Source: Candidatus Micrarchaeota archaeon (GTDB taxonomy: Archaea > Micrarchaeota > Micrarchaeia > Micrarchaeales > CABMGC01). From it: DNA of 64,000 bases. Location of the stretch: NCBI GenBank assembly GCA_021817505.1, contig JAKAUU010000016.1, positions 2,844 through 66,843 on the forward strand, read 5' to 3'. How positions within the stretch are numbered: position 1 is the stretch's first letter; the number at the start of each line of letters is the position of its first letter. Under the pieces are notes generated by a model. The model did not search any database. It was given only the letters and a program-made list of their open reading frames with translations, and was not told where the DNA came from. Shown here piece by piece: positions 1-64,000 of the stretch. Position numbers and translations under genes: made by a program.

Positions 1-1
1 G

Positions 2-1414
2 CGCATAGTCGCCAATACTCTTGACCTGGGCAAGCAGATACTGCTCTTCTACAGCGCCAAGAGGAATACAGAAGCAGGAGCCGAGAGGCTCTCCCTGCTC
101 GTCTCTTCAAAGCTTAATGATGGAGAGAAGAAGAGGCTTGCAGAGGTCTCGAAGAGGATACTGGGGGCTCTTGGCAGACCGACTGCGCAGTGCGAGAAGC
201 TTGCAAAACTTGTTGAGAGGGGCGTTGCCTTCCATCACAGCGGCCTTGTAAACGAACAGAGGCATGAGGTCGAAGAGGCATTCAAATCGGGGCTCATAAA
301 GGCGATATGCTCGACTACCACCCTTGGGGTTGGAGTCAATCTGCCTGCGCATACGGTAGTCGTCAGGGACACAGTAAGATATGACGAGCAGTATGGGAGC
401 ACGCACATGAGCGTAAATGTTGTGACGCAGCTCTTCGGAAGGGCAGGTCGGCCGAAGTATGATAAGATGGGAAGGGCGCTGCTCATAGCGAAATCCAAGG
501 AGGACATGCGCGAGCTATACAACAGGTATATAGACGGCGAGCTCGAGCCTGTCGAGTCGAAGCTTGGCATGGAGAGCGTCCTCAGGACGCATCTGCTCTC
601 GTTTATAGCTACGCGGTTCTTGACTAGCAAGGAGTCCATATCGGACTTCATGTCAGGCACTTTCTACGGCTATCAGTACTCGGACATGGATGACCTTAAC
701 AGGATAGTCGGCAGGGTGCTGAACGAGCTTGAGGGATGGAACTTCATAGAGAGGCACGGCAGCGTCTACAAAGCCACTAGGATAGGCGAGAGGGTCAGCG
801 AATTGTACATAGATCCTATGTCGGGCAAGTGGATGATAGACTCGCTGCCTAATGCAAAGGACGTGTTGTCGATATTGTTCATGATATCGAATACGATAGA
901 GATGCGCCCGTACGTCAAGGTTATTGATGAGGCGGAGGAGCAGTTTGTCGTCTACCAGAAGATGATCGAGAATGAGGGCAGTTATATGATTTCTGAGGAG
1001 TTCGGCTACTATGATCCGCTGAAGCCTTTTTCGACGTCGATAATGCTGAATGACTGGATAAGCGAGAAGCACGAACAGGAGATAACTCTGAAGTACAAGA
1101 CGACTCCGGGAGCGATCTATACGAAGATAAACAATGCGGACTGGCTCCTCTACTCCGCTGCGGAGCTTGCGAAGCTGATAAAGAGCAGCTCCAGGCGGAT
1201 AATCGAGATGCGTGTACGCATGCGCTACGGGATAAAGGAGGAGCTGATGGATCTTGTGAGGCTTGAGGGGATAGGAAGGGCAAGGGCGCGCCTTCTCTTC
1301 TCGGAAGGGATTACTGACGTTAAAAGCCTGCGCAAAGATGGCTCGAGGGAGAGGGTGGAAAGGCTTCTTGGCAAGGAATTGGCAAGGCATATCTACGATC
1401 AATTGAACGGATGA
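2..1414 (+). CDS. hel308: Hel308/Ski2-like SF2 helicase, C-terminal part (5' end lies outside the window)
   Basis: Frame 2 is open from the window edge. Hand translation of 2-406 gives ...ILLFYSAKRNTEAGAERL...GVAFHHSGL...ICSTTTLGVGVNLPAHTVVVRD, continuous with tracked ORF 407-1414 (QLFGRAGRP = helicase motif VI). The C-terminus has an HhH-like GIGRARARLL segment typical of Hel308 domain 5. Confidence 0.85.
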   Translation, partial: RIVANTLDLGKQILLFYSAKRNTEAGAERLSLLVSSKLNDGEKKRLAEVSKRILGALGRPTAQCEKLAKLVERGVAFHHSGLVNEQRHEVEEAFKSGLIKAICSTTTLGVGVNLPAHTVVVRDTVRYDEQYGSTHMSVNVVTQLFGRAGRPKYDKMGRALLIAKSKEDMRELYNRYIDGELEPVESKLGMESVLRTHLLSFIATRFLTSKESISDFMSGTFYGYQYSDMDDLNRIVGRVLNELEGWNFIERHGSVYKATRIGERVSELYIDPMSGKWMIDSLPNAKDVLSILFMISNTIEMRPYVKVIDEAEEQFVVYQKMIENEGSYMISEEFGYYDPLKPFSTSIMLNDWISEKHEQEITLKYKTTPGAIYTKINNADWLLYSAAELAKLIKSSSRRIIEMRVRMRYGIKEELMDLVRLEGIGRARARLLFSEGITDVKSLRKDGSRERVERLLGKELARHIYDQLNG

Positions 1415-1504
1415 GCTCTTTTCCTCGTGTAATTCCGCTAATGGAATTTACAGAAAGCTTAATAAAAATGAGCAAATACTATAAGTTCAGTTTTAAGGCG
1501 ACTG

Positions 1505-1879
1505 GTGAAAAAAATGGGAGTTTTTGATAAGCTTGGTCAGACATTTGGCCAACAGGGAAAGGACATGGATCTCGGAGACTACATGAGCGCTGTAGAGATG
1601 GAAGATGTAGACGTAATGCACGAACCTGCAGACATGTACATCAAGCCTGTATCTATATCAAGCGAGGATGAAGTCAAGTCTGTTGAGGACGAACTTGCCA
1701 AGAAGAACATAATACTTCTTGACATAACTGAACTGAACAAGAGGCCAACTACAAGAAGCAATGTCGTATCTGAGCTTAAGAGATTCACTGCAAAGATAAA
1801 CGGGGACATAGGCCAGATAGACCAGACAAGGATACTGCTGACACCTGGAAAGGTAAAGATAATAAAGAGGAAGAAGTAG
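1505..1879 (+). CDS. sepF: SepF-like cell division protein (FtsZ anchor, DUF552 family)
   Basis: 124 aa with an acidic N-terminal half followed by a SepF-core-like pattern (KPVSISSEDEVKSVEDELAKKNIILLDITEL...GDIGQIDQTRILLTP). Two ftsZ genes lie 2.5 kb away. The tracked start 1505 is GTG; the in-frame ATG at 1514 (MGVFDKL) is an alternative. Confidence 0.65.
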   Translation: MKKMGVFDKLGQTFGQQGKDMDLGDYMSAVEMEDVDVMHEPADMYIKPVSISSEDEVKSVEDELAKKNIILLDITELNKRPTTRSNVVSELKRFTAKINGDIGQIDQTRILLTPGKVKIIKRKK

Positions 1880-1882
1880 TTA

Positions 1883-2503
1883 TCACTCCTTTAAGGCGGT
1901 TATTAGGGCGTGCACCTCGGTGCCGCTCGGCTGGGACGCAGAGACCATTCTTCGGAAGACTGCGCTCACAGCCTTTTTGTTTCTTATCCTTTTCTTTTCA
2001 AGAGAGCTATCGAAGATCTTGAATAGGTAGTTAAGCTCCTTCCTCTCAACCTTCCTGCTAGATATATCCTTGTATATGGGCAGCATCTTCTGCTTTGTGA
2101 ACTCGTAGAGTATGAGCGAAAGCGCATGCGAGATGTTCAGCACCGGATAGTTCTTGTCAGTAGCTATGTACATGACCATGTCGCACTCCTCTATCTCCTT
2201 GGCGCTCAGCCCCGTATCATCCCTGCCTATAAGTATGCCGATTACAGCTTCCTTCCCGAATCTCTTCAGCTTCTGGGCGGAATTCTGGAGCAGGAAGATC
2301 CGCTTGAAGGTGCGGTTGGCCTTCTCCCATATGCCGGTTGTGCCTATCACTATGGTACACTCCCTTGTAGCTTCGGCTATGCTCCCGTAGACCTTTGCAT
2401 TCTTCAATAATGAGCTGGCATGCTTTGAGAACATGATGGACTTGCTTCCCGTAAGCTTTGCCCTTGGCTTAACGAAATAGAGCTTCTTTATCCCGAAGTT
2501 CAT
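1883..2503 (-). CDS. SpoU/TrmH-family RNA 2'-O-methyltransferase (aTrmJ-like)
   Basis: SpoU-type pattern: VIGTTG..., ILIGRDDTGLSAKEIEECD, NISHALSLILYE. The conserved N-terminal motif-1 region (LRFKIIIVEPKYQINIGYIARVS) is encoded in frame upstream of the first ATG (2504-2572) with no ATG/GTG/TTG available; see findings. Confidence 0.8.
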   Translation of the reverse strand: MNFGIKKLYFVKPRAKLTGSKSIMFSKHASSLLKNAKVYGSIAEATRECTIVIGTTGIWEKANRTFKRIFLLQNSAQKLKRFGKEAVIGILIGRDDTGLSAKEIEECDMVMYIATDKNYPVLNISHALSLILYEFTKQKMLPIYKDISSRKVERKELNYLFKIFDSSLEKKRIRNKKAVSAVFRRMVSASQPSGTEVHALITALKE

Positions 2504-2573
2504 CGAGACTCTGGCTATGTACCCTATGTTTATCTGGTACTTCGGCTCTACTATTATTATCTTGAAGCGCAGA

Positions 2574-3338
2574 TTATCGCCACATTATTACAAGCAGGGC
2601 CGAGACCGCAAGTGAGTTTACAAGTATGTGCGTTATTATGCTTGGGTAGAGCGATCCCGATTTCTTGAAGACATAGCCTGCAAGCAGTCCGAAGAACATC
2701 GCGGCTATGACCTCTATCGCAAAGGTCGAATCGTAGCTGGCATGCAGAAGGCCGAATATTACTGCGCTTACGACTATGCCTACCCAGTTAGAATCGTAGC
2801 CCGATCTTAGGAACCTCGATATTGTAGTGTTTGAGATAAGGTTTATCCTGTCTATAAGAAAGCCCCTGAATACTATCTCCTCGTTTATCGGCTCTATCAC
2901 TGCAGTGAATATATAGAACCATAAGGGTGCGCCGGTGAAGAGTACACTCGCATTGGTGTTTATGGTTATGTTTGAGAAGCCTTCGAAAGCCGAGACTGCA
3001 ATCTCGAACAGCAGTATTGTTACAAAGAGAAGAAATCCTATCCATGCTGCATTTAGGGAGATGCTCTCCTTAGACAGGCCCAGGGAGCGCAGAGTTGTGC
3101 CTATGCTCTCCCTTCTGTAGAACTTTGAATAGAGAAATATGGCTATCGATAATGAGAGAAGGACCTCTGTCTCCAGCACGAAGTTGAAGGAATTCAGAGA
3201 GATTATACCAGCAGCATATGCGCCGTATGCGAGTATTCCGAGAAATCCTGCCGAGAATATGTAAAATAGGATTAGTACTATGAGCGAGATGCTCCATTGC
3301 GATAGATGCTGCATGTAGCTCTCAGTCAAAAGGCGCAC
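2574..3338 (-). CDS. CPBP-family intramembrane glutamic protease (CAAX protease/Abi family)
   Basis: Polytopic membrane protein carrying all three CPBP motifs: EEIVFR (EExxxR), FGLLH (FxxxH) and HILVN (HxxxN). Confidence 0.8.
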   Translation of the reverse strand: MRLLTESYMQHLSQWSISLIVLILFYIFSAGFLGILAYGAYAAGIISLNSFNFVLETEVLLSLSIAIFLYSKFYRRESIGTTLRSLGLSKESISLNAAWIGFLLFVTILLFEIAVSAFEGFSNITINTNASVLFTGAPLWFYIFTAVIEPINEEIVFRGFLIDRINLISNTTISRFLRSGYDSNWVGIVVSAVIFGLLHASYDSTFAIEVIAAMFFGLLAGYVFKKSGSLYPSIITHILVNSLAVSALLVIMWR

Positions 3339-3476
3339 CTATTTGCCTTTGAACTCAGTGTACCTGCATCTGCCGCATGAATACCTGTCCTTATGATCAG
3401 CCATTCTGGCTCCGCACTTCGGGCAGTACTTGCTTCCCGGCTTGTATGCGCTCGTTTTTTTGCCTTCTTTTGCCAT
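3339..3476 (-). CDS. rps27ae: 30S ribosomal protein S27ae (eS31), 45 aa, below the ORF-track length cutoff
   Basis: Hand translation of the minus strand gives [45 protein letters not shown], a CxxC...CxxC zinc ribbon. It sits 12 nt downstream of S24e, which is the conserved archaeal S24e-S27ae gene pair. Confidence 0.8.
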
Positions 3477-3488
3477 TTGATCATCCGA

Positions 3489-3842
3489 TTACTCGCTCTT
3501 CTCCTCAGGTTTTGCATCCTCCTTTGCAGGCTCTGCTTCCTTCTTTGCAGGCTCTGCGGCTTTTGCGATCGCCTGCTTCTTCTTTGCGCTGAGCTTGAAT
3601 GCGCCTCTCTGCTTCGCCTCCTTTGTCAGGTAGGCATAAGCCGTTATTGTGCATCTCTTCTGTCCGTATTCCTGGTCTATGCTCACAATCTCAACCATCT
3701 CCGGATCAAGATTCTTCTTCTTGCACAGCTCCTCCTTGACCTCGGCCCTGGTAGGGGTCTTGGCCTTATAGCTAGCATTTGCCTTTATCTCCTTTCTCTC
3801 AAACAGCTTGTTCTCGTGCTCTTTCTCTATGTTAAGTTCCAT
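3489..3842 (-). CDS. rps24e: 30S ribosomal protein S24e with a Lys/Ala/Pro/Glu-rich C-terminal tail
   Basis: MELNIEKEHENKLFERKEIKA...PTRAEVKEELCKK...VEIVSIDQEYG matches the S24e pattern. It is followed by S27ae and preceded by aIF5A. The roughly 30-aa tail reads AKAAEPAKKEAEPAKEDAKPEEKSE. Confidence 0.85.
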   Translation of the reverse strand: MELNIEKEHENKLFERKEIKANASYKAKTPTRAEVKEELCKKKNLDPEMVEIVSIDQEYGQKRCTITAYAYLTKEAKQRGAFKLSAKKKQAIAKAAEPAKKEAEPAKEDAKPEEKSE

Positions 3843-3843
3843 T

Positions 3844-4248
3844 CTAACCGCCCATTACTCTTGATATCGCTTTTCTTCCCGAAGCCTCCATGATCTCTAT
3901 CTCAGAACCCGCTTTTACGCTGTGCTTCATATCATCAGGTATCGGCAGATCGAAAGTCTCATATGTCTCAAGGTCCATGACCTGTGCAGTAGTGTCGGTA
4001 ACCGAGACCACCTGGGCCTTCTTCTTCGTTATCACAGGCACCTCTATGTCTCCTGAGCTAGGCTTCAGAAGGGTCTTCTTCTGGCCATCGAAGATGCCTA
4101 TTCCGGTTATGCGCATCTTTGCTGCTCCGTGCTTGCCGGGGGCAGAGGTCTCTATGTCAACTACCCTGCATGCTATCCCGTCTATCATTACGAAGCGGCC
4201 TACCTTTAGGTCCTTCATTGATCCATATGTTATTTCGTCTGTCACCAA
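3844..4248 (-). CDS. eif5a: Translation initiation factor 5A (aIF5A)
   Basis: Hypusine loop TSAPGKHGAAK, an N-terminal SH3-like domain and a C-terminal OB domain; 134 aa. Confidence 0.9.
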   Translation of the reverse strand: MVTDEITYGSMKDLKVGRFVMIDGIACRVVDIETSAPGKHGAAKMRITGIGIFDGQKKTLLKPSSGDIEVPVITKKKAQVVSVTDTTAQVMDLETYETFDLPIPDDMKHSVKAGSEIEIMEASGRKAISRVMGG

Positions 4249-4381
4249 ACCAGCTTCTCAAAAGATTTAATATGCAAAACAAGCGAACCTGTTTCTATTA
4301 TCATAGCAGTATTAACTAGGAAAAATTTATAAATGCAATTAGCAGGCCTGTTGAATACAGGCCTGCCATCGAACAAATAAT

Positions 4382-5413
4382 TCAGTAGATGGACTGCAGA
4401 GCTTCCAGTCGCATAGGCGCCACGTGCTCGTTGACCTTCTTGTCTCCGAACTTCGCCTTCACTCCAGTCACTATCGACATTACCCTTATCTCCTCGCCCA
4501 GCTCCGGAAGCATGCGTGCCCCGAAGATCACGTTTGCATCTCCTGCAACGCCTTCGGTTACCCCGTTTGCTATCGCCGTAGCCTCGCTTATGGTAAGGTT
4601 GCTGCCTCCTGTGACCTGTATGAGTGCACCCTTCGCCCCGTCATTCTCAACTGATAGCAACGGATGCGCCAGAGTCGACTTTATGACCTGCTCCACTCTG
4701 CCAGGACCCTTTCCGGATCCCAGGCTTATTACGGCTGTGCCTGTGTTTCTTACAACCGTGTTAAGATCGGCAAAGTCCAGGTTTATCAGGCTTGGGAAGT
4801 ATATCGTGTCTGATATTCCCTTTACAGCGTTGCCCGTTATATTGTCTACGAACTCAAAGGCCTTGTCCATTGGAAGGTTTGGAACGTATGAGAGCAGCTT
4901 GTCGTTCTCAACGACTATGGTGCAGTCGGCTTCCTTGTTCAGGCGCTCTATGCCCCACTCTGCCTTTATCTTCCTGCTCCTCTCAAGCGCAAATGGATAC
5001 GTGACAGTCGCTATTACCGTTGCGCCTACCTCGCGTGCTATGTGTGCGACTATAGGAGCTGAACCTGTTCCTGTCCCTCCTCCCATGCCTGCAGCGATGA
5101 AGACCAGGCTGTAACCCTCAAGGGCCTGCCTTATCTCCTCCTTGCTGACCTCTGCACACTTTTCAGCTACCTCTGGGAAGCCGCCTGCCCCCAGGCCATT
5201 TGTTATGCTCTTTCCTATGAGCAGCTTCTTGTCAGCCTTTATTATGTTCAGATGTGCTATATCTGTGTTTATAGCTATCTTGTCAGCGCTCTGCATGCCG
5301 TATTTGGATAGCCTGTTGACAAGGTTGCTACCCTGTCCTCCGCAACCCACAACCGCTATCCTCGGCTTGAAGGCATCATAGTCGAACTGCTCGTTTCCCA
5401 TTCTCGCACCCAT
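4382..5413 (-). CDS. ftsZ: Cell division GTPase FtsZ, paralog B
   Basis: GCGGQGSN P-loop region, tubulin signature GGGTGTGSAP, and T7-loop region LINLDFADL. Confidence 0.9.
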   Translation of the reverse strand: MGARMGNEQFDYDAFKPRIAVVGCGGQGSNLVNRLSKYGMQSADKIAINTDIAHLNIIKADKKLLIGKSITNGLGAGGFPEVAEKCAEVSKEEIRQALEGYSLVFIAAGMGGGTGTGSAPIVAHIAREVGATVIATVTYPFALERSRKIKAEWGIERLNKEADCTIVVENDKLLSYVPNLPMDKAFEFVDNITGNAVKGISDTIYFPSLINLDFADLNTVVRNTGTAVISLGSGKGPGRVEQVIKSTLAHPLLSVENDGAKGALIQVTGGSNLTISEATAIANGVTEGVAGDANVIFGARMLPELGEEIRVMSIVTGVKAKFGDKKVNEHVAPMRLEALQSIY

Positions 5414-5437
5414 CTATCCCTAAATATAAAAGGGATC

Positions 5438-6487
5438 TCAAATGAGATCCAAGTCATACTTCGCAGATTTTTCCTCGCTGCTGAACTTTCCGGCTATGGA
5501 TGAGCCCTTGACTCCGGTTACTATGGCCACTATCTCTATCTGGCCTTCGTAGCCTGGAATTATCCTTGCTCCCCACTTTATGTTTGCCTTAGGGTCCATG
5601 CGTTCGGTTATTATCTCTCCTGCGTGTATTGCGTCTCCGAGGCTCAGGTCAGATGCTCCTGATATGTGGATCAGTGCACCCTTCGCGTTCTCGAAGTCCA
5701 CGTCAAGCAGCTTGTTCTTTATTACAGCTTCTGCCGCGGCAGTTACCTTCTCGTTGCCCTTTCCTACTCCTACGGATATGAAGCCTACGTCTCCGCTGCC
5801 CATGATCGACCTTACGTCTGCAAAGTCTATGTTGATCAGGCTCGGCTGCGTTATTGTCCAGACAAGTCCGCCTATTGCCTTTGCAAGTATGTCATCTGCA
5901 ACTGCGAATGCCTCGTTCATTGGCAGGTTAGGAACCAGCTTTACGAGCCTGTTGTTATCCAGGATTATAACGCTGTCGCTGAACTTTCTCAGCTTCTGGA
6001 TACCCTCCTCTGCCTTTACCTTTCTTACTCTTTCGAGGTCGAATGGGTATGTTACCATCGCGACTACTATAGCGCCCTGCTCCTTTGCTATCTGGGCCAC
6101 TACCGGCATTGCGCCTGTTCCTGTTCCTCCTCCCATACCTGCGCACAGGAAGACGAGTTGCGCCCCATTTATTACCTCTTCTATTGCCTGCCTGTCAGCC
6201 TCTGCTGCCTTGGCTCCTACTTCAGGAGTTCCACCGGCTCCGAGACCTCTTGTCAGGCTCTTTCCAATAAGGACCTTCTTTATTCGGTCGTCAAGCATCT
6301 TAAAGTGCTGAACGTCCGTGTTAATTGCTACGAGATCCGTACCTTTAACACCGCTCTTCAGCAGCCTCTGTGCTGTGTTGTTGCCACCTCCTCCTACCCC
6401 TATGGTGACTATTTTTATCTGGGGTGTAGAGTTGCTGTCCAGTTCTTCGCTCTTATTCGCAAGAAACTCGCTAGAGAAATCCACCAT
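5438..6487 (-). CDS. ftsZ: Cell division GTPase FtsZ, paralog A
   Basis: GVGGGGNN, tubulin signature GGGTGTGAMP, LINIDFADV, and a C-terminal tail ending KYDLDLI. It lies directly upstream of the second ftsZ with a 24-nt gap. Confidence 0.9.
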   Translation of the reverse strand: MVDFSSEFLANKSEELDSNSTPQIKIVTIGVGGGGNNTAQRLLKSGVKGTDLVAINTDVQHFKMLDDRIKKVLIGKSLTRGLGAGGTPEVGAKAAEADRQAIEEVINGAQLVFLCAGMGGGTGTGAMPVVAQIAKEQGAIVVAMVTYPFDLERVRKVKAEEGIQKLRKFSDSVIILDNNRLVKLVPNLPMNEAFAVADDILAKAIGGLVWTITQPSLINIDFADVRSIMGSGDVGFISVGVGKGNEKVTAAAEAVIKNKLLDVDFENAKGALIHISGASDLSLGDAIHAGEIITERMDPKANIKWGARIIPGYEGQIEIVAIVTGVKGSSIAGKFSSEEKSAKYDLDLI

Positions 6488-6663
6488 GCGATCGCCAGTT
6501 TATATAAACTATTGAATATGTTTAAATATCTTTTGTATGCGTCTTAGTAATGGAACTGCTTATACTTTAATAAATTTCATATACTTAGGTAAAGAATTTT
6601 TAATGGAGATCATGGATTTTTGCATGGTTTTTGCGCAGAATTTGCATAAGGATAAGCATATTG

Positions 6664-6679
6664 CAGCATGAACATGCTG
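6664..6679 (-). terminator. Perfect 7-bp stem hairpin (cagcatg-aa-catgctg) 15 nt downstream of the lig stop
   Basis: The inverted repeat was read directly in the sequence. No adjacent oligo-T run, so a terminator role is speculative. Confidence 0.25.
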
Positions 6680-6693
6680 TTCATGGGGCCCGT

Positions 6694-8472
6694 TCATCCT
6701 GAGAGCTTCGACTTCCTCTGCATCTCGAACATCTCGATTACCTCCTTCGTTGTCGTCGCGTCTTCTGCGCTCTTGTCCTCCCTTATGCCGTCGCTGACAA
6801 GACGCGGGAAGCGCAGCGCGTAGCCCTTTCCGTTGTTTATCCCGCAGGTGTGCATGCTCGACTGCGTTATCTCGTCGGCCCTCACCGTTACTATGAATTT
6901 GGGGTCTACCCAGAAATCAGGCTCGACGACGGCATTCACCCTTGCAGGCCTGTGCTTCGACTTTATCTCGTCAAGAGCCTTCTTCAGCGATTTCATCTGC
7001 GCTTCACTGAAGCCCGTGCCTATCCTTGTTATCGTCTCGAAAACGTCATCCTTCTCGTTATAGACACCGGCGAGAAGCCCTCCGAACTTGAACTCTGCCC
7101 TTAGCCCCTTTCCCAGATAGTATCCAAGGATTACGAGATCAAGAGTGTCTGAGAGTTCGCCCTTGTAGCTCCTCTTCAGCTTTATCCATGAGAACTTCCT
7201 CGCGCCTGCTATATACTTGGAATTCAGCTCTTTCGCCATTATCCCTTCCAGACCGTCCTCTATCACATTGTTGAAGTACTCGTCTATTTTCTTCGGGTCC
7301 TTGGTCACGATCCTGTCCGAGAGCCTTATCATCCTCCTTTTCTTAAGGACAGATTCGAGAAGTTTTCTCCTTTCATGGTAAGGCCTGGTCATCGTCTCCT
7401 TTCCGTTAAGATACATTATGTCGAATGAAAAGAGGGTTAGCGGCATCTCCCTGGACATCTCCTCGACCCCATGCTTCCTCTTCCTCTGTATGGTCTCCTG
7501 GAATGGGAGGAACTGGTCCGTGGATTCGTTGTACCCTATAGCTTCTCCCTCTATTATTGCAGAATCGGCGTCTATCTCATCCAATGCGGCTTTGACTACC
7601 TCGGGGAACATTGGCGTCAGCACCTCAAGGTTCCTGGAGTATATCTCCACCTTTTTCCTCTTCCTGTCCATGTGTATCTGCTGCCTCAGCCCGTCGTATT
7701 TCGACTCTATTGCGCACTCCCCGTGCGTCTTTTCCAGGATCTCCTCTGCTGTCGGAAGACGCTCTGCAAGAGCAGGTCTTATCGGGCTGAAGAGCCCGAC
7801 CTCTATTGCCTCTATGCCTTTTATGCCGTCCTTTGATATTATCTCTCCGATCCTGCCAAGGTCGCTGCATATGTTGTATGCGTTCTCCAGGACAGGCTTG
7901 GAATCCCTGCTGCCGGTGAATGCCTTTGAGAGCGCCTCTAGTATCGTCGCATCGCCGAGTCCCAGGCGAAGCCTTCCGAGGGCAAATCTTGTTATGTAGC
8001 GTGCTTCGAGAGGGGATGATGCTGAGAGCATCTCCATGAGCATCCTTATCTTCAGCTCCTGGCTGCCCGTGCCTCCTGTCTTCGCTATCCTGTGCATCGA
8101 TTCATATATGTCGTTTACTTCGAAGCGCTTCGAATTTATCCGCTTCAGCTTCGACTTTGCGCAGAATGATTCCGCAGTAGTTCCGAGGTCTCCGGATCTT
8201 TTGTAAGCATCTATTACCGAGTCTTTCGAATAGCCCGTTGCCGCAGCTATTGCCTGCTCTGCAAAGCTCTCCGCCATGCCTATGACTATGCCCTCGAATG
8301 ACGGGCTTAATACGCCCTGTGTCAGGTATATGAGGTGTTTTATCTCATCTGAAGAGGATTTTGAGAGAAGCTCCGAGAGTATGTCTATCATCTCCAGCCT
8401 TGAGCTCGTACCCTCGAGCTTTTCATAATAAGAAGCAGTATCTTTGAACAACATGTTACCGCTATTAGTCAT
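6694..8472 (-). CDS. lig: ATP-dependent DNA ligase
   Basis: Adenylation motif I ESKYDGLR, further nucleotidyltransferase motifs (EGIMAK, WIKLK), and a C-terminal OB domain; 592 aa. Confidence 0.9.
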   Translation of the reverse strand: MTNSGNMLFKDTASYYEKLEGTSSRLEMIDILSELLSKSSSDEIKHLIYLTQGVLSPSFEGIVIGMAESFAEQAIAAATGYSKDSVIDAYKRSGDLGTTAESFCAKSKLKRINSKRFEVNDIYESMHRIAKTGGTGSQELKIRMLMEMLSASSPLEARYITRFALGRLRLGLGDATILEALSKAFTGSRDSKPVLENAYNICSDLGRIGEIISKDGIKGIEAIEVGLFSPIRPALAERLPTAEEILEKTHGECAIESKYDGLRQQIHMDRKRKKVEIYSRNLEVLTPMFPEVVKAALDEIDADSAIIEGEAIGYNESTDQFLPFQETIQRKRKHGVEEMSREMPLTLFSFDIMYLNGKETMTRPYHERRKLLESVLKKRRMIRLSDRIVTKDPKKIDEYFNNVIEDGLEGIMAKELNSKYIAGARKFSWIKLKRSYKGELSDTLDLVILGYYLGKGLRAEFKFGGLLAGVYNEKDDVFETITRIGTGFSEAQMKSLKKALDEIKSKHRPARVNAVVEPDFWVDPKFIVTVRADEITQSSMHTCGINNGKGYALRFPRLVSDGIREDKSAEDATTTKEVIEMFEMQRKSKLSG

Positions 8473-8572
8473 GTTTTTAGGTTTATATATTTGTCTGAAA
8501 TGCGGTCAGCAGCCAGAGTAAGCTGATGCTGCCGTTCGTATGGCACGTGCAGATAATGAGGGGTTTCCATGA

Positions 8573-9487
8573 TCAGGACTGCATGAATGCGCTCGGTATC
8601 GGGGCATACATCTTCTTGAACTGCCTTTTGCCGGAGAAATAGTCGTACATGACCATCTTGTAAAGATTTACTTCGCCCTGCATAAGGGTAAGGTAGATTA
8701 TGCCGACAATGGATGCACCGAGGATAACATAATATACTGCGCTGAATTCCAGGAATATGGTAAATCCAATAACTCCATACATGAAGATCACCGCACCGAT
8801 GACCATGGCGATTAGCAGTATCTTGAATACAGCGGTGTTGGTTAACGCCTTTGCCTTAATTGTGCGCTTTAGGCGGGTCTTTCCCAGAGCAAGGTTTAGC
8901 ATTGCTGAGATGATGCTGTTTTTATACATGAGCTGCGAGCTTAACACAGTTGATTTTATCGGACCTGTTTTTTTGTCTATGATTATTGGCGTTACAAAAA
9001 AACTGGATACTCCCAGGGTAATTCCGGCTGCGATTGCGGCCAGCTCGGAAAATATGAATTTTCCGCTGAATCCAATGCGGGATAATAAGTAGATGAACAC
9101 GCCTTCGAATATGGCCCACTCAAATATCAGCTTTGAGTATTGCCTTGCTTCAGATAGTCCTTTGAGTATGTGCGGTTTGCCGCCGTCAAGCAATATCTCC
9201 CTGAAATTCAATACCATGGCAAAGGAGAAGTAATACAGCGTGTATACCGCTGCGATCAGCATGGCTATGAACCCGAAGGTAACGTATAATGTAAAGAAAG
9301 ACCGTGGAACAACAAAAAAGAGCGCGAAATATGCGACAATCTCAAAGCCAATGACAAAAGAAGACAACAGCATATAATCGAGTATCCTGCGGTTGTCGTA
9401 TACGAACACATTGACGTTGAAGGATATTGTCTGGATTGCCTCTGCTGTAGGGTCTGAATCTGCACTTTGACCGGCAGCCTGTGGCAA
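8573..9487 (-). CDS. Polytopic membrane protein, function unknown
   Basis: 304 aa with about 7 hydrophobic segments. No recognisable catalytic motif. Confidence 0.5.
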   Translation of the reverse strand: MPQAAGQSADSDPTAEAIQTISFNVNVFVYDNRRILDYMLLSSFVIGFEIVAYFALFFVVPRSFFTLYVTFGFIAMLIAAVYTLYYFSFAMVLNFREILLDGGKPHILKGLSEARQYSKLIFEWAIFEGVFIYLLSRIGFSGKFIFSELAAIAAGITLGVSSFFVTPIIIDKKTGPIKSTVLSSQLMYKNSIISAMLNLALGKTRLKRTIKAKALTNTAVFKILLIAMVIGAVIFMYGVIGFTIFLEFSAVYYVILGASIVGIIYLTLMQGEVNLYKMVMYDYFSGKRQFKKMYAPIPSAFMQS

Positions 9488-9581
9488 GATAATCGATACA
9501 GCTTATCCTATAAAAACTTAATAAATGATGCATATTGCCCGCATTTTAAAGAGATGAGAACTGTACCTGATGCAATGTTTG

Positions 9582-10715
9582 TTATTCCTCGTTTATTATG
9601 CTGTAGATCTTCTCGGCGAAAAAGCCCCTGTTGCGCTCCTTCTTCTCCTGTACGAGTATGCCATCGTGAACGAGTCGCTCTACCGCATGCTTTGCAGTCG
9701 GGTAAGTCGCGTCTATCGCATCTCGCGCATCTGCTATGGTTATGTACGGGTTCTTGAAGAGCTCATCCAGTATTATTCTTGAGGATTCTGCAGACTTCGA
9801 GGTCCCTAATCTCTTCATGCATGCATTCCTGTAATCGGAAAGCTTTGCTGCAGTCCTGACCGCTTTCCTCGCCTGATAATGCATCGCTTTCAGGAAGAAC
9901 TTTACCCATGAGAGGTAGTCTCCGGTCTTGCTCACATGCAGTATCGTGTCATAGTACGCTCCTCTGTCTCTCTCGAAGTACTCGCTTATGCAGAGGCTTG
10001 GAAGATTGAGCAGCTTGCTCCTCTGCAGATATACAGATATAAGCAGTCGGCCGGTGCGTCCGTTTGCATGCTCAAACGGCCTTATCGCCTCGAATTGGTA
10101 GTGGAAGAGAGCGAGCTGCACTATCGGATGCATGGCTTCATTCTCCTGCATATAGTATAGGGCATTCTCGAGCAGAGGCATGACTCTCTCCGGAGGTGGT
10201 GGAACGTAGCGCGCTATCGCTGCGGGTGTTTCCGGAGAGCCGAGCCAATTCTGCCTCGTTCTTATAACAGAGTCCTTTTCGTTGTTGCTATCCGCCATCG
10301 CCTTGTGTGCTTGAAGTATAACGTGTGAAGTGATCTCGCCCCTGCTTATCGCAGGCATGCATGCCCTCAGGGCTTCTATGTGGCCGAATGCCTCTCTTGC
10401 AGCCTTGGGATCTGATATCGACCTCTTTCCCCTCTCATACCTGAAGAGATTGTCGAGGGTCTCACCGTTGCCATGCAGCCTTGCACTGTAAAGGGCCTCC
10501 TTTCTCGACTGAAGCTCCGCAAACTCTGGAAACTCGTTTGTGATGGCCTCAAGACGGCCCAGTTCGAAGCCTGTCTTTGCCAGAAGGGTTATTGCCTCGT
10601 CGTCAAATCTTATCTGCACTGGAAGGAGACGCGGTACGAATGAATAGTAATTGGTATGCTGGTTCTGCACGAATATTAGTTCGCCGGCCATGCCATTGAA
10701 CTCTGTCGGATTCAT
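9582..10715 (-). CDS. Fic/DOC-family protein (COG3177-like: N-terminal domain, Fic core, C-terminal wHTH) with a degenerate active-site motif
   Basis: The family pattern HYQFEAI-x-PF-xx-NGRTGRLL is present, but the motif reads RPFEHANGRTGR instead of HPFx(D/E)GNGRxxR. The N-terminal inhibitory-helix position reads SARLHG instead of (S/T)xxxE(G/N). Confidence 0.8.
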   Translation of the reverse strand: MNPTEFNGMAGELIFVQNQHTNYYSFVPRLLPVQIRFDDEAITLLAKTGFELGRLEAITNEFPEFAELQSRKEALYSARLHGNGETLDNLFRYERGKRSISDPKAAREAFGHIEALRACMPAISRGEITSHVILQAHKAMADSNNEKDSVIRTRQNWLGSPETPAAIARYVPPPPERVMPLLENALYYMQENEAMHPIVQLALFHYQFEAIRPFEHANGRTGRLLISVYLQRSKLLNLPSLCISEYFERDRGAYYDTILHVSKTGDYLSWVKFFLKAMHYQARKAVRTAAKLSDYRNACMKRLGTSKSAESSRIILDELFKNPYITIADARDAIDATYPTAKHAVERLVHDGILVQEKKERNRGFFAEKIYSIINEE

Positions 10716-10740
10716 TTCATCATCACGTAATGATATTATA

Positions 10741-11340
10741 TTAAAGAAAACTATTTAAATATTAATTAATATCGCATTTATCCAGATAATTTAGATTAGT
10801 ATGAATTTTTTAGGTGATTATGAACAATATACATATACTATAAACTATTTTACCCTCATACTTAGCATTTTAGTAATATTAATTAAATTAATCTAAATTA
10901 TAATTAATATAATCTTAATTACTGTTTATTTTTTCAATATATATTATTTTTTATTAAAATATAATTAATTATAGATATTATATCGGCGCATTAGTGTTTA
11001 GAATATCCTGATTATTTGTTTAATTAGCAATGTTATTCATAGTTAAAAAATTTATTTTATAATTAATATGGCAATTATATATGCTAATATCAATGTATTT
11101 AGTTTTTTATATTAAATATTTAATATATTAATTTAATATAGTATCGATATGTGTTATTAATGCAGTTTAAGATTATAGGACGCACTATTAGTCGGATAGT
11201 AAACAGGTATAAATAGATCATATTATAATTTATTATTAAAATATTAATATATATGTATATTATAATTAATCTGAAATTAATAATAATTTATGTTAAATAA
11301 TATACTTATTAAATTTAATATAATTGTGTGATGTACTTAC
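10741..11340. other. Extremely AT-rich non-coding island
   Basis: A hand count gives 95 G+C in 600 nt (about 16%), and several 60-nt lines hold only 5-10% G+C, whereas the flanking coding DNA is far more G+C-rich. No ORF of 60 aa or more. The decamer TATAATTAAT recurs at about 10901, 11061 and 11261 (ATAATTAATT at about 10961), and a 14-bp palindrome ATATTAATTAATAT lies near 10760. Two G+C-containing islets lie at 10981-11010 and 11161-11215. Confidence 0.7.
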
Positions 11341-11401
11341 TGATGTTGATAAGACGCACTGCATCTGCAGCACGTGTAATATACTTGATGGCTACTTATA
11401 C

Positions 11402-14400
11402 TTACTTGTTCTTGTTTCTAAAGTAAACAAAAAGTGCAACGAACACTATGATAACAGTTATTGCGATAACTGCCTGGAATGCATAGCCAGACTGCGGCTG
11501 AGAGGCAGCAGAGGCTGTTGATGCGGTGTCCACAGGAGCGATTGTGGTCGTCGTAGTAGAATTAAACTTGCTTGCTGGTGCAGACTCGAATACAGCTATG
11601 ACTGGATCTGATGGGGCGGCAAATGTTATGGTGCATGCTGCGATATCTAATATGAATGGGGTTATCTCCTGCCATGTACCGTTCCTCAGAATGAATGGGA
11701 TCATATCAGATGCTGGGATGCTGCAGTTATAGTGCATTGTTAGGTTTGCTGAGATATTCCTGTTGCTGAATGTGTAGTTTACCGCTTTTATCGCAGACAT
11801 ATTTGAAAGAGAAGGTATATCGGCAGGTGCAGCTGCGGCAGTCATGCTGAAGCAGGATGCGGTTACCGGTTTTATGGCGAAGGTCACGTTTAGCGATGGA
11901 TAATTTATTAAATATCCGGAGGTGTCATTGCATATCTGTTCCACTGCTCCTGACGAAGTTACGGAATGGGGCGTTGTTGGGATGGTGGTTATTGTAGTGG
12001 AGGTTGAGGTGATTGAACTGGTAGCAGTTATTGTTCCTGGAAGATGCCCGAAGAAGCCTGTTGATCCCCCAGCATATGGATTTGATACCTGAGTGCCAGT
12101 ATGTATTGTGACGGTGTCTCCTGCGGAACATGCGATTGCATTTGGAGTCGAACTGTCTATCACTTCATAGGAATAAGTTGCCTGTGCTGTAGGGGATGCA
12201 ACCAGTGAATTTGTATTCTGTCCTGCCATCTGGTCTGCAGTTGTGCATGTTGGAGCAGATGCTCCTGCAACTGAGTACCAGTTGTAAGTATATGGTGATG
12301 TTCCTCCAACTGCATTCGCGGTTAATGTTACACTCTGTCCTGGATTTATTATCGGGCCGGCAGGGACGATGGCCCCTGCTGTAATTGCGTTGTTTACAGT
12401 TATTACGTCATTCGATGAGAGTTGTGTCTCAGGGGTTGATGCACTGTCAGTTACACCTATGCAGTATGAGTTTGTTGAGGTTGGACTGACTGTTATGCTG
12501 TTTGATGTTGCCGTTACTGATGAATATGTCGCAAGTACATTTCCACTGTCCTGTGAGCAGGTATTTCCTGTTAATCCAGTATACCACTTTACCGTATAAT
12601 CAGGGGTTCCTCCTGACCATGAAGCAGTAAATGATACTGACTGGCCGCTGTCTATAGTCGGGTTTGAAGGGCTGATTGCCGGGCTGGATAGCACAGGATT
12701 GACTGTTATCTCAGAGGTTACGTCATGGATCTGGATATTGGTGTTGATGATTACTGCGTTGTTGCCGTTCAGGTTTGTCACATAGGCATAGGTTCCGGAA
12801 GGAGCAATGGCCATCCCTTCCGGTGCGTTGAATCCATATGTTATTATGCCTGCTATCGTATTTGTTGCAGCGTTGACGATTGCAACGTTCCTGTTGTCAT
12901 TGATATAAGCATATTCTCCCGTAGGGGAGAAGGCCATTCCAGGATAGGTAATTATATTGGTTATTGCACCTATCACGGTGTTTGTGGCAGTGTTTATTAC
13001 CACAATGTTATTGGTGTTGAAGTTTTCAACATATGCATATGCTCCTGAAGGAGAGAAGGCCACCGATTGAGGGGAGGAAAACCCTGAAGTGATTGCATTT
13101 GTCACAGTATTGGTGGCCGTGTTGATTATCACTACATTGTTTGAGCCTGAATTAGTTATATATGCATATGTTCCTGATGGAGAGAAGGCCACGCCTTGTG
13201 GTCCTTTGATGCTTGCCGATATCGAATTAACTACTGAATTCGTGGCAGTGTCGATGATCGCAACATTGCCACCGTACTGGTTTGTAACATAGGCATAGGT
13301 TCCTGATGGAGAGAAGGCTATGTAACTTTGGCCGTTGAATCCTGAATTTATTACGCCGGTTACTGTATTAGTAGACGTACTGACAATCACAATATTGGTC
13401 GGGATTGTTCCGCTGCAGGCCTCGTTGCAGTTGGCTATATAAGCATAGGTTCCTGATGGAGAGAAGGCAACACCTGAAGGATAACTGAATGGAGAGGTTA
13501 TGGCACTTACGATTGAATATGCACTAATGGCATTGTCAGTCACGAACGCACAGTAGTAGGTGTTCGCCGCAGGGGTAACCGGGGAGAATGTTACTGAAGT
13601 GGCAGAAAGTCCTATGTCCTGTTGGATAAGTGTGGACTGCTGGGTGCATGCAGAGGTTGCTGAAGAGTATAGTGATGCGCTGTAGGTAGGGGTTCCTCCT
13701 GACCATGAAGCAGTAAATGATACTGACTGGCCGCTGTCTATAGTCGGGTTTGAAGGGCTGATTGCCGGGCTGGATAGCACAGGATTGACTGTTATCTCTG
13801 ATGTGACACTCTTTGTTGTCGGCACGCCGGTGTTGATTATAACTAGGACATCTGAGTATATGTTTGTCATGTATGCATAGGCGCCGGTAGGAGATATTGC
13901 AACGCCGCCGCGGTTGTCGAATGGAGAGTGTATTGTGCCGACTATCGAATTTGTGGCAGTGTTGATTATTGAGATGTTGCCCCAGAAGCTTGTTGCATAT
14001 GCATACCCTCCTGAAGGGGCAAAGTAAACGCCGTCGGGGTTGGTAAGTCCTGATCCTGTTACCACACCAACCACAGTGTTTGTGGCAGTGTCGATGATTA
14101 CCGCGTTGTAGGCATTGAAGTTCGTAACATAGGCATAGGTTCCGGAGGTGGAGAAGGCCACGCCAGTAGATGCACTGAATCCGGCAGTTATCGAACCGGT
14201 TACGGAGTTGGTAGCAGTATTGATTATCACTATATTGCCATTGCCTGTTGTACCGCATGACGGACCGCAATTCGCCACGTATGCATAGGTTCCTGATGGA
14301 GAGAAGGATATCCCATATGGGGATGAAAATCCGGAAGATATCGTTCCTGTCACCGTATTCGAAGCAGTGCTGATTATAGATATTGTGTTGCTGCCCATAT

Positions 14401-15292
14401 TTGTTACATAAGCATAGGTTCCTGATGGAGAGAAGGCTATTCCGGCAGGACCATCAAATCCAGAATTTATTGAATTTACAACGGAATTGGTGGCCGTGTT
14501 GATTATCAGCACGTTGTCTGCACCAGATCCTCCGCAGCTTGTCTGGCCGTTTATCTCGTTATTTCCGCTGTTGCAGTTTGCAACATAGGCATAGGAGCCG
14601 TCTGGTGAGAATGCAACCCCGTACAACAGGTTGCCGAGGGAAAAGCTTCTAGATATCGAATATGCATTTGTCGAATTGTCAGTCACGAACGCACAGTAGT
14701 AGGTGTTCGCCGCAGGGGTAACCGGGGAGAATGTAGCAGAACTTGAGGCGAGTCCAGTAACCTGTTCTACCATGGTGGATTGCTGGTTGCAGGTGCTTGT
14801 TGGGGATGAGTACAGCGATACGCTGTAGGTAGGGCTTCCTCCTGTCCATAAAGCAGTGAAGGTCACTGACTGGCCGCTGTCTATTGATGAACTGGATGGG
14901 AAGAGCTTCGGTGTTCCGAGGTCCGGGTTTACGGTTATCACGTCATTCGATGAGAGCTGCGTTGTAGGAGTCGCATCCGTTACACCTATGCAGTATGAGT
15001 TTGTGGTTGTGGGATTGACAACTATGGAATTCGAAGCTGAAGTTATCCCATTGTATACAGCTATCTGGTTCGCTGAATCTTCTGCACAGGTGTTCCCTGA
15101 CGGGCCCGTGTACCACACTGCATTGTAAGGGCTAGTACCTCCGGACCATGTTGAGTATAGTATGGTTGATTGGCCCGTATCTATGGGCGGATTAGTCGGA
15201 GAGATAGAAGGCGTGCCCAGTGTTGCGGCTACGATGCTTGAAGTTGCTAAAAGAATTATCAAGGTTAAGATAACGGGCAATACGCTACGCAT
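11402..15292 (-). CDS. Giant cell-surface protein: signal peptide, five Ig-like modules, two YVTN-type beta-propellers, S/T-rich linker, C-terminal TM anchor
   Basis: 1296 aa. N-terminal signal peptide MRSVLPVILTLIILLATSSIVAA. Many GVAFSPSGTYAYVTN / INTATNSV blade repeats in two blocks. Recurring modules of the form ISPSNPTIDSGQSVSFTASWSGGTP...NTYYCAFVTDN. C-terminal hydrophobic helix AVIAITVIIVFVALFVYF followed by RNKNK. Confidence 0.85.
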   Translation of the reverse strand: MRSVLPVILTLIILLATSSIVAATLGTPSISPTNPPIDTGQSTILYSTWSGGTSPYNAVWYTGPSGNTCAEDSANQIAVYNGITSASNSIVVNPTTTNSYCIGVTDATPTTQLSSNDVITVNPDLGTPKLFPSSSSIDSGQSVTFTALWTGGSPTYSVSLYSSPTSTCNQQSTMVEQVTGLASSSATFSPVTPAANTYYCAFVTDNSTNAYSISRSFSLGNLLYGVAFSPDGSYAYVANCNSGNNEINGQTSCGGSGADNVLIINTATNSVVNSINSGFDGPAGIAFSPSGTYAYVTNMGSNTISIISTASNTVTGTISSGFSSPYGISFSPSGTYAYVANCGPSCGTTGNGNIVIINTATNSVTGSITAGFSASTGVAFSTSGTYAYVTNFNAYNAVIIDTATNTVVGVVTGSGLTNPDGVYFAPSGGYAYATSFWGNISIINTATNSIVGTIHSPFDNRGGVAISPTGAYAYMTNIYSDVLVIINTGVPTTKSVTSEITVNPVLSSPAISPSNPTIDSGQSVSFTASWSGGTPTYSASLYSSATSACTQQSTLIQQDIGLSATSVTFSPVTPAANTYYCAFVTDNAISAYSIVSAITSPFSYPSGVAFSPSGTYAYIANCNEACSGTIPTNIVIVSTSTNTVTGVINSGFNGQSYIAFSPSGTYAYVTNQYGGNVAIIDTATNSVVNSISASIKGPQGVAFSPSGTYAYITNSGSNNVVIINTATNTVTNAITSGFSSPQSVAFSPSGAYAYVENFNTNNIVVINTATNTVIGAITNIITYPGMAFSPTGEYAYINDNRNVAIVNAATNTIAGIITYGFNAPEGMAIAPSGTYAYVTNLNGNNAVIINTNIQIHDVTSEITVNPVLSSPAISPSNPTIDSGQSVSFTASWSGGTPDYTVKWYTGLTGNTCSQDSGNVLATYSSVTATSNSITVSPTSTNSYCIGVTDSASTPETQLSSNDVITVNNAITAGAIVPAGPIINPGQSVTLTANAVGGTSPYTYNWYSVAGASAPTCTTADQMAGQNTNSLVASPTAQATYSYEVIDSSTPNAIACSAGDTVTIHTGTQVSNPYAGGSTGFFGHLPGTITATSSITSTSTTITTIPTTPHSVTSSGAVEQICNDTSGYLINYPSLNVTFAIKPVTASCFSMTAAAAPADIPSLSNMSAIKAVNYTFSNRNISANLTMHYNCSIPASDMIPFILRNGTWQEITPFILDIAACTITFAAPSDPVIAVFESAPASKFNSTTTTTIAPVDTASTASAASQPQSGYAFQAVIAITVIIVFVALFVYFRNKNK
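12602..12712 (-). repeat. 111-bp intragenic direct repeat, identical to 13688-13798
   Basis: Base-by-base comparison shows both copies read aggggttcctcctgaccatgaagcagtaaatgatactgactggccgctgtctatagtcgggtttgaagggctgattgccgggctggatagcacaggattgactgttatctc. They encode the duplicated VNPVLSSPAISPSNPTIDSGQSVSFTASWSGGTP segment. Confidence 0.9.
13532..13591 (-). repeat. 60-bp intragenic direct repeat, identical to 14675-14734
   Basis: Both copies read attgtcagtcacgaacgcacagtagtaggtgttcgccgcaggggtaaccggggagaatgt, encoding FSPVTPAANTYYCAFVTDN. Confidence 0.9.
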
Positions 15293-15383
15293 CTGACAAC
15301 CAACCTACATAACAAAATTTTGATGTAAAAGGTTATATAATATGCGTTTGGCAGAGACAGGTCTGGGAGGACCTTCCATATGC

Positions 15384-17846
15384 TCAGTCAGTGCCCGTGT
15401 TTGCGCTTATGGTAAGATTCAGTTCTGTCGTCTGGTTTGCAGATACACTCACGTTCTTTGGCAGATCGCGCAGGCAGCTAAGGTAATAGCAGTTCATTAG
15501 AGTAATTGAGTATAGACCTGCTGCCACGTTTTGCGAGTACGTCCCGTTCGCAGAGACAGGTATCATGTAATCGTTTGTGCCGTCTGTCTGATTAAGTGCA
15601 AGCTTAAACTGGGAATATGTCGCAGCCTGGTCTATGCTGCCTATGCAGGACTTGGTTATGCTTCCGACAGTGCAGATACCCGTTACCTCGATCCTGCCCT
15701 GTATTGTCCCCATGCCGGTAAGATTTGTCTCTGGCACGGTAATCGTGGCGTTGGAGACATTCAGCTGCATTGAATTCGCCTGTGTTGAATTAGACGGCAT
15801 TGATATTGATACGTTTGCCGTGTTATCATACTGAGATACATTATATGACACGCGTATTGCAAGAGGCCCATAGTACTGATAGTCGGGCACTTTTATCCTA
15901 AGCACTGCTGCCATGCTCTCCCTGCCTGCCGTGCATACTAAGCAGTGTATCTCACCGGTGCATACGGGGCACTTTCCAGGGATATATTCAGACACATTGG
16001 TTATGCTTAACAGGGTGAACCCCTTTGTCAGTATGCTTATGTTACTCAGTAAATACCTTGTTCCTAGATATCCATATCCGCTCATCAGTGGAAGCGCATA
16101 GTTTTCTGTCCCGTTTGTTTCGGCAGTAAACCCTTGCAGCGTCTCGTTATATGTGCTGTTTCCTGCGGAGACCTGCTCATTGACATAACTGACTCCCACT
16201 AGTTTTGACGTATAGTTGCTTATGTTTCCCTTGTCCATAGCAGTGTAATTCGCATACGCTATCCCGGAGTGATTCTCTCCTACGCCGGTAACCCTTATGG
16301 AATAAGACTGGTTTGGTATCAATAGTATCTTTGTTATTCCTCCAAATGCAGGTATTGCGGATGCTTGTGGATGCATTTCGGGAAGTGAGCCTATTGAAAG
16401 AGTTCCATTGAAATGGAGAGTTGTTCCGCTGCCGCTCTTGATAGTCGTGCCTATGGATCTTGTGCAGCCTATGAACTCGCCTATTCCTTCTGATTCAGGA
16501 CAGTTAACAATCCCAGAGGCCAGTACAGGAAGCTCAAGGGTTCCGTTCTGCATTACTATGAAGTTAAGGTAGTTGCTGAACCTCCTTACGAAATCTGCGG
16601 TTGCCTGTGCTTCAAGACTGGACTGGTTAAATGATACAGAATCCTTATGTATAGAGGCAATGGCATTCTCGCTTATGCAGAACCTTCCAAAGCATCCTGG
16701 GCTCTCGGCAGTTGCATTTACGGATTGTGGATATGCCCGGTAACCTTGGTATCCTAACATTATCTCCTGCATGTATCCGTCAAGCTGCAGGCTCGTAAGA
16801 TCCACTGTCGAATTTCCCGTATTCCTTACGCCTAAAGAAATGCTTGTTGAATTGCCATTTGAGAGAAGAGTTGCATTCGTTATCTCTATGCTGCTGTTTG
16901 ACCTGAATATCTCCCTTATCTTTGGATTAAGCTTTCCCCTTTGGCCAACATGGGATGTGTTCTTTACCTCTGATGCGCCTACGAAGACTGCCTTTACGTT
17001 AGGCACCATCACGAAAATGCTTGCGTTGCTCTGCGAGTATATGCTTACTATTGTCGGGTTCATGTTTAGCAGAAGCCCGCTTATGGACGAGTTTGTGCTG
17101 GAATTTATTGACGTTTCTATGTATCCCTGCGGAACCGTGACATTATGGATTATGCCATATATGGTTATGTTTGCCGATGAGATGTTTAGACGCAATTCAT
17201 GTATTTTGCTGTAGTTCTTTATGTTAAGAACGGCTATGGTTTGCGTCTCGTTCGTTAGATTCAGCAGATTTGCCGTTCCTGTTGCGCTGAAGTACTCGAA
17301 TGCGGATGAATTGGCATACATTATGCCTATCGAGGAGTACCTTATGGATAGGGAGTTCGTACCTGGAGGTACCAGAGGAGGATCCGTAAGCTGTATTACA
17401 AAGTCGCCTTGCACAGAATTAGCAGAAGCGGACGGTTGTGAAGAGAGATAAGGTGAGGTTATTGGATATGCAGTAGTGCTGCCTTGGGGCGGATTCTGCA
17501 TGTTCGATATGAGAAGAAGCGCCACAACAGCTATTGCCGCTATTGTGATTATGCCAGCTGCAAAGGCCCTTACTTTGGCTATGTTATAGCCATTGTCCTC
17601 GAGCTTCTTTTCGAAAGATTTATTGTATTCGTAGTACTTCCACTTCCTGCTGTATGGATTGGCAACCTCCTTTATCGCACCTATCCTGAGGAGCTCCTTG
17701 AGGTGCTGGTTTGTTGTTGATTGGCCCAGATCCAGCCTTTCAGATATCTGGGTCATGGTCATTGGCTTCTCTTTGAGCAGGTCTATTATCTTCTTCTTGC
17801 TTTCGAAAAGTTTGCTCATGCAATAACACAATCCTAATCTAGACAC
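15384..17846 (-). CDS. Membrane-tethered winged-helix (ArsR-like) protein with a roughly 700-aa sequon-rich extracytoplasmic domain
   Basis: N-terminal wHTH pattern (KKKIIDLLKEKPMTMTQISERLDLGQSTTNQHLKELLRIGAIKE), then a single TM helix (AFAAGIITIAAIAVVALLLI), then a long domain with dozens of N-x-S/T sequons. The likely true start is M10 at 17819 (MSKLFES). Confidence 0.7.
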   Translation of the reverse strand: MSRLGLCYCMSKLFESKKKIIDLLKEKPMTMTQISERLDLGQSTTNQHLKELLRIGAIKEVANPYSRKWKYYEYNKSFEKKLEDNGYNIAKVRAFAAGIITIAAIAVVALLLISNMQNPPQGSTTAYPITSPYLSSQPSASANSVQGDFVIQLTDPPLVPPGTNSLSIRYSSIGIMYANSSAFEYFSATGTANLLNLTNETQTIAVLNIKNYSKIHELRLNISSANITIYGIIHNVTVPQGYIETSINSSTNSSISGLLLNMNPTIVSIYSQSNASIFVMVPNVKAVFVGASEVKNTSHVGQRGKLNPKIREIFRSNSSIEITNATLLSNGNSTSISLGVRNTGNSTVDLTSLQLDGYMQEIMLGYQGYRAYPQSVNATAESPGCFGRFCISENAIASIHKDSVSFNQSSLEAQATADFVRRFSNYLNFIVMQNGTLELPVLASGIVNCPESEGIGEFIGCTRSIGTTIKSGSGTTLHFNGTLSIGSLPEMHPQASAIPAFGGITKILLIPNQSYSIRVTGVGENHSGIAYANYTAMDKGNISNYTSKLVGVSYVNEQVSAGNSTYNETLQGFTAETNGTENYALPLMSGYGYLGTRYLLSNISILTKGFTLLSITNVSEYIPGKCPVCTGEIHCLVCTAGRESMAAVLRIKVPDYQYYGPLAIRVSYNVSQYDNTANVSISMPSNSTQANSMQLNVSNATITVPETNLTGMGTIQGRIEVTGICTVGSITKSCIGSIDQAATYSQFKLALNQTDGTNDYMIPVSANGTYSQNVAAGLYSITLMNCYYLSCLRDLPKNVSVSANQTTELNLTISANTGTD

Positions 17847-17933
17847 TAAGGATTAATAAGTATGTTTGCTTGCATCGGTTTTGTTTCGGTTTTCCTTCTG
17901 TAAATACCAGTATTAGAAAGTGATTTTTTCTGT

Positions 17934-18683
17934 CTAGTCGGAGTGCTTCTCTACAACCTCCCTGTATGAATCAGGAGTGCCTATATCATACCAGAAGTCA
18001 TCGTAGACCACAGCGTGGACCGTATTCTTGTTCTTCACCAGCCATTGCATGAAGTATCCTGGAGAATCCGGGTTGTTCTTGTTTGCAATATATTCGTCGA
18101 ATTTTGTGAGGTGCTCTTTTGGAATCGCATATATGCAGGTGCTTATCAGCGTTGATTTGGGGTTCTGAGGCTTCTCCTCGAATTCCGTTATTATACTGCC
18201 TTCAAGGCTGACCACCCCGAAGCGCTTCGCCTCGTTCAGATCCTTTATGTTGTGGAGCGCAGTTGCAATATTTCCCGTGTCATTTGATTTTGAGATAAGC
18301 TTCGAGAGGTCGAAGTTGTGGAAATTGTCTCCCGCTATGATCATCAGGTCGTTTTTGAGTCCTAGCTTCTTTATGGTGTATTCTATGCCTTTTATCGCAC
18401 CAAACTTCTCACCTTCGTGAGTAGTTGGCTCCACTACAAGCTCTATATGCACGTTCTTCACTGCCTTCCTGTGCTCTATCCAGTACCTGAACTGCTTCTC
18501 GAACTTCTTGTTCGTTGAGACGATTATCCTGTCGAAACTGTTAGTCATAAGGCCGTCTAGGATATGGTCTATCATCAGCTTTCCGCCTATAGGAAGAAGC
18601 GGTTTCGGTATGTACGTGGTTATAGGCTCCAGCCTTTTGGCATAACCTCCGCAGAGTATCAAAGCATCCATAGTAAACACCAA
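17934..18683 (-). CDS. Sugar-phosphate nucleotidyltransferase (NTP_transferase family)
   Basis: N-terminal signature LILCGGYAKRLEPITTYIPKPLLPIGGK (GxGxRL...K); 249 aa, single domain. Confidence 0.8.
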   Translation of the reverse strand: MVFTMDALILCGGYAKRLEPITTYIPKPLLPIGGKLMIDHILDGLMTNSFDRIIVSTNKKFEKQFRYWIEHRKAVKNVHIELVVEPTTHEGEKFGAIKGIEYTIKKLGLKNDLMIIAGDNFHNFDLSKLISKSNDTGNIATALHNIKDLNEAKRFGVVSLEGSIITEFEEKPQNPKSTLISTCIYAIPKEHLTKFDEYIANKNNPDSPGYFMQWLVKNKNTVHAVVYDDFWYDIGTPDSYREVVEKHSD

Positions 18684-18870
18684 TAGTAAACATCAAAATT
18701 GTTACTGGCCTTAACAATCGTTAAACCCAAGAGGGCTTAAGCAATTCTAAGATTCTAAGGCTTCATATTTAAATCTTGCCTTGCCTTTTTAAAGCCTTTT
18801 GAATGTTCCTTCGGTTTCTAAGATAAATACTTAAATGAGACTGGCTTAATCTGAGAGTAAGAAAAATTTA

Positions 18871-19836
18871 GTGACCGTAGTGGACAGAATAAAGAAACTG
18901 GAAAAGATAGGCAATGAGCTTAAAGAGGCGATGAGGACCTCGCTTGAACGAGAGCCTCCAACGATAATATTCCATCCTTCAAGGAAGCCTGATTCTGATG
19001 AATTTAAGGCGCTGTTCTTAATATCTACAGGGAATTCTTTGGAGTACGACATAAGAGCAGCCAAGGAAGGATATCCTGTTAAGCACGAGACTGCCACCAG
19101 CAAAATGAACATATGGGACGTTCTGCTTGGGAACGGGATCGAATCCGTTGAGAGCATACTTGGCCGTAAGAGGACCGATACATTGATGAGAATAGCCGGC
19201 AAAAGGGATAAATCCGGGAGACCTTTCAGCATCAACACCTTCAAGGACAACATTTATGTGAAGGACTTGACTCTTGAAGAACTGCAGAGGCTAGGCAAGG
19301 CAGGAGGGGAAGAGATACTTGGGCTTGGGCAGTTCCTTGATCTTTATGGCAATGCTCTTGATAGAGGCGTAAGGCCTGGAAGGCTCTCCGTAGATGTAAA
19401 GGATGGGGATGAAAATACCCATGGCAATTCAAAGATGGCGAAAAAAGTTACGCAGAGCATAATTGATGAGATGAACAAAAGAGGTCTTGAGGATAACTTA
19501 TTCATGTTCATGCAGTACAGCATACCTGCATTCAAGGCTTCTAGGAGGATAGTCGGGAACTTGGCTCACTCAGTGTGCATCTTTCCAAGTTCGATAATAA
19601 GCTTCTATGGAGAGGATATCTTTAAGGCATATGCGGGAAAAGCCATCGCAGAAACAGGAGCAGAGTGGATAGGGTGCAAGACTGGAGAGCTTAAGGTTTT
19701 GGACAGCGTTATTTCCGGTTCTGAAGAGAGAAGCATTATGGTATATGCGCCTCCTAAGGAGAGTGCGGACATACCCGTGCTGATGAAGATGCTTAGGAGG
19801 TATCCTGGAATAAAAGCCTTACAGTTAGACGTTTGA
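18871..19836 (+). CDS. Hypothetical protein, possibly a divergent glycerophosphodiester phosphodiesterase (GDPD)-like TIM barrel
   Basis: Loose positional pattern match to GDPD: IIFHPSR (for HRG), SLEYDIR (for iElDv), YPVKHE (for vv.HD), DLTLEELQRL, LSVDVK (for l.iEiK). Several catalytic positions are substituted. GTG start. Confidence 0.35.
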   Translation: MTVVDRIKKLEKIGNELKEAMRTSLEREPPTIIFHPSRKPDSDEFKALFLISTGNSLEYDIRAAKEGYPVKHETATSKMNIWDVLLGNGIESVESILGRKRTDTLMRIAGKRDKSGRPFSINTFKDNIYVKDLTLEELQRLGKAGGEEILGLGQFLDLYGNALDRGVRPGRLSVDVKDGDENTHGNSKMAKKVTQSIIDEMNKRGLEDNLFMFMQYSIPAFKASRRIVGNLAHSVCIFPSSIISFYGEDIFKAYAGKAIAETGAEWIGCKTGELKVLDSVISGSEERSIMVYAPPKESADIPVLMKMLRRYPGIKALQLDV

Positions 19837-19910
19837 TTAAACTGTCAAAGCCTTATCCTAAAATGTCTGCAGTTAAGAACGCTTTATAAACATAAGTATC
19901 GTATTAGGTA

Positions 19911-20543
19911 ATGGGTATTATGGGGGAGCGCTTGGGCACTTCGAATAATGCATTATTTGAATATTCAGTATGGCTGATTCCTTCAAGGAATTCTGCTTAT
20001 GCAGAGCTTAGGAATGCGATAAATAAGATAAGTTATAAGTATTCGACTCCTTCGTTTGAGCCCCATGTAACATTAATAGGGAGGCTGTTGGTCCCTGAAG
20101 CTTTGGCTATAGAAAAAATATCGGCTATTTCAAATATGGTGGGCCAGATAAAGGTCGAATTTGATCAGATAGACAGGACTGACAAATATTTCAAATCATT
20201 ATTCGTAAGGGTAAAGAAGAGTGATGCGCTTTCAATCGCAGCAAATATTACAAGAGAGGCATTTCAGGAGAAGCATATGTCAGAGTATATGCCGCATTTG
20301 AGCCTTATGTATGCAAATATGCCTTCAGAGATGAAGGATAGGATAATTCATGACTGCAAATTGCAGGCATTGGTCGACAGTATAGATTATGTTGCAATGG
20401 ATAAGGTAAGTCTTTGGCATACTCCTGATGATGTGAGGAGATGGAAGATGATCAGGGAATTTGAACTGGAAAAGCCTGTTGAAGAGTTTAGCCATTATTA
20501 TAAGAATGAGTTGCATTCACATTATACTGCAAAAACAATATGA
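19911..20543 (+). CDS. 2H-phosphoesterase superfamily protein (cyclic phosphodiesterase/LigT-like)
   Basis: Two H-x-T/S-x motifs at the expected spacing: EPHVTLIG and MPHLSLMY. Confidence 0.7.
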   Translation: MGIMGERLGTSNNALFEYSVWLIPSRNSAYAELRNAINKISYKYSTPSFEPHVTLIGRLLVPEALAIEKISAISNMVGQIKVEFDQIDRTDKYFKSLFVRVKKSDALSIAANITREAFQEKHMSEYMPHLSLMYANMPSEMKDRIIHDCKLQALVDSIDYVAMDKVSLWHTPDDVRRWKMIREFELEKPVEEFSHYYKNELHSHYTAKTI

Positions 20544-20556
20544 CATCCTTCCACGT

Positions 20557-20766
20557 CTAAAGACGTGGGTTTCCAACAGGCCGTTTCCTGTATATAGTTC
20601 CTGGATTCATCATGTTTCTTGTGAAGGTCTTGCCGGTTTCTTTGTAATGGCATTTTGCCTTTTCAAGGATAAGGTCGTAGAGCTCCTTTGCAAGGAGCAT
20701 CTGCATGTTCAGGTCTCTCCTCTCCCTCCTTGTCGGATAGACCCTGAACCTGTAACATCGTAACAT
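20557..20766 (-). pseudogene. tnpB: TnpB (IS605 OrfB) remnant: N-terminal ~50 aa fused to the extreme C-terminal tail
   Basis: MLRCYRFRVYPTRRERRDLNMQMLLAKELYDLIL matches the TnpB N-terminal pattern (M..yKfRiYPt.eQ...L......r.vyN). At 69 aa versus the roughly 400 aa expected, most of the protein including the RuvC domain is absent. Confidence 0.7.
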
Positions 20767-20875
20767 AGAATCATCTCTATGTCACCCAGAAACAAGGATA
20801 TCCGGCAGTCAGGTATTATATTTGTTTCACTGCAAATTCATCCAATGCATAAATGCATTGGTTTTCTTTACATAA

Positions 20876-20885
20876 TTTTATAAAA
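20876..20885 (+). promoter_or_regulatory. TATA-box-like TTTTATAAAA about 22-30 nt upstream of the E1 alpha start codons
   Basis: The A/T box sits at the outer edge of the miniature element. Candidate starts are GTG 20907, GTG 20913 and TTG 20916, which implies a leaderless or very short-leader transcript. Confidence 0.4.
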
Positions 20886-20906
20886 CTCTTGCACTAATTC
20901 TTACTG

Positions 20907-21998
20907 GTGCTTGTGTTGAAAAGGGAGGCGTTCAGTGGCAGCGTCACATACTTCCAGATAATGGATGAGAACGGTAATGTAGACAAGGAGCTGATGCCGA
21001 ATTATGTTGATGATAATAAGATACTTGAGATGCTCAAGTACATGGTCCTTGCGCGCGAGATAGATGCTAAGGCCCTGTCGCTTCAGAGACAGGGGCGTGC
21101 AGTAACATACGCTCCGCTTCTTGGGGAAGAGGCGACACAGGTCGGTGCCGCAATGGCGCTGAGGAACAACGATTACTTTGTGCCAAACTTCAGGCAGCAT
21201 GCAGTCTATCTTGTCCGCGGGCTGCCCATGGAGCTTTACTTCCTTTACTGGCGCGGCTATGAAGAGGCGCAGAAGATACCTGAAAATGTAAAGGGATTGC
21301 CGGTGATTGTTCCTGTTTCTACGCAGATGCCGCATGCGGCAGGCATCGCTTTTGCGCAGAAATACCAAAAGACAGGCTCAGCAGTGGTCGCTTTCGTCGG
21401 AGACGGAGGTACCTCGGAGGGCGATTTCTACGAAGCGATAAACTTCGCAGGCGCATGGAATGCCCCTCTTATAACAATAATAGAGAATAACTCATGGGCG
21501 ATATCCGAACCTACAAGGATGCAGACCGCAGCGCAGACTCTTGCGCAGAAGGGAATAGCGGCAGGGATAAAGAGGATAATACAGGTTGACGGCAACGACG
21601 TTATTGCGGTTTACAAGGCAGTAAGGGAAGCGATAGAGGCATCTGATGGAGGTCCGGCAGTGATAGAGGCGCTCACTTATAGGATGGGTCTCCATACCAC
21701 TGCTGATGACCCCACTAAATACAGGCCTGATTCTGAACTTGAGAAGTGGAAGCCCAAGGACCCTATACTAAGGGTAAAAAAATATCTCTCGCAGAAGGGC
21801 TTGTGGAATGATGATATTGAGAAGGCATTCCTTGATGAGAACATGAAGAAGATAGATGAGGCGATAGACAAGGCAGAGAGGTTTGTCCCTGATCCTAAGA
21901 GCATGTTCGAGAATGTATACAGCTTCGTTCCTGATGTTCTGAAGAAGGAGATGGACGAAGCAGTCGGAGAGAATTTCTGGCAGGGTGATTCAGAATGA
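20907..21998 (+). CDS. 2-oxoacid dehydrogenase E1 component, alpha subunit (TPP-dependent)
   Basis: TPP-binding region GDGGTSEGDFYEAINFAGAWNAPLITIIENN. Its stop overlaps the E1 beta start (ATGA at 21995). Confidence 0.9.
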   Translation: MLVLKREAFSGSVTYFQIMDENGNVDKELMPNYVDDNKILEMLKYMVLAREIDAKALSLQRQGRAVTYAPLLGEEATQVGAAMALRNNDYFVPNFRQHAVYLVRGLPMELYFLYWRGYEEAQKIPENVKGLPVIVPVSTQMPHAAGIAFAQKYQKTGSAVVAFVGDGGTSEGDFYEAINFAGAWNAPLITIIENNSWAISEPTRMQTAAQTLAQKGIAAGIKRIIQVDGNDVIAVYKAVREAIEASDGGPAVIEALTYRMGLHTTADDPTKYRPDSELEKWKPKDPILRVKKYLSQKGLWNDDIEKAFLDENMKKIDEAIDKAERFVPDPKSMFENVYSFVPDVLKKEMDEAVGENFWQGDSE

Positions 21999-22960
21999 TG
22001 TCGAATATGGTTACCGCTTTGAACAGTGCGCTTAGCAGCATACTTGAGAATGACAGGAATGCAGTCGTACTTGGGGAGGATGTTGGAAAGGATGGCGGGG
22101 TCTTCAGGGTCACAGACGGCCTTTCCGAGAAATTCGGGGAGAACCGCGTAATAGATACGCCGCTCGCCGAATCGGGCATAATAGGCACGTCGATAGGCAT
22201 GGCGATATCGGGCATGCGCCCCATTCCAGAGATACAGTTTGCAGGCTTCATGTTCCTTGGTTTCAGCCAGCTGGTAAACCATGCTGCAAGATACAGGAGC
22301 AGGAGCAGAGGCTCCTTCAAGGTGCCGATGATAGTGAGGACGCCGGTAAGCGGAGGGGTGCGCACGCTTGAACACCATTCCGAAAGTCCTGAGACCTACT
22401 ACTCGCACATGGGCGGCCTCATAGTGGTTGAGCCGTCCGGACCTTATGATGCAAAAGGGCTTATGATAAAGGCGTCAAAGCTTGATGACCCTGTCGTCTT
22501 CCTTGAACCTACAAAACTCTACAGGTTATTCAAGGAGGAGGTCCCTGAGGAGCCGTATGAGGTTGAGATAGGAAAGGCAAAGACCATTAGAGAGGGGAGT
22601 GAGCTGAGCATAATAACCTATGGGACCATGGTGCCTGTTGTGAAGAGTGTTGTTGAGAAGAGGAAGATTGATGCCGACATAATAGACCTGAGGACGATAA
22701 ACCCTATCGATGAAAACAGTATACTGGAAAGTGTTAAGAAGACCGGAAGGGCGCTTATAGTACATGAGGCATCCCTGAGCTTCGGGGTAGGCGCGGAGGT
22801 ATCGGCGAGAATAGCCGAGAAGGCAATCTTCGACCTTAAGGCGCCTATAATAAGAGTGGCATCGCACTCCCTTCCGTACCCATTCCCAGGTTATGAGAAA
22901 TATTTCATACCTAATGAGCTTAAGGTTTCAAAGGCTATTGACAGGATAATGTCGGTGTAA
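21995..22960 (+). CDS. 2-oxoacid dehydrogenase E1 component, beta subunit
   Basis: VIDTPLAESGIIGTSIGMA and transketolase-like pyrimidine-binding and C-terminal domains; 321 aa. Confidence 0.9.
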   Translation: MMSNMVTALNSALSSILENDRNAVVLGEDVGKDGGVFRVTDGLSEKFGENRVIDTPLAESGIIGTSIGMAISGMRPIPEIQFAGFMFLGFSQLVNHAARYRSRSRGSFKVPMIVRTPVSGGVRTLEHHSESPETYYSHMGGLIVVEPSGPYDAKGLMIKASKLDDPVVFLEPTKLYRLFKEEVPEEPYEVEIGKAKTIREGSELSIITYGTMVPVVKSVVEKRKIDADIIDLRTINPIDENSILESVKKTGRALIVHEASLSFGVGAEVSARIAEKAIFDLKAPIIRVASHSLPYPFPGYEKYFIPNELKVSKAIDRIMSV

Positions 22961-22962
22961 TC

Positions 22963-24180
22963 TTGAAGGAGATAAAATTCGTTGATGTTGGAGAGGGGAT
23001 AACGGAAGGCCATCTGCAGAAGTGGCTGGTCAAGGATGGCGATACCGTAAAGGAGGACCAGGCGGTCGCCCAGATAGAGACGGACAAGGCGATAGTGAAC
23101 ATACCTTCACCGATATCCGGCAGGATAAAGATCAATGCAAAGGAGGATACTGATGTTAAGGTAGGAGACGTGCTTGCAACTGTAGGGGAAGGAGCTGCTG
23201 AAGAGGAGCACAAGAGTGCCCCTGCTGCTACAAAGGGCGCGCAGCAGGAAGCTAAAAAACAGGACACAGCACCTTCTCAGGCAAAAGCTGTTAATGAGGT
23301 ACTCGCTACGCCTTATGTAAGGAAGCTTGCCCGCGACCTTGGAGTGGATCTTGCTTCGGTGCATGGTACAGGGCCGCAAGGCAGGGTCCTTGAGAATGAT
23401 CTCAAGAGTGCTGCGAATCATGCAACCGCTCCTAAGAAGCTTATTCCTAAATTCTCCGAGGTCCTTGAGGAACAGCACTCTGATGAGATAGAGAGGGTGC
23501 CGATGTCGCAGCTCAGGAAGACGATTGCAAAGAACATGGAGCTCTCATGGACAATACCCCGTGCGACGCATATGGATCTGGCAGATGCCAAGCATCTTTC
23601 AGATATTGTGAAAAGGGAGAAGGCGAATGCGGAGAAGTCAGGCTTCAAGCTGACCTTCCTGCCGTTCATAATAAAGGCTGCTGTCGAGGCTCTTAAGGAG
23701 AATCCAGGATTCAATTCAAGCTACGACCATGATAGACAGGAGATAATACTGAAGAAGTATTATAATATAGGGCTTGCTGCAGAATCCCCTGATGGCCTGA
23801 AGGTAGTGGTCATAAGGAATGCCGACAAGAAGAGCATATCTGAGATTGCAAAGGAGATAATGGAGCTGCACAAGAAGGTAGTCGAGAACACGATATCGAT
23901 AGATGAGATGCGCGACGGCACATTCACCATAACCAACATAGGCAGCCTTGGCGGGGGATACCTCTCAGTGCCTATGATAAATTATCCTGAGGTCGGCATA
24001 CTCGGGGTGCATATGATAAAGGAGGTTCCGGTAGTGGAAGACGGGAAGATAGTCATAGGGAGGCAGCTGCCTTTCTCGCTCGTCTTCGACCATAGGGTTG
24101 TCGATGGCGCGGAAGCGGTGAAATTCGGAAATTCTTTCAAGAGATATATTGAGGACCCGGAGTTCCTCGAGATGCTATGA
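22963..24180 (+). CDS. Dihydrolipoamide acyltransferase (E2) with one lipoyl domain
   Basis: Lipoyl attachment site AQIETDKAIVNIPSP, an E3-binding segment (ATPYVRKLARDLGVDL), and the catalytic motif FDHRVVDG. TTG start. Confidence 0.9.
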   Translation: MKEIKFVDVGEGITEGHLQKWLVKDGDTVKEDQAVAQIETDKAIVNIPSPISGRIKINAKEDTDVKVGDVLATVGEGAAEEEHKSAPAATKGAQQEAKKQDTAPSQAKAVNEVLATPYVRKLARDLGVDLASVHGTGPQGRVLENDLKSAANHATAPKKLIPKFSEVLEEQHSDEIERVPMSQLRKTIAKNMELSWTIPRATHMDLADAKHLSDIVKREKANAEKSGFKLTFLPFIIKAAVEALKENPGFNSSYDHDRQEIILKKYYNIGLAAESPDGLKVVVIRNADKKSISEIAKEIMELHKKVVENTISIDEMRDGTFTITNIGSLGGGYLSVPMINYPEVGILGVHMIKEVPVVEDGKIVIGRQLPFSLVFDHRVVDGAEAVKFGNSFKRYIEDPEFLEML

Positions 24181-24181
24181 T

Positions 24182-25546
24182 ATGGTGATGGGCTCCATAC
24201 CTGAAGAGGTAGATATAGCAGTCATAGGGGGAGGAGTTGGCGGCTATGTCGCCGCGATACGCGCTGCAGAGCTCGGCAAGAGCGTAACGATAGTGGAGAA
24301 GGATAAGCTTGGGGGACACTGCCTCAATTATGCATGCATACCCTCAAAGACGATAATACACATAGCTGACCTATTTTACTCTGCAACTCACTCCCAGAAC
24401 CTTGGAATATCAGGTTCCTTGAGCATAGATGCGAAGAGGATGCATGAGTGGAGGATAAGCGTCTCGCAGACTCTTGAGAAAGGGGTCGAGGGGCTCTGCA
24501 GGGCAAACGGGATAGAGATAGTTAAGGGAGAGGCCACCTTCCTCAATTCGAATACGCTTCAGCTTACGAACGGCACCTCGCTCGACTTCAAGAAGGCGAT
24601 AATTGCGACCGGATCCGTTCCGTCTTCTCTCAAAGGCTTTGAATTCAACGGCAGGAATATAATAGACTATAAGCAGGCGCTCTCGCTTGATTACATACCG
24701 AAGAGCATTGCCATAATAGGCGCAGGCTATGTCTCTGTTGAGATCGCAGGGATGTTTGCAAAGCTCGGTTCCTCGGTCCATGTCATAGCAAGGTCCGATG
24801 TGCTCTCAAGGTTCGATCCCGAAGCCGTAGCTTTGGTAAAGAAGAGGCTGGCGAACCTCGGTGCAGTTGTGCATCTTAATGCTGCGCCGTCATCTTATGA
24901 TGGAAAGGTTCTCAGGCTTTCCAGCGGGGAGGAGATACCTGCAGAGGTTGTCGTGGTTGCAATAGGGCTTGTGCCTTATACGGACGGCCTTGAGCTGCAT
25001 AACACAAAGGTCGCTGTTGACGGGAGAGGATTTGTCTCTGTCGATTCATCGCTGCAGACAACTGACCAGAACATACTTGCTATAGGCGATGTAGTCGGGG
25101 AACCGATGCTTGCGCACAAGGCGATAAGACAGGGAGTCATCGCTGCCGAGAAGGCTTCAGGATTGAATTCAGGATTCGACAACATAGTCATACCTGCCGT
25201 AATATTCTCGGACCCGGAGATTGCGATAGCAGGCAGCCTTGATGCAAAGAACGTGAAGAAGTTTCCGATGAGCGCAGTCGGAAGGGGCATTGCGCTTGAC
25301 AGAAAAGAGGGCTTTGTCAAGATGGCTTACGATGATGATAACATAGTCAGGGGTATTGAGATAGTCGGACAGGATGCGAATGCGATGATTGCAGAGGCGG
25401 CGCTTGCGATAGAGATGGGCGCGACTCTCGAAGACATAGCGGATACGATACATCCGCATCCCACATTCTCAGAAGCGGTGCAGGAAGCTGCTGAAGCGGC
25501 GCTCGGAAGGCCTCTTCACTTTTATTACGGAAAGGGGAGCAGATGA
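24182..25546 (+). CDS. lpdA: Dihydrolipoamide dehydrogenase (E3)
   Basis: FAD fold VIGGGVGGY, redox-active disulfide CLNYACIPSK, and C-terminal HPHPTFSE. The start is placed at ATG 24182, 2 nt after the E2 stop; the tracked ORF begins at 24149 inside E2. Confidence 0.9.
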   Translation: MVMGSIPEEVDIAVIGGGVGGYVAAIRAAELGKSVTIVEKDKLGGHCLNYACIPSKTIIHIADLFYSATHSQNLGISGSLSIDAKRMHEWRISVSQTLEKGVEGLCRANGIEIVKGEATFLNSNTLQLTNGTSLDFKKAIIATGSVPSSLKGFEFNGRNIIDYKQALSLDYIPKSIAIIGAGYVSVEIAGMFAKLGSSVHVIARSDVLSRFDPEAVALVKKRLANLGAVVHLNAAPSSYDGKVLRLSSGEEIPAEVVVVAIGLVPYTDGLELHNTKVAVDGRGFVSVDSSLQTTDQNILAIGDVVGEPMLAHKAIRQGVIAAEKASGLNSGFDNIVIPAVIFSDPEIAIAGSLDAKNVKKFPMSAVGRGIALDRKEGFVKMAYDDDNIVRGIEIVGQDANAMIAEAALAIEMGATLEDIADTIHPHPTFSEAVQEAAEAALGRPLHFYYGKGSR

Positions 25547-26322
25547 AGATAACGATAATATGCAAGAAGTACTACAAAGAGATTCAGGAGCTTGAGAAGG
25601 CTTTCGAAGTCTCAAGGAACGGGGACATTTGCATAGCTGTAGGCGGAGACGGAACATTCGTAAAAGCTGCGAGGGAGTTCAACGGGCCGATACTTGCAAT
25701 ACGCGGCAACGAGAGCGATAGTTCGGGCTATTATGCGGATATCAGCATAAGGGAGATGGCGCTCGTTATCAGGAAGCTGAAGAAGAAGGAGTACCTGGTG
25801 GAGAATCTCGGGAATAAGATAGAGCTGTCGTTCAAGGGCAAGAAGCATTATGCAGTCAATGAGATCCTCCTGCACAACTGGCGCGAAGAGGTATACTTCA
25901 GCGTATACTACAGGGATGACCATGCGGAGAAGGCGATATATCCGTACATAATGGCAGGCGACGGCATGCTGGTCACGAGCGAGGTGGGTTCCACCGCATA
26001 CAACAGGTCGGCAGGCGGCCCGGTCATACTCTCGCCAAAACTTCTCTGCGCTACCTTCCTGAATGTAGACGGGCCTTACTCAAATTCGATAATATTGGGG
26101 CCTGACAAGAAGATAGGGGTTAGGATAGAGAAGTACACCGGCGTATTGAGATATGACGGGATAGATGCCGGCAGCATAAAGAAAGGGGAGAGCTTCGAGG
26201 TCTCGTTGTCCAAAAAAGAGCTTAAGATCGTAAGGCTGAACGGAGTCCGCGAGGATATAGCCGTTAAGCTTGCCAGGATAATAAAGGGCAGGATGAGGAG
26301 ACCTGACGGGATAGAGTACTGA
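25543..26322 (+). CDS. nadK: NAD kinase
   Basis: GGDGT motif (IAVGGDGTFV), the NE..L region, and a C-terminal beta-sandwich. Its start overlaps the E3 stop (ATGA). Confidence 0.85.
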   Translation: MKITIICKKYYKEIQELEKAFEVSRNGDICIAVGGDGTFVKAAREFNGPILAIRGNESDSSGYYADISIREMALVIRKLKKKEYLVENLGNKIELSFKGKKHYAVNEILLHNWREEVYFSVYYRDDHAEKAIYPYIMAGDGMLVTSEVGSTAYNRSAGGPVILSPKLLCATFLNVDGPYSNSIILGPDKKIGVRIEKYTGVLRYDGIDAGSIKKGESFEVSLSKKELKIVRLNGVREDIAVKLARIIKGRMRRPDGIEY

Positions 26323-27213
26323 TCAGCGCTTTTTCTGGAAGAATGCATGCCCCAATGCCCTGAATATCAGCTTTGCCGCAAGGAAGTTGGGGGCTATTAA
26401 TCCCGGGATGGGCGCAAGTTCGCAGAAGTCAGCCCCTACGAGTCTTTTCTCCATGAGCAGATTCTTCAGGATAGCGTCCAGCTCTGCAAATCTGATGCCG
26501 TTGGGTTCCGGAGTACCTACGCTTGGCATCTCCCCGTTGTCAAGCACATCCATGTCTATCGTTATGTAGATGTTTTTCTTAGTGCGCTTGCTTATCATGC
26601 TTGCAATCTCCTTTGCTGAAAGATCCCGCATGTCCTTCATGTATAATATGTCATCCGAATATTTCTTTGCGCTCTCGGCATCTATGCTCCTTACTCCTAC
26701 GCTGTAGCAGCTTTTGCATGCCTCCTTCGCGCGTGCCATTATGCATGCGTGCGAGTACCTGCTGCCCATGTACTCATCCCTGTAGTCGGAATGTGCGTCG
26801 AAGTGTATAACACTGAAATCATTCGAATGCTTTGCAATGGCGCGTATGTTGGCTATGGCAAGGGAGTGCTCCCCGCCTATTATTACCGGTATCTTTCCTG
26901 CTTCGATGACAAGAGAGCATTCCTTTTCCAGCCAGTTTATCGTCTCTTCCGGAGAGTTAACGCTTGGCTGCATCTCGTCGGTGGTGTATATCCCTATATC
27001 GGTTATCTCTCGCTTGTACTCTTCGTCGTAGAGTTCGATGTTCCTGCTGGCTTCTATTATCGCATGCGGGCCGTCCCTGGAGCCTGATTTGTACGAAGTA
27101 GTGGAATCATAAGGGACAGGTATCGCGACCACCTTTGCGCTGTCAAAATCCTGGTCTTCTATCCCGAATAAGTTGTATGGGGGCAGTTGATGAAGCAGTT
27201 TCATTATTATCAC
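26323..27213 (-). CDS. speB: Agmatinase (arginase/ureohydrolase family)
   Basis: Mn-binding motifs GGEHS, HFDAHSD and DMDVLD. Confidence 0.85.
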   Translation of the reverse strand: MIIMKLLHQLPPYNLFGIEDQDFDSAKVVAIPVPYDSTTSYKSGSRDGPHAIIEASRNIELYDEEYKREITDIGIYTTDEMQPSVNSPEETINWLEKECSLVIEAGKIPVIIGGEHSLAIANIRAIAKHSNDFSVIHFDAHSDYRDEYMGSRYSHACIMARAKEACKSCYSVGVRSIDAESAKKYSDDILYMKDMRDLSAKEIASMISKRTKKNIYITIDMDVLDNGEMPSVGTPEPNGIRFAELDAILKNLLMEKRLVGADFCELAPIPGLIAPNFLAAKLIFRALGHAFFQKKR

Positions 27214-27232
27214 GCCATTAATCGCAAATTAA

Positions 27233-27637
27233 TCATAATTCCTTTGTATCCCTGTCCACTTGCTTGTTTTCATACTTGAACAGGGCTTCTTTAACTGCTT
27301 TGAGCGAGAGTGTTGCACAGTGCATGCGCACAGGTCCGGGATCAAGGCTTATCGCATCTATTACGCCCTGCTTGGACATCTTCTCTATCTCTTCCACCTG
27401 CTTTCCTTTCAGCTTCTCCACGAAGATATTTGCGGAGCCCATGGATATCACGCACCCGTCCCCTTCATATGAAACATCCTTGACAATACCGTTTTCTATC
27501 TTTAGAAAGACAGTTATTCTGTCGCCACAGGAAGTGTTCTCCTCATGCATCTCTGCATCAGGCTTTTCCATCTTATGCTTATTCTTCTGGGTCTCGTAAC
27601 TTGAAAGTAGCTCTTCGGCATACATGTCTAAATCCAT
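27233..27637 (-). CDS. IscU/SufU-like Fe-S cluster scaffold (NifU N-terminal domain)
   Basis: Three cluster-ligand cysteines in the family context: SCGD, GDGCVIS and RMHCATL. Confidence 0.8.
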   Translation of the reverse strand: MDLDMYAEELLSSYETQKNKHKMEKPDAEMHEENTSCGDRITVFLKIENGIVKDVSYEGDGCVISMGSANIFVEKLKGKQVEEIEKMSKQGVIDAISLDPGPVRMHCATLSLKAVKEALFKYENKQVDRDTKEL

Positions 27638-27702
27638 AGGTTAACACTTATAGGACACGTCCGTATATAAAGTATAAACTTTAACAATAATAAACGTTTG
27701 GA

Positions 27703-28077
27703 ATGGCCGGCAGATCCATAATAGTTGATACCAGTTCCATAATATTCGGACTCTCAAAGAAGCATGATGTTTTTGGCAAGCTGGCAGAGAGATTTCCAGG
27801 ATATGGCATTTCCATATCACAGGGAATAATGAATGAGATAAAAGGCATAGCGAGCGGAAGCGGAAGGTATTCGAAGAGTGCGAAGGTTGCACTGGAGCTG
27901 ATAAAAAAGAACAAAAGCATAGAGATAGACGGCAGCAGGAAGTACCCTGATGACTGGATGGTGGATAAAGCATCTGAAGATATGATAATCTGCACTAATG
28001 ACACAGCTCTTAAGAAGAGGCTCAGGGAAAAAGGTGCGGCAGTGATCAGCATATCGATAAACGGCATTTTAAGATAA
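27703..28077 (+). CDS. PIN-domain protein, Fcf1-like (COG1412 type)
   Basis: IIVDTSSII..., NEIKG and ICTNDTALKKRL acidic-residue pattern. It occupies the conserved archaeal position immediately upstream of rpo7/spt4. Confidence 0.7.
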   Translation: MAGRSIIVDTSSIIFGLSKKHDVFGKLAERFPGYGISISQGIMNEIKGIASGSGRYSKSAKVALELIKKNKSIEIDGSRKYPDDWMVDKASEDMIICTNDTALKKRLREKGAAVISISINGILR

Positions 28078-28174
28078 TTGGCATGCTGGCAATGGGTTTA
28101 TATTTTTATTCCTTGTTATTCTTATGGTAATTTTGCTTCTTATCCGTGATTAAGACAATTAAACAAGTGGTATA

Positions 28175-28789
28175 GTGTACTACATACATACGATAAAGGA
28201 CTCTGTAAGCGTATCTCCGGTGTACTTCGGGGAGAAGATAGACGAAGGGGTCGAGAAGATACTCAGGGCGAAGTATGAGCGTACGCTCGACAAGGATCTT
28301 GGGATAATACTTGCGGTTTTCGAAGTCAGGGATGTGAGCGACGGAAGGATAATACCTGGTGATCCTTCGACGCACCATGATGTCACCTTTGACGTACTTG
28401 CATTCAAGCTTGAGGTTGAAGAGGTAGTTGTGGGAGAGGTATCCGAGCTTGCGGATTTCGGATGTTTTGTCAGGATAGGCCCTATAGACGGCCTGGTCCA
28501 TATGTCCCAGATAACTAGCGATTTCATAAGCTATGACAGGAAGGCAGGCATATTCGTATCGAGGAATACGGGCAGGAGCCTGAAGAAAGGCGATGTCGTC
28601 TTCGGAAAGGTATCCTCGATAAGCCTGAAGAACAGCATAGGCGATACGAAGATAGCGCTTACGATGCGTCCTGACGGCCTTGGAAAGTATGAGTGGATAA
28701 AGGAGCCTAAGAAGGAGCGCAAACCTATGGGGAACAGGCCGAGAAGCGGCGCAAGGAGAGGCCCTCCTAGAGGTTCTCCTAAGAAATAA
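28175..28789 (+). CDS. rpo7: DNA-directed RNA polymerase subunit Rpo7 (E') with a basic C-terminal tail
   Basis: N-terminal Rpb7-like domain (MYYIHTIKDSVSVSP...) followed by an S1 domain (VVVGEVSELADFGCFVRIGPIDGLVHMSQI). An extra tail reads KEPKKERKPMGNRPRSGARRGPPRGSPKK. Confidence 0.9.
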   Translation: MYYIHTIKDSVSVSPVYFGEKIDEGVEKILRAKYERTLDKDLGIILAVFEVRDVSDGRIIPGDPSTHHDVTFDVLAFKLEVEEVVVGEVSELADFGCFVRIGPIDGLVHMSQITSDFISYDRKAGIFVSRNTGRSLKKGDVVFGKVSSISLKNSIGDTKIALTMRPDGLGKYEWIKEPKKERKPMGNRPRSGARRGPPRGSPKK

Positions 28790-28801
28790 TAAGGTGTATT
28801 T

Positions 28802-28990
28802 ATGGAATTAGCATGCAGGAAGTGCAATCTTATAATATCGCAGGGCAATACCTGCCCTGTCTGCAACGTTTCTAATCTTACCTCGAAGTGGAGCGGCTAC
28901 ATAGCGGTGCTCAACGTTGAGAAATCGGACATAGCAAAAAGGATGGAGATCAAGATAAACGGCGCTTATGCGATAAGCATAAACGGCTGA
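28802..28990 (+). CDS. spt4: Transcription elongation factor Spt4 (RpoE'')
   Basis: 62 aa, zinc ribbon CRKCN...CPVCN followed by W.G, located directly after rpo7. Confidence 0.85.
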   Translation: MELACRKCNLIISQGNTCPVCNVSNLTSKWSGYIAVLNVEKSDIAKRMEIKINGAYAISING

Positions 28991-28997
28991 TTGATCA

Positions 28998-29687
28998 TCA
29001 CTCTTTTGGCTTCTCCTCCCTTGTGTACTTCTCCTCTACAGATACCTCCTTTACCTCTTCCATGAATCTGAATATGGAACTGACCATCGCAGACTTGTTT
29101 ATGAAGTAGTCGGCATCCTTGTTCGTCTTCTCTCCGAAGACCAGCTTCACAGCGGATTTTTCGGATTGCACAGAATCCGGCTTTAGCACATACATATCTG
29201 CTATCGCATCCACCTTCTCCTTCTCGGAATCCAGCTTCTTTACAACAGTTATGTCATAGATCAGCCTCTCTCCTGCAAGCGGATGGTTTGCATCTATTAC
29301 CACTCTGGCGGAATTTACGCTCTTTACGGTTACCGGAGTGCCGTCTATGTTTACGCGCATTCCCGGGACAGGGTCTATGTCGCGCTCCCTGAAGTCCTGA
29401 AGCTTCATCACCCGGACCAGATCCTCGCTCCTCTCGCCGAATGCATCCTTAGGCTCCAGTTCCACGGTCTTCTGCTGCCCTGCGGACATCTCCTTTACGG
29501 CTTGCTCGACGCCCTTGACAGCGTTGTTCTTGCCGATAACTATGAGCTGGGGGCCGTACTTGCTCCCTTCTTCGAATACGCTCTCCTCCTTTGCAGTCTT
29601 CTCCATCGTAGTATAGACTATGCTCTTATCAGAAGCTCTGCGTGCAGTATAGTCTATATTTACAAAATCGCCGTTCGTAAAAGGCAT
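28998..29687 (-). CDS. FKBP-type peptidyl-prolyl cis-trans isomerase (long archaeal type)
   Basis: FKBP core with insert-in-flap (...GMRVNIDGTPVTVKSVNSARVVIDANHPLAGERLIYDITVV) plus a C-terminal helical domain. Confidence 0.8.
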   Translation of the reverse strand: MPFTNGDFVNIDYTARRASDKSIVYTTMEKTAKEESVFEEGSKYGPQLIVIGKNNAVKGVEQAVKEMSAGQQKTVELEPKDAFGERSEDLVRVMKLQDFRERDIDPVPGMRVNIDGTPVTVKSVNSARVVIDANHPLAGERLIYDITVVKKLDSEKEKVDAIADMYVLKPDSVQSEKSAVKLVFGEKTNKDADYFINKSAMVSSIFRFMEEVKEVSVEEKYTREEKPKE

Positions 29688-29751
29688 AAAATCACACTAC
29701 TATTATATGGTTCATATTTAAAAGCTATCGGCATAATATGGAATAGATTAA

Positions 29752-30357
29752 ATGAACAGGAAGAAGACCATTGAATTCCTAGGGGCGCTCTTCGTTGCAG
29801 TGATATTCCTGACATCTTATGCTGCATTCTCGAGCAACAGCCCTGCCAATACTACAAGCACATCCAGCGTTGTTGCAACATATTATGCAGTGGGGAGTGC
29901 AAACGGCACGATAGCAGGATACAACAGCACCCTTTATGTGAATGTAAGCTGCAAGGGAGCCCTTGGCAACCAGACGATTAACAGGATAAATGCGATAGCT
30001 ACGGATCTTGAGAATAACGGCTCTGTCCTGACCTATTCATCTTCCGGGAATAGCTTCCAGATAGGCCCCCAGTCGATGAATTCAAAGAGCATATATTCGC
30101 ATATATACTCTTCGATAAGCCCGAACAGCACCTCATGCACCGGCTTCAGCACCATAGCTACGGTTGACCTTCCTTCATATATAGAGATGAATGTGCAGGG
30201 ACAGAGCATAAAGGTTGCTGTCCCAGGAAGGCTTTCATCGCAGCAGATAAGCATGCAGCTTAACCAGTCCATGCCTTCGGTAATACCTCTCAGGATAGCG
30301 GCACTGATAACTCAGAATGGCACTATATACGGTTCGCCTTCGATAAGCAGGGAGTAG
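29752..30357 (+). CDS. Secreted or membrane-anchored sequon-rich protein, possibly with a class III (pilin-like) signal
   Basis: The N-terminus MNRKKTIEFLGALFVAVIFLTSYA resembles the K-x-x-x-IEF + hydrophobic pattern of the pilin-like proteins in this window but lacks the QSA core. Many N-x-S/T sites. Confidence 0.5.
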   Translation: MNRKKTIEFLGALFVAVIFLTSYAAFSSNSPANTTSTSSVVATYYAVGSANGTIAGYNSTLYVNVSCKGALGNQTINRINAIATDLENNGSVLTYSSSGNSFQIGPQSMNSKSIYSHIYSSISPNSTSCTGFSTIATVDLPSYIEMNVQGQSIKVAVPGRLSSQQISMQLNQSMPSVIPLRIAALITQNGTIYGSPSISRE

Positions 30358-30358
30358 G

Positions 30359-32068
30359 ATGGATGGCCTTTCTGAGATCATAAGGAAGTATGCGCTGAAG
30401 AATGCGGTCGAGCATGGGAGCGCACGCGATTCCGCGGTTATTGCAAAGGCCATATCCATAGATCCTTCATTGAAAAATGATATGAAGGGGCTTGCCGTAG
30501 AGGTATCCGCCATAGTGAAGGAGGTGAACGCCTTGGACAAGGAAGCCCTTGGCGCAGCTTATGCGGAATACAAGGATGAATTTGAGAAGGAGCATTCCGA
30601 AAAGGCGGTTAAGAGTTCCTCCCACAATTTCACCATAGAGGATGCGGTTGAAGGAGCCTTCAAGACAAGGTTTGCCCCTGAACCGAGCGGTTACATGCAC
30701 ATAGGGCATGCAAAAGCGGTCTTCATAGAGGAGGAGCTTGCAAAAAAATACAAAGGAACAGTCAGCTTATATTTCGACGATACGAACCCTTCGAAGGAGA
30801 GGCAGGAGTTCGTAGACTCGATCAGGAAGGATGCCAAATGGCTCGGGGCCTCGTTTTCTGAGGAATATTACGCAAGCGACAATATGGAATACGAGTACAA
30901 ATGCGCCGAGAAGCTGATAAAGGGCGGCAATGCATATGTCTGCTTCTGCAATGCGGAGATGATCGGGGAGAAGAGGAGCGCGGGTGAGAGATGCGGGCAT
31001 AGGGCGCAGACTGAAGATGCGAACCTGAATTTCTGGAAGAATATGATTAAGGGAGAGTATTCCGAAGGCCAGGCCTCCCTGAGGTTCAAGGGGGATATGA
31101 AGGCCCTTAATACGGTCATGCGTGACCCTGTGCTCTTCAGGATCAAGAAGGACACGCACTACAGGCAGGGGAACAGGTATGCCGCATGGCCATCTTATGA
31201 CTTCAATACTCCGATAATGGATTCCATAAAGGGGATAACCCATGCTGCAAGGAGCAAGGAGTACGAACTTCGCGATGAACTCTATTACAGCATACTTGAC
31301 CTTCTTGGAATGAGGAAGCCCAGAATAATAGAGTTCTCCAGGCTGGAGATTGCAAACAATATAACGAGCAAGAGGCAGACCAATGCGCTTATAGAGGAGG
31401 GAAAGGTATCCGGCTATGAAGACCCGAGGCTTGTAACGATAACCGCTTTGAGAAAGCGGGGGATAAGGCCGCAGGCGATACGCGAATTTGTCCTCAGATC
31501 AGGATTGGGCAGGGCAGAAAGCGTGTCAAGCATGGAGAACCTTCTCTCATATAACAGGAAGGTCATCGACAATGAGTCCAAGAGGCTCTTCTTTGTGAGG
31601 GAGCCGGTCAAATTGGAGGTATCCGGGGCAGCAGATACGGTTGTAAAGTTGCGTTTGCATCCGACAGAGGGCATCGGATCGCGGGAGTACAGATGCGGAA
31701 GCGGCTATTATATTGATTATGATGACGCAGGTTCATTGGAGGAAGGGAGCATGGTGCGCCTCAAAGGAGCGTTTAATATAGAGATAACCGGAGTGGAGGA
31801 TAACCTGGTAAGAGCCGAGTATAAAGGTACGGAAAAGGCAGATGCAAGGATAATCCAGTGGGTTTCTGCGGACAGCTATATCGAATCGAGCCTCACCGTC
31901 ATAAGGGATCTCCTCAGAGGCGAGGATTTCAACGAGGGCAGCATGATGAAGATACGCGGATATGCGGAGAGCTATGCAAGCACGCTTAAGGATAACGAGA
32001 CGGTGCAGTTTGAGAGGATAGGCTTCTTTAAATTCGATAGCAAGGATAAGACCTTCTTCTCCCTGTGA
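30359..32068 (+). CDS. gltX: Glutamate--tRNA ligase (archaeal type)
   Basis: HIGH motif in FAPEPSGYMHIGHAKA, a class I catalytic domain and an archaeal/eukaryal-type anticodon-binding C-terminus; 569 aa. Confidence 0.9.
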   Translation: MDGLSEIIRKYALKNAVEHGSARDSAVIAKAISIDPSLKNDMKGLAVEVSAIVKEVNALDKEALGAAYAEYKDEFEKEHSEKAVKSSSHNFTIEDAVEGAFKTRFAPEPSGYMHIGHAKAVFIEEELAKKYKGTVSLYFDDTNPSKERQEFVDSIRKDAKWLGASFSEEYYASDNMEYEYKCAEKLIKGGNAYVCFCNAEMIGEKRSAGERCGHRAQTEDANLNFWKNMIKGEYSEGQASLRFKGDMKALNTVMRDPVLFRIKKDTHYRQGNRYAAWPSYDFNTPIMDSIKGITHAARSKEYELRDELYYSILDLLGMRKPRIIEFSRLEIANNITSKRQTNALIEEGKVSGYEDPRLVTITALRKRGIRPQAIREFVLRSGLGRAESVSSMENLLSYNRKVIDNESKRLFFVREPVKLEVSGAADTVVKLRLHPTEGIGSREYRCGSGYYIDYDDAGSLEEGSMVRLKGAFNIEITGVEDNLVRAEYKGTEKADARIIQWVSADSYIESSLTVIRDLLRGEDFNEGSMMKIRGYAESYASTLKDNETVQFERIGFFKFDSKDKTFFSL

Positions 32069-32109
32069 TTAAGCGATTGGGATTTTGCAGCTTACATTTA
32101 TGTGATAGT

Positions 32110-32769
32110 ATGGAATTCAAAGATATAATATGGCTGGGACACGCTTCTTTTGCCATCAGGGCAGGGAAGAAACTGTTATACGTTGATCCTTTCAGGATAG
32201 GCGGCTTCTCGGAACATGCGGATACCGTCCTTGTCACGCATCCTCATTTCGACCACTTCAGCGTGGATGAGATAAAGAATGTGTCGGGACAGGAGACGGA
32301 GGTATTCGTGCCGAAGGACTCTGTGGATAAGGTAAAGCATGTGAAGGCAATAGGGGTAGAGCCGTTCAAGAGCTACTCCTCAAACGGGATAAATTTCAGG
32401 ACCATCCCCGCCTATAATGTTGAGAAGGAGAGGCTGCAGTTCCATCCGAGGGCAAATGGCTGGGTAAGTTACATAATCGAGGCAAATGGCTTGAAGATCT
32501 TCCATCCAGGGGATACCGACAATGTTGATGAGATGGAAGGGCTTGATGTTGATATCGCGCTGCTCCCGATAGGAGGCACGTATACCATGGATGTTGACCA
32601 GGCGATAGCAGCTTCGAAGAGGATTAACGCCAAGGCTTTCGTTCCCATGCACTACAAGGCAGTACTCGGAAGGGAGAGAGCGGATGAAGCCGAGCAGAAG
32701 TTCCTGAGGAATGTGAGGAACAGCCACCTTCTGAAGGAGTTCGGAGAGCCTTACTACTCTTTCGAGTGA
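32110..32769 (+). CDS. Metallo-beta-lactamase-fold hydrolase (UPF0173-like)
   Basis: THPHFDH metal-binding motif plus HPGDT and MHY. The start is placed at ATG 32110 (MEFKDIIWLGHASF); the tracked ORF starts at 32065 inside gltX. Confidence 0.75.
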   Translation: MEFKDIIWLGHASFAIRAGKKLLYVDPFRIGGFSEHADTVLVTHPHFDHFSVDEIKNVSGQETEVFVPKDSVDKVKHVKAIGVEPFKSYSSNGINFRTIPAYNVEKERLQFHPRANGWVSYIIEANGLKIFHPGDTDNVDEMEGLDVDIALLPIGGTYTMDVDQAIAASKRINAKAFVPMHYKAVLGRERADEAEQKFLRNVRNSHLLKEFGEPYYSFE

Positions 32770-33581
32770 AAGAGAGATATCGCCTCCCTTGCCGCATCCA
32801 GCATAGCTTCAGGGCTCATTGAGAAAGGCCTTTCTTCCTTGTTTTCCAGCCTCTCCGAGAGGCTTATCGCATCTTCCTTAGCTATTCCCAGCGAGTGCCT
32901 TGAGTCTATGAATGCATTCCTGAGGGTCTTCTTCTTGTGCTGCATTAGAAGGTTTATCATATCGGACTCCTCTTTGCTTATCTCGACCTTCAGGGGCTTG
33001 AGGTATATTATTGAGGAATCGACCTTTGGCACGGGATTGAAATTGCCCCTCTTCACATCCATTATCTTTGTTACGCGCATGCAGAGGTGCGACATCACAC
33101 TTAGCCTTGAGTAGTTGCTCGTGTTAGGCTCTGCAAGCATGTGCTGGACAAATTCCTTCTGCAGGCACAGCACTGCCTGAAGCCTGTTCCCTATAAGGAA
33201 ATCGATCGTCTTGCTTGACAGATTGTAAGGAACATTCGATATCATTATGTCTATCAGTATCTCTTTCAAAAGATCATCGCCTGCCTTGAAGAAGTCGGCG
33301 TTTATCAGTTTTAGGTTCTTCAGCCTTGTAGTAGCGGCAAGTATGCTGTAGAGCTCCCTGTCCTTTTCTACAGCTATGACAAGCTTTGCCTTTTCGCACA
33401 GCTTTTTTGTAAGGATGCCCCTGCCAGGACCGATCTCAATGACATTCTTTCCTTCCGCATGAGCTGCCTCTATCTCGGCTATGTGCTCGTTCACAAGGAA
33501 GACCTGTCCTAGCTTCTTCTTGGGCCTTTTGATCAGCATAATAAAACCGGTTTGATTAACAATATAAACTGTTCTTATCAA
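32754..33581 (-). CDS. rsmA: 16S rRNA (adenine-N6,N6)-dimethyltransferase KsgA/Dim1
   Basis: LGQVFLVN, SAM motif VIEIGPGRGILT, and NVPYNLSS. The likely start is M15 at 33539. The 3' end overlaps the convergent MBL gene by 16 nt. Confidence 0.85.
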   Translation of the reverse strand: MIRTVYIVNQTGFIMLIKRPKKKLGQVFLVNEHIAEIEAAHAEGKNVIEIGPGRGILTKKLCEKAKLVIAVEKDRELYSILAATTRLKNLKLINADFFKAGDDLLKEILIDIMISNVPYNLSSKTIDFLIGNRLQAVLCLQKEFVQHMLAEPNTSNYSRLSVMSHLCMRVTKIMDVKRGNFNPVPKVDSSIIYLKPLKVEISKEESDMINLLMQHKKKTLRNAFIDSRHSLGIAKEDAISLSERLENKEERPFSMSPEAMLDAAREAISLFHSKE

Positions 33582-33604
33582 TTAATAATGAGTAGTGGTG
33601 CAAA

Positions 33605-34933
33605 ATGAAGGGGCAATCAGCCATAGAGTTTATATCCGTCTATGGGTTCATGCTGATAATTGCCGCATTGTTCATCGTACTCGTAATCCTGTTTGCATTT
33701 TCTGCCCAGGGTGCCATCCAGACATCGAAATGCAACGGCTTCACCGGATTCTACTGCACAAGCGCACAGGTTGTCTCTAACACAGTGTCAAAGAATTCGA
33801 TAATATTCCTGGCATTGGACTCGGAGCAGAGCGTTCCGATAAACGTGATAGGGGTAAATTTCATAGTGGGCAACTCGATATATTCAGGCAGATGCACTCC
33901 TTCACTCGCCACGCCCACTGTCCATATAACCTGCACTGCGGCCATGAGCGGCTTTACCAGGCAGGGGATCCAGGTAATAGGCTCGTATATAGTCAATGCG
34001 CAGTACTGCAATTCGCCATTGTATAACGTCAGCATAAAGGACTGTGCATATGACAATGTGACATACAATGGTGAATTTTCAACCTATGCTTCGGATCATC
34101 TGAGCCTTGGATTTGAGAATAATTCTGTTGCTCCGCAGATAGTGGGCGTGATAAACGGGCTTAATCTTCCGGAAGGCATTGCGGTGTCTCCTTCTGGAAC
34201 ACGCGCATACGTGGCGGAACCGTACTCTAGCTTCTATGGGGAGATAGCCGTGATAAGCATCCCTGCAAACTCGGTATCGGGTTCATTCACTTCCGGCCTG
34301 GCCAATCCTTCAGGCGTTGCCGTAGGGACTTCAGGAAGCTATGTGTATGCAACTAATCTTAACTTTTTTGGCGCTACTAAGTATATCGAGGTTGTGAATA
34401 CGGCTACCGGATCCGGCACGACCCAGGTGGATATGTCAGACCAGGAAGCGGCTATTGCAATGGTGCCTTCAGGGGCTTATGCATATGCAAGCGGATATTC
34501 AAACCAGGTGGAGATACTTAATACGGGTACGAACAGCATAACAGGTACGGTTAACATCGGTTATTTCGCATACTATCCAGGCATAGCGATATCTCCGGGT
34601 GGCAAGTATGCATATATTACCAACAATAACGGAAATAACGTACTGATACTTAACACAGCCACAGGTACAGTATCCGGCGCGATAACCTCACCTTCCATAT
34701 TATCTCCCGAAGGGGATGCAATCTCCCCTGATGGAAAGTATCTGTATATAGCGAATGCTGGAGATGAGAACCTGATCATAGTGGACATCGCCACCGGAAA
34801 GATAGTGAACAGCGTTAGCGCAGGATTCAACGGACCGTACGGGGTCGCATTCTCCCCTACAGGATCTCTTGTATATGTCACGAACCAGTATGGCGGCAAT
34901 GTAGTGATAATAAACCCGGGCTCGTATAATTAG
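33605..34933 (+). CDS. Class III signal peptide (type IV pilin-like N-terminus) fused to a YVTN-type beta-propeller
   Basis: MKGQSAIEFISVYGFMLIIAALFIVLVILF is a pilin-like N-terminus. The C-terminal half contains 6-7 blades (GIAVSPSGTRAYVAE, GIAISPGGKYAYITN, GDAISPDGKYLYIAN, GVAFSPTGSLVYVTN). Confidence 0.8.
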   Translation: MKGQSAIEFISVYGFMLIIAALFIVLVILFAFSAQGAIQTSKCNGFTGFYCTSAQVVSNTVSKNSIIFLALDSEQSVPINVIGVNFIVGNSIYSGRCTPSLATPTVHITCTAAMSGFTRQGIQVIGSYIVNAQYCNSPLYNVSIKDCAYDNVTYNGEFSTYASDHLSLGFENNSVAPQIVGVINGLNLPEGIAVSPSGTRAYVAEPYSSFYGEIAVISIPANSVSGSFTSGLANPSGVAVGTSGSYVYATNLNFFGATKYIEVVNTATGSGTTQVDMSDQEAAIAMVPSGAYAYASGYSNQVEILNTGTNSITGTVNIGYFAYYPGIAISPGGKYAYITNNNGNNVLILNTATGTVSGAITSPSILSPEGDAISPDGKYLYIANAGDENLIIVDIATGKIVNSVSAGFNGPYGVAFSPTGSLVYVTNQYGGNVVIINPGSYN

Positions 34934-34964
34934 AGTGGAGCATTGGTCAGACAGAATGGGCATC

Positions 34965-35597
34965 CTACCTTGTCATGCTTGCGATTATTGACTTGTAATT
35001 GGATCTCTGCCTTTCTATGATCTTAATTCGCCTTGTTCTGCTGCCTGCAATCCTCTTGAGCTTAGTCACCTTCTTCCTCTTGAAAAGCCTTAGGATACCT
35101 GATTCCGACATCTTTATCTCGTAGTTTACCCTGCTCATGAAATCAGAATTCCTCTGAAGCATCTTATCATAATAGGCGACCTTCTTGGATATGTCCGATG
35201 AGAAGTTCCCGTAATACTTGGCGATAGAATCTACGCTTCTTGACTTGCAGGTAAGTCCTATGAGGAGAAGGATCGCCATGTCATTGCCGAATACCGACGA
35301 GTAGCCGATTGCGAGGGCCTCCATGTGCTTAAGGTATGCCTTCATTTCCGACCTTGACATCGCTTTGGTATTGTTTATGACATTGGGCATGCAGAATATT
35401 TCATAATCGTAGTTGTTCAGTATGTCTTTTACGTTAGAGACATGCGAATCAAGCTGCTCCTTGACCTCCTTTCCCTGGTGCCTTCCAGACACTAATTCGC
35501 TCTCCCATCTCTTCCTTATTATGTCCTTCAGGGCCGCCTTTTCAAGGCTTACCCTGTCCTGAACCTGATTAACGCCAATCCCTTCTCTGATCGCCAA
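34965..35597 (-). CDS. Hypothetical protein with a strongly basic C-terminus
   Basis: 210 aa, codon-consistent ORF in an otherwise unoccupied slot. No motif recognised. The tail reads KRKKVTKLKRIAGSRTRRIKIIERQRS. Confidence 0.45.
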   Translation of the reverse strand: MAIREGIGVNQVQDRVSLEKAALKDIIRKRWESELVSGRHQGKEVKEQLDSHVSNVKDILNNYDYEIFCMPNVINNTKAMSRSEMKAYLKHMEALAIGYSSVFGNDMAILLLIGLTCKSRSVDSIAKYYGNFSSDISKKVAYYDKMLQRNSDFMSRVNYEIKMSESGILRLFKRKKVTKLKRIAGSRTRRIKIIERQRSNYKSIIASMTR

Positions 35598-35677
35598 ACA
35601 ACCACTTGACCCTATGACCCTTTAAATGAAACAAATTCTCCTGTTAGTATTTTAAATATATGTATTCAGAGCTGCAG

Positions 35678-37186
35678 TCAGAACAGGTATATCGCAAAGC
35701 TCCTCATGAATTTCTTTATGCCCTGATATATGGGGTTTGAATTCCTCTTTACGTCCTTTACCAGCGCCTTGTACTTCCTTTTCTCCTCTGCAGATAGCTG
35801 CCCTTCCTTCACTATCTCCTGTTTCTTCCCGTCAACTATCTGCGTCTCCGTCTTTGATATTATCTCCTTCTTTATCATCGCATACCATTCGTCGAGAGAG
35901 TTCCCCTTCCTCCTGATCATGTTTATGAAGTCTGACATCGTTATTTTCCTTCTTCTCCCGGTCCTGTCCTCCTCTGCAGCAGGTATCAGTGCCGCCTTGT
36001 CGCATATCTCTTCTATGTCCGCCTGGGAGAAGCCCATCGTGGCACGTGCAAGCCTTCCGTATGACATATGCCCCAAAGGCATCTTCCTCGTATTGTAAAT
36101 GAAGGCGCTCTTCCTGGTCTTGTAGTCAGGCGGAGGTATGTATATCGATTCGCCGAATCTCTTGCTCCTCTTCAGCGCAGGGTCTATGTCCCAGGGCTGG
36201 TTGGTCGCCCCTATCACGAATATTCCTTCAGGATTCTTCTCGACACCGTCCATCTCCTGCAGGAACTGGTTTACGGCCATTCGCATGAAACTGCTGCTCT
36301 CTCCGCCTCCTCCGCCGCCTGATCTTTTTGTACCGAGAGCATCAAGCTCGTCGAAGAATACGACGCATGGGGTGTTCTGCCTCGCCTGCTCGAATATCGC
36401 ATGCATGTTCTTTTCAGTATTGCCTGCATACATATCCACTATCTCGTTTATCGCGGCTATCAGCACCTTTGATTTGGTCTCTCCACCGATGGCGTTGACG
36501 AAGTATGTCTTTCCGCAACCCGGCGGACCGTAGAATATGACCCCTAAGCCGAGCTTCTTCCCGTATGCCTTTAGGAGCTCCGGCTTTTTTATCGCAAGCA
36601 CTATGTTCTCGTAGATCAGCTTCTTCTCCTTGCTCATCCCCACTACGTCGCTGAAATTTATCTTCGATTCATGCCATTTCAGTTTCTTTATCTGTCCTTC
36701 CTCGACAACCGTTGATTTTGAAGAGTTGCTGCTGGTATCAGATTCCTTGTTCTGCGGCTCGCCCACAACCACCTTCTGCTTTTTCTCTTCCAGGGCGGCG
36801 AGCCTTGCCTTCGCCTGTTCATAATCAGGATTTCTTGAGAGTGCTTTCTCATACCATTCCTTTGCCCCTTCAAAGTCCTTCTGGTACTCCGCTATTATGC
36901 CCATTATGTATGGCGCGTCGTAGCTGTCAGGTTCGAGCTCCAGAACCTTCTCCGCATCTCGCAAAGCGCTCTCATATTTGTTAAGTATGGCATATGCGAG
37001 TGCCCTGTTGAAATATGCACTTGCGTATTCAGGATCCTGCTTTATCGCCTTCGAGTACATATCGATGGCTTCCTCAAACTGATTGTTCTCGAAGAATGTA
37101 CCTGCCTTCTGGTATGTCTCCTTGGCGTTCGGACTAGGCACATGCTTCGTATTTGTAGAGGAACTTTCGGATTTGCCTGCTGCCAA
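35678..37186 (-). CDS. TPR-repeat + classical AAA ATPase
   Basis: Three N-terminal TPR units (AIKQDPEYASAYFNRALAY...LELEPDSYDAPY...LSRNPDYEQA), Walker A GPPGCGKT, Walker B VVFFDELDA, and a second region of homology (GATNQPWDIDPALKRSKRF). There is an unusual GGGGGG insert after Walker B. TTG start. Confidence 0.8.
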   Translation of the reverse strand: MAAGKSESSSTNTKHVPSPNAKETYQKAGTFFENNQFEEAIDMYSKAIKQDPEYASAYFNRALAYAILNKYESALRDAEKVLELEPDSYDAPYIMGIIAEYQKDFEGAKEWYEKALSRNPDYEQAKARLAALEEKKQKVVVGEPQNKESDTSSNSSKSTVVEEGQIKKLKWHESKINFSDVVGMSKEKKLIYENIVLAIKKPELLKAYGKKLGLGVIFYGPPGCGKTYFVNAIGGETKSKVLIAAINEIVDMYAGNTEKNMHAIFEQARQNTPCVVFFDELDALGTKRSGGGGGGESSSFMRMAVNQFLQEMDGVEKNPEGIFVIGATNQPWDIDPALKRSKRFGESIYIPPPDYKTRKSAFIYNTRKMPLGHMSYGRLARATMGFSQADIEEICDKAALIPAAEEDRTGRRRKITMSDFINMIRRKGNSLDEWYAMIKKEIISKTETQIVDGKKQEIVKEGQLSAEEKRKYKALVKDVKRNSNPIYQGIKKFMRSFAIYLF

Positions 37187-37217
37187 TTATATCACTCTTT
37201 TATATTGAGATCTTGGA

Positions 37218-37560
37218 TTTATATCATTATGCAAAGAAAACCAATGCGTTTATGCATTGGATGAATTTGCAGTGAAACAAATATAATACCTGACTGCCGG
37301 GTATCTTTGTTTCTGGGTGACATGGAGATGATTCTATGTTACGATGTTACAGGTTCAGGGTCTATCCGACAAGGAGGGAGAGGAGAGAGCTGGACAGGCA
37401 GATGCTCCTTGCAAAGGAGCTCTACAGCCTTATCCTTGAAGAGGCAAAATGCCATTACGAAGAAACCGGCAAGACCTTCACAAGAAACATGATGAATCCA
37501 GGAACTGTATACAGGAAACGGCCTGTTGGAAACCCACGTCTTTAGACTTGGGATGATGCC
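37218..37560 (+). mobile_element. Miniature IS200/IS605-derived element, copy B (inverted relative to copy A)
   Basis: Aligns over its whole length to the reverse complement of 20541-20885. Each terminal hairpin carries one mismatch (ccaatgcGtttatgcattgg at 37241-37260; ccacgtctttagacTtgg at 37534-37551). Confidence 0.7.
37336..37545 (+). pseudogene. tnpB: TnpB remnant (N-terminus fused to C-terminal tail), copy B
   Basis: The 69-aa ORF MLRCYRFRVYPTRRERRELDRQMLLAKELYSLIL... differs from copy A at 7 residues. Confidence 0.7.
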
Positions 37561-37569
37561 ACATGGCGT

Positions 37570-37980
37570 TCATATCCTGTCAAGGAAGAGATTTAATTCG
37601 CGGTCGACTGCGACTATGCCCTCAGTTTCCCTCGGGACATCCTTTACGGAATAACTGTTGAAGTTATTCAGCAGGACCATCACTTCGGAGTTCAGCTCCT
37701 GCAGCCTCTTGTCCCTTATCCTGTACTTCCCGTTAATCTGGTTGACTACCAGCTTGCTGTCCGAGAACAATTCTATATCGTTTTCAGGCCCGAGCCTGTC
37801 GATCACCTTGCGCAGCGCGTTTATCACGGCGTTGTACTCTGCGACATTGTTTGTGGCTATGCCGTTGTATTCCACGTTTCTGTATATCAGCTTGCCTTTC
37901 GCATCGGATATGGAATAGCCTGATGCGCTTTTCCCGGGGTTTCCCCTTGATGCACCGTCGGTATATATCCTTATAAGCAT
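37570..37980 (-). CDS. rnhA: Ribonuclease HI (type 1 RNase H)
   Basis: IYTDGASRGNPG (first catalytic Asp), NNVAEYNAVINAL (Glu), and FSDSKLVV (Asp); 136 aa. Confidence 0.85.
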   Translation of the reverse strand: MLIRIYTDGASRGNPGKSASGYSISDAKGKLIYRNVEYNGIATNNVAEYNAVINALRKVIDRLGPENDIELFSDSKLVVNQINGKYRIRDKRLQELNSEVMVLLNNFNSYSVKDVPRETEGIVAVDRELNLFLDRI

Positions 37981-38051
37981 TGAAGCACTGAATCCATACT
38001 TGTCCGCATAATATTAAATAGTTATTTTGCAACTGAATAGCAGGTGTTTAC

Positions 38052-38465
38052 GTGGGATTATTTGACAGGTTTGGAAAGAAGAACGTGGCTGAAGATCTGG
38101 AAAAGGGATTGCCTTACGCAATCAAGACAGAGTTTGTCCCATACAAGCTCAGTGCGAATGGGAGAGGTTCAACCTCGTTGTATATTGATATAAAGAACCT
38201 GACCAAGGAACCCGTAATGGGTTCGGTGGTGGTACAGGTGCCGCAGAAGCTGAATCTCGACCAGATTGGCATGGCGAAGGAGAAGGAGGTGAGGCTAGGG
38301 TTGCTTGCGCCAAATGAGGAGAAGCGTGCGATGGTCGACATATATTCAGGCCCTGCAACAGACAAGGGGGAGTATACCCTTTCAGTTACGGCCTTCGTGC
38401 ATTACAGGGATTACGGGCATGTCCTGAACTCGATGAAGAAGCGTATCCTGATATCAGCGCTCTGA
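38052..38465 (+). CDS. Hypothetical protein (beta-rich, no signal peptide)
   Basis: 137-aa ORF filling the slot between rnhA and the wHTH gene. No motif recognised. GTG start. Confidence 0.4.
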   Translation: MGLFDRFGKKNVAEDLEKGLPYAIKTEFVPYKLSANGRGSTSLYIDIKNLTKEPVMGSVVVQVPQKLNLDQIGMAKEKEVRLGLLAPNEEKRAMVDIYSGPATDKGEYTLSVTAFVHYRDYGHVLNSMKKRILISAL

Positions 38466-38768
38466 AGCTGCCGGCGGCTGCTGTGCGGACGTTTTCGCAT
38501 TAGCTTCGAGCTTATGCGCTATCGAGCTTATGCCCTTCGCTATTTCCAGCCCTTTTTCGGTAAGGAATACTCTTTTGATTCTCCCGTGTTTTTCGCTAGA
38601 GATTATGCCAAGGCGTTCGCATTTGTTTAGGAAGTTTGATGTGTGTATGTAGGTGACATTTGTCTCCTTTGCAAGATCCGCTATATGCCATTCCTTCTCG
38701 ACCATCAGCGCGGTTATTATCCGTACCTGCTTCTCCTTGAAAAAGAGAGGTCCTAATGAATCCTTCAT
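38454..38768 (-). CDS. Small winged-helix transcriptional regulator
   Basis: 104 aa with the HTH pattern WHIADLAKETNVTYIHTSNFLNKCERLGII followed by a wing (GRIKRVFLTEKG). It lies 11 nt downstream of the pilin gene on the same strand. Confidence 0.6.
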   Translation of the reverse strand: MKDSLGPLFFKEKQVRIITALMVEKEWHIADLAKETNVTYIHTSNFLNKCERLGIISSEKHGRIKRVFLTEKGLEIAKGISSIAHKLEANAKTSAQQPPAASER

Positions 38769-38779
38769 AAATCCAACTT

Positions 38780-39268
38780 TTATGATGTTGTTACCTTGGA
38801 GATAATCTTCCCATATATGAGGTTATTGAACCCTGTCTGAGTGTCGGTGTAGTTGACCAGCAGGGATCCTGACAGCATGGACCCTATCTGGCCCTGGAAA
38901 TTCGAATTTCCGGAATAGCACTGGACCGTCAATGTTAGATTCTCGCCGGTATCCATTGCGATAGGCGATGTATAGGTAGTTATGTGCGCGGTAGTCTGGT
39001 TTGTATTGCACCCTATCTGGTTTATCTGTATGGGGTCCGTATTGGTATATTCTATGTTTACCGTAAGGATCCCATTGCCTGTCAGTGAGTTGCCTGCGCA
39101 TGTGAAGCCTGAAGGCAGCGTGCATACTGGCGAGACGTAGTTTGAAGGCGTAAAGACATTTAGCTCGTACAGGGAGACCAGCACAATCCCTATTATCAGT
39201 ATCGCCCATCCGTATGTCATGAGGTACTCCATGGCAGTCTGCAGCTTTCTGGACTCTTTCCCGTGCAT
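38780..39268 (-). CDS. Class III signal peptide protein (archaeal type IV pilin-like)
   Basis: N-terminus MHGKESRKLQTAMEYLMTYGWAILIIGIVLVSLY, nearly the same as that of 59602-60171. 162 aa, with three N-x-S/T sequons. Confidence 0.8.
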   Translation of the reverse strand: MHGKESRKLQTAMEYLMTYGWAILIIGIVLVSLYELNVFTPSNYVSPVCTLPSGFTCAGNSLTGNGILTVNIEYTNTDPIQINQIGCNTNQTTAHITTYTSPIAMDTGENLTLTVQCYSGNSNFQGQIGSMLSGSLLVNYTDTQTGFNNLIYGKIISKVTTS

Positions 39269-39340
39269 AAATTTATTCCTACTTAAAGAATTATAAAGAA
39301 GCTACTCCATTAGTTGTGCGTTATGTTTCGGTAGTTTTTC

Positions 39341-41086
39341 ATGGAGATATTAGGATATGCGCTTACATCGGCATACATATTGCTTCTGATCGGACTCGTA
39401 TCATCAGTAGTATATTACAGGGAGGATCTGGCAAAGCAGCTCAGGGGCAGGATTACAAAGAGATCCCTTATCGCTCTGCTGTTCATACTTATCTTCTTTG
39501 TCGGCTTCCTTGCACTCTTTGTGCATCCTGCTGAACAGTTATACTTCGATGAGAATATCTACCAGGGCATAGCACTGAACATACTGAAGCATGGCAATGC
39601 GCTATGGTGCCAGTACGGCAGCGCATATCTGAATCAGTGCGGTACAAGCTCAATTTACCATGATCCCGTAGAATGGTCATTCTACATAGCCATTGCCTTC
39701 GGAATATTCGGAATCGGAACCTCTACGGCTTATAATATGGAGCTGCTGGCAGGCGCCCTGCTTGTTATAGCAGTATTTTTATTGGGATCCTCTATGAAGG
39801 GGGAGAAGGCAGGGATACTCTCTGCGATTGCGATTTCCATCATGCCCGAGGTACTGATATGGTCAAGGGCGCAGGCAGTGCCTGACCTGGCTCTTGCCGC
39901 ATTTGCAACACTCTCTTTCTTCTTCTTCACGATCTTTGCAGATAACAAGAAGAGCTCGACTCTGCTGCCATTCCTGTTTTCCCTCGGGATTGCCGTTTAC
40001 ATGAGGACCGAGGGTTCGCTCCTGATAATATTATTTGCAATACTATATTTCATATATGGGGACTCGTCATTGAAGAGGAACTTCTCAGGCAGCATAAAGT
40101 GGCTGAAGAACCTGGTAAACAATGATGAACGATCCCTGCTTTACATACTGGTATTCGCAATACTGCTTGTGCCCCAGGCGTATTACATATCAGGTCAGCT
40201 TGCAAATCCGCAATTCGGGCAGGGGAGCGGAGGACTCTTCTCGATAGCGAACTTTGAGAACAATGCCCCTCTGAATGTGAATTATCTGTTCGGGGCTTTC
40301 AGCACAAAAGGGTATTATCCTGCCGAGTTCCCTGCTGAAATCACTATTCTTGCAGTTATAGGAGCGGCTTTCACAATAGGCACAGCGTATGGCAACAGGA
40401 AAAATCTCCCGATAGTGATTGCACTTGGGCTGTGGTTCCTTATCTACTTCATCTTCTACGCCTTCTTCTATGCAGGGTCTGCAACTTACGGTGTCGATTC
40501 GAGGATGATGCTTCAGCTGCATCCCGAACTGGTAATACTATCTGCAATAGGCATCGTGGAGATGGCAGGCCTGTTCGGATCCATAGGTTCCTACAGGAAA
40601 AGGGGAAAGGCAGGCAGACAGCCTTTGGGCAGGCGGGCCCCTATTGCGTTGCTTCCTTATGCCGCATTCTTCGTAATCGCAGCTTTCATATTCGTACAGT
40701 TCTTCCCGATAGTCACTATGCAACCGTCAAGCGCGCCCCAGCAGAGAATAATACTCCCGGCGACGAACTTTATAGGCAGCAATTATGACTCCGTACCTAA
40801 CAATTGCCTGGTATTCAGTTTTACTCCGGACATCTGGTATGAGAATGGAAGAGCTGCAGCGCAGATAGGCTATCTCGGCTCAAGGAGTGCAAACTTTACC
40901 AACTTCACAAAAAGCTACAGCTGCTTTGTCCTTGATTATGGCTATTGGTGCACAGTGCCCCCTTATGACAACACTAGCTGCCCTGCTTACCTCAAATCAT
41001 ACAATACAAGCGCATTGGCGACGCAGAGCATAAACGGTTCGTCGTACGGTGTGGGCCTTTATCTCTTAAGGAACTACTCCGGATGA
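39341..41086 (+). CDS. GT-C fold glycosyltransferase (ArnT/PMT-like, family 39/83 type)
   Basis: 581 aa, about 11-13 TM segments, an acidic first-loop motif (YFDENIYQG), and a soluble C-terminal domain. No WWDYG motif, so it is not called AglB. Confidence 0.6.
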   Translation: MEILGYALTSAYILLLIGLVSSVVYYREDLAKQLRGRITKRSLIALLFILIFFVGFLALFVHPAEQLYFDENIYQGIALNILKHGNALWCQYGSAYLNQCGTSSIYHDPVEWSFYIAIAFGIFGIGTSTAYNMELLAGALLVIAVFLLGSSMKGEKAGILSAIAISIMPEVLIWSRAQAVPDLALAAFATLSFFFFTIFADNKKSSTLLPFLFSLGIAVYMRTEGSLLIILFAILYFIYGDSSLKRNFSGSIKWLKNLVNNDERSLLYILVFAILLVPQAYYISGQLANPQFGQGSGGLFSIANFENNAPLNVNYLFGAFSTKGYYPAEFPAEITILAVIGAAFTIGTAYGNRKNLPIVIALGLWFLIYFIFYAFFYAGSATYGVDSRMMLQLHPELVILSAIGIVEMAGLFGSIGSYRKRGKAGRQPLGRRAPIALLPYAAFFVIAAFIFVQFFPIVTMQPSSAPQQRIILPATNFIGSNYDSVPNNCLVFSFTPDIWYENGRAAAQIGYLGSRSANFTNFTKSYSCFVLDYGYWCTVPPYDNTSCPAYLKSYNTSALATQSINGSSYGVGLYLLRNYSG

Positions 41087-41934
41087 ACGGATTTCTTCCT
41101 TCTGATCATTCGTTGCCTTATGAAGAGGATTACTATTACCGCTATTACGAACATTATGCCTGCCTGGACCAGATAGCCTTTGAGCCTGTTCTGTGAAATC
41201 GGAGAAGGGGAGACCGTTATTATCGAGGCCGAAGAGTGCGTTATGCCGTTTTCTGAATATTCTAAAGCAACTGCACCGGAGTAGGAGTTATTCTGCTGGG
41301 GCAGACCGGAATATAGGGTAAAGTTATAGTACTGGTAAGGATTGATGGTGAAGCTTGCAGCTGCGCCGCCGTTCCTCTCGAGGGCAGGGGGCAGCATCAG
41401 GGTGATGTTCCCGGATATGCTGTTTTGGGAGAGGCTGTAGATGCTCCCGGATATCCTGCCGGTAGTTGAATTGATATCTGTTACTGAGAGATTCGTTATC
41501 CTGAGCAGGGATTGCGATACGTTTCCGGAATTGACTACGCATGGGAATAAGACCGTGAATGTCTGCGTGCCCTGCTGGTACGTCAGAAGAAACGAGTAAG
41601 CAAACGAACCTGTCCTGTTCACAATGCCTGAGCTTATGTTAAAGAAGATATTCTGCCCGGGGCCTATCTGCTTTGCAGCATAGGTACCTGTCTTCCGGCT
41701 AGAGAATGCAGTATACGACTGCAGTATTACCGATGACGCAAAATCGCTTCCGCTGTTGAGTATGGAGAAGTTTATATTGCCGTTCTTTCCAAGACCCGAC
41801 TGGCAGGTTCCTGTCAGCGTAACGGTGCCTGCGGCGTAAGACATGTGGGAAAATATTGCAAGCATGCTGAGAAGCGCAATTGGAAGAAGCCTGTTCATCC
41901 CTTCGCCTCTACTCCAGAACGCCCATGCCCTCAA
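41074..41934 (-). CDS. Secreted beta-rich protein with C-terminal TM anchor and basic tail
   Basis: The likely start is M13 at 41898 (MNRLLPIALLSMLAIFSHMSYA signal peptide). Many sequons. The C-terminus reads GIMFVIAVIVILFI + RQRMIRRKK. It begins 10 nt after the pilus ATPase stop. Confidence 0.6.
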   Translation of the reverse strand: MRAWAFWSRGEGMNRLLPIALLSMLAIFSHMSYAAGTVTLTGTCQSGLGKNGNINFSILNSGSDFASSVILQSYTAFSSRKTGTYAAKQIGPGQNIFFNISSGIVNRTGSFAYSFLLTYQQGTQTFTVLFPCVVNSGNVSQSLLRITNLSVTDINSTTGRISGSIYSLSQNSISGNITLMLPPALERNGGAAASFTINPYQYYNFTLYSGLPQQNNSYSGAVALEYSENGITHSSASIITVSPSPISQNRLKGYLVQAGIMFVIAVIVILFIRQRMIRRKKSVHPE

Positions 41935-43234
41935 GACCTATCTTCTGGAGCGCTTTTCGCGGGTTGTCATAGTACTCTTTGCAGAATTCGTTTATGCCAC
42001 GCATGTCCCTTATCCCCATCTTGTTAAGCGTCTCCAGTATCTTTGCTCTCCTGTTCTCCTCTGCTATGATCTCGTTCGGGGTGAACCCTGAGAGCCTTGC
42101 AAGCGCATCCCTGTAGGTTATGCTAGGCAGTATCGGCGATCCCTTTCTTGTCCTGTAATCATACAGATAGAGGTCTGAAAGGAGAACCTTGGTCTCTATG
42201 CCCGATACCTCTGATATCTGCGTTATCCTTCTTTCGAATCCCTTGTCCGAGGAGATCTGCGATATCACCATTAACGCGTCTATCAGGGTTATTGCATTGG
42301 AACTTATGCTCATCGGAGGCTGCTCCAGCCTGTTGACTATGTCTCTTGTGGTGCTTGCGTGTATTGTTCCGAAGACGATCTTTCCTATCGTCATTGCGGA
42401 GATAAGGTCTTTTGCCTCTGCTCCCCTTATCTCCCCTATTATTATCATGTCCGGCCTCATTCTGAGGACGTTCTTCAGCAGGTCTTCCAGAGTGAGGTCA
42501 AGGTTGGTCTCAAGCCTTACGCAGTTCTCCTGGGTCTCGGTATTGAGTTCATAGGTATCCTCTATGACTACCACCCTCTCCTCCGGCCTGAAGAAGCTGA
42601 ACATCGCATTCAGAAGAGTGGTCTTTCCGCTTCCTGGAGTCCCGCCGAGAAGCAGGTTGGCAGGCCTGACCTTCAGGCCCTCGGAATACAGCCATATCCT
42701 TGCAGCTATGTTGTAATTTAGCTCTCCGAAGTTTATCAGGTCTATGACGCTGAAGGCATGCTTCTTGAAGTTTCTGATCGTTACGCTGGCTCCCCTCGGG
42801 GATTTCACCACGTTGGCCCTCGAGCCGTTAGGAAGGTGTATGTCGTAGATGTGCTTGTTTGCATCGTTTGCTGTTGCATACATGTTGAGTTTTTTTACGA
42901 AACGGATAAGCTCTTTGGGATCCTTGATCCTCTCGGAAACCTTCATCTCGCCCTCCGCACCTTTGTTTATGAAAATGTTGTCTATGCTGTTTACCATTAT
43001 GTCCTCTACACGTTCGTCTTTGAGATAGTCGTTTATAGGGTAGAAGTTGGAGGTATCCTTTGCTATCTTCGCTATCGTGTCCTGGTCTATTGAAGGATTA
43101 AAGGTCTTTGCAATCTTCTCTATCGCACTGTAAAGCGATGCATCCCCGTATATGTCGGACATCTTGCCTTCGAGCTCCTCGAATATCTTCTCCTCAAAAT
43201 CATAGAACTCTTCATCGTCCATGCCAACCAGCAA
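41909..43234 (-). CDS. Type II/IV secretion-family ATPase (archaeal pilus/archaellum assembly ATPase, FlaI/PilB-like)
   Basis: Walker A GGTPGSGKTTLLNA, Walker B VVVIEDTYE, GEIRGAEA and TIHAS boxes typical of GspE/VirB11/FlaI ATPases. Confidence 0.85.
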   Translation of the reverse strand: MLVGMDDEEFYDFEEKIFEELEGKMSDIYGDASLYSAIEKIAKTFNPSIDQDTIAKIAKDTSNFYPINDYLKDERVEDIMVNSIDNIFINKGAEGEMKVSERIKDPKELIRFVKKLNMYATANDANKHIYDIHLPNGSRANVVKSPRGASVTIRNFKKHAFSVIDLINFGELNYNIAARIWLYSEGLKVRPANLLLGGTPGSGKTTLLNAMFSFFRPEERVVVIEDTYELNTETQENCVRLETNLDLTLEDLLKNVLRMRPDMIIIGEIRGAEAKDLISAMTIGKIVFGTIHASTTRDIVNRLEQPPMSISSNAITLIDALMVISQISSDKGFERRITQISEVSGIETKVLLSDLYLYDYRTRKGSPILPSITYRDALARLSGFTPNEIIAEENRRAKILETLNKMGIRDMRGINEFCKEYYDNPRKALQKIGLEGMGVLE

Positions 43235-43358
43235 GAAATTTTACTGGTAATAATTCAAAGAGCAAGTTTAATAATCCGTATTCATTTTGGATAAGAGCTT
43301 GGTGCTTCTGATAAGTCATCCTTTTTATTGTTTTAGGGCATACTGTTAATGTAATTGG

Positions 43359-45095
43359 ATGGAGATACTCAGGTATGATCTGGCGGTGCTTGGAAGCGGG
43401 ATAGGCGGATTCACATCCGCAATACATGCGAGCCACCACTCTAAAGGAAGGCTGAAGGTAGCGGTAATATCGAAATTGCATGCGATGAGGAGCCACTCTG
43501 TCTCTGCAGAGGGAGGCATATCCGGAGTGCTCTACCATGGCAAGGGAGATTCTGAGAGCCTGCATGCATATGACACGATAAAAGGTTCGGATTATCTTGC
43601 GGATCAGGATGCGGTAGAGCTTCTTGTAAAGAACGCACCAAAGGAGATAAAGTTCTTTGACCATATAGGGGTACCGTGGAACAGGGGAGAAGATGCAGTG
43701 ATACAGCAGCGTCCGTTTGGAGGCATGAGCATACCGCGAACAGTATTTGCTGCAGACAAAACAGGATTCTTCATGATGCGCGCCCTCTACGACTATACGC
43801 TGCAGCTGAAGAACGTGGATATACTGCATGAGACCTTCGCGACTGCGATACTGATGGACGGGAAGAGAGCAGCAGGCATATTCGTGATGGACCTTGCAAC
43901 CCGTGAGACGAAGCTCATAGAGGCCAAGTCCATAATAATAGCAACTGGCGGTTTCTCAAAGGTTTATGGCTTCACCACCACCTCGCATTCAACCACGGGA
44001 GACGGGATAGCGCTCGCATACAAGGCTGGGCTCTCCCTCAAGGACATGGAATTCGTGCAGTTCCATCCGACTGGGCTTATACCTAGCGGCATACTGATAA
44101 CAGAGGCAGCGAGAGGAGAGGGAGGTTACCTGAGGAACTCAGAAGGAAAGAGGTTCATGGAGGACTATGCCAAGAGCGTGATGGAGCTCGCACCCAGGGA
44201 CATAGTCTCAAGGGCGATAATGAGCGAGATTGCAAAGGGCAAAGGGGTAATGCATCAGGAATCGGGATTTGAGCACGTATGGCTTGACCTGCGCCATCTG
44301 GACAATGCAAAGATAGATGAGCGTCTGCCGATGATAAAGGATATTACGATAAAGATGCTTGGGATAGACCCGTCAAAGGAGCAGATACCGGTAAGGCCGG
44401 TAGCCCACTTCACAATGGGCGGCATAAATACCGACATTAAAGGAAGGGCGATGTTCAGTGCAAGGAAGCCTGCCGAGGGAGTATGGGCTGTTGGGGAGTG
44501 CGGATGCGTAAGCGTTCACGGAGCCAACAGGCTGGGCAGCAACTCCCTGAGCCAGTGTTCGGTATGGGGCAGGATAGCAGGCATTGAAGCTGCGGAGCAT
44601 GCGATGAAGGCAGGCAAGGCAGACGGCAAGAGCCTTCATGCAAAAGCAGAAGAGGAGGAGCTCAGGATAATAGAATTGATTGAAAGAACGGAGGGATCGG
44701 ATCCTTACCAGATAAGGAAGAGCCTTAACTCGATTATGGACTCGATGGTTTATGTTTACAGGAAAGAGGCTGAGCTGAAAAGGGCAAAGGCGGCGATAGC
44801 AAAGCTCAGGAATGAGTGCAGGAGCATCGTTGTCAACGACAAGAGCAGCATCTTCAACACGAACCTGAGGGATGCGCTTGAGACCTGCAACCTCGTCGAA
44901 CTTGCAGCAGTGGTAGTCGAGGGTGCGATACGCAGGAAGGAGAGCAGGGGAGCGCATGCGATGGTTGAGCATCCGAAGAGGGATGACAAAAGATGGCTCA
45001 AGCACACAGTTGCAGCAAGCAAAGGTAACGGGATAGGCATAAGCTACATTCCCGTAAAGATTACAAAGTGGCAACCGCAGGAGAGGAAGTATTGA
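43359..45095 (+). CDS. sdhA: Succinate dehydrogenase/fumarate reductase flavoprotein subunit
   Basis: FAD fold VLGSGIGG, covalent-FAD histidine context RSHSVSAEGG, FHPTG, and ECGCVSVHGANRLGSNSL. Confidence 0.9.
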   Translation: MEILRYDLAVLGSGIGGFTSAIHASHHSKGRLKVAVISKLHAMRSHSVSAEGGISGVLYHGKGDSESLHAYDTIKGSDYLADQDAVELLVKNAPKEIKFFDHIGVPWNRGEDAVIQQRPFGGMSIPRTVFAADKTGFFMMRALYDYTLQLKNVDILHETFATAILMDGKRAAGIFVMDLATRETKLIEAKSIIIATGGFSKVYGFTTTSHSTTGDGIALAYKAGLSLKDMEFVQFHPTGLIPSGILITEAARGEGGYLRNSEGKRFMEDYAKSVMELAPRDIVSRAIMSEIAKGKGVMHQESGFEHVWLDLRHLDNAKIDERLPMIKDITIKMLGIDPSKEQIPVRPVAHFTMGGINTDIKGRAMFSARKPAEGVWAVGECGCVSVHGANRLGSNSLSQCSVWGRIAGIEAAEHAMKAGKADGKSLHAKAEEEELRIIELIERTEGSDPYQIRKSLNSIMDSMVYVYRKEAELKRAKAAIAKLRNECRSIVVNDKSSIFNTNLRDALETCNLVELAAVVVEGAIRRKESRGAHAMVEHPKRDDKRWLKHTVAASKGNGIGISYIPVKITKWQPQERKY

Positions 45096-45514
45096 TGGAG
45101 ATAAAATCGACATATGATATGAGGGGAAGGCAGAGGAATGTGCTTAGACTCTTGCATTTCGACAGGGAGGGGTTAGCGCACATAATAGCTTACAGGATAC
45201 TGGTATTCCTCTGCATAATAACAGGTATAGTTGCCATTTACTCTCTTCTATCGGGCAGCATATTCTTCCTTGGCCTGACAAAAGCCCTCTTTGCGATAGT
45301 CTGGCTGCTCTTCGGCATAGAGCTTTACTCCGTATACAAGGCCTTCGGCATAATCTCTACAAAAGGAATAGTCTTCGGAAGGCTTAACGAATCTTTTGTC
45401 AATTCGGAGATAAAGAAGAGCAATTGGCAGGGTCTGGTAAAGGCAGGAGCGCCTATGCTCTTAGTGGTATGGTATGCGCTCTTCGTAGCCTTTGCAGTGG
45501 TGGTTTTGTTATGA
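45095..45514 (+). CDS. Small 3-TM membrane protein, putative SDH membrane anchor subunit
   Basis: 139 aa from ATG 45095, which overlaps the sdhA stop (TGATG). Three hydrophobic helices, with His residues in LLHFDREGLAHIIAY. It sits between sdhA and sdhB, and its stop overlaps the sdhB start (ATGA). Confidence 0.55.
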   Translation: MEIKSTYDMRGRQRNVLRLLHFDREGLAHIIAYRILVFLCIITGIVAIYSLLSGSIFFLGLTKALFAIVWLLFGIELYSVYKAFGIISTKGIVFGRLNESFVNSEIKKSNWQGLVKAGAPMLLVVWYALFVAFAVVVLL

Positions 45515-46512
45515 AAAGGGATTCTCGATTTATGATCCTGCTCTATGCGGGGATGGTCCTTGTGCCATTGTTGCTCTTTGCATATCTCGTTGCAGCCATT
45601 GCTTACCATTCTGCAGAGACGCTCATGCTCGGGATCGCGGCCCTCTGGATGATCATATTCGGGATAGTCGGTTCTATAGAGATATACGCGCATGGAAGGA
45701 ATCCTGAAGAAAGGCTGCCGATGCTTAAAGGAAATGATATCAAAAAAGGGCTTGAGTCCGAGAGGGGCAGGCGCCCCAAAGGAGCAGAAGAGGTAACTGT
45801 GAGGATAAAGCGCTTCAATCCCCAGACCAAGAGATTCGATAATGAATCTTACTCTGTTTACGAAGACAGGCTGGCCACCGTTCTCGATACGCTTCTTAAG
45901 ATAAAGAGCCAGCATGACAATACGCTCTCCATGAGATACAGCTGCAGGATGGGCATATGCGGCTCCTGCGGGATGGTCGCGAACGGCAAGCCGATACTCG
46001 CATGCGAGACCAATCTTCTTTCGCAGCTCGATGAGGATAAGAGCATAACCGTAGAGCCTATGCACGGCCATCCTGTGCTGAAGGACCTTGTGACCGATTT
46101 CGACGACTTCTTTGCAAAGCATGAGAGCGTTGAACCGCATCTCTACAGGAAGGACAAGGTTGAGCAGTACTCGACGGACAAGGAGTACAGGCAGACCAAG
46201 AGAGAGGTGAATCAATTCCTGCCTTACTCGTACTGCATAATGTGCGGCTTGTGCATGGATGCCTGCCCTGTTGTTAACTCCAATACCGAATTCGTCGGGC
46301 CGCAGGCACTCTCGCAGGTCTACAGGTACTATAAGGATTCCAGGGACCAGAACGGGAAGCGCAGGCTGCTTGACTCGGACAATCTGCATGGCGCGTGGGG
46401 ATGCGAGTTCTCAGGCTCATGCTCCAAGGCATGTCCTAAGGGAGTCGATCCCGCATCTGCAATACAGCTGCTGAAAGCATCGATAATCGCTGATTTTGGT
46501 GAGAAGGAATGA
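45511..46512 (+). CDS. sdhB: Succinate dehydrogenase iron-sulfur subunit with an N-terminal two-TM extension
   Basis: All three cluster motifs are present: CRMGICGSCGMVANGKPILAC, CIMCGLCMDACP and CEFSGSCSKACP. They are preceded by about 88 aa containing two hydrophobic helices (FMILLYAGMVLVPLLLFAYLVAAIAY; LMLGIAALWMIIFGIVGSIEIY). The start is placed at ATG 45511. Confidence 0.85.
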   Translation: MKRDSRFMILLYAGMVLVPLLLFAYLVAAIAYHSAETLMLGIAALWMIIFGIVGSIEIYAHGRNPEERLPMLKGNDIKKGLESERGRRPKGAEEVTVRIKRFNPQTKRFDNESYSVYEDRLATVLDTLLKIKSQHDNTLSMRYSCRMGICGSCGMVANGKPILACETNLLSQLDEDKSITVEPMHGHPVLKDLVTDFDDFFAKHESVEPHLYRKDKVEQYSTDKEYRQTKREVNQFLPYSYCIMCGLCMDACPVVNSNTEFVGPQALSQVYRYYKDSRDQNGKRRLLDSDNLHGAWGCEFSGSCSKACPKGVDPASAIQLLKASIIADFGEKE

Positions 46513-47891
46513 GATATAGAAAGGAAAGGGACGTCCTTGGGATTGTCAACATACCTGCAGACGCGTATTACGGTTCGGAGACGATGCGTGCATACAACAA
46601 CTTCCAGATATCCGGGATAAAGGTCTCCGGGGAGCTTGTACATGCATACATAATAGTCAAGAAGGCAGCCGCATCTGCGAACATGAAGATAGGCAAGCTC
46701 GATAGCAGGAAGGGCAACGCGATAATCAGGGCATGCGACATGCTTCTTTCAGGAAAGCACTCTGAAAATTTTGTTCTTGACGTCTTTCAGGCAGGAGCTG
46801 GCACCAGCATAAACATGAATGTTAATGAAGTGATAGCGAATGTGGCCATAGAACTCCTTGGCGGCAAAAAAGGCAATTATAGAATGGTACACCCTAATGA
46901 CGATGTCAACATGTCGCAGTCTACAAACGACACGATGCCAACGGCAATGCGCATAGCCACTTATTTCATGATAAAGAGGCATCTTCTCCCCCAGATGGAC
47001 GCTTTGGCAGCTTCGATAGACAGGAAGAGCAGAGAGTTCAAGGGGATAATAAAACTGGGAAGGACGCATCTGCAAGATGCGGTGCCGATAATGCTTAATG
47101 AGGAGTTTTCCTCCTACTTATACGCGGTGAAGAGTTCGATTGACTTCGTAGAAGAAGCGAATGCTAAGATGCTGAAGCTCCCTATCGGGGGGACAGCAGT
47201 AGGCACTGGCATCAATGCAGGCAGTGAGTACAAAAATGCAGTGATAAAGGAGATAAGAAAGCTTACAGGGGAGAGATTCTCGCTCTTCCCGAGCCCTTAT
47301 GGGCCTATGTCGAACAAGCTTGACGAATTGGAGGTAAGCGCGTCGCTGAGGGAGTGCGCAACCTCTCTAAACAAATTCGCAAACGACCTGCGACTGCTGA
47401 ACTCGGGCCCAAGAGGAGGGATAAACGAGATAAGGCTGCCCGCGGTGCAGCCAGGATCCTCAATAATGCCCGGGAAGATAAACCCGAGCATGGCGGAGAT
47501 GATGAACATGGTATGCTTCCAGGTCATCGGCAATGACCTTGTGATAAGCGAGGCTGCGAATGCTGGGCAGCTCGAGCTTAATGTCTATATGCCTGTGATG
47601 ATCTTCAATCTTTTGTTCTCGATAAATATACTTGCAAACGGTATGAAGGCATTCCGTGAGAGATGCGTGAACGGAATAACTGCAAATGACAGGAGGATAA
47701 AGGAGAATCTGCAGAACGATCTGTCAATAGCAACAGCGCTTACCCCCTACATAGGCTATGCAAAGGCTGCTCAGATAGCGAGAAAGGCATTCCTGGAAGG
47801 GAAGAGCGTCATGCAGATATGCATCGAGATGAAGGTTCTTGACAGGAAGAAGCTTGAGAAGGTACTGAATCCTAAGAACGCAGTCAGGTGA
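46509..47891 (+). CDS. Class II fumarate hydratase / aspartate ammonia-lyase family enzyme
   Basis: Fumarate-lyase signature GSSIMPGKINP, and the N-terminal pattern DVLGIVNIPADAYYGSETMRAYNNF. Its start overlaps the sdhB stop (ATGA). FumC and AspA cannot be distinguished by eye. Confidence 0.85.
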   Translation: MRYRKERDVLGIVNIPADAYYGSETMRAYNNFQISGIKVSGELVHAYIIVKKAAASANMKIGKLDSRKGNAIIRACDMLLSGKHSENFVLDVFQAGAGTSINMNVNEVIANVAIELLGGKKGNYRMVHPNDDVNMSQSTNDTMPTAMRIATYFMIKRHLLPQMDALAASIDRKSREFKGIIKLGRTHLQDAVPIMLNEEFSSYLYAVKSSIDFVEEANAKMLKLPIGGTAVGTGINAGSEYKNAVIKEIRKLTGERFSLFPSPYGPMSNKLDELEVSASLRECATSLNKFANDLRLLNSGPRGGINEIRLPAVQPGSSIMPGKINPSMAEMMNMVCFQVIGNDLVISEAANAGQLELNVYMPVMIFNLLFSINILANGMKAFRERCVNGITANDRRIKENLQNDLSIATALTPYIGYAKAAQIARKAFLEGKSVMQICIEMKVLDRKKLEKVLNPKNAVR

Positions 47892-47908
47892 TGCGCTTCG
47901 TTGCATGA

Positions 47909-48517
47909 TTATGCTGTCTTCCTCTGCAGTTCTGTGAATTCCTTCTTGTCGCTTAAGGCCTGGCCGATCATGGATGAAAGTGCATCAGGCTCCTTCTTCA
48001 TGCCGACAACCGCAGATATCACCGTGGATCGCGGTATGCTTGCATATATTATGAAATTTGCCCCTACGCTCTCTATCGCATGTTCCATCGGGGCATAAAT
48101 AAGCAGGGGATTTTTCCCTTTGTAGATGTTTATCGTATTATGCGGATTGCTCCTGCCTTCCTTCAGCTCCCCTTTTTCATTTAGGTTATAGCTGTCAGGG
48201 ATCTGCGAGCTTGCATGAGAGTCAAATATCCCATAGCCTTTAACGTCTCCGCTTCCCTCTATAGGGAATATTTTACCCTGAAGTGCCCGTCGCAGGCCCG
48301 GATCGTTATGGAGCATGCTTATCGCCTCCTTGGGAGTCATAAGCCTGAGATTATCCTCTTCAAGCATATCCAGTGCATTACTGCGTTTTGTGTATGTTAA
48401 GTTAACGTAAACGCCTTTTCCGGCAACGTCTCTGAAATCGTTGTTGAACCACTCCGTCTCCTTCGGAGGCTGCCTGCTGTTTCCACTATTCCATGCCTTG
48501 AATATAGCAATTGCCAT
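47909..48517 (-). CDS. Hypothetical protein
   Basis: 202-aa ORF with ordinary composition in an unoccupied slot. No motif recognised. Confidence 0.4.
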   Translation of the reverse strand: MAIAIFKAWNSGNSRQPPKETEWFNNDFRDVAGKGVYVNLTYTKRSNALDMLEEDNLRLMTPKEAISMLHNDPGLRRALQGKIFPIEGSGDVKGYGIFDSHASSQIPDSYNLNEKGELKEGRSNPHNTINIYKGKNPLLIYAPMEHAIESVGANFIIYASIPRSTVISAVVGMKKEPDALSSMIGQALSDKKEFTELQRKTA

Positions 48518-48621
48518 TTTGTCGCCTGGAAGAGTATTGCCATCGCTTAGGTATTAAAATGCTTTGCACAGGCTTTCAATTGTGGAATACAAGAATCAGC
48601 TGCAAGGCCCTCCTCTCCAGC

Positions 48622-49965
48622 TTAATTGTTAGGCAGTATATTGTCGACGATAAAATCGGGATCATAAGGCATTATGTCGTTGTATTTCTCCCCAATCCCG
48701 AAGAACAGTATCGGTATGTCAAGCTCGCTCAGTATGGATATGGTGTTTCCTCCCTTTGCATCGCAGTCCAGCTTTGTAAGTATGATTCCGTCTATAGATA
48801 CAGCTTCATTGAGCGCCTTCACCTGGCCAAGGATGGAGTTTCCCGCTATCGCCTCGCCTATGAATATCTTCATGTCAGGCTTTGTTACTCTCGATATCTT
48901 CTTCAGTTCCTCTATCAGGCTCTTGTTGGTCTCCTGCCTTCCTGCACTGTCCATAAGTACCACGTCCACATTATGCGCCTTTGCATGCGCGATTGCATCG
49001 AACGCTATGCTCGCGGGGTCTGAACCGTATGCGCCCTTGACTACCCTTATACCGAGTTTGTCTGCATGGAACGTAGTCTGTTCTATCGCAGCGGCGCGGA
49101 AGGTGTCGCTTGCAGACATGACGCAGGTAAGGCCGTTGGTTATGAACATGTTTGCGATCTTAGCCATGGTGGTGGTCTTTCCTGCACCGTTCGGCCCTAT
49201 GAATAGTATCTTGAAAGGGAGGTCATGCGCTTCCGCCTTCTCCCTTGCCTTTTGGATTAGGTCCGTACCGCTCCTCTTTGCAAGAACCCTGCGTATCGAT
49301 TCCCGGATCATCTGCCTTATCTCGCTGTCTATCCCTTTTGCATTTATGCCCCGTGAGAGCAGGTCACTTTTTATCGAATCTGCAAGCTTCTCCGCGACGT
49401 CATAGTTCACATCAGATTCAAGAAGGCCGATTTTGAGGGATTCGATGAACGGGTCTATGTCTGACTCTTTAAGGCGTACGTTGCTGAATATTATGCTCTT
49501 CAGCTTTGTCCCGGCGCCTACTGTCGGCTTTCTTTCATTGTGAGCCTTAGCCATATCGGGTTTTGCCACCGCGGTTTTTGGCGCATGGCCCTCATTATCA
49601 GGATTATTGATTGTTTTGTGGACATCTGTCTTATGGCTCGTAGGTTTGGCTCCTGCATCCGCCTTATGCACAGCCTCTTTTTCAACTGCATGCGGTTTGA
49701 AATTTGCTTCCTTATGCTCGGGTTCCTTTTCCCTAATTGCAGTGTCGGCATTGATTGCCGTATCCTTATTGCCGGGGGCATTTTCCTTATGGACAGCATT
49801 ATGCCCAATGCCCTGTTGCCCAACGTCATGTCCTTCATGAATCGAAGCGGCGCTTTCCCTTAGCGTCTTCCCCTCGTCCTGCTCCTCCTTCTTAATCTCG
49901 GCCTTCTCCTTGCTCACTACCGAATCCATGAAATTGGATAAGCGTTTCTTCAGGCCTTCAAACAT
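48622..49965 (-). CDS. ftsY: Signal recognition particle receptor FtsY with a His/Lys-rich N-terminal region
   Basis: NG domain motifs GPNGAGKTTT, DTFRAAA, DSAGRQ and TKLD. The roughly 150-aa N-terminus is low complexity. Confidence 0.9.
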   Translation of the reverse strand: MFEGLKKRLSNFMDSVVSKEKAEIKKEEQDEGKTLRESAASIHEGHDVGQQGIGHNAVHKENAPGNKDTAINADTAIREKEPEHKEANFKPHAVEKEAVHKADAGAKPTSHKTDVHKTINNPDNEGHAPKTAVAKPDMAKAHNERKPTVGAGTKLKSIIFSNVRLKESDIDPFIESLKIGLLESDVNYDVAEKLADSIKSDLLSRGINAKGIDSEIRQMIRESIRRVLAKRSGTDLIQKAREKAEAHDLPFKILFIGPNGAGKTTTMAKIANMFITNGLTCVMSASDTFRAAAIEQTTFHADKLGIRVVKGAYGSDPASIAFDAIAHAKAHNVDVVLMDSAGRQETNKSLIEELKKISRVTKPDMKIFIGEAIAGNSILGQVKALNEAVSIDGIILTKLDCDAKGGNTISILSELDIPILFFGIGEKYNDIMPYDPDFIVDNILPNN

Positions 49966-49987
49966 CTACACCACTGCATGCACAGGC

Positions 49988-50440
49988 TCATACCAGCCCC
50001 TGCGACTGTATGGCGCCGATCCTGTAGTTTATGTCTGCAAGCTCGTCCCGTATCTTCTGCCTCTGTGCAACAAGCTTCTTTATTAGCTCCTCCCCTTTTG
50101 TCACCTTGTCCTGGAAAAATTGCTTTGCGTCTTCAAGATTCTGTTCTACAAGATATCCTGCGCCTATGTATGTTATTACGCTCTTCAGCGGCTTTGACTC
50201 TGCGCTTATATACATGCCTCCTTCCGTGCCTACGAATATCTGCTTGTTGTCGAGATGCTTTCCGTTATCTATTATCTCTATGTTACCGTTAAGCACTGCC
50301 TGCATGGCGGTGTAGCTGTCTATGCTCTGGTTAAGGACCTCGTACTGCTGCGAGTAGACCTGCTGCAGGTACTGCAGCTGCATGTATAGATCGTTTGCGT
50401 CAGGTGTCTTCTCTTTCTTCTCTGATTCCATGAATACCAC
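49988..50440 (-). CDS. pfdA: Prefoldin alpha subunit
   Basis: N- and C-terminal coiled coils flanking two beta-hairpins (IFVGTEGGMYISA...ITYIGAGYLVEQ). It occupies the conserved archaeal neighbourhood L31e-aIF6-pfdA-ftsY. Confidence 0.75.
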   Translation of the reverse strand: MVFMESEKKEKTPDANDLYMQLQYLQQVYSQQYEVLNQSIDSYTAMQAVLNGNIEIIDNGKHLDNKQIFVGTEGGMYISAESKPLKSVITYIGAGYLVEQNLEDAKQFFQDKVTKGEELIKKLVAQRQKIRDELADINYRIGAIQSQGLV

Positions 50441-50471
50441 TATTTACAATTTGACTAAATGCAATATAATA

Positions 50472-51140
50472 TTACTGGTCGGTTAGCCCCTCTTCCATCC
50501 TTGCAAGCTCGAAGCCAGTAGTATCCTCGCCAACTATCAGGCCCTTGGTGTTTGCAACTGACGCGAGACCTATGAATACGGATCCCGTATTGGCTGTCGA
50601 CTGCGACACGTTGCCCACGAGATCCTTGGCCATGTCGAGCTCCTTGTCAGAGGCGAAGTTGTTGAGCACCATGCCGTTGTTGGTGAGTATGTTGTTTGCG
50701 CCTACCGTCTCGTATCCGCCTATTGACATCCGTATTATCTCCACGTCAAGCACGTCCGCTATCATATCGGATGCGGATTTGTCGAAGTTCGGATTTATTA
50801 TGGCGATCTTGTCGTTCGCAAGTATGTTGTTCCCCAGGGCGTTCATGTCTCCAGGCAGTGCCCCTATCCGTATCCTTTCCTTAAGGGAATTCAGCTCGCG
50901 CATCTCCTCCGCATATGCCATTTCTGGAAGGAGTACGCCGTTAGAATTCAGGACGGCGTATATGCCTATCAGGTTGGATCCGTTTATCGATAGCCTGTGG
51001 GTCTCAGTGGCAAGGTTCTCCCTTATTATCGATTCGTCCTTCGGAGAGACGCCGTTGCTTATGAGGGTAAGCTTTTCGGAGGAAGCCGAGAATGCGCCGA
51101 CGTAGCTGTTGCCGTTAATGTTCCTCTTCAATAGGTTCAT
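50472..51140 (-). CDS. eif6: Translation initiation factor 6 (aIF6)
   Basis: 222 aa with the pentein five-fold repeat pattern (GNSYVGAF..., GSNLIGIY..., GNNILAND..., GANNILTN..., TGSVFIGL...). Confidence 0.9.
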   Translation of the reverse strand: MNLLKRNINGNSYVGAFSASSEKLTLISNGVSPKDESIIRENLATETHRLSINGSNLIGIYAVLNSNGVLLPEMAYAEEMRELNSLKERIRIGALPGDMNALGNNILANDKIAIINPNFDKSASDMIADVLDVEIIRMSIGGYETVGANNILTNNGMVLNNFASDKELDMAKDLVGNVSQSTANTGSVFIGLASVANTKGLIVGEDTTGFELARMEEGLTDQ

Positions 51141-51601
51141 TCTGTTTTACCTTCTTTGCTCTCTGCAGGGCCGCCTTTCGGCTCTGCCTTCGGCTTTGCC
51201 GGCTGCTCTGCCTTTTTCGAATCTGCAGCAGGCTTTGCTTTTTCTACCATAGGTGCGGCCTTCTTAGGCTCCTCTTTCTTCTGCGCCTCCTTAGCAGGCT
51301 GCTTCCCCTGGGTCTTCTGCGCCGCTGCCTGCTGTGCAGGCTTGGCAGGCTTTGCCCCATGCAGGCTGACCTTTACGTCGTTTCCTGATCTGCTCACATT
51401 AAGCTTTATCTTCGACCTGTTCTTTAATGCCTTCGACATTAAATAGTTGTTTACGTCCTGGTCTATGCTGACGAAGCTCATGTCCACCTTTGCACTTCTT
51501 GCCACGAGGAACCTTATCGTTGATGAGGCATTCCTTATGGCCCTTGGCTTGTGTGTCTCTCCTAGCTTCTTGCTTAGACTTATTGTCATTACGCTTTCCA
51601 T
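51137..51601 (-). CDS. rpl31e: 50S ribosomal protein L31e with a roughly 70-aa Lys/Ala/Pro-rich C-terminal extension
   Basis: The core (TISLSKKL...KPRAIRNASSTIRFLVARSAK...IDQDVNNYLMSKALKNRSKIKLNVS) fits L31e and sits upstream of aIF6. The tail reads AKPAKPAQQAAAQKTQGKQPAKEAQKKEEPKKAAPMVEKAKPAADSKKAEQPAKPKAEPK. Confidence 0.7.
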   Translation of the reverse strand: MESVMTISLSKKLGETHKPRAIRNASSTIRFLVARSAKVDMSFVSIDQDVNNYLMSKALKNRSKIKLNVSRSGNDVKVSLHGAKPAKPAQQAAAQKTQGKQPAKEAQKKEEPKKAAPMVEKAKPAADSKKAEQPAKPKAEPKGGPAESKEGKTE

Positions 51602-51659
51602 AAAATAACCTTTGATATTTTAGTATAAGATTACATTAATACTGCACAGAATAGGTTTA

Positions 51660-52469
51660 TTACTTTTGCTTTTTGGTCATAACCGCATGATCAAGCGCTG
51701 AAGCGCATGAACACTCCCTATTTTCCGGAGTCTCCTTTATTATGTTCGATACCAGCTCCTTCACTGTAGATATGCTCCTTGAGAATATCTCCTCCACATC
51801 CTTCCCGCTTACGTTCTTGACATCCTCCCTGCCCTCTATGCCTGCATCGTAATCGGTTATGACGCCTATGCCAAGGTAGCAGATCCGGCGCTCCCTGGCG
51901 AGGATCGCTTCGGGATACTGGGTCATGTTTATCACGTCAAAACCCTGCGCCTTGTAGTGCCTGGATTCGGCTTTTGTCGAGAACCTCGGCCCGTTTACAA
52001 CGACGACTGTGCCTGATTTATGGTACCTTATGCCCATCCTGTCTGCCGTAGATGCGGCAATGCTTCGCATCTGGCTGCAGTAAGGCTCTGCGGAGCTTAC
52101 GTGCACCACGTAATCCTCATCGAAGAAGGTGTCGTGCCTGCCATGGGTCATGTTGACGAACTGGTCGAAGAGCACAAGCTCTCCCGGCGCATAGTCCTCC
52201 CTCAGTGATCCGACGGCGTTTGTGGCTATTATGCGCTGCACCCCGAGGGAGTTCATCGCCTCTATGTTAGCCCTGTAGTTCACCTTATGAGGAGGTATGG
52301 TATGCTCCTTCGAATGCCTTGCGAGGAAGGCAACCCTCTTGCCAGAAAGGTCGCCTATCGCTATGCTTTCGCTGGGTTTGCCGTATAGGTTCGCATCGCT
52401 GAAGAGCGAAGGCTTCTCCACCATGGAGTAGAAACCTGAACCGCCTATGACTCCCATATCAGCTTCCAT
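51660..52469 (-). CDS. mtnP: S-methyl-5'-thioadenosine phosphorylase
   Basis: PNP/MTAP family pattern: GVIGGSG, FLARH...H..PP..VNYRANI, ATNAVGSL and NMT..PEA.LARE. Confidence 0.85.
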   Translation of the reverse strand: MEADMGVIGGSGFYSMVEKPSLFSDANLYGKPSESIAIGDLSGKRVAFLARHSKEHTIPPHKVNYRANIEAMNSLGVQRIIATNAVGSLREDYAPGELVLFDQFVNMTHGRHDTFFDEDYVVHVSSAEPYCSQMRSIAASTADRMGIRYHKSGTVVVVNGPRFSTKAESRHYKAQGFDVINMTQYPEAILARERRICYLGIGVITDYDAGIEGREDVKNVSGKDVEEIFSRSISTVKELVSNIIKETPENRECSCASALDHAVMTKKQK

Positions 52470-52503
52470 AAGGTCAACCTATGCTCATGTCAGTTCCTGA
52501 TTC

Positions 52504-53733
52504 TTATTTCTTTTCCTTCTTCCTTGACTTTGCAGACCTTCTCCTGAAGACCATGGCTATTATGACGATAATCACTATTATTATCGCTGCATCGGTCTCA
52601 TAGGATGCTGTCGGATTGGCCTGGCCGATATCTATGTAGTAGTTGTCCGATCCTGTGAACTGCTGGTTTACAGAACCGCTTGGCTGCTTCCACTGCTCAT
52701 AGAGCGTGACTGGGTAGTTCCCAGGAACTCCCTGCGAATCTATGCTTACCAGGAAGGTAACGTTCGTGGACGCTCCTGGCTGCAGGTTGTTTACATATGC
52801 CGTGCTGGCAACAGGCGTTACCGGATATGGAGTCTGCAGATTGAGCTGAAGCTGCTCCGCAGGGCTCGTGCCCGTATTCGTTATCCTGAAGTTCACAGGC
52901 ACATCGGTTGCGCCTATTCCCGGGCTTGGTCCTTCCGAGTCTATCGAGAACTGTGCGGAAGGTGCTACCGAGAGATTTATGCGCTGTATGCTGCTGAAGC
53001 GCTTGTTCAGCAATGCAGAATAATATGTTGCATTGACGATCAGGTATGGGGTGCCCGTGCCGTTTGCAGAGAGCAGTATTGGTTCGCTCTGGGACGAGCC
53101 CGCAGTGAGATTGGATATGAAGAACGACCTTACTGAGCTCAGTACGCTCAGCCCTGGCGAACTGTTGACGGTAAGGGTGACATTCCTCGCGGTCCCATAA
53201 CCGTTATTCTCTACAAGAAGGCCTATGGTCTGGTTGTATCCGCTATACAGGGTAGACGGTTCTGGATTCGAGGCCATTACCTTTATCGAAGGATTCGCCT
53301 GCACGTAGAAGCTTACAGGCATCGATGACGTGGATATCTGCGTGCTCGTTGTCGAGTATATCAGATAGGTTGCAGTGAGAAGCAGGGTGTATGATCCTGC
53401 AGGCGTGGTGCTAGGTATATGCACTGTATAGCTGTAGTAAGCTGGGTTTGCACCCGGGTTCAGCGTGCCTATTATCTCGCTCTTCAACGGCGAGACATTG
53501 AGCAGAGGGTACTCTCCGGTTGGCTGCAGCGTCGTTCCGTATACCCAGTAGTTGTATGAATTGTACAGCTGGAACCTTACAGTTACATTCTGTCCTGCGA
53601 CTATCGTGTTCGGAGAGACAGTTACATTTACCAGTGAGACCGCTCCTGTATACTGTCCTACTGCCTGTGCGCCGGCCAGGCCGCCCATTATCAGCACGGT
53701 GGCGACTGCCAGAAAGATTGTTTGGGATTTCAT
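52504..53733 (-). CDS. Secreted beta-sandwich-repeat surface protein with C-terminal TM anchor
   Basis: Signal peptide MKSQTIFLAVATVLIMGGLAGAQA, repeated modules of about 100 aa (NVTV.F.L.N.G...A.NV.L), and the C-terminus IIIVIIVIIAMVF + RRRSAKSRKKEKK. It is the last gene of the PadR-ABC operon. Confidence 0.6.
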   Translation of the reverse strand: MKSQTIFLAVATVLIMGGLAGAQAVGQYTGAVSLVNVTVSPNTIVAGQNVTVRFQLYNSYNYWVYGTTLQPTGEYPLLNVSPLKSEIIGTLNPGANPAYYSYTVHIPSTTPAGSYTLLLTATYLIYSTTSTQISTSSMPVSFYVQANPSIKVMASNPEPSTLYSGYNQTIGLLVENNGYGTARNVTLTVNSSPGLSVLSSVRSFFISNLTAGSSQSEPILLSANGTGTPYLIVNATYYSALLNKRFSSIQRINLSVAPSAQFSIDSEGPSPGIGATDVPVNFRITNTGTSPAEQLQLNLQTPYPVTPVASTAYVNNLQPGASTNVTFLVSIDSQGVPGNYPVTLYEQWKQPSGSVNQQFTGSDNYYIDIGQANPTASYETDAAIIIVIIVIIAMVFRRRSAKSRKKEKK

Positions 53734-53760
53734 GTTTTCACCTTGATTAATATTATTCCA

Positions 53761-54867
53761 TCATATCTGCTTGCTCGTGTCCCTGAATGAGAGGTAAGCT
53801 ATGCCCGCCATTATCATCGCAAATACGAGCAGTATGATCGATGTCGATATGAGAGTCGTTATTGGGAGGAAGCCCTTGATCATTATGTCCCTTACCGCAT
53901 TTACCGCATAGGTAAGAGGGTCTACCGCAACGACAGGAAGCAGGAAGTTAGGCAGGAGGTTCGCAGGGACGAATGCGCCTCCGAGGAATGATAGCGGAAG
54001 CACCAGCGTCTGCCCTATCAGCGCATATGTCTGCTGATCCCTTGCCCTTGTAGCAAGAGCTATCGCAAGGGAGCCGAAGCCGAGCCCTACCAATAGTATT
54101 ATCCATATGAGCTCAAGCAGGCCTACAAAGCCTGCAGCTATCGTTGCGCCGTAGAGCAGGCCTATGAAGAGTCCGACATATGCGGAGAATACTGACTGGA
54201 AGGTGCCGTAGGCTATCTTGCTTATCAATACGGAGAAGTTGTTTATCGGAGTGGTGAGGAAGGCCTTTAGGTTTCCCAGCTGCCTGTCGCTTATCATGGT
54301 GAACCCTGCGCTGAAGACCGCACCGAACGATGCCACCATCACTATTATTCCGCCGATGACGAAGCTTAGGTAATTGCTGCTTGCCCCATAAGCATAATTC
54401 GTTATTACAGATACCGGAGGGTCCTGAACCGCACTGCCGCCGAACTGCGCAGCTGCAAGGTTCGCCTGCGCCGCGACAACTGCCGCAGACTGCGGCTGCG
54501 AATTGTCAAGATAGACATATACGTGTGAATCTGAGCCGTAGCCGGATGAGAAGCCGCTGGGTATAACTACGACTCCAGCTACGGAACCTTCGGAGAGGAG
54601 GGCCATCGCCTGCTGCTGCGTGGTCTCCGTCAATACGGTAATGCCGTTGCCCGACTGTATCGAGTTTATGAATCTGAGTGCGGCAGGCCCGCTAGCGTAA
54701 TTGACTATCGCGATCGGGACGTTCTTAGGGGCGCTGCCGAAGCTCCCCAGAAGCAGCACGAATAATAGTGGGAAGATCGTTGATCTTACCGCATTCATGG
54801 CTATGTTCTTCTTGAATATCAGCATCTCCCTGACGAATAATGTATAAGAGTCTTCCAGGATTCCCAT
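53761..54867 (-). CDS. ABC-2 type transporter permease
   Basis: An N-terminal TM segment, a large external loop, then five C-terminal TM segments. It lies 1 nt downstream of the ATPase gene. Confidence 0.8.
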   Translation of the reverse strand: MGILEDSYTLFVREMLIFKKNIAMNAVRSTIFPLLFVLLLGSFGSAPKNVPIAIVNYASGPAALRFINSIQSGNGITVLTETTQQQAMALLSEGSVAGVVVIPSGFSSGYGSDSHVYVYLDNSQPQSAAVVAAQANLAAAQFGGSAVQDPPVSVITNYAYGASSNYLSFVIGGIIVMVASFGAVFSAGFTMISDRQLGNLKAFLTTPINNFSVLISKIAYGTFQSVFSAYVGLFIGLLYGATIAAGFVGLLELIWIILLVGLGFGSLAIALATRARDQQTYALIGQTLVLPLSFLGGAFVPANLLPNFLLPVVAVDPLTYAVNAVRDIMIKGFLPITTLISTSIILLVFAMIMAGIAYLSFRDTSKQI

Positions 54868-54868
54868 T

Positions 54869-55864
54869 TCATCTTCCTCTGCTTACCATCGCCCTTCCCT
54901 TATAGTCTCCAGACGTATCCCTTGCTTCGGATCCTGTCAGCTTCAGGAAGACGTCGTCTATTGTGGGCTCGTGCATGCTCACGTTCCTTACATTGATCTT
55001 TGCCGTGGAGAGTGACGAGAGCAGCGTCTCTATCTTCTTTGTAGCGTTGTTTCCCCCTGGTGCCGTGACCCTGTTGTTAAGGACAGTCGGTTCAAGGCCT
55101 ACCTTCTTGAATATGCTTGCGACCTTCTGCAGCTCCTCCTTGTCCGCAGTGACCTCTATGACGCTGCTCAGCCCTATGCTCTTCCTGAGTTCATCCGGCG
55201 TCCCGAGAGCGATCAGCTTTCCGTGGTCTATGATCCCTATCCTGTCGCAGAGCTGGTCCGCCTCTTCCAGGTACTGCGTCGTCATAAGCACGGTAACGCC
55301 CTGCTTCTTGTTTATCTCGCGGAGGAGATTCCATATCTGGGTCCTGTTCTGCACGTCAAGCCCTGTCGTAGGTTCATCAAGCAGTATTATGTCCGGGGTG
55401 TGCATGAGCGACTTCGAGACCTCGAGCCTTCTCTTCATTCCTCCGGAGAATGTACCTGCATATACCTTCCTGAACTGTACGAGGTCCGAGAGCTCGAGAG
55501 CGAATTCTATGCTCTTCTCCATCTCCGATTTAGGTATATGGTATAATCTTCCGAATATCATCAGGTTCTGCTCCGCGGTGAGCTCCGGCTCGACCACTGT
55601 CTCCTGCGTCACTACCCCTATATGGGTGCGCGCTTCGGCAGGATCGTTCTTCATGTCCGTGCCGTTGATTATTATCCTTCCGGAAGTAGGTGTCAGAAGT
55701 CCGAGGAGCATGCTGATGGTGGTGGACTTTCCTGCGCCGTTCGGTCCCAGAAGGCCGAATATCTCTCCCTTTTTTATCTTTAGGGAGACGCCATTGACCG
55801 CGGTGAAGTCTCCGAATTTCTTGACTACATTGTCTATGTTTATCGCGTACTCTTCGGCCATCAC
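54869..55864 (-). CDS. ABC transporter ATP-binding protein (DrrA/CcmA-like)
   Basis: Walker A GPNGAGKST, signature FSGGMKRRL, and Walker B ILLDEPTTGLD. Confidence 0.9.
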   Translation of the reverse strand: MMAEEYAINIDNVVKKFGDFTAVNGVSLKIKKGEIFGLLGPNGAGKSTTISMLLGLLTPTSGRIIINGTDMKNDPAEARTHIGVVTQETVVEPELTAEQNLMIFGRLYHIPKSEMEKSIEFALELSDLVQFRKVYAGTFSGGMKRRLEVSKSLMHTPDIILLDEPTTGLDVQNRTQIWNLLREINKKQGVTVLMTTQYLEEADQLCDRIGIIDHGKLIALGTPDELRKSIGLSSVIEVTADKEELQKVASIFKKVGLEPTVLNNRVTAPGGNNATKKIETLLSSLSTAKINVRNVSMHEPTIDDVFLKLTGSEARDTSGDYKGRAMVSRGR

Positions 55865-56235
55865 TCATCACCCATCAGTACGGAGAATGCCTTTCGCATC
55901 TCCTCCTTTAGCTTCAGTGCCTGTTTCAGCGCAAGCTGCCCCTTTCTGTTTGTTTTGTAGTATTTGTGCAGCCTTCCGTTCTTCAGCTCTGCCTTTGAGA
56001 TTATGTAGCCCTGCTTCTCAAGGGAGCTTATAGCATTGTAGATGTCGCTCTTTGTCACATCAGAGAGCATTCCGTGGTCCTTCCACCCCTTGCAGCCCTT
56101 CCTTATGTCGTTTGCGATAGAGTAGGGATAATCCCAGTCGTTCAGCTTTTTCAGGATGACCACCTTCAGCACGTATTTGGATATCTCCTTGTGCGGATCT
56201 CCGGTGTGCCTGTATATATTTGCAGCAGAAGACAT
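55861..56235 (-). CDS. PadR-family transcriptional regulator
   Basis: 124 aa with a PadR wHTH pattern (...YPYSIANDIRKG...SDIYNAISSLEKQGYIISK...). Its stop overlaps the ABC ATPase start. Confidence 0.75.
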   Translation of the reverse strand: MSSAANIYRHTGDPHKEISKYVLKVVILKKLNDWDYPYSIANDIRKGCKGWKDHGMLSDVTKSDIYNAISSLEKQGYIISKAELKNGRLHKYYKTNRKGQLALKQALKLKEEMRKAFSVLMGDE

Positions 56236-56237
56236 AA

Positions 56238-56249
56238 TCTAAATTTAGA
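56238..56249. promoter_or_regulatory. Perfect 12-bp palindrome TCTAAATTTAGA between a TATA-like box and the padR start; candidate PadR operator
   Basis: The palindrome was read directly. It lies 3-14 nt upstream of ATG 56235, with the A/T box TTTAAATATATATTA (minus strand, about 56251-56265) just beyond it. Confidence 0.35.
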
Positions 56250-56346
56250 CTAATATATATTTAAACCTATTGACTTGGTTAGGATTTTGCAATGGTGCAA
56301 CAAGCATGCTGATAGACTTAAAATACTATCAATCATATAGTCAAGT

Positions 56347-57261
56347 ATGGTTGGCCGCATGCCTAAGAAGGTCAGTGTAGTGATACCCACTCTTGAGGAG
56401 GAGAGCGTCTTCAAGCTCGTGAAGCAGATAAGGAGGGTATTGGGAAATGGCGTTGAGATAATAATAGTGGACAAGAGCAGCGATAAGTACTTCAGGAGAC
56501 TTAGGAGCACTGGCGCGAAGCTCATACGCCAGAGAGGAAGAGGCGTGGAGAATGCGGTCATGGTAGGGCTCAGGGCGGCTAAGGGGGAGTATATCGCAAG
56601 CATAGATGCCGACGGGACGCATGATCCTGAGGGCCTTGCGGAAGCGCTGAAGATGGTTGAGTCGGGAAAGGCCGATTTTGTCCTTGGCAACAGGATGAAC
56701 GGCCTCTCGAAAGGCTCGATGCAGCTTTATCTGAGATTCGGCAACAGCATACTGAGCGGCTTGTACAGCACGCTCTACCATCAGAAGATACATGACGTGC
56801 TTACCGGATTGTTCGTGGTGAGCAGGGAGGCATTTGAGGATATAAGGAATGTAGAGCCTTACAGGGCAGGGATAGCCTTCTTTGCGATAGAGCTTGCAAG
56901 AAGGGGCTATACCGTTAAAGAGGTTGACATTAAGTACTACAAAAGGGCTTATGGTGAATCCAAGCTTACAAGATCAAAGTTCGCATACGGCTTCAACGTC
57001 GCATCGCACATAGTCAGGCAGCTCAGGGATTATAGCCCGCTGCTTATCTTCGGCTTGGTCGGAGGCATACTCTTCATAATAGGGTTGATACTCGGGATAC
57101 AGGTGCTTGCCGACTTCTTCGCGACAGGGGTCTTCGCATTCACTGGAAGGGCCCTTCTCGCATTCATGCTCCTTGTGATAGGCTTCCTGCTTGTGATAGC
57201 TGGACTGATACTCGACCTGCTCCTTGAGATAGAGAGGAAGCTTGAGATGCCAAACAGATAG
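56347..57261 (+). CDS. Family 2 glycosyltransferase (dolichyl-phosphate hexose synthase-like) with C-terminal TM helices
   Basis: VVIPTLEEE, the DxD-type motif SIDADGTHD, a GT-A fold, and two C-terminal hydrophobic helices. Confidence 0.8.
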   Translation: MVGRMPKKVSVVIPTLEEESVFKLVKQIRRVLGNGVEIIIVDKSSDKYFRRLRSTGAKLIRQRGRGVENAVMVGLRAAKGEYIASIDADGTHDPEGLAEALKMVESGKADFVLGNRMNGLSKGSMQLYLRFGNSILSGLYSTLYHQKIHDVLTGLFVVSREAFEDIRNVEPYRAGIAFFAIELARRGYTVKEVDIKYYKRAYGESKLTRSKFAYGFNVASHIVRQLRDYSPLLIFGLVGGILFIIGLILGIQVLADFFATGVFAFTGRALLAFMLLVIGFLLVIAGLILDLLLEIERKLEMPNR

Positions 57262-57422
57262 TCGTAGCTTTGAAGTTTTGCCCCAGGTTAAGATCAGCAT
57301 TGCGCATTGCTGCACTTTATGTGAAAGCCAGGGCATTGGAAACCTTAAAATAGCTTATTGTGCATAAATTGTTTGCATTCTATTCATAGATAGTTGCATT
57401 TCTACAAGTTATAAGTGATGTT

Positions 57423-57944
57423 ATGAAATTAAGACCTGCTAGATGCGTCCGCGGAATAAACAGCCAGCCATGGGCAAGATACTCGGTAAAGAAGCCTAGG
57501 AAGAACTACATAAAGGCGCTGCCGCACACCAGCTTGCTTGTATTCAAGATGGGAACCGACAGGGAGGATTACAATAAGGTAATGACTCTCGAGGCTGACC
57601 AGCAGGTACAGCTCAGGTCCAACGCCCTTGAAGCTGCAAGGCAGGTTGCAAACAAGTTCCTTGAAGGAAGCATAGTTAACAACTATAGGTTCAGGATCCT
57701 CGTTTATCCTCATAACGTAGTACGGGAGAAGAAGAGAGCAATGGGAGCAGGAGCAGACCGTATCTCCCAGGGTATGACTCTCTCTTTCGGAAGCCCTTCC
57801 TCAGTCGCAGCGCGCGTCTACAAGAACCAGCGCATCTTCGAAGTAAAGCTCAATGAGGCGAACAAAGAGGTAGGAAGAGTTGCCTTGAAGAGGGCTGCCT
57901 CGAAGCTTTCAGGAACATACAGCATAAGGATGTACGACAACTGA
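57423..57944 (+). CDS. rpl10e: 50S ribosomal protein L10e (uL16)
   Basis: MKLRPARCVR...YSVKKPRKNYIKALP...LRSNALEAARQVANKF...MGAGADRISQGM matches the L10e/L16 pattern. Confidence 0.9.
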   Translation: MKLRPARCVRGINSQPWARYSVKKPRKNYIKALPHTSLLVFKMGTDREDYNKVMTLEADQQVQLRSNALEAARQVANKFLEGSIVNNYRFRILVYPHNVVREKKRAMGAGADRISQGMTLSFGSPSSVAARVYKNQRIFEVKLNEANKEVGRVALKRAASKLSGTYSIRMYDN

Positions 57945-57950
57945 TCATTT

Positions 57951-58457
57951 TTATCCTTCGTACCTTCTAGCTTCTTCCACAAATCTGTCAGCCATTAGCA
58001 CGACCCATGCCGCAAAATCGTCAGGCCTCTCCTTCACCCATTTATGGAATTCATCTATGGAGACCCATTTGTAGGCCTGCACCTCGTCCTTGTTGGGTTT
58101 CGTCTCCCCGTCATATGTCCCGAATAGGATATGGTCGTACTCCCTCTCCGTAAGCCCGCTCCCGACCTCCGCCTCATATGGGAAGACGAACCTCTCCTCG
58201 AGCTTTGCGTTTATGCCCATCTCCTCCATCAGTCTGCGCTCAGCGGCAGCCTCGACAGGCTCTCCGGGCCTTGGATGGCTGCAGCAGGTATTTGCCCACT
58301 TCCCCTTTGAATGGTACTTGACCATCGCACGCTGCTGCAGCAGAGTCTCGCCCTTGCCATTGAAGAGGAAGACTGAGATTGCGCGGTGCAGATGGCCGCC
58401 GTTGCTGTGCGCCTTCAGCTTCTCCTCTATCCCTATCTGATTGTCATTCTTGTCCAC
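57951..58457 (-). CDS. idi: Isopentenyl-diphosphate delta-isomerase, type 1 (Nudix fold)
   Basis: LHRAISVFLFN, QQRA..K, WANTCCSHP (catalytic Cys), the Nudix-like AAERRLMEEMGI, and E.EYDH. Confidence 0.8.
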   Translation of the reverse strand: MDKNDNQIGIEEKLKAHSNGGHLHRAISVFLFNGKGETLLQQRAMVKYHSKGKWANTCCSHPRPGEPVEAAAERRLMEEMGINAKLEERFVFPYEAEVGSGLTEREYDHILFGTYDGETKPNKDEVQAYKWVSIDEFHKWVKERPDDFAAWVVLMADRFVEEARRYEG

Positions 58458-58582
58458 TAGTATAACATTTTCCAGAGGCTCACCGATACTCTTATATATT
58501 TCAGAATATATCTAGAATTGCTATTTTTTATGGTTTTCCTTATGGTCTTCCATATAGCTTAACACTCGGATATGCTGGTCTT

Positions 58583-59503
58583 ATGAAGATATTATTGCAG
58601 TTCCCTGAAGGACTCAAGGAGAAGGCGCTCACCTATGCGAAAGAAGAAGAGGCAAAGGGCAATGAGGTCTATGTCTCGGCTTCGCCCAGCTTCGGCGCCT
58701 GCGACCTTGCCCTTGATGAGGCCAAGATGATAGGGGCTGAGAAGCTCGTCCACTTCGGCCATGCAGAGTTCCACCACGTGGATTTCAATGTTGAGTACAG
58801 GGAGTTTGCGGTTGACGCTGATCTGGACATTCTTGAAGAATCGGTAGATGCTCTTAAGGATTATAATAAGATAGGGATCGTGACAACCATACAGCACATA
58901 CACCAGCTGCAGTATGTGAAGGAGTTCTATGAGAAGAATGGCAAAACGGTGGTGATAGGAAAGCCGTACGGCTTTGCCAAGAAACCCGGACAGATCCTCG
59001 GATGCGACATAGGAAGCGCAGCACGCATAGACAACGAGGTTGATGCCTTTGTCTACTTTGGCGGGGGGATGTTCCATCCCTTAGGCGCTCTGCTCAATAC
59101 CAAGAAGCCTTTCCTGGTGGTTGAGCCTTTCACCAGGAAGGTGGAATTCATAGACCAGTACCGTGAGATCTACAGGAAGAGGAAGAATGGCAAGATAGCA
59201 AGGGCCCTTTCAGCCAGGAGCTTCGGGATAGTGGTAAGCACCAAGAACGGGCAGCATAACATGAATCTTGCAGGGCTCCTCAAGAGCAGGATAGAGGCAA
59301 AGGGGCTCAGGGCAGCCATACTCACTGCAAATACGATAAACTTCGAATCCCTTGACAATATGCGCGAGTTCGATGCCTTTGTCAATACCGCCTGCCCCAG
59401 GATATCCATAGATGACATTACGCGTACAAGGAAACCCATGCTGAGCGCAAATGAGCTCAACGAGGTCCTTGAGATGCTGAGCATTCAGACTCTTTCTAAG
59501 TGA
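58583..59503 (+). CDS. dph2: Diphthamide biosynthesis enzyme Dph2 (2-(3-amino-3-carboxypropyl)histidine synthase)
   Basis: N-terminus ILLQFPEGLKEKAL, three-domain layout, and conserved cysteines (GACDL, LGCDI, NTACPRI). Confidence 0.8.
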   Translation: MKILLQFPEGLKEKALTYAKEEEAKGNEVYVSASPSFGACDLALDEAKMIGAEKLVHFGHAEFHHVDFNVEYREFAVDADLDILEESVDALKDYNKIGIVTTIQHIHQLQYVKEFYEKNGKTVVIGKPYGFAKKPGQILGCDIGSAARIDNEVDAFVYFGGGMFHPLGALLNTKKPFLVVEPFTRKVEFIDQYREIYRKRKNGKIARALSARSFGIVVSTKNGQHNMNLAGLLKSRIEAKGLRAAILTANTINFESLDNMREFDAFVNTACPRISIDDITRTRKPMLSANELNEVLEMLSIQTLSK

Positions 59504-59555
59504 ATCGAAGCTGGAAGCCATTCTGAATGATTTAGCATTCAGACTCTTTCTAGAT

Positions 59556-59598
59556 TAAAAAGAAAAAGGAATAGAAAAAATAAAAGAAAATAAAGGCA
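59556..59598 (-). terminator. Oligo-T-rich tract (minus strand) immediately downstream of the pilin-like gene
   Basis: The minus strand reads ...cctttattttcttttattttttctattcctttttcttttt. Archaeal termination typically occurs at oligo-T runs. It shares the 16-mer ttcttttattttttct with the tract at 61378-61436. Confidence 0.45.
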
Positions 59599-59601
59599 AC
59601 T

Positions 59602-60171
59602 TTATGTTACCTTTACTATCAGTGTTGCTACCTTCACTGCGCTGGTCGAAGGACCGTTAGGGCCTGTGCTGTAGTTAAGCCATACGTATCCTGAGAACTG
59701 GCTGCCTATTGAGTTTGCGCTTGTGAAGTCGCTTTGTGGTACCTGGAAGTATACCTGCTGTTCGTTTCCTGCGTTCAGCTGGCAGTTTCCAAATGCAATG
59801 CCATTTATTACGACAGGGCTTCCGTTATTGCAGAAGTTTGCGTTTGCAGAGTATGCTGTAGGGAAACCTGAAGCGGTTGCTCCTGTAGACTGCGGTGCAA
59901 CGCTTATCATTCCATTGTACACTGTCGCGCCACCATTCTGGCCAAATGTAATTCCTACCAGTACGTTATTAGTGCTGGCACCAAACGTTGTTGCAGACTC
60001 ATTAGTGCATATGTAACCCGAGGCTGCTACGCATGACGGATGTAGGAACGCGCTTCCGTTGAATACGCCAAGAGCATAGAGTGCTACTAACACTATAGCT
60101 ATGACGAGTATCGCCCATCCATACGTCATGAGATATTCCATTGCGCTTTGCAATTTGAACTTTTTACTCAT
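59602..60171 (-). CDS. Class III signal peptide protein (archaeal type IV pilin-like)
   Basis: N-terminus MSKKFKLQSAMEYLMTYGWAILVIAIVLVALYALGVF; 189 aa, Gly/Asn/Ser/Thr-rich globular part. Confidence 0.8.
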   Translation of the reverse strand: MSKKFKLQSAMEYLMTYGWAILVIAIVLVALYALGVFNGSAFLHPSCVAASGYICTNESATTFGASTNNVLVGITFGQNGGATVYNGMISVAPQSTGATASGFPTAYSANANFCNNGSPVVINGIAFGNCQLNAGNEQQVYFQVPQSDFTSANSIGSQFSGYVWLNYSTGPNGPSTSAVKVATLIVKVT

Positions 60172-60346
60172 ATCCGCACCTTTTTTCTATTGATAAATAA
60201 TTGGTAATGTATTTAAAGCTTACTGATGGAAAGCCCTCGGCTAAGTCTCGGATGTTTTTGGCATGTAGCAACACATGTTCGCAGCATGGTCTGACTTTGA
60301 CTTATATTATATATCTTATGTCCTAACTAAAATCATAAGATGCTGA

Positions 60347-60634
60347 TTGATGGTGTTTATGGGCATTATAAGGAAAATAGCGCGCAGGGCAGCCTCTTCC
60401 AAAAGAGGGGAGTTCATAAACTATGTGAGGGATGGGTGGAATAACTACAGCTTCATCTTCTATATAGGGGGAGTCAGCGCGATACTCGGAAGCATCTTCG
60501 GGATAGCCGGATGGCTCTCCATAGTGGTTACAGTAGCTTTCTTCTATTATGCAGGCAGGTTCGTAAAGGCCTTCAAGGAGGAGAAGGAAAAGGCGGAAAG
60601 GAGGAATAGAAGGAATATAAGGGTAAAGCGCTGA
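60347..60634 (+). CDS. Small two-TM membrane protein with basic C-terminus
   Basis: 95 aa with two hydrophobic helices, ending KEEKEKAERRNRRNIRVKR. Confidence 0.45.
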   Translation: MMVFMGIIRKIARRAASSKRGEFINYVRDGWNNYSFIFYIGGVSAILGSIFGIAGWLSIVVTVAFFYYAGRFVKAFKEEKEKAERRNRRNIRVKR

Positions 60635-60687
60635 TTCTTTGCCTGAGATAAGGGAATTGGGGCAGGCCACGGCCTATTGATATTTTG

Positions 60688-60798
60688 TCAGTCTTCCACA
60701 AGGCCCTCTCCGCAGTCGAGCTCTGCTCCGCAGTTATAGCACCTTCTATGGCAGGATGACATCTCCTGCATCTCAAAGCCGCATACCGGGCACTCCAT
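60688..60798 (-). CDS. Candidate 36-aa zinc-ribbon protein (below the ORF-track cutoff)
   Basis: Hand translation gives MECPVCGFEMQEMSSCHRRCYNCGAELDCGEGLVED*, with two CxxC pairs. It is not supported by any other evidence. Confidence 0.3.
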   Translation of the reverse strand: MECPVCGFEMQEMSSCHRRCYNCGAELDCGEGLVED

Positions 60799-61008
60799 TG
60801 AACAGCCAATGTCTGAATACGCGTATTAGAGTTAATAGCGCATGCTCCCATATGTGGTTTTGGCGCTATGAGGCATCTGGATCCATAGTCTGCAGCATAT
60901 CGGATATCTTTATAAACTTATCTCCATGCTTCGCATTTGAACGATAATTTTTCAGGGCTGAAAGCTGGCTTTAAAAAGACATTTCGCCTTCTTTATTCAG
61001 TGGTATAA

Positions 61009-61365
61009 ATGGCAAAAAGCAAACCAAACTACGGTGCATGGGCCCTTAAGTTCATAGGAAGCCTGGTGTACCTGTATGTACTGTATCAGCTTTGGTCACC
61101 TGGTGCAATCTCCAATGTCTTCGGACCGATACTCTTCGGAGTTGCAGCGGTAGCCTCAGTGGCTCTGTTCATAACAAACCTGTCCGCATTGACCATGACT
61201 AAGAACGATAAGATGACCATGTGGCTGGCAAAACTTGGAAATATAGGAGGGTTCGCCCTTCTGGCAGCAGCTTATGTAAGCCCTGCGGCAATGGCAGGAG
61301 GCCTTCTTGCAGAAGCGCTGGTAGGATTCGTAATCGTTTACATAGGCTCCGGAATGGATATGTAA
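61009..61365 (+). CDS. Small membrane protein (3-4 TM)
   Basis: 118 aa, hydrophobic throughout. TTTAAAAA box about 37 nt upstream, and followed by a T-rich tract. Confidence 0.5.
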   Translation: MAKSKPNYGAWALKFIGSLVYLYVLYQLWSPGAISNVFGPILFGVAAVASVALFITNLSALTMTKNDKMTMWLAKLGNIGGFALLAAAYVSPAAMAGGLLAEALVGFVIVYIGSGMDM

Positions 61366-61377
61366 ATAGAGTTCCGG

Positions 61378-61436
61378 CTTTCTTTTTTTCTTTTATTTTT
61401 TCTCTTCCTTTTTTCTTCTTTCCTTAGTGATAGCCA
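61378..61436 (+). terminator. Long T-rich tract downstream of the membrane protein gene
   Basis: Reads ctttctttttttcttttattttttctcttccttttttcttctttcc, which fits an oligo-T archaeal terminator. Confidence 0.45.
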
Positions 61437-61462
61437 TATATAGCCTTTAGCGGATATCTGCA

Positions 61463-62074
61463 ATGAATTATATGAAAGAGATAAATGCCTCTGATATGGA
61501 CCTTAGGGGAGAGGAGCGCTTCGGGCCCGTACTTTCAAGGCTATATGCGCTATTTGCACGTGAAGGCGCTCTTGGCATCTATGGATTCGCATGCAAAGAT
61601 ATACTTTCAAGGAAGGGAGCCTTCAGCCTTCTGGATGTCGGGACTGGACCTGGAAGATTACCTGGCATGCTCTCAGAGGAGAGCGATAGGGTAAGGATAT
61701 CCGCGGTTGACCCTTCGCCATCGATGATCAGGATAGCAGAAGGGAAGAACAGGGGCAGAGGGATAGCTTTCGCCCTCGGGTACAGCCAGAAGCTGCCGTT
61801 TGACAAGAAGTTTGACATGATAGTAAGCTCCGTCTCCTTCCACCACTGGGCGCATAAGAAGGAATCCTTAGCATATCTCTCGGGATTCCTTAAGCCAAAA
61901 GGCGAGATACGGATCTATGAACTTAAGAAGAGCAATAGATTATTCGATTACTTTTTGGACAAGCACAGGATGAGCGAGAAGGAACTGCGCCATGCAGCTG
62001 AAGGAGCAGGCCTGAAAGTGAAGAGCGTCATTTCAAAGGATAAATTCGTCCGTGCAGTATACATTAAGGCATAA
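61463..62074 (+). CDS. Class I SAM-dependent methyltransferase
   Basis: Motif I LLDVGTGPGRL, motif II-like ISAVDPS, and post-II FDMIVSSVSFHHW. Confidence 0.75.
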   Translation: MNYMKEINASDMDLRGEERFGPVLSRLYALFAREGALGIYGFACKDILSRKGAFSLLDVGTGPGRLPGMLSEESDRVRISAVDPSPSMIRIAEGKNRGRGIAFALGYSQKLPFDKKFDMIVSSVSFHHWAHKKESLAYLSGFLKPKGEIRIYELKKSNRLFDYFLDKHRMSEKELRHAAEGAGLKVKSVISKDKFVRAVYIKA

Positions 62075-62115
62075 ACAGCACAGCATAAAGTATAAAATTT
62101 ATATCAATGATATAG

Positions 62116-62895
62116 GTGTGTGGTTTTTTGGAGCGCTGCAGCACCGGTGTGACCGGATTTGATGATCTCGTTGAAGGCGGATTCCCTAAAGGGTCGATGA
62201 TACTCCTTACGGGATCGCCCGGCACTGGCAAGACGATATTCGGCCTGCAGTACATATACAATGGGGCTATGAACGGGGAGAACGGCGTCTATGTCTGCAT
62301 AGAATCCACCCCTGAAGCGCTTAAGAAGCAGGCTGAGAACTTCGGCATGGACTTTGAAAGACTTGAAAAGGAGGGGAAGGTGATCTTCTACCGCGTTCCT
62401 ACCGATGACAGGAAGTTCGGCATCTTCAAGAAGATATTTGAGAGCGTTGAGAAGATACATGCAAAGCGCATGGTCTTCGACAGCCTTGCGACACTGAACA
62501 TAATACTTGGAAGGTTTGTCTCATTATGGGATTATGAGACCAGTAGTGCGGCATCATCCAACCTGGAAAAGATGCGTTCCAGCAACATCAACTCCTTTGA
62601 CATGATGGTAATAGCAAACAGCATAATAGAGCAGTTAAGGCCCATAGGTACAACCACCCTTCTCATAACCTATGGCAGTGAGAATCCAGGAAGCATGGCG
62701 TATGATGAAGCCAGCGAGTTCCTCTGCGATGGGATCATAGACTTCTACAATCTTCCAATAGGGATAAAGTATTCAAGGAGCATGCGCATAGGAAAGATGC
62801 GCAGCACAAATAACAGCCAGTACATACATGAGTTCAGAATAACAGATAAAGGGATAGTTGTCAGCCCTGCGGAGGCGATATTGTTCAATGAGTAG
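62116..62895 (+). CDS. KaiC/RadA-like single-domain ATPase
   Basis: TGVTGFDDLVEGGFPKGSMILLTGSPGTGKT (Walker A) and MVFDSL (Walker B). The start is either GTG 62116 or TTG 62128. Confidence 0.75.
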   Translation: MCGFLERCSTGVTGFDDLVEGGFPKGSMILLTGSPGTGKTIFGLQYIYNGAMNGENGVYVCIESTPEALKKQAENFGMDFERLEKEGKVIFYRVPTDDRKFGIFKKIFESVEKIHAKRMVFDSLATLNIILGRFVSLWDYETSSAASSNLEKMRSSNINSFDMMVIANSIIEQLRPIGTTTLLITYGSENPGSMAYDEASEFLCDGIIDFYNLPIGIKYSRSMRIGKMRSTNNSQYIHEFRITDKGIVVSPAEAILFNE

Positions 62896-63454
62896 CACCC
62901 CTAGCCTCTTTGACAAGCTGATGATCGCACGTGAGATGCAGTTCAGCAATGGAAGCGTCAGCATGTTCGGGCACAGGGTGGTAATGCCTCCTGCCAGGCT
63001 CTTCTCCGAGTATATAAAGATGGTCGACAACGACCCTAAGTATACCGACCTTCTCTATGAATCGGCAAGGATCAGCTTCCGTGAAGGGATGGGAAAGGAC
63101 CTGCAGAAGAGATTCAAGTTCCACATAAACGATTTCTTCAACTGGCTTCCGAAGATCTCAGCGCTTGCCGGATGGGGCGATGCGACAATAGACCAGTTCA
63201 TACCTGAAAAGCACTATGGGATAATAACCTGCAGGGATTCGCCTGTAGTCAGAGGATTAAAAGGGAGCGTGCACGGCCCTGTCGACCATGTCCTCAGGGG
63301 CTTCATAACTGGCAGCACTGAGACGATGTACGGGATTGTGGAAGGGATAAGCACGGTTGAGGTAGAGTGCGAGAACGATGGCTACAAAATGTGCAAGTTC
63401 GTCTTCAATCCTATGCTGAAGGGCATACCAAGGGAAACAGAGACGGATAGCTAG
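62888..63454 (+). CDS. V4R (4-vinyl reductase)-domain protein
   Basis: C-terminal pattern GIITCRDSP...HVLRGFITGSTE...VEVECENDGYKMCKFVF with the V4R-type Cys pair. The start is placed at ATG 62888, overlapping the KaiC-like stop by 8 nt. Confidence 0.55.
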   Translation: MSSTPSLFDKLMIAREMQFSNGSVSMFGHRVVMPPARLFSEYIKMVDNDPKYTDLLYESARISFREGMGKDLQKRFKFHINDFFNWLPKISALAGWGDATIDQFIPEKHYGIITCRDSPVVRGLKGSVHGPVDHVLRGFITGSTETMYGIVEGISTVEVECENDGYKMCKFVFNPMLKGIPRETETDS

Positions 63455-63580
63455 ACTTATCCTGAAGGTCCAGGCATTTGATGCCATTCCGCCTGGTAAA
63501 TGCTTTTATCATGGAAAACAGATTTAAACTTGACAGGAGTGCATCGCTGGATGAATTCATGCGCATAATCGGATAATACA

Positions 63581-64000
63581 TCAGCCGTTGATGTATCGCG
63601 CATACTTGGACTTCGAACGGGCCAGCATCATGGAAACATATCCCTGCCTCATGACTTTTGCATTGCTTAGGCCCATCTCCTTCACTATCTTCGCCAGTTC
63701 CCGATGCTTCTGGCTATCGGATATTATCTCGAGCTCTATGAAGTTGCCCAGACCTTTGACCGTGTCAAGATTTATCGAGCAGTTCCCCAGCTCATAGGTG
63801 GTTCTGGACTTTGTAACATTTATTATGTTGTTGAACCTGGACTTGAGAAGGATGGTTTTGATTGTCTCGGGCTCCTCTATCCTTGTTTCGTATTCCTCGT
63901 ACCTTCCCATTCTGCCCGTAGATGCTTTGTAGGTCAGAAAGTGCGTATCCTTCTCCGATCTTATGCGTATCAGAAAACTCCTCTTCTTGGTATAGAGATT
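63581..64000 (-). CDS. CYTH-domain protein (CyaB-type class IV adenylate cyclase/triphosphatase family), N-terminus outside the window
   Basis: The frame stays open to the window edge (hand translation NLYTKKRSFLIRIRSEKDTHFLTYKASTGRMGRYEEYETRIE...). The pattern lR.R...lT.K....R.E.E..i plus GNFIELEI is typical of CYTH barrels. Confidence 0.65.
   Translation of the reverse strand, partial: NLYTKKRSFLIRIRSEKDTHFLTYKASTGRMGRYEEYETRIEEPETIKTILLKSRFNNIINVTKSRTTYELGNCSINLDTVKGLGNFIELEIISDSQKHRELAKIVKEMGLSNAKVMRQGYVSMMLARSKSKYARYING

Follow-up and report, generated by a model that had tools for sequence, protein, structure and literature searches.

Gene conversion between Ig-like modules in the gene of a predicted double-propeller surface protein from a Micrarchaeota archaeon

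Surface proteins of the YVTN/PKD kind have been described before in Micrarchaeota; the protein analysed here is a new member, with a clean case of intragenic gene conversion in its gene. For the micrarchaeon 'Ca. Mancarchaeum acidiphilum' Mia14, strain-specific surface proteins with PKD, YVTN and Kelch-propeller domains, fused to CARDB, have been reported, and a part in the contact of its cells with those of the Thermoplasmatales host has been proposed for them (PMC5498576). A 'surface layer protein' of Methanosarcina mazei that combines tandem YVTN β-propeller and PKD domains has been described as well (PDB 1L0Q; Jing et al. 2002, as cited in PMC5498576). The gene analysed in this study lies in a 64-kb stretch of DNA, hereafter the window. 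By its sequence, the organism is a Micrarchaeota (DPANN) archaeon, a tiny symbiont of the acid-mine-drainage type; a DPANN origin, already considered in the initial annotation, was borne out by the relatives of the GluRS and by a syntenic locus labelled Micrarchaeota. The Mia14 proteins and the present family come from the same phylum, are of the same kind and form fast-evolving multigene sets. CARDB is present in the Mia14 proteins as described there, whereas profile scans found none in the double-propeller protein, and the intragenic conversion and module turnover of the double-propeller gene are not mentioned for the Mia14 proteins in the available part of PMC5498576. The M. mazei protein shares the repeat family and the succession of a propeller and an Ig/PKD-type β-sandwich in an archaeal extracellular protein. 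Its propeller, described as seven-bladed, differs from the six blades per propeller found here, and the Micrarchaeota protein has two propellers, five Ig-like modules below the PKD Pfam cut-off, a distinct C-terminal domain (CTD) and a C-terminal transmembrane (TM) helix.

The repeats of bacterial adhesins such as streptococcal Rib/alpha-C, staphylococcal Sdr/Aap and RTX adhesins are homogenised by intragenic recombination. Common to these proteins and the present one are an Ig-like stalk presenting a ligand-binding head, a role the propellers here may have, and DNA-identical repeats generated by recombination, with a strain-variable repeat number. The bacterial adhesins consist of long near-identical tandem arrays, whereas the Micrarchaeota protein is built of diverged modules with two short converted tracts; it differs further in the duplicated propellers as 'heads', in its archaeal origin and in the predicted type-I TM anchor.

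The open reading frame occupies 11402-15292 on the minus strand, starts with ATG and encodes 1296 aa (132 kDa, pI 4.09, Ser+Thr 28 %). The features are:

11402..15292, minus strand, complete gene; equal-length gene in 16 other assemblies
15333..15340, minus strand, TATA-like TTATATAA, 41-48 nt upstream of the ATG, read from the sequence
15224..15292, minus strand, putative signal peptide, aa 1-23, MRSVLPVILTLIILLATSSIVAA then T; hydrophobic N-terminus with a ..VAA end
14924..15223, minus strand, Ig1, class-B Ig-like module, aa 24-123, Cys pair 69/101
14648..14923, minus strand, Ig2, class-A Ig-like module, aa 124-215, Cys pair 168/200; β-sandwich in the AF2 model
13802..14647, minus strand, propeller 1 (P1), six YVTN blades, aa 216-497, blade 1 with a Cys-containing insertion; TIGR02276, AF2, PDB 1L0Q
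13508..13801, minus strand, Ig3, class-A Ig-like module, aa 498-595; N-part equals the Ig4 N-part, C-part equals the Ig2 C-part
12719..13507, minus strand, propeller 2 (P2), six YVTN blades, aa 596-858; 24 AF2 strands, Pizza6 alignment
12407..12718, minus strand, Ig4, mosaic Ig-like module, aa 859-962; N-part of class A, a copy of that of Ig3, Ig1-like class-B C-part
12119..12406, minus strand, Ig5, Ig/PKD-like module, aa 963-1058; AF2 β-sandwich, profile scores below cut-off
11969..12118, minus strand, S/T-rich linker, aa 1059-1108, conserved motif QVSNPYAGG.TG.FG
11582..11968, minus strand, conserved CTD, aa 1109-1237; AF2, Foldseek
11405..11581, minus strand, S/T stalk aa 1238-1266, TM helix about aa 1267-1290 and basic tail RNKNK

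This confirmed the domain order of the initial annotation: signal peptide, two Ig-like modules, propeller, Ig-like module, propeller, two Ig-like modules, S/T-rich linker, a further domain and a TM anchor. Judged by hydrophobicity and the AF2 model, the protein has a predicted Sec-type signal peptide and TM helix, which point to a type-I membrane-anchored topology. The TATA-like TTATATAA lies in the spacer of 91 bp that follows the HTH gene and is a possible promoter serving the double-propeller gene alone.

Tandem repeats of about 42 aa that score above the cut-off of TIGR02276 (NCBIfam) were taken as YVTN repeats; the protein scored 149.1 bits against 27.85, with six significant stretches, and belongs to this family. 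In the DNA 12 blade units were recognised, with a start-to-start spacing within propellers of 123-150 nt and one of 177 nt. The repeats are predicted to fold as β-propellers of four-stranded blades: in the AF2 model of the full protein (pLDDT 79.8), each propeller has 24 strands, mostly with a pLDDT above 90. Thus two propellers were correctly recognised in the initial annotation, but instead of the seven blades expected each has six, both in sequence repeats and in four-strand sets of the model. P2 (263 aa) aligned end to end with the six-bladed designed Pizza6 proteins (252-256 aa). PDB 1L0Q aligned blade for blade with the propellers (phmmer E = 2e-56) and ranked fourth in Foldseek, which also matched tandem-propeller structures. 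The protein is not a member of the YncE family (NF052280, 78.9 against a cut-off of 400), the PQQ-associated propellers (TIGR03866, PQQ_ABC_repeats, 155 against 287) or 6-phosphogluconolactonase (PGL, 29 against 500). The name 'YncE family' on homologues is a generic label.

The Ig-like modules are β-sandwiches in the AF2 model (pLDDT about 80-85), each with a Cys pair spaced 32-39 residues. With the Ig_3 profile the protein as a whole scored 35.3 bits (cut-off 30), every single module being below the cut-off, and PKD reached 14.7 bits against 23.5; Ig5 scored 22.5 bits with Ig_3 and 19.9 bits with K319L-like PKD, both below cut-offs. The model gives aa 1064-1107 of the linker a pLDDT under 50, and this part is regarded as disordered. 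The membrane-proximal CTD was modelled as a β-sandwich of 12 predicted strands with four conserved Cys (pLDDT 84.9, pTM 0.80), and a profile search matched no Pfam family to it. Its best fold match was the ankyrin ZU5 domain (Foldseek TM 0.65, E = 9e-4, 11 % identity), the GAIN match was weak, and neither ZU5 nor GAIN matched as a sequence profile. ZU5 (ankyrin, UNC5, PIDD) and GAIN domains are β-sandwiches of similar size, but the four conserved Cys and the dense N-glycosylation sequons are specific to the CTD (eight of the 11 N-X-S/T sequons lie inside it, a ninth just after it), and the resemblance is one of fold only. Some ZU5 and GAIN domains adjoin the membrane and self-cleave. The CTD occurs near the C-terminus in 324 representative clusters. 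A PGF-CTERM/archaeosortase-sorted protein was rejected: the C-terminus reads ...QPQSGYAFQAVIAITVIIVFVALFVYFRNKNK, without PGF, and the NCBIfam scan at E <= 0.01 contained no PGF-CTERM family.

Two mismatch-free intragenic repeats of 111 and 60 bp had been reported in the initial annotation. Both are exact and maximal:

13688..13798, minus strand, 111-bp exact tract, Ig3 copy, aa 499-535, putative donor
12602..12712, minus strand, 111-bp exact tract, Ig4 copy, aa 861-897, putative acceptor
14675..14734, minus strand, 60-bp exact tract, copy at the Ig2 end, aa 187-206
13532..13591, minus strand, 60-bp exact tract, copy at the Ig3 end, aa 568-587
13293..13318, minus strand, 26-bp exact blade repeat, one breakpoint of a 150-bp (one-blade) deletion in contig L003
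13443..13468, minus strand, 26-bp exact blade repeat, other breakpoint of the L003 deletion

These two tracts and one inter-blade 30-mer are the only exact direct repeats of at least 30 bp in the 64-kb window. In 200 codon-shuffled versions of the gene, the longest exact repeat was on average 12 bp and at most 16 bp. The blade unit of about 24 nt also recurs, although reuse 'many times' overstated it: the 25-mer CATAGGTTCCTGATGGAGAGAAGGC, encoding the conserved blade motif (A)FSPSGTYA(Y), is exact three times and the 24-mer four times, and six matches with at most three mismatches were observed against none expected. Apart from this unit, the similarity among the 12 blade copies is 64-76 %.

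The exact tracts stem from recent gene conversion between Ig modules and are superimposed on an old Ig-propeller duplication. Inside the tracts synonymous differences were absent from all 20 and all 36 codons (P = 1.6e-5 and 6.7e-18), whereas outside 42-67 % of the codon pairs for residues conserved between the paired modules differ synonymously. In the identity profile, islands of 100 % drop sharply to about 40 %, next to propellers that are about 61 % identical; DNA identity between modules outside the tracts is 43-66 %. Ig4 is itself a mosaic, its N-part belonging to class A (71 % vs 53 %) and its C-part to class B. Four-taxon site patterns with the syntenic orthologue L017 gave for Ig2/Ig3 20 concerted versus three orthologous sites, while the control Ig1/Ig2 gave 10 concerted versus 43 orthologous. 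Paralogue segments of Ig2 and Ig3 within a genome thus resemble each other more than their orthologues between genomes, with diverged flanks, which is concerted evolution. Ongoing gene conversion, one of the two origins proposed in the initial annotation, was borne out by these concerted sites, by the mosaic identity profile and by the lack of synonymous differences. As a course of events, an Ig-mediated unequal crossover would have made the original Ig-propeller duplication, one conversion copied the Ig3 N-part into Ig4, and the other homogenised the C-parts of Ig2 and Ig3; conversion has kept the most similar Ig segments identical while the propellers diverged.

Short-read metagenomes invite the suspicion that the repeats, or the entire double-propeller gene, are an artefact of collapse or of chimeric joining at repeats. 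Several assemblies break near the gene, leaving contigs of 4.3-4.8 kb, and contig L003 carries a deletion between 26-bp repeats. Against this stands the recovery of the 3891-nt gene at equal length in 16 other full-length assemblies from different samples and in three deposited MAGs. The 16 assemblies apparently stem from one study and one assembler, with contigs named k141, presumably a 141-nt assembly k-mer that exceeds both 111 and 60 bp. Three alleles (SNP haplotypes) with 0, 1 and 10-11 SNPs were present, with the 111-bp and 60-bp tracts exact in all. Since both tracts are intact in 16 assemblies and three alleles, they are not the assembly collapse against which the initial annotation had cautioned, and with the same module order in L017, on a NODE-named contig from another study, an artefact is very improbable. 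The other origin proposed initially, a very recent tandem duplication of the Ig-propeller unit, here without conversion, has little to recommend it. The hybrid Ig3, Ig4-like in its N-part and Ig2-like in its C-part, could be read as the product of an Ig4/Ig2 unequal crossover in such an event; this hybrid is expected from the original Ig-mediated crossover. A very recent duplication was ruled out because P1 and P2 are only about 61 % identical in DNA, with different codons at 41 % of the conserved residues, and because L017, whose flanking genes encode proteins of 81-87 % identity, already has the order Ig2-P1-Ig3-P2; as sole source of the exact repeats it is accordingly unlikely in the extreme. 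The orthologous P1s have the P1-specific blade-1 insertion in common. The four-taxon patterns of P1/P2 were ambiguous (34 concerted, 37 orthologous, 17 other), so that the shared architecture and the shared insertion are the main evidence for how old the propeller duplication is. The P2 protein is 59-61 % identical to propellers of other family members and 53 % to its L017 orthologue. Since P2 is as similar to those propellers as to the P2 of L017, the Ig3-P2 unit could, on these identities, derive from a paralogue instead of a within-gene duplication; recent exchange between paralogues was not seen in the one MAG examined. Selection on the protein or on an RNA or DNA element, rather than recombination, might have kept the identity, as the tracts encode conserved Ig strands and the blade motifs also retain identities of 25-30 nt. 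This is very improbable: none of the 56 codons differs synonymously, against a rate of 42-67 % at conserved flank residues, the orthologues differ in sequence at the same positions but again share it within each gene, and an Rfam scan of the whole window matched no family. Diversity-generating retroelements (DGRs) are common in DPANN, and a repeat length of about 110 bp and a surface-protein target fit DGRs in general. Template and variable repeats of a DGR have nevertheless a negligible probability here, for both copies are coding and identical, adenine-specific mismatches are absent, and no reverse transcriptase was among the window ORFs scanned; the gene was not classified as a DGR target.

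Conversion over an old duplication goes along with a turnover of modules. Three syntenic orthologues, defined by the order NTP-transferase, HTH-TM gene and double-propeller gene, encode 1113, 1296 and 1374 aa with differing module sets, and the wider family has one to three propellers and a variable number of Ig modules. Single-blade indels occurred in five near-identical family pairs, including the window gene and P0124. The 150-bp deletion variant of the double-propeller gene was found on the single 4.3-kb contig L003 and could be an assembler artefact. Exact repeats of 29-46 bp, between Ig modules and between blades, are present in other members of the family as well, and genomes contain several paralogues of variable architecture. 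The proneness to module gain and loss anticipated in the initial annotation, for which a comparison of module number in orthologues had been proposed, was evident in the syntenic orthologues, the propeller numbers of the family and the recurrent blade indels. The same homology between Ig modules and between blades drives this gain and loss over time. The multigene family combines Ig modules and propellers in many ways on one CTD anchor.

The predicted topology suggests a membrane-anchored protein exposed at the cell surface, probably glycosylated. Taken as a whole, a surface-anchored modular double-propeller protein with conversion tracts over an old duplication is the likely explanation. Extracellular enzymes of the lactonase, arylesterase or PQQ type would make it a surface-tethered hydrolase or oxidoreductase instead of a binding protein. 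Pfam scores above cut-off for Lactonase (50.7 against 21.7 bits) and Cytochrom_D1 (41.8 against 25.5 bits) and partial matches to PQQ-associated and hydrazine-synthase propellers (NCBIfam) speak for such a function; these matches, however, span two to three blades only, a generic YVTN repeat signal, every equivalog model stayed far below its cut-off (YncE 79 vs 400, PQQ_ABC_repeats 155 vs 287), and neither catalytic residues nor cofactor motifs were recognised, so an enzyme appears unlikely. Less likely still is a lattice-forming S-layer protein, although 1L0Q, the nearest among solved structures, has 'surface layer protein' as its deposited name, and although the double-propeller protein combines large size, acidity and a high S/T content with a C-terminal anchor. 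Pfam and NCBIfam scans of the protein detected neither S-layer N/C nor MSTP-like tile domains, the Micrarchaeota S-layer protein SLP_Mh has PF05123-type/MSTP-like domains, and several paralogues per genome with variable architecture are unlike a lattice subunit. The label 'S-layer-like' of the initial annotation therefore did not hold, the Micrarchaeota lattice protein being a different one. For the surface-anchored modular protein, the analogy to known systems suggests that the propellers may act as ligand-binding heads for contact with cells, host or matrix; a role in adhesion or host attachment would follow from this analogy and the predicted topology. Recombination among the Ig modules of the gene itself has demonstrably rearranged it, and for this reason the protein may be regarded as a reasonable candidate for contact with host cells.

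The open reading frame at 11402-15292 is intact and encodes a protein of 132 kDa with a pI of 4.09 and 28 % serine plus threonine. Both perfect intragenic repeats described in the initial annotation were recovered as exact and maximal, and they exceeded every one of 200 codon shuffles of the gene, whose longest exact repeats were 12 bp on average and 16 bp at most. Exact direct repeats of at least 30 bp were limited in the whole 64-kb window to these two tracts and one 30-mer between propeller blades. The 24-nt blade unit is likewise real: when as many as 3 mismatches are allowed it matches 6 times, where 0 matches are expected. Its reuse "many times" was overstated, however: exact copies occur 3-4 times, and apart from these the 12 copies of the blade resemble each other at 64-76 %.

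Features of the target gene (Ig, Ig-like module; CTD, conserved C-terminal domain)
11402-15292, minus strand: target gene, 1296 aa
12602-12712 and 13688-13798: 111-bp tract, residues 499-535 of Ig3 and 861-897 of Ig4, the first 37 residues of each module
13532-13591 and 14675-14734: 60-bp tract, residues 187-206 of Ig2 and 568-587 of Ig3, the last strands of each module
11582-11968: CTD, about residues 1109-1237, beta-sandwich of 12 predicted strands

The gene recurs at identical length (3891 nt) on 16 further full-length contigs that stem from different samples, three deposited MAGs among them. The names of all 13 ENA contigs in this set contain k141, presumably the assembler's 141-nt k-mer, which exceeds the length of both repeats. 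Three alleles were distinguished (0, 1 and 10-11 SNPs), all with both tracts exact, and the syntenic orthologue at locus L017, from a different study and on a contig with a different naming style, has the same order Ig2-P1-Ig3-P2 (P1 and P2, first and second YVTN propeller). This makes an assembly collapse or a chimera very unlikely.

The protein is a member of the YVTN repeat family (NCBIfam TIGR02276, 149 bits, cut-off 27.85) with a modular fold and a predicted type-I topology. Its closest solved relative is the YVTN propeller plus PKD structure of Methanosarcina mazei (1L0Q, E = 2e-56); affiliation to a curated enzyme family was rejected, as all equivalog scores were far under the cut-offs. 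Residues 97-1296 were modelled with AF2 on the basis of 59 homologues; the mean pLDDT was 79.8, with P1 and P2 mostly above 90. Seven blades per propeller had been anticipated; the model has 24 strands in each, equal to six four-stranded blades, in agreement with six sequence repeats per propeller and with the end-to-end alignment of P2 to the designed six-bladed Pizza6 proteins. Foldseek with the whole 1200-residue model returned generic tandem-propeller matches only. The five Ig-like modules were modelled as beta-sandwiches (pLDDT about 80-85), each with one cysteine pair 32-39 residues apart; taken singly they score under the Pfam Ig_3 and PKD cut-offs. A linker disordered in the model (residues 1064-1107) leads to the CTD, which holds 8 of the 11 N-X-S/T sequons, a ninth following at residue 1244. 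The protein ends in a transmembrane (TM) helix and the tail RNKNK.

The origin of the exact tracts was examined with a codon-based identity profile of the unit Ig2-P1-Ig3 against the unit Ig3-P2-Ig4 in 60-nt windows. Islands of 100 % identity drop abruptly to about 40 %, while P1 and P2 share 48-77 % of their DNA per window and 61 % overall. Codon differences were then counted at residues conserved between paired modules, and site patterns were scored in a four-taxon comparison of the window gene with the L017 orthologue.

Synonymous differences between paired modules
Ig2/Ig3: 42 % outside the tract; 0/20 inside; P = 1.6e-5
Ig3/Ig4: 67 % outside the tract; 0/36 inside; P = 6.7e-18
P1/P2: 41 %; no tract, no P value

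Four-taxon site patterns, window gene and L017 orthologue
Ig2/Ig3: concerted 20, orthologous 3, other 5
Ig1/Ig2 (control): concerted 10, orthologous 43, other 3
P1/P2: concerted 34, orthologous 37, other 17 (mixed result)

Since synonymous differences are absent inside the tracts against 42-67 % outside, selection at the protein level cannot explain the identity. An insertion in blade 1 of P1 (NSGNNEINGQTSCGGSGADN) is common to the orthologous P1s and missing from both P2s, thus the propeller duplication is older than the split of the two species. Judged from these sequence patterns, the exact tracts are products of gene conversion later than the propeller duplication. Of the two origins initially offered, very recent duplication or ongoing gene conversion, the second is thereby retained and the first abandoned, the propellers being only 61 % identical in DNA. 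The C-part of Ig4 belongs to class B (WYTG...NSYCIGVTD) and resembles Ig1, while its N-part is 71 % identical to class-A N-parts of other proteins versus 53 % to class B. Ig4 thus joins a class-B C-part to a class-A N-part, so the 111-bp tract was probably copied from Ig3 into Ig4.

Synteny of L017 with the window extends over the genes for the NTP-transferase (86 % protein identity), the HTH-TM protein (60 %), the target (60 %), Fic (81 %) and DNA ligase (87 %). In the second syntenic orthologue locus, L024 (P0004, 1374 aa), the NTP-transferase is 89 % and the HTH-TM protein 59 % identical. The target diverges fast, with 60 % identity versus 81-89 % for neighbouring genes. The L017 protein (1113 aa) is devoid of Ig4-Ig5; in L024 an additional N-terminal propeller is present, and an Ig4-type module comes straight after P1, with Ig5, linker and CTD behind it. 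Whole modules thus set the three positional orthologues apart, the break points falling at Ig boundaries, and the orthologue lengths of 1113, 1296 and 1374 aa bear out the expectation that the gene is prone to shuffling. On the same CTD, the family displays architectures of 1-3 propellers and 2 to at least 6 Ig modules, and other members contain exact repeats of 29-46 bp between Ig modules or between blades.

Relative to L024, the window gene has one added Ig3-P2 unit. Ig3 is a hybrid with an Ig4-like N-part and an Ig2-like C-part, as would be expected if Ig4 and Ig2 had undergone unequal crossover. Possibly the unit came in from a paralogue instead: P2 has 59-61 % protein identity to some paralogous propellers versus 53 % to the L017 orthologue. 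One related MAG has four paralogue loci besides the orthologue. A recent exchange between paralogues was dismissed, as within one MAG a single 287-bp segment of 90 % identity was shared and the tandem paralogues of contig L025 have just a 29-bp exact match in common. On L025 (5636-10120) P0006 stands in tandem with a second family member of 1494 aa. On L022/L023 (9345-13900) the homologue P0016 adjoins a giant ORF (3541-3708 aa), and the upstream end of this locus carries an IS605-type TnpB gene.

Blade number varies as well. Contig L003 (sample ERZ27237454; P0124, 1246 aa) carries the window allele minus precisely 150 bp and is otherwise identical; the deletion end points are 26-bp exact blade repeats (13293-13318 and 13443-13468), and the 50 aa lost correspond to one P2 blade. 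Further homologous pairs differ by single blades.

Single-blade indels between homologous proteins
P0024/P0029: 42 aa and 50 aa; 99.2 % identity
P0020/P0027: 43 aa; 99.8 % identity
P0010/P0009: 43 aa; 96.9 % identity
P0025/P0026: 42 aa; 85 % identity

In the near-identical pairs these indels could be true polymorphism or an assembler artefact. That the pair of 85 % identity also differs by one blade speaks for a true change of blade number over evolutionary time.

The CTD matched no Pfam family. Modelled alone it is a confident beta-sandwich (pLDDT 84.9, pTM 0.80) with four nearly invariant cysteines and the conserved motif HY.CSIP.SD..PFILRNGTW. Ankyrin ZU5 domains were the top fold matches (TM 0.65, E = 9e-4, 11 % identity) and a GAIN match was weak; the modelled fold appears ZU5-like by resemblance, not by family membership. 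As a further and rather unlikely possibility, a ZU5/GAIN-like CTD might act as a self-cleaving shedding module. A HMMER scan run exhaustively over 1.84 billion representative proteins detected the CTD in 324 clusters, nearly always 50-60 residues before the C-terminus of proteins of 200-2455 aa. Ten other carriers were scanned: two had YVTN-type propellers, seven had no Pfam match and one was mostly unannotated. The position near the C-terminus under varied, mostly unannotated ectodomains therefore marks the CTD as a general membrane-proximal module. In the target and in proteins P0288-P0436 it constitutes an unannotated family adjoining the C-terminal TM anchor.

The window's GluRS shares about 50-54 % identity with its named relatives, which are listed as Candidatus Micrarchaeota, Micrarchaeaceae or Micrarchaeia, and L017 is labelled Candidatus Micrarchaeota archaeon (dataset SRP226684, listed in an acid-mine-drainage metagenome paper). 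The DPANN affiliation, initially put as a condition, is thus supported by database labels and by synteny. Some close homologues and some relatives of GluRS (proteins P0003, P0073, P0088, P0232, P0276) bear the NCBI label "Candidatus Marsarchaeota", the bulk being Micrarchaeota. A Marsarchaeota origin was discarded on the overwhelmingly Micrarchaeota/Micrarchaeia names of the GluRS relatives and the label of L017; such labels probably stem from noise in the labelling or binning of public MAGs.

The remaining window is ordinary chromosome, with DNA ligase, a 2-oxoacid dehydrogenase operon, SDH, fumarase, FtsY, a type IV pilus ATPase, diphthamide synthase and KaiC. Scans for Rfam families and tRNAs gave no match in the window. 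No reverse transcriptase, integrase or transposase was found among the ORFs scanned in it, which argues against a DGR or mobile-element origin of the repeats.

Further features of the window
4382-5413 and 5438-6487, minus strand: two adjacent FtsZ paralogues
10716-11401: non-coding spacer between target and Fic genes, 686 nt, 18.4 % GC
15384-17846, minus strand: HTH-TM gene directly upstream of the target, called start 17819, 811-820 aa
20538-20884 and 37218-37564: arms of a 347-nt inverted repeat, 94 % complementary, enclosing 16.3 kb (20885-37217)
33605-34933, plus strand: second YVTN-type protein, 442 aa, Pfam Lactonase/YVTN signal at aa 327-436
52504-53733 (minus), 41909-43234 (minus), 39341-41086 (plus), 56347-57261 (plus): envelope-related genes, namely a CARDB/NPCBM-associated domain protein adjoining an ABC-2 transporter, a T2SSE/type IV pilus ATPase, and PMT_2 and GT2 glycosyltransferases

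In the HTH-TM protein an ArsR-type wHTH at the N-terminus is followed by a single TM helix (about aa 83-105) and by an extracellular part of roughly 700 aa with DUF4382 and 41 N-X-S/T sequons. Its gene is syntenic with the target in 3/3 species (window, L017, L024) and diverges equally fast (59-60 %); it may encode a membrane-tethered one-component system that regulates the surface protein. A TATA-like box lies in the 91-bp spacer that separates it from the target. The spacer on the other side has an equivalent of 688 nt and 17 % GC in L017; in L024 it is absent and a different gene follows. Contigs L003, L008, L015 and L016 (4.3-4.8 kb) contain little beyond the target gene and break about 300-420 bp upstream and about 140-510 bp downstream of it, which hints at strain-level variation in the flanks. 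Conversely, the gene is free of SNPs in L009 and L010, which show about 20 and 9 differences in the 6-kb flanks. The 16.3-kb segment comprises the 2-oxoacid dehydrogenase operon, GluRS, an RrnaAD methyltransferase, the 442-aa YVTN protein and an AAA-TPR protein. In contig L001 (same species, 1 SNP in the target) it is reversed and joined through a repeat arm, therefore both orientations are present among assemblies.

An "S-layer-like protein" had been among the roles suggested. Pfam and NCBIfam scans found no S-layer domains in the target protein, and the S-layer protein of Micrarchaeota is a PF05123/MSTP-like protein; this suggestion was dropped. The propellers would be candidate ligand-binding heads, spaced from the membrane by the Ig modules on a glycosylated stalk, and we hypothesize that they may mediate contact to host cells or matrix. 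They are read as contact heads because the account of PKD/YVTN surface proteins in Micrarchaeon Mia14 proposes a role in cell-cell interaction (PMC5498576). Micrarchaeota were already known to have YVTN/PKD surface proteins, and recombination is a familiar phenomenon in surface proteins that carry repeats; the advance is therefore incremental. What is added is the definition of an unannotated membrane-proximal domain, the CTD with its 324 representative clusters, which anchors many different ectodomains and could help to compile an inventory of surface proteins in these organisms, and an evolution by intragenic conversion and module turnover that is readable directly from existing metagenomes.

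It seems rather unlikely to us that the Ig modules are built-in recombination sites of Micrarchaeota which form a recombination-based surface-variation system in a DPANN symbiont. If this were true, Ig-Ig and blade-blade homology would yield population variants at appreciable frequency, CTD-anchored variants would differ in propeller, Ig spacer and blade numbers, and the 150-bp deletion allele and the recurrent blade indels would be real standing variation, tuning host recognition or evading recognition by host or virus. For host recognition and attachment in DPANN archaea few candidate molecules exist. With its fast evolution, predicted surface location, two propeller "heads" and synteny with a membrane-tethered HTH protein, the target is a concrete, well-delimited candidate.

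Follow-up and report, generated by a model that had tools for sequence, protein, structure and literature searches.

The minus-strand gene at 15384..17819 of the window, as we call the whole 64,000-nucleotide stretch of DNA analysed here, is likely to encode an autoregulated transcription regulator that crosses the membrane once (N-in/C-out) and, to judge from its sequence, would act via tandem repeats upstream of its own gene. The regulator probably acts on its own promoter and not on the neighbouring giant surface-protein gene. The architecture of the protein, its family, the conserved cis-element and the association of this element with family genes that encode a helix-turn-helix (HTH) domain were established by computation.

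Results

Gene structure and start site

The features of the locus are listed below in the direction of transcription.

17934..18683 (-), sugar-phosphate nucleotidyltransferase gene (Pfam NTP_transferase, 130 bits)
17871..17892 (-), two tandem 11-bp direct repeats, AAACCGAAACA AAACCGATGCA, candidate operator or upstream activating site (conservation)
17852..17859 (-), TATA-like box TTATTAAT; the proximal repeat core lies 16 nt upstream of it and the ATG 33-40 nt downstream
15384..17819 (-), regulator coding sequence, 811 aa plus stop (starts of homologues and of the identical database entry)
17622..17819 (-), ArsR-type winged HTH (wHTH), predicted cytoplasmic, residues 1-66 of the 811-aa form (Pfam, AF2, Foldseek)
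17568..17621 (-), short linker on the cytoplasmic side, residues 67-84, including a 9-residue helix and membrane-flanking K/R (AF2, charge)
17502..17567 (-), single transmembrane (TM) helix, residues ~85-106 of the 811-aa form (hydropathy; AF2 helix 80-105)
17412..17501 (-), membrane-proximal, uncharged Ser/Thr/Pro-rich stalk, residues 107-136, predicted disordered (pLDDT <50 at 105-134)
16950..17411 (-), first ectodomain module, a DUF4382-like beta-sandwich, residues 137-290 (Pfam; pLDDT 90-97)
15387..16949 (-), remaining ectodomain, residues 291-811, with more beta-sandwich modules, most of the 40 sequons and paired cysteines (AF2, sequon count)
15933..15971 (-), conserved extracellular Cys cluster CPVC-x5-C-x2-C (alignment of seven sequences)
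11402..15292 (-), gene of a 1296-aa YVTN beta-propeller/Ig surface protein, a lineage-specific insertion (TIGR02276, 149 bits)

The mechanical ORF call covers 15384..17846 on the minus strand and gives 820 aa when counted from the GTG at 17846. The true start is almost certainly the ATG at 17819, with a product of 811 aa, because all homologues and an identical database entry begin with MSKLFESKK, and because the TATA-like box at 17852-17859 lies only a few bases upstream of the GTG. The reading frame given in a preliminary description of this DNA was real, but its GTG start is replaced by the ATG. The 91-nt same-strand spacing that it gave between this ORF and the downstream 1296-aa gene was borne out. 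Public pipelines call the identical database entry a 'DNA-binding transcriptional ArsR family regulator'.

The N-terminal domain is an ArsR-type winged helix

Residues 17-56 of the regulator match Pfam HTH_5 (33.9 bits, cut-off 22) and HTH_24 (25.4 bits, cut-off 21.9). An AF2 model made from 11 sequences was poor (mean pLDDT 51), and a model from a 150-sequence alignment was used instead, which gave the N-terminal domain an H-H-H-beta-beta fold with a pLDDT of ~96. Foldseek matched this domain to the MarR-family DNA binders FabT with DNA, ZitR and AdcR with a probability of 1.00. The recognition helix is STTNQHLKEL and the wing is RKWKYY. The ArsR-type winged helix that had been proposed from the letters alone was thus recovered together with the helix then quoted, MTQISERLDLGQSTTNQHLKELLRIGAIKE, and structure prediction, as had been recommended, and profile search of the N-terminal half both found a DNA-binding fold. 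No match to Trans_reg_C, the OmpR/PhoB-type wHTH, was found at E<=1; all matches were to ArsR/MarR/TrmB/IclR-type HTH models. The term 'ToxR-like' in the preliminary description is therefore right for the topology but not for the winged helix, which belongs to the ArsR type instead of the OmpR/ToxR type.

Conservation within the protein is highest in the wHTH, with a mean pairwise identity of 49.5% among 46 representatives and 87.5% among orthologues, and the recognition helix and wing lie within this part. With NCBIfam HTH_metalloreg (NF033788) the regulator scored 23.5 bits, below the cut-off of 55. In the 811-aa protein the wHTH is free of Cys; counted from the start, residue 385 (820-aa numbering) is the first one. 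The usual ArsR dimerisation helices are replaced by the TM segment. In PADLOC the regulator matched nothing but generic wHTH entries (Csa3/CARF).

Membrane topology and the glycan-sequon-rich ectodomain

The sole hydrophobic segment lies at residues ~94-114 (820-aa numbering) with a Kyte-Doolittle peak of 2.88. Lys and Arg are found just ahead of it, and the next 25 residues after it are uncharged. The linker is poorly conserved (16.7% identity), as is the TM sequence (24.6%), which is free of helix-breaking residues. Forty N-x-S/T sequons fall in residues 116-820 and one in residues 1-115, compared with 13.2 +/- 3.2 (maximum 23) in 2000 composition-preserving shuffles of the ectodomain. This ~3-fold excess, found only on the C-terminal side, is far beyond chance. 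The single TM helix and the following sequon-rich ectodomain of ~700 aa described earlier were thus both confirmed. Charge, the single TM segment, the sequon excess and the extracytoplasmic nature of DUF4382 all agree with an N-in single-pass topology with an external C-terminal domain; the predicted N-in orientation is based on hydropathy, charge and sequon distribution. The regulator thus has both a predicted DNA-binding domain and at least one predicted TM region, as in the operational definition of a transmembrane transcription regulator (TTR; PMC10269533). Regulation of transcription from within the membrane, a further trait of the class, has indirect support in the operator-like repeats upstream of the gene (see below).

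The ectodomain is all-beta and resembles a string of Ig-like/macroglobulin-like sandwiches, as in adhesins and integrin legs. Its first module scores 25.0-25.1 bits against Pfam DUF4382 (PF14321), which is right at the cut-off of 25. Among 46 HTH-bearing relatives, 31 match DUF4382 at E<=1e-3, the best with an E of 1.6e-9. The module starts with a near-invariant QLTDPPxVPxGT, in which D146, P147 and P151 are invariant in 150 sequences. The C-terminal ~250 residues are confined to the long (~800-aa) family members; in the Cys cluster, C626, P627, V628, C629 and C638 (820-aa numbering) are invariant in the seven-sequence alignment. Neither profile search nor structure comparison found a ligand-binding or sensor domain of known type in the ectodomain.

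The regulator belongs to a large archaeal family

The profile search of the ectodomain that had been suggested earlier revealed a large family, with 1144 cluster representatives at E<=1e-3. An N-terminal extension of ~85 aa is present in 46 of the best 150 of these 1144, and in 45 of the 46 it matches HTH_5; about two thirds of the family have the ectodomain without a winged helix. In a rough tree of the ectodomain core the presence of the HTH switches at least 17 times. A single-protein, word-indexed search had returned 11 relatives, and this apparent rarity was overturned by the exhaustive profile search. A word-indexed search with the family alignment gave 33 proteins, almost all without taxon names.

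The family is abundant in metagenomes. Among the matches listed, the labelled relatives are mostly Micrarchaeota, so that the taxonomic range is a lower bound. The window itself encodes an archaeal-type GluRS equivalog (TIGR00463, 447 bits, cut-off 401.75), which, together with the relatives in Micrarchaeota-labelled records, supports the archaeal origin assumed at the outset. The homologue in Ca. Micrarchaeum A_DKE (NZ_CP060530), Micr_00489, is placed in arCOG01683 by public annotation and has a low-abundance transcript, with a TPM of 0.29 (PMC8975820 Data S5). This abundance is like that of regulators rather than that of surface-layer proteins. Identity with the Micrarchaeum S-layer protein SLP_Mh was considered and rejected; SLP_Mh has a mass of 101 kDa and a signal peptide or TM at its N-terminus, and it exceeds all other proteins in abundance. 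The TTR class itself is known, but in the literature searched this archaeal family and its candidate operator are undescribed.

Tandem repeats are associated with HTH-bearing genes

The repeats at 17871..17892 are invariant across six lineages while their flanks vary, and the tandem repeat occurs only once in the 64-kb window. HTH-bearing family genes of very divergent lineages have the same element, tandem direct repeats of 11-12 bp with the consensus AAA(C/G)CGAAAnn, and in most loci these lie ~14-16 nt upstream of an AT-rich/TATA-like box. The form AACCG-N6-AACCG is found a single time in each of several loci and invariably 60-80 nt ahead of the family gene; these loci are the window, five sister lineages, L027/L028 (a member with 31% identity), L031 and the Micrarchaeota locus L017. 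Repeat units or close variants are found in 15 of 18 independent HTH-bearing loci; three HTH-bearing loci have only one unit or none (L015, L029 and, partially, L016/L018). Across 18 loci (488 kb), 16 of the 22 occurrences of AAACCGAA fall inside the 61-nt target window, where 0.014 are expected. A stricter tandem pattern was not found elsewhere in the HTH-bearing loci examined or in our 64-kb window.

The motif is absent from six of seven promoters of HTH-less paralogues, the exception being the duplicated promoter of an HTH-less tandem paralogue in L009. The element also covaries with the protein. Recognition helices with STxxQH go with AAACCG (16 loci) and those with STVSKH go with AAAGCG (three loci), so that Q pairs with CCG and K with GCG. 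The three STVSKH/AAAGCG loci are mutually 32-37% identical, and one ancient event may be their common origin. The nucleotidyltransferase gene has a second AAACCGAA upstream, at 18810-18817, which we discounted as a site since the orthologous promoters do not conserve it.

Neighbouring genes

The 1296-aa protein has TIGR02276 in 11 stretches and an Ig domain, with a hydrophobic segment at the N-terminus and a TM at the C-terminus. Its gene was described as having its own A/T box, and there is indeed a TATA-like ATATTATATAA at 15333-15343. The preliminary description also coupled the regulator to this adjacent, adhesin-like gene. This coupling is not supported, because tblastn found no match to the 1296-aa protein in eight related loci, because the neighbours of the regulator differ between lineages, and because the surface-gene promoter spacer at 15293-15383 contains no repeat unit. 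The protein is also missing from all other family neighbourhoods fetched. The island around the gene is variable and is occupied elsewhere by a SoFic-like Fic, ParE toxin or zf-UBP gene. In the sister lineages L001, L025 and L026 a Fic gene lies downstream after a gap of 635-745 nt, and in L004 and L023 a convergent gene follows the regulator. Linkage to surface-protein genes is thus not conserved across genomes, a result that the preliminary description had itself named as counting against the coupling. Adjacency inside a variable genomic island is no evidence of regulation, and the tempting inference that the regulator controls the giant gene is hereby corrected.

On the upstream side, the nucleotidyltransferase gene is the constant immediate same-strand neighbour in the sister lineages and has its own conserved TATA box. 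More distant family members have neighbours that are unrelated to one another. Clustering the neighbours of 18 loci revealed no conserved partner gene; ABC ATPases (five loci) and Fic (four loci) recur without a fixed position. A ToxS-like co-encoded partner was not found, no neighbour being conserved across 18 or more loci, and a protease gene was not found as a conserved neighbour in the family loci.

Discussion

That the protein actually binds DNA, whether it activates or represses, what it senses and which genes other than its own it might control are matters of inference. The ArsR-type winged helix would remain in the cytoplasm, ~20 residues from the membrane, and outside the cell the Ser/Thr/Pro stalk would be followed by N-glycosylated beta-sandwich domains in series, the first of them DUF4382-like. 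The winged helix most likely recognises the tandem AAACCGAAAnn repeats 14-16 nt upstream of its own TATA box. These repeats are one helical turn apart, and therefore two or three tethered protomers could bind next to each other on the same DNA face, which would lead to autoregulation. Repeats placed immediately before BRE/TATA point to activation. A point against the model is that ArsR-family proteins are usually soluble dimers that bind inverted repeats, whereas the element upstream of the regulator is a direct repeat. The ectodomain is presumably a cell-surface module whose state sets the clustering of the cytoplasmic domains, and this state might be self-association, association with HTH-less paralogues, glycosylation or contact. 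The HTH-less paralogues indicate that the ectodomain works without a DNA-binding domain. The earlier idea of a one-component membrane-tethered regulator gains support from the high conservation of the wHTH and from the fixed distance between the cis-element and the TATA box. The earlier view that no function could be assigned to this architecture appears too pessimistic, as autoregulation via a defined candidate operator is now a concrete proposal.

The protein might instead be a membrane-tethered precursor. A surface signal would lead to ectodomain cleavage and intramembrane proteolysis, and the ~90-residue winged helix would be freed as a soluble regulator acting at the same repeats or elsewhere. 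The linker between wHTH and TM is short and access to DNA would be easier for a freed domain; the disordered stalk at residues 107-136 is a plausible cleavage site, and there are a Lon_C-like gene 44 nt downstream in the distant locus L031 and a BofA-like gene upstream in L009. However, the family loci have no conserved protease neighbour, the TM is poorly conserved and without helix-breaking residues, a freed monomeric wHTH of 90 residues would have no evident dimerisation surface, and same-face direct repeats suit tethered protomers at least as well. We therefore consider such proteolytic release unlikely. We would give a similarly low probability to a mainly structural or adhesive surface glycoprotein, in which the wHTH has a non-transcriptional role as a nucleoid tether, as a DNA tether during exchange or in protein binding. 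The repeats would then be the site of another regulator, and they could indeed be bound by another transcription factor. The absence of the wHTH from about two thirds of the ectodomain family, the likeness of the ectodomain to adhesins and integrin legs, the strong sequon enrichment and the lack of a detected sensor domain are in line with this. It is hard to reconcile with the recognition helix and wing being the protein's most conserved part, with repeats that accompany HTH-bearing genes (except for the L009 paralogue) and covary with a recognition-helix residue, and with the weak transcription of the A_DKE homologue, which is unlike that of abundant surface proteins.

Direct transcriptional control of the adjacent 1296-aa surface-protein gene by an externally sensed cue, as first proposed, now seems very improbable. 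The two genes share a strand, the 91-nt spacer has a TATA-like box, and in the Micrarchaeota loci L009 and L018 a surface glycoprotein is again encoded directly downstream, in this case an HTH-less paralogue. Since the repeat motif is found with the L009 paralogue, family members may well regulate an adjacent surface gene. Nevertheless, the giant gene is missing in all eight related loci tested and in every other family neighbourhood, and it lies in a variable island with a promoter region free of the repeat unit.

Autoregulation by a tethered protein, which we prefer, can be compared with known systems. A predicted DNA-binding domain and a TM region on one polypeptide, as in our regulator, define the TTRs, of which the single-pass type is the commonest (56%); according to the census by Demey et al. 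(2023), TTRs are found in 367 of 404 archaeal species at ~4 per genome, and the HTH_5 type is a small minority (165 of 50,302) (PMC10269533). In the accessible portions of its text and supplements there is no mention of DUF4382 or Micrarchaeota, nor any description of an operator, an ectodomain family or paralogues without the HTH (PMC10269533).

Like the regulator, ToxR and CadC of Proteobacteria begin with a winged helix in the cytoplasm, span the membrane once and end in an external domain. The sites of ToxR are direct repeats with a spacing of about one helical turn, which is the mode proposed here for the regulator family. However, the winged helix of ToxR/CadC is of the OmpR/PhoB type (Trans_reg_C) and that of the regulator is of the ArsR type; the external domains of these bacterial proteins are small and unglycosylated, and the regulator has no conserved ToxS-like partner gene. 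With the ArsR/SmtB metalloregulators the regulator shares the winged-helix superfamily (HTH_5 above cut-off), but it is below the metalloregulator cut-off, its wHTH is Cys-free, and it is membrane-anchored instead of a soluble dimer. ArsR/SmtB metalloregulators have metal-ligand Cys or His in helix 3 or helix 5, and such ligands were not found in the regulator.

The only experimentally studied archaeal membrane-bound transcription factors in the literature searched are ArnR and ArnR1, both of which sense from the cytoplasmic side. In Sulfolobus acidocaldarius these are membrane-bound one-component activators with an N-terminal HTH that control surface structures, and the ArnR boxes, inverted repeats TCGAC-N5-GTCGA, lie at -43 to -84, upstream of BRE/TATA (PMC6396743). 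This is the same promoter zone as that of the regulator's repeats. ArnR has HAMP and a sensor domain in the cytoplasm; its two TMs are C-terminal and it lacks an ectodomain (PMC6396743), whereas in the regulator the wHTH is followed at once by the single TM, HAMP gave no match and the C-terminal 700 residues are external. No sequence relationship between the regulator and ArnR was detected. The N-terminal ectodomain module resembles that of DUF4382 (PF14321) secreted proteins such as HVO_1030 of Haloferax volcanii, a Sec/lipobox protein that is extracytoplasmic and N-glycosylated by AglB (PMC8241124). This matches the external location and sequon richness proposed for the regulator's ectodomain, although the secreted proteins lack a cytoplasmic DNA-binding domain. 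The DUF4382 match exactly at the cut-off (25.0 against 25) would therefore represent a divergent branch with extra C-terminal sandwiches.

If the model is true, the protein is an archaeal regulator with a large external glycosylated domain. The family supplies hypotheses on the DNA site, on the geometry of binding from the membrane (direct repeats on the same face, with a constant spacing to TATA) and on a residue-base recognition pair. Micrarchaeota live attached to Thermoplasmatales hosts (PMC8975820), and the family touches the question of how the two sense one another. A quite improbable extension is a sensor of cell-surface contact or of self that acidophilic hosts would have in common with their Micrarchaeota episymbionts, in which arrays of HTH-bearing and HTH-less ectodomains on the same or a partner cell would align the winged helices, leading to cooperative binding of the repeats and switching on a surface or glycosylation programme. 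Such a sensor would be a direct, one-protein link from host-symbiont contact to transcription in archaea, and its protein-DNA recognition code (Q/K against C/G) would be legible from the sequence. For genome searches, the tandem units can be written as AAAGCGAAA-N2-3-AAAGCGAAA. Among the matches listed in a metagenome-wide scan for AAACCGAAANNAAACCGAAA, most were due to chance and one was a new true instance, L070.

Membrane topology and structure of the putative regulator

15384-17846, reverse strand: regulator gene, 820 aa from the first possible start, GTG
11402-15292, reverse strand: giant surface protein gene (1296 aa), starting 91 nt past the regulator stop
17934-18683, reverse strand: nucleotidyltransferase ORF, called from TTG (MVFTMDAL...)

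The preliminary description proposed an ArsR-type winged helix, a single hydrophobic helix and a long sequon-rich ectodomain, 91 nt from the 1296-aa gene on the same strand, and all of these features were borne out. Pfam found HTH_5 (33.9 bits, cut-off 22) and HTH_24 (25.4 bits, cut-off 21.9) at residues 17-56, and DUF4382 at residues 146-247 with 25.0 bits, exactly equal to the cut-off of 25. A hydropathy scan found only one membrane-spanning segment (residues ~94-114, peak 2.88), with Lys and Arg just N-terminal of it and no charges in the next 25 residues. There are 40 N-x-S/T sequons C-terminal of the TM and one N-terminal of it, compared with 13.2 ± 3.2 (maximum 23) in 2000 composition-preserving shuffles of the ectodomain. 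DUF4382 is extracytoplasmic in the cases studied; the DUF4382 protein HVO_1030 of Haloferax volcanii has a lipobox and is N-glycosylated by AglB (PMC8241124). Taken together, the single TM, its flanking charges, the sequon split and the location of DUF4382 indicate a type II (N-in/C-out) topology. The start almost certainly belongs at ATG 17819 (811 aa), because all homologues and an identical database entry begin MSKLFESKK and a TATA-like box, TTATTAAT (17852-17859), nearly touches the GTG.

An AlphaFold model from an 11-sequence alignment was poor; that from 150 sequences had a mean pLDDT of 76.5.

Features of the 150-sequence AlphaFold model
Residues 4-65: winged helix, helix-helix-helix-strand-strand, pLDDT ~96
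Residues 80-105: long TM helix, preceded by a short helix
Residues 105-134: disordered Ser/Thr/Pro stalk
Residues 137-355 and beyond: beta-sandwich chain, pLDDT >90 to residue 355 and 75-90 in later modules

In a Foldseek comparison of the whole multidomain model with the PDB, the N-terminus resembled DNA-binding proteins of the MarR family, among them DNA-bound FabT (probability 1.00), and the ectodomain resembled only loosely multi-Ig/macroglobulin-like structures (integrin legs, alpha-2-macroglobulin, transglutaminase barrels and PrgB). No enzymatic or small-molecule-sensor domain was detected by Pfam or by a profile search of PDB sequences. The ectodomain has 12 cysteines, tightly clustered (385/390, 449/461, 626-638, 725/734 and 786/791 in 820-aa numbering). 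The extracellular cluster at 626-638, CPVC-x5-C-x2-C (window 15933-15971, reverse strand), may form a disulfide knot or bind metal; C626, P627, V628, C629 and C638 are invariant in a seven-sequence alignment that includes a 34%-identical HTH-less protein, P0011.

A family with and without the winged helix

A word-indexed search with the regulator protein gave 11 relatives. The architecture is not the singularity that it had appeared to be: an exhaustive search with an ectodomain-only profile gave 1144 cluster representatives at E<=1e-3, of which 307 reach E<=1e-30. In the best 150 of the 1144, the TM helix is at the extreme N-terminus in 104 and follows an ~85-residue extension in 46, 45 of which match HTH_5. 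Therefore, about one third of the family has a fused winged helix (HTH-bearing); the other two thirds (HTH-less) are plain surface proteins anchored at the N-terminus. In a rough neighbour-joining tree built from the ectodomain core, HTH-bearing proteins clustered yet were not confined to one clade (17 changes in HTH presence vs 38 shuffled), and the module has therefore been lost, or has moved, repeatedly. The winged helix is the best-conserved region of HTH-bearing proteins, with the N-terminal consensus MSKTxxTKxKILxLL...LAPSTVSQHLxEL...RKWKYY.

Mean pairwise identity by region (representatives; close orthologues)
Winged helix: 49.5%; 87.5%
DUF4382-like module: 45%; 75.6%
Linker: 16.7%; 81.6%
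TM helix: 24.6%; 60.5%

Among the matches listed, 11 of the 14 named loci with distant HTH-bearing members are labelled Micrarchaeota, and one HTH-less member is labelled Marsarchaeota, a taxonomic range that is a lower bound. Micrarchaeota loci with an HTH-bearing member include the complete genome of Ca. Micrarchaeum sp. A_DKE. Public pipelines annotate the window protein as 'DNA-binding transcriptional ArsR family regulator' and the A_DKE homologue as 'winged helix-turn-helix domain-containing protein' (arCOG01683); these annotations mention neither a membrane anchor nor an ectodomain. The window itself is archaeal, as it encodes an archaeal-type glutamyl-tRNA synthetase (TIGR00463, 447 bits, curated cut-off 401.75).

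A conserved repeat in the promoter of the regulator

In six lineages, the DNA from the nucleotidyltransferase gene to the regulator ATG aligns with an invariant AAACCGnAACAnAACCG amid variable flanks, upstream of TTTATTAAT; this pattern occurs once in the 64-kb window. When all retrieved loci were searched, AACCG-N6-AACCG had exactly one match per positive locus, each time 60-80 nt ahead of the family gene and in its orientation. Among the positive loci are L031, the Micrarchaeota locus L017 and L027/L028, whose ~820-aa member is 31% identical. Direct reading of HTH-bearing promoters gave two to three tandem copies of an 11-12-bp unit, AAACCGAAAnn, with a single unit in L016, L018 and L029 and a C-to-G variant, AAAGCGAAA, in A_DKE, L013 and L009. 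Over 18 independent HTH-bearing loci (488 kb including both strands), 16 of the 22 occurrences of AAACCGAA fall in a 61-nt target window, vs 0.014 expected, and 15 of these loci have at least one unit there. The stricter tandem pattern was found nowhere else in any retrieved locus or in the window. The proximal CCG/GCG is ~14-16 nt from the AT-rich box in most loci.

The element is missing upstream of six HTH-less family genes and from the spacer ahead of the giant surface protein gene. In L009 the HTH-less paralogue behind the HTH-bearing gene has a duplicated promoter that keeps the element (AAAGGCGAAATAAAAGCGAA), and in L018 the promoter of the HTH-less paralogue has not kept it. A second AAACCGAA upstream of the nucleotidyltransferase gene was rejected as a site because orthologous promoters do not conserve it. 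AAACCG is present in all 16 loci with the recognition helix S-T-x-x-Q-H and AAAGCG in three with S-T-V-S-K-H, whose proteins are only 32-37% mutually identical; one recognition-helix residue tracks the variable repeat base, the variant side being these three loci.

This conserved cis-element points to autoregulation. Repeat-bearing loci have only the family gene in common. The simplest reading is that the winged helix binds its own promoter. L070 (VFSW01000001.1, reverse strand ~1262-3020) encodes a 567-aa HTH-bearing member and has the repeat AAACCGAAATAAAACCGAAA 15 nt upstream of TATATAAAA. It is in the same assembly deposit (VFSW01) as the sister-lineage locus L004, and if both contigs belong to one organism, paralogous regulators would have a common operator type.

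Gene neighbourhood

Five sister lineages (50-61% identity) retain the upstream neighbourhood, with the nucleotidyltransferase (sugar-phosphate) gene directly adjoining on the same strand and a 2-oxoacid dehydrogenase operon further away. For the nucleotidyltransferase, alignment with orthologues suggests that the real start is the ATG four codons on (MDALILCGG), and its conserved TATA box, TTTAAATAT, is ~75-90 nt upstream of the start codon. The downstream gene differs among the sister lineages, being Fic after a 635-745-nt non-coding gap in L001, L025 and L026 and a convergent gene in L004 and L023, so that linkage to surface-protein genes is not conserved. The 1296-aa protein has no tblastn match in eight related loci, and the proposal that the regulator is coupled to it fails on this absence. 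DNA alignment showed that window 10969-15855 is missing from L001. The stretch between the regulator and DNA ligase genes is a variable island containing a SoFic-like Fic gene, a ParE toxin pair (L025) and a zf-UBP gene (L001), with the YVTN protein in this window only.

The regulator-Fic interval is 10716-15383 in the window, compared with 12389-13132 in L001 and 4222-4856 in L025. In the window it holds the 3.9-kb YVTN gene and a 686-nt low-GC (~39%) gap without a convincing ORF, and only ~250 nt beside Fic align with L001. The window Fic-family gene (9582-10715, reverse strand), downstream of the giant surface protein gene, hits the anti-phage model SoFic of PADLOC from end to end (270.8 bits). 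Two Micrarchaeota loci likewise have a Fic gene no more than ~2.5 kb from a family gene (L015 5288-6196, L016 9649-10548), which may be coincidental or point to a weak association. A second, smaller YVTN beta-propeller-repeat protein (33605-34933, forward strand, 442 aa) is encoded 16 kb away, and the 90% cluster of the 1296-aa protein has length variants of 1238 and 1246 aa, suggesting a variable surface-protein repertoire. Flanking conserved ORFs without a Pfam match are 18871-19836 (forward strand, 321 aa) and 8573-9487 (reverse strand, 304 aa, six hydrophobic segments). No tRNA genes or Rfam families at the gathering threshold were found in the 64-kb window.

Distant members have neighbours that bear no relation to each other: A_DKE and L013 have a MacB-type ABC transporter, L017 has TrkA-like genes and an ABC-2 transporter, and RNA polymerase and metabolic genes occur elsewhere. 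A 'surface' neighbour recurs only as an HTH-less paralogue immediately after the family gene in L009 and L018, the two genes being in same-strand tandem (L009 1118-4141, L018 8001-10550). A GT-C glycosyltransferase gene (PF13231) is divergent from the A_DKE family gene, Micr_00489 (L012, NZ_CP060530, 6114-13380). Downstream of Micr_00489, in an operon-like arrangement, come genes for an ABC ATPase, which overlaps the 3' end of Micr_00489, for a double-anchored glycoprotein of 560 aa and for a MacB/FtsX permease; in L013 the same MacB set is divergently oriented. A Lon_C-like gene of 615 aa follows a distant HTH-bearing member after 44 nt (L031 7550-9397), and a gene for a BofA-like small membrane protein just precedes another (L009 741-1022); these single occurrences are relevant only if the regulator is freed by proteolysis.

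Comparison with known systems

Membrane-bound transcription regulators are already known as a general kind, and the regulator falls within the TTR definition on both of its computable criteria. HTH_5-type proteins are a small minority in the TTR census (165/50,302; PMC10269533), the accessible part of which names neither DUF4382 nor Micrarchaeota. In the literature searched, DUF4382 is mentioned only in the Haloferax glycoproteome paper (PMC8241124). The label 'ToxR-like' holds for topology, and perhaps for direct-repeat use, but not for family membership, because the winged-helix type differs from that of ToxR/CadC and there is no ToxS-like partner. The regulator is also outside ArnR, because it lacks a HAMP domain, spans the membrane only once and has a domain outside the cell, and outside the ArsR/SmtB metalloregulators, because it scores under the NCBIfam cut-off and has no metal ligands.

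How the regulator may work

By computation, the winged helix lies in the cytoplasm ~20 residues from the membrane, on a single TM anchor of unconserved sequence; the ectodomain is glycosylated, multi-sandwich and also found without the HTH; and a tandem direct repeat with one-turn periodicity lies at a fixed distance upstream of the TATA of HTH-bearing genes. Membrane-tethered protomers side by side would all come to the DNA from the same side, and direct repeats at an 11-bp spacing would offer successive sites on the same helix face. Boxes of the archaeal activator ArnR are at -43 to -84 (PMC6396743). The putative binding zone would be just upstream of BRE/TATA and, since archaeal activators sit there, positive autoregulation seems likelier. 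While transcription, translation and membrane insertion of the protein are coupled, the regulator locus may stay close to the membrane; action in cis would then be favoured.

We favour regulation via clustering or assembly state at the cell surface, because the ectodomain, which HTH-less paralogues also have, shows no recognisable ligand pocket. In view of the neighbouring nucleotidyltransferase and GT-C genes, such regulation may be linked to glycosylation. The A_DKE homologue has a low transcript level (TPM 0.29; PMC8975820 Data S5), in keeping with a regulator and not with a bulk surface protein.

Follow-up and report, generated by a model that had tools for sequence, protein, structure and literature searches.

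In the 64-kb stretch of DNA analysed here (the window), a 16.3-kb block of genes is bracketed by two inverted copies of a 340-bp relic of a tnpB element, and in at least four assemblies of near-identical strains the block has the opposite orientation. The reading that we favour, with a probability of roughly 85%, is that two palindrome-associated transposable elements (PATEs) were inserted and that homologous recombination within them has repeatedly inverted the whole block. The best genome matches of the source organism, an uncultured archaeon of the Micrarchaeota (DPANN), are metagenome-assembled genomes (MAGs) of Candidatus Micrarchaeota / Micrarchaeaceae, with an E1-alpha that is 89% identical. 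A genome of ~1 Mb is typical of the relatives, the complete genome of Ca. Micrarchaeum measuring 0.99 Mb.

A repeat search of the window reported one inverted pair (20538-20884 and 37218-37564), with arms of 347 nt that are 94% complementary and 16,333 nt apart. In an ungapped comparison 20 of the 347 positions were mismatched between the arms, and these served as the diagnostic sites for telling copy A from copy B; blastn of arm against arm gave an E-value of 5e-155. An earlier note on this DNA had placed the pair at 20541-20885 and 37218-37560, with about 20 mismatches in about 340 positions, which agrees to within 4 nt at each end. The self-comparison of the window (blastn) that it had proposed for counting copies returned the two arms and no further copy. 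The element bounds were set by taking TTTAT as the flanking target:

20540-20879, minus strand: PATE copy A, 340 bp, an internally deleted tnpB-only IS200/IS605 element, defined by the inverted repeat and empty sites
37223-37562, plus strand: PATE copy B, 340 bp, defined by the inverted repeat and the element-free sites of sister species
20885-37217, no strand: invertible block, 16,333 bp, collinear but reversed in contig ERZ27237063:k141_524381 (L009 + L015)

Both copies have the left end towards the block. The right end of copy A adjoins the stop codon of a CPDase gene, the TGA of which (20541-20543) is created at the junction, with TAA at the empty site; that of copy B lies 7 nt beyond the stop codon of an RNase H gene. 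The genes next to the elements are:

19911-20543, plus strand: CPDase / 2H-phosphoesterase gene, outside the block
20916-21998, plus strand: E1-alpha gene, first of the 2-oxoacid dehydrogenase operon, block-terminal and facing the left end of copy A
35678-37141, minus strand: TPR-AAA ATPase gene, block-terminal and facing the left end of copy B
37570-37980, minus strand: RNase H gene, outside the block, adjoining the right end of copy B

Regarding the called genes of the block, Pfam confirmed E1 alpha and beta, E2, E3, NAD kinase, an arginase-family protein, a NifU/IscU-like protein, Rpo7, Spt4, GltX, KsgA and the TPR-AAA protein of the earlier gene list, to which a PIN protein, an FKBP, an MBL-fold protein and a 210-aa protein are added. 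The gene previously named 'pilin-propeller' was recovered as a Lactonase-like beta-propeller, its pilin part being without support in Pfam. Two unannotated genes also lie inside the block.

The element is a 340-bp non-autonomous, tnpB-only derivative of IS200/IS605 of the PATE kind. Its description as an IS200/IS605-derived miniature element is borne out by a PF12323 domain, the termini of TnpB, ends that align with those of related elements, covarying hairpins, and the lack of terminal inverted repeats and target duplication. Each copy holds a remnant open reading frame (ORF):

20557-20766, minus strand: remnant ORF of copy A, 69 codons, TnpB residues ~1-54 joined in frame to the last ~16 (ending in NPGTIYRKRPVGNPRL and the stop codon)
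37336-37545, plus strand: remnant ORF of copy B, 69 codons

The remnant ORF matches PF12323 (HTH_OrfB_IS605) in Pfam, and both its N- and C-termini match full-length TnpBs of Micrarchaeota. The closest full-length relatives show ~45-60% identity over the N-terminal 50-60 residues only; the tail of the remnant, NPGTIYRKRPVGNPRL, corresponds to ELGTILGSDADGNPHL and ELGTIHGNCAIGNPCL in TnpB tails, each likewise ending at the stop, with equal spacing and weak pairwise support. A HMMER scan of 1.8 billion proteins with the remnant ORF returned mostly short proteins, and all eight matches that were scanned against Pfam were HTH_OrfB_IS605, two full-length ones having all three TnpB domains. The full-length tnpB parent that the earlier note had hoped to find was not present in the window, nor was a near-identical protein found in a collection of 15 billion; among the scanned ORFs of the 64-kb window, Pfam identified no TnpA or TnpB gene. 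Across the Micrarchaeota, full-length TnpB relatives are common. The ORFs of copies A and B differ at 8 nt; because all eight differences alter an amino acid, and because several strains have broken ORFs (45, 52 or 62 aa, frameshifted or truncated), the ORF is called decaying. A functional TnpB/omega-RNA (OMEGA) unit was rejected, as RuvC and the Zn-ribbon are missing and only the N-terminal HTH and the 16-aa tail are left.

The ends of the element are marked by hairpins:

20842-20861, minus strand: left-end subterminal hairpin of copy A, CCAATGCA-TTTA-TGCATTGG, folded as DNA
37241-37260, plus strand: left-end subterminal hairpin of copy B, with one G.T pair, folded as DNA
20551-20568, minus strand: right-end terminal hairpin of copy A, CCACGTC-TTTA-GACGTGG, followed by the conserved end AGGATGTCAT
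20577-20590, minus strand: right-end inner hairpin of copy A, CAGG-AAACGG-CCTG
37512-37551, plus strand: pair of right-end hairpins of copy B, with one C.T mismatch in the terminal stem

The left end aligns with that of the full-length Micrarchaeota element in L117 over TTTAT, AGAAAACCA and the hairpin, which in copy A covaries with its counterpart there (CACTGTTT/AAACAGTG). The right end, of which ~70 nt upstream of the boundary survive with the two terminal hairpins included, aligns with the right ends of the L117 and L118 elements, the terminal AGGATGTCAT being conserved. Compared with these two, 6 of the 15 right-end hairpin pairs are kept via changes on both sides, and in this way the pairing of the inner hairpin is maintained in both. 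Terminal inverted repeats are lacking: when the outermost 40 nt of one end were compared with the reverse complement of those of the other, the best local alignment scored 6, and shuffled sequences scored 5.3 +/- 1.0. A classical MITE was rejected, since terminal inverted repeats and target-site duplication are both absent. The element gave no match to Rfam.

PATEs were described in haloarchaea as internally deleted elements of the IS605/IS1341 type, and the features found here match their definition (Dyall-Smith et al. 2011, PMC3119063). Shared are the lack of terminal inverted repeats, palindromes near both ends, the lack of a target duplication, a length too short for a transposase and a deleted core of a tnpB element, the junction here lying in a short (G)ATGAA repeat that relatives carry at both sites. 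Unlike the haloarchaeal PATEs, to which it is likened by features and not by sequence, the present element resides in a DPANN host (Micrarchaeota), was detected in two copies and has an in-frame deletion that leaves a 69-codon fusion ORF of N- and C-terminus. The published layout of archaeal solo-tnpB elements (PMC10640517), in which TTTAT is combined with a pair of hairpins at the 3' end, is likewise retained: as in the solo-tnpB (IS1341-group) elements of S. islandicus REY15A and in L117 and L118, TTTAT stands 5' of the left end and two hairpins near the 3' terminus of the right end overlap the 3' end of tnpB. With the L117 and L118 elements the ends, the N-terminus and the C-terminal tail are homologous, whereas ~1 kb of tnpB, including RuvC and the Zn-ribbon, is absent here, and with that part probably most of the presumed omega-RNA scaffold. 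The element would have arisen from a tnpB element of ~1.35 kb through the in-frame loss of ~1 kb of internal sequence. What remains is the left end and its hairpin, ~54 codons of the N-terminus, the final ~16 codons and a right end that still has both terminal hairpins; the element has neither a nuclease nor a transposase of its own.

The target motif stands directly 5' of the left end of each copy:

20880-20884, minus strand: target motif TTTAT of copy A
37218-37222, plus strand: target motif TTTAT of copy B

TTTAT flanks both copies as well as the full-length element in L117 (n = 3), and it is the left-end motif reported for the solo-tnpB elements of S. islandicus (PMC10640517). On the plus strand the motif of copy A falls within TTTATAAAA, the TATA box of the E1-alpha operon, and on the minus strand that of copy B falls within ATATAAAT, a conserved box located upstream of the TPR-AAA gene; in both insertions (n = 2) the TATA box of the faced gene is the insertion site. 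These two insertions suggest archaeal TATA boxes as landing sites for those tnpB elements that target TTTAT. A conspecific contig (L108), in which the left and right flanks of copy A meet without the element, provides the empty site A, CTGCAAAAACAATAT joined directly to AAAACTCTTGCAC, so the insert is exactly 340 bp without target duplication, with a placement ambiguity of 3 nt; the sister-species sites are also consistent with an absent target duplication. The empty site adjoins a highly divergent CPDase allele, and it may represent allele replacement, not a recent insertion or excision. Mobility of the element, which in a PATE would be driven in trans by a Y1 transposase (TnpA), is inferred from the empty sites, the presence/absence polymorphism at site A being the one indirect sign of it.

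In sister species CPDase and E1-alpha, and RNase H and TPR-AAA, are each adjacent, with no element at either site. Because these species share the gene order of the window without having either copy, the window orientation is the ancestral one, and the idea that the window itself could mark a past inversion did not hold. Since the two copies occur together in the ancestral order, the second was not made by inversion. Two PATE copies would have been inserted in this species lineage, each 3' of TTTAT and without target duplication.

The inverted state is documented entirely in assembled contigs (metagenome assemblies and MAGs), mostly of one re-assembly project. Conspecific public contigs are 99.3-99.8% identical; the block is inverted in GCA_027334075.1, ERZ27237063, ERZ27236945 and ERZ27237200, and the window order was found in at least 14 other assemblies. 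The earlier prediction that the block could exist in either orientation within a population has therefore come true among near-identical strains. The junction RNase H-element-E1 was found in L008/L110, L009 and L116, and the junction CPDase-element-TPR-AAA in L015 and L018; L009 and L015 are one contig of 54.5 kb (ERZ27237063:k141_524381) that has both junctions, with its elements 16,334 nt apart. The junction elements are chimeras of A and B, with the following crossover intervals:

20720-20760, minus strand: crossover interval 1, element positions 124-164, in GCA_027334075.1 (L008/L110), by SNP typing
20675-20704, minus strand: crossover interval 2, element positions 180-209, reciprocal at both junctions of ERZ27237063:k141_524381 (L009, L015)

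In ERZ27236945 (L018) SNP typing placed the crossover at element positions 140-164, and one junction element is an A-B-A-B mosaic. Each half of a chimera matches the expected parental copy in its lineage-specific SNPs, and the inverted contigs belong to two different strain sub-lineages. Because the elements at the junctions combine A and B sequence, exchanged reciprocally at differing positions, the assembled sequences indicate recurrent homologous recombination, not a site-specific switch or mis-assembly.

An artefact, in which the assembler collapsed the repeat and misjoined its flanks, the window order being the only one in the real population, is quite improbable. Repeats are a classic source of mis-joins, all inverted examples are short-read metagenome contigs and several contigs end at or near the element (L019-L021); however, the identical run between the two copies on any one contig is at most 64 bases, which is far below the assembly k of 141 (part of the contig names) and should keep the copies apart in the final graph. 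Such misjoining would also have to produce a single contig with both reciprocal junctions and matching crossover intervals, crossover points that vary among assemblies in chimeras with the expected SNPs, and the same inverted order in two sub-lineages. That the two copies are independent insertions without any role in rearrangement, as the ancestral gene order of the window could suggest, is very unlikely, being contradicted by the directly observed inverted alleles with chimeric elements unless those contigs are artefacts.

Equally unlikely is an inversion by the transposition machinery (alternative or replicative transposition, or TnpB/omega-RNA cleavage and repair) in place of homologous recombination. 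The exchange points are internal to the elements and reciprocal, not at the ends, the second copy did not arise by inversion and the window holds no TnpA or TnpB gene. The peel-and-paste transposition of IS200/IS605 elements is non-replicative, which also counts against this route. In its favour are the structurally intact hairpins of both ends and the abundance of full-length TnpB relatives in the phylum (also PMC13343696).

A programmed site-specific switch, with the repeats as recombinase targets and flipping as a regulator of the flanking operons, is scarcely credible even though the repeats abut the promoters of both block-terminal genes, the inversion recurs in the population and the Hin/Gin and fim switches (survey in PMC9881135) likewise involve a segment between inverted repeats, of which one population contains both orientations, for here, unlike in those systems, Pfam found no invertase or integrase gene among the scanned ORFs in the block, nearby or in the 64-kb window, the crossovers lie at varied positions along the 340 bp with no fixed site, the terminal genes keep their promoter-proximal sequence either way with no promoter swapped and no coding sequence altered, and the repeats are transposon remnants absent from sister species.

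Under homologous recombination, the inverted copies 16.3 kb apart would be substrates for the general machinery (presumably RadA-type), and reciprocal crossovers within the elements would flip the whole block, repeatedly, in the natural population. The ancestral order predominates and the inverted order occurs in several strains. Because the crossovers fall inside the elements, each block-terminal gene retains its own left-end-proximal promoter, and the inversion is for that reason probably nearly neutral. Like the inversions associated with Galileo/BuT5 in Drosophila (PMC2775673, PMC3698922) and IS-flanked inversions in bacteria, the present one is bounded at both breakpoints by mobile-element copies in inverted orientation, leaves chimeras of these copies upon exchange and is polymorphic within a species; unlike in those cases, the repeats, at 340 bp and with 6% divergence, are very short, the genome is small and several independent crossovers can be read from public metagenome assemblies.

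A more far-reaching joint reading, in which the two PATE copies are more than neutral substrates of recombination, this tnpB family homes systematically into archaeal TATA boxes through its TTTAT target and replaces the BRE upstream of the box for the faced gene, and the recurrent 16-kb flip is a maintained polymorphism, is unlikely. If true, the flip would swap the upstream gene, CPDase or RNase H, from which read-through enters the 2-oxoacid dehydrogenase operon, or else alter how that operon is oriented to replication, in a DPANN archaeon with a reduced genome; in a variant, the right-end hairpins would still give a short guide-like RNA for a TnpB acting in trans, and this RNA would run antisense into the neighbouring gene at its 3' end.

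The inversion is well documented but mechanistically ordinary and repeat-mediated, and leaves the understanding of transposon-mediated inversions unchanged. What it adds is that one pair of relics, 340 bp long and 6% diverged, repeatedly turns round 16 kb of core genes for metabolism and information processing within one DPANN species, with crossover points at near-nucleotide resolution and a known ancestral state, obtained from public metagenome assemblies alone. From these repeated inversions with mapped crossovers, homologous recombination appears to be active in Micrarchaeota and to tolerate a divergence of about 6%. The case is also a warning that synteny in MAGs near short transposon-derived repeats may vary between strains for real biological reasons.

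A repeat search over the whole window returned one inverted pair only (20538-20884 and 37218-37564; arms of 347 nt, 94% complementary, with 16,333 nt between them). The arms, which contain the element copies A (20540..20879) and B (37223..37562), show 20 mismatches in an ungapped comparison and match each other with E = 5e-155 in blastn; the arm coordinates and the mismatch count proposed in the earlier note were thus right to within a few bases. No further element-like sequence was detected by blastn of the window. Rfam yielded no family at gathering score anywhere in the window, and the element itself gave only chance-level matches (E >= 1.4) at relaxed thresholds. A tRNA scan of the window found no genes, so an integrase/tRNA island is ruled out. 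The exact right-end pattern CCTGTTNGAAACCCACGTCTTTAGAC had no matches in the GTDB species representatives, nor in the JGI metagenome collection, although a JGI contig (L001) carries the element; this collection evidently does not include that contig.

With the element read from its left end, copy A is on the minus strand and copy B on the plus strand. The element, in which no terminal inverted repeats were found, has the following parts.

Parts of the 340-bp element, from left end to right end
TTTAT: start of homology
CCAATGCA-TTTA-TGCATTGG: perfect subterminal left-end hairpin, after the TTTAT start
Element middle: AT-rich stretch and second hairpin, then a 69-codon ORF, MLRCYRFRVYPTRRERR...NPGTIYRKRPVGNPRL (stop)
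Last ~70 nt (right end): hairpins CAGG-AAACGG-CCTG and CCACGTC-TTTA-GACGTGG, terminal sequence AGGATGTCAT

The ORF of copy B matches Pfam PF12323 (HTH_OrfB_IS605) with 21.9 bits, above the cut-off of 21, and that of copy A scores 17.9 bits. The ORF is not maintained: all eight nucleotide differences between its A and B versions change an amino acid and several strains have frameshifted or truncated versions of 45, 52 or 62 aa. (The 90%-identity cluster with the 45-52-aa truncated variants also lists a 466-aa epoxide hydrolase of the frog Ranitomeya, almost certainly a database clustering artefact.) Folded as RNA (window 20520-20884, minus strand), the whole element reaches -112 kcal/mol, as compared with -81 kcal/mol in shuffled controls (z = -6.4); the predicted fold includes long-range pairing of the left-end interior (GGAUAUCCUUGUUUCUGG) with the right end. 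The stability is explained by several local hairpins, and no RNA function is claimed from it.

A word-indexed search of 5.8 billion proteins with the 69-aa ORF returned only the element's own variants and no close full-length parent protein, the tnpB parent that the earlier note had proposed to look for. Every member of the ORF protein cluster is of A type, of B type or an A/B recombinant, and none points to a third insertion site. In an exhaustive HMMER scan, 1.8 billion representatives gave a list of 40 matches, and most of these 40 closest relatives listed are short proteins (60-260 aa). Eight of the matches were scanned with Pfam and each has the N-terminal HTH domain of TnpB; among the eight are P0143 (67% identical), P0144 (61% identical, with the OrfB_IS605 domain) and the full-length TnpBs P0165 and P0174 with all three TnpB domains. 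P0144 leads as a query to a large clade of ~400-aa TnpBs, many annotated Micrarchaeota, whose C-termini (..ELGTILGSDADGNPHL and ..ELGTIHGNCAIGNPCL, each followed by the stop) match the tail of the element ORF with identical spacing, the pairwise support being weak. On this tail match the ORF is an in-frame fusion of ~54 N-terminal and ~16 C-terminal TnpB codons, roughly 1 kb having been lost. A frame-shifted right-end reading ('ETHVFRRGR') as the TnpB tail was rejected, as the in-frame tail GTI......GNPRL (stop) fits real TnpB C-termini. The sequence (G)ATGAA occurs at both the 5' and 3' junction sites in relatives, which is consistent with a repeat-mediated core deletion as described for haloarchaeal PATEs (PMC3119063). 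A second internally deleted TnpB in the representative library, P0149 (148 aa), has the N-terminal HTH fused to the C-terminal Zn-ribbon/TNB part and tail; in-frame internal deletions have thus arisen more than once among these TnpBs.

The DNA of two full-length elements, L117 (GCA_964419095.1) and L118, can be aligned with the element at the right end, where both hairpins are kept by compensatory changes (two-sided in 6 of 15 pairs) and the TTTA loop and terminal AGGATGTCAT are conserved. The left end of L117 also aligns (TTTAT, AGAAAACCA, a covarying hairpin, then AATACCTG). The same architecture is known from the solo-tnpB elements of S. islandicus, in which TTTAT adjoins the left end and the right end has a pair of hairpins at its 3' end (PMC10640517); IS200/IS605 elements have been reported from >65% of Micrarchaeota genomes (PMC13343696). 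By every testable criterion the element is a PATE, a non-autonomous IS200/IS605 derivative, and the derivation first suggested from the sequence stands on the PF12323 match, the likeness to both TnpB termini and the alignment of both ends with full-length elements. It is neither a classical MITE, as terminal inverted repeats and a target duplication are lacking, nor a functional TnpB/omega-RNA unit.

E1-alpha, the block gene next to copy A, is matched best by proteins of MAGs labelled Candidatus Micrarchaeota or Micrarchaeaceae: the top three are 89% identical, the next 82% and those after it <=69%. None of these MAGs holds the element, and the GTDB set searched has no species-representative genome closely matching the species. 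Exact-protein look-ups retrieved some 25 contigs (ENA, JGI and NCBI assemblies) with 99.3-99.8% identity to the window; the species is therefore well sampled in public metagenomes.

The conspecific contig ERZ27237304:k141_977855 (loci L108 and L006 are its parts) has copy B and an empty site A. The latter reads ...CTGCAAAAACAATATAAAACTCTTGCAC..., in which the left and right flanks of copy A are joined exactly; the insert is therefore 340 bp long and without target duplication, its placement being ambiguous by 3 nt (TAT). The stop codon of CPDase, the gene outside copy A, is TAA in the empty site and TGA at the copy A junction, so the C-terminal end of the protein is unchanged. In the closest sister species CPDase is followed directly by E1-alpha (sequence CAATATAAAACTCTTGCAC), with no copy A. 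At site B, sister species whose RNase H is 82% and 64% identical carry TPR-AAA ~45-50 nt after that gene; just past the RNase H stop, the more distant sister (L115) has ATATAAATC and the closer sister (L112-L114) the similar AATATAAACC, and in the window copy B splits the ATATAAAT sequence that corresponds to these. Both targets read TTTAT^AT on the element strand, cut after TTTAT or TTTATA (both ambiguity ranges combined), which places each insertion inside the TATA-like box of the gene faced by the left end, a generalisation from n = 2. CPDase (a 2H phosphoesterase) occurs as two very different alleles within the species (window 19906-20541; L108:4266-4889): the flanks of the empty-site-A contig are 98-100% identical to the window, the gene itself only ~65% (nucleotides) or 48% (amino acids). 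The divergent tract ends at the copy A insertion point, and the sister-species protein shares only 41-48% identity with either allele.

Most contigs have RNase H, the element and then TPR-AAA, as in the window; at three loci RNase H and the element are followed by the E1 operon.

Loci with the inverted order, with the crossover in element positions
L008/L110 (NCBI GCA_027334075.1): RNase H-element-E1 operon; crossover of L008 at 124-164
L009 (ERZ27237063): RNase H-element-E1 operon; crossover at 180-209, reciprocal with L015
L116 (ERZ27237200, 541-bp contig): RNase H-element-E1 operon; A-B-A-B mosaic
L015 (ERZ27237063): CPDase-element-TPR-AAA; crossover at 180-209, reciprocal with L009
L018 (ERZ27236945): CPDase-element-TPR-AAA; crossover at 140-164

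L009 and L015 lie on a single 54.5-kb contig with its elements 16,334 nt apart, and the entire block between them is collinear with the window, reversed. When typed at the 20 diagnostic sites, the junction elements of the inverted contigs are A/B chimeras, in which the left-end side is always that of the copy belonging with the block gene and the right-end side that of the copy belonging with the outside gene. Each chimera half also bears the SNPs private to its expected parent copy in related strains (70G/124T for left-end halves of A type; 164A/172T/262G for B-type parts), and the inverted contigs fall in two strain sub-lineages. At least two reciprocal exchanges, and probably three or more, have therefore taken place independently and at varying positions, which is the signature of general homologous recombination and not of a site-specific recombinase. 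That the block exists in either orientation within the population, and that the repeats serve as substrates of homologous recombination, had been suggested from the window; the inverted contigs and their chimeric elements bear out both. Of the block genes and window ORFs scanned, none encodes a recombinase or transposase, and the element pair does not qualify as a programmed invertible switch. Many B copies (L002-L021, L102-L111) hold A-type bases at scattered diagnostic sites (e.g., 83, 209, 223, 336), which, with the mosaic of L116, suggests gene conversion between the copies besides crossovers.

The inverted state is read from assembled contigs, and its origin by mis-assembly is unlikely. 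The longest identical run between the copies is 39-64 nt in every contig allowing comparison and the contigs are named k141; at k = 141, runs of <=64 nt would leave the copies apart in the assembly graph. Moreover, such an artefact would need two mis-joins that compensate each other within one contig, and the same again in other assemblies at other switch points.

In sister species both junctions show the gene order of the window, and neither copy is present. The window orientation is therefore the ancestral one, the two insertions are confined to this species lineage, and the inverted alleles are the derived state. The window itself is thus not the product of a past inversion, as the earlier note had considered; its alternative of two insertions with no rearrangement role agrees with the sisters, in gene order and in element-free borders, but not with the inverted conspecific contigs. 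The copies differ by 6% and the strains by 0.2-0.7%, so the copies are older than the sampled strain diversity, or one came from a diverged source; recent A-to-B copying is unlikely on the same figures. Formation of the second copy by replicative inversion is rejected, as the two-copy state occurs with the ancestral gene order.

Further features were recorded in the window and in relatives. An AT-rich non-coding region of ~700 bp (10716-11401; GC ~0.39 in the 10-12 kb bin), possibly promoter or origin-like, holds degenerate AT-rich 41-nt repeats (family D8) and sits between a Fic-domain gene and a surface-protein gene (11402-15292, minus strand). The latter encodes 1296 aa with weak Lactonase/beta-propeller and Ig_3 matches, ~129-bp periodic repeats and an internal 120-nt duplication (12602-12721 and 13688-13807, 98% identity); it is only 50-60% identical to the sister-species protein, as compared with ~86% for neighbouring genes, and is therefore a fast-evolving repeat protein. 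Two tandem FtsZ/tubulin-family paralogues (4382-5413 and 5438-6487, minus strand) adjoin an ATP-dependent DNA ligase. A 76-nt direct repeat (39168-39243 and 60077-60152, 74% identity) lies within unannotated minus-strand ORFs without Pfam match (38780-39268 and 59602-60171), probably paralogous small proteins with a common N-terminal segment. The TPR-AAA protein has 487 aa and no intein in the window; its orthologue in the more distant relative (L115:5452-8022, GCA_009712145.1) has 856 aa with an intein (Intein_splicing and LAGLIDADG_3). In one sister-species contig (L112:1-2048), the stretch upstream of the RNase H neighbourhood has genes of lanthipeptide type (LanC-like and RamC_N/protein-kinase), where the window and L113/L114 have T2SSE and PMT_2 genes instead.

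The exchanges fall within the elements, so E1-alpha and TPR-AAA each keep their promoter sequence next to the left end whichever way the block lies, and no genes are disrupted. The flip gives these two genes a different co-directional neighbour upstream (CPDase or RNase H) and turns 16 kb of genes around on the chromosome; the inversion is thus probably close to neutral. That inverted transposon copies can recombine ectopically and invert the DNA between them is textbook biology. This case is distinguished by its host, a DPANN archaeon with a reduced genome, by repeats that are very short and diverged, by several independent crossovers readable in public data, and by the apparent targeting of TATA boxes.
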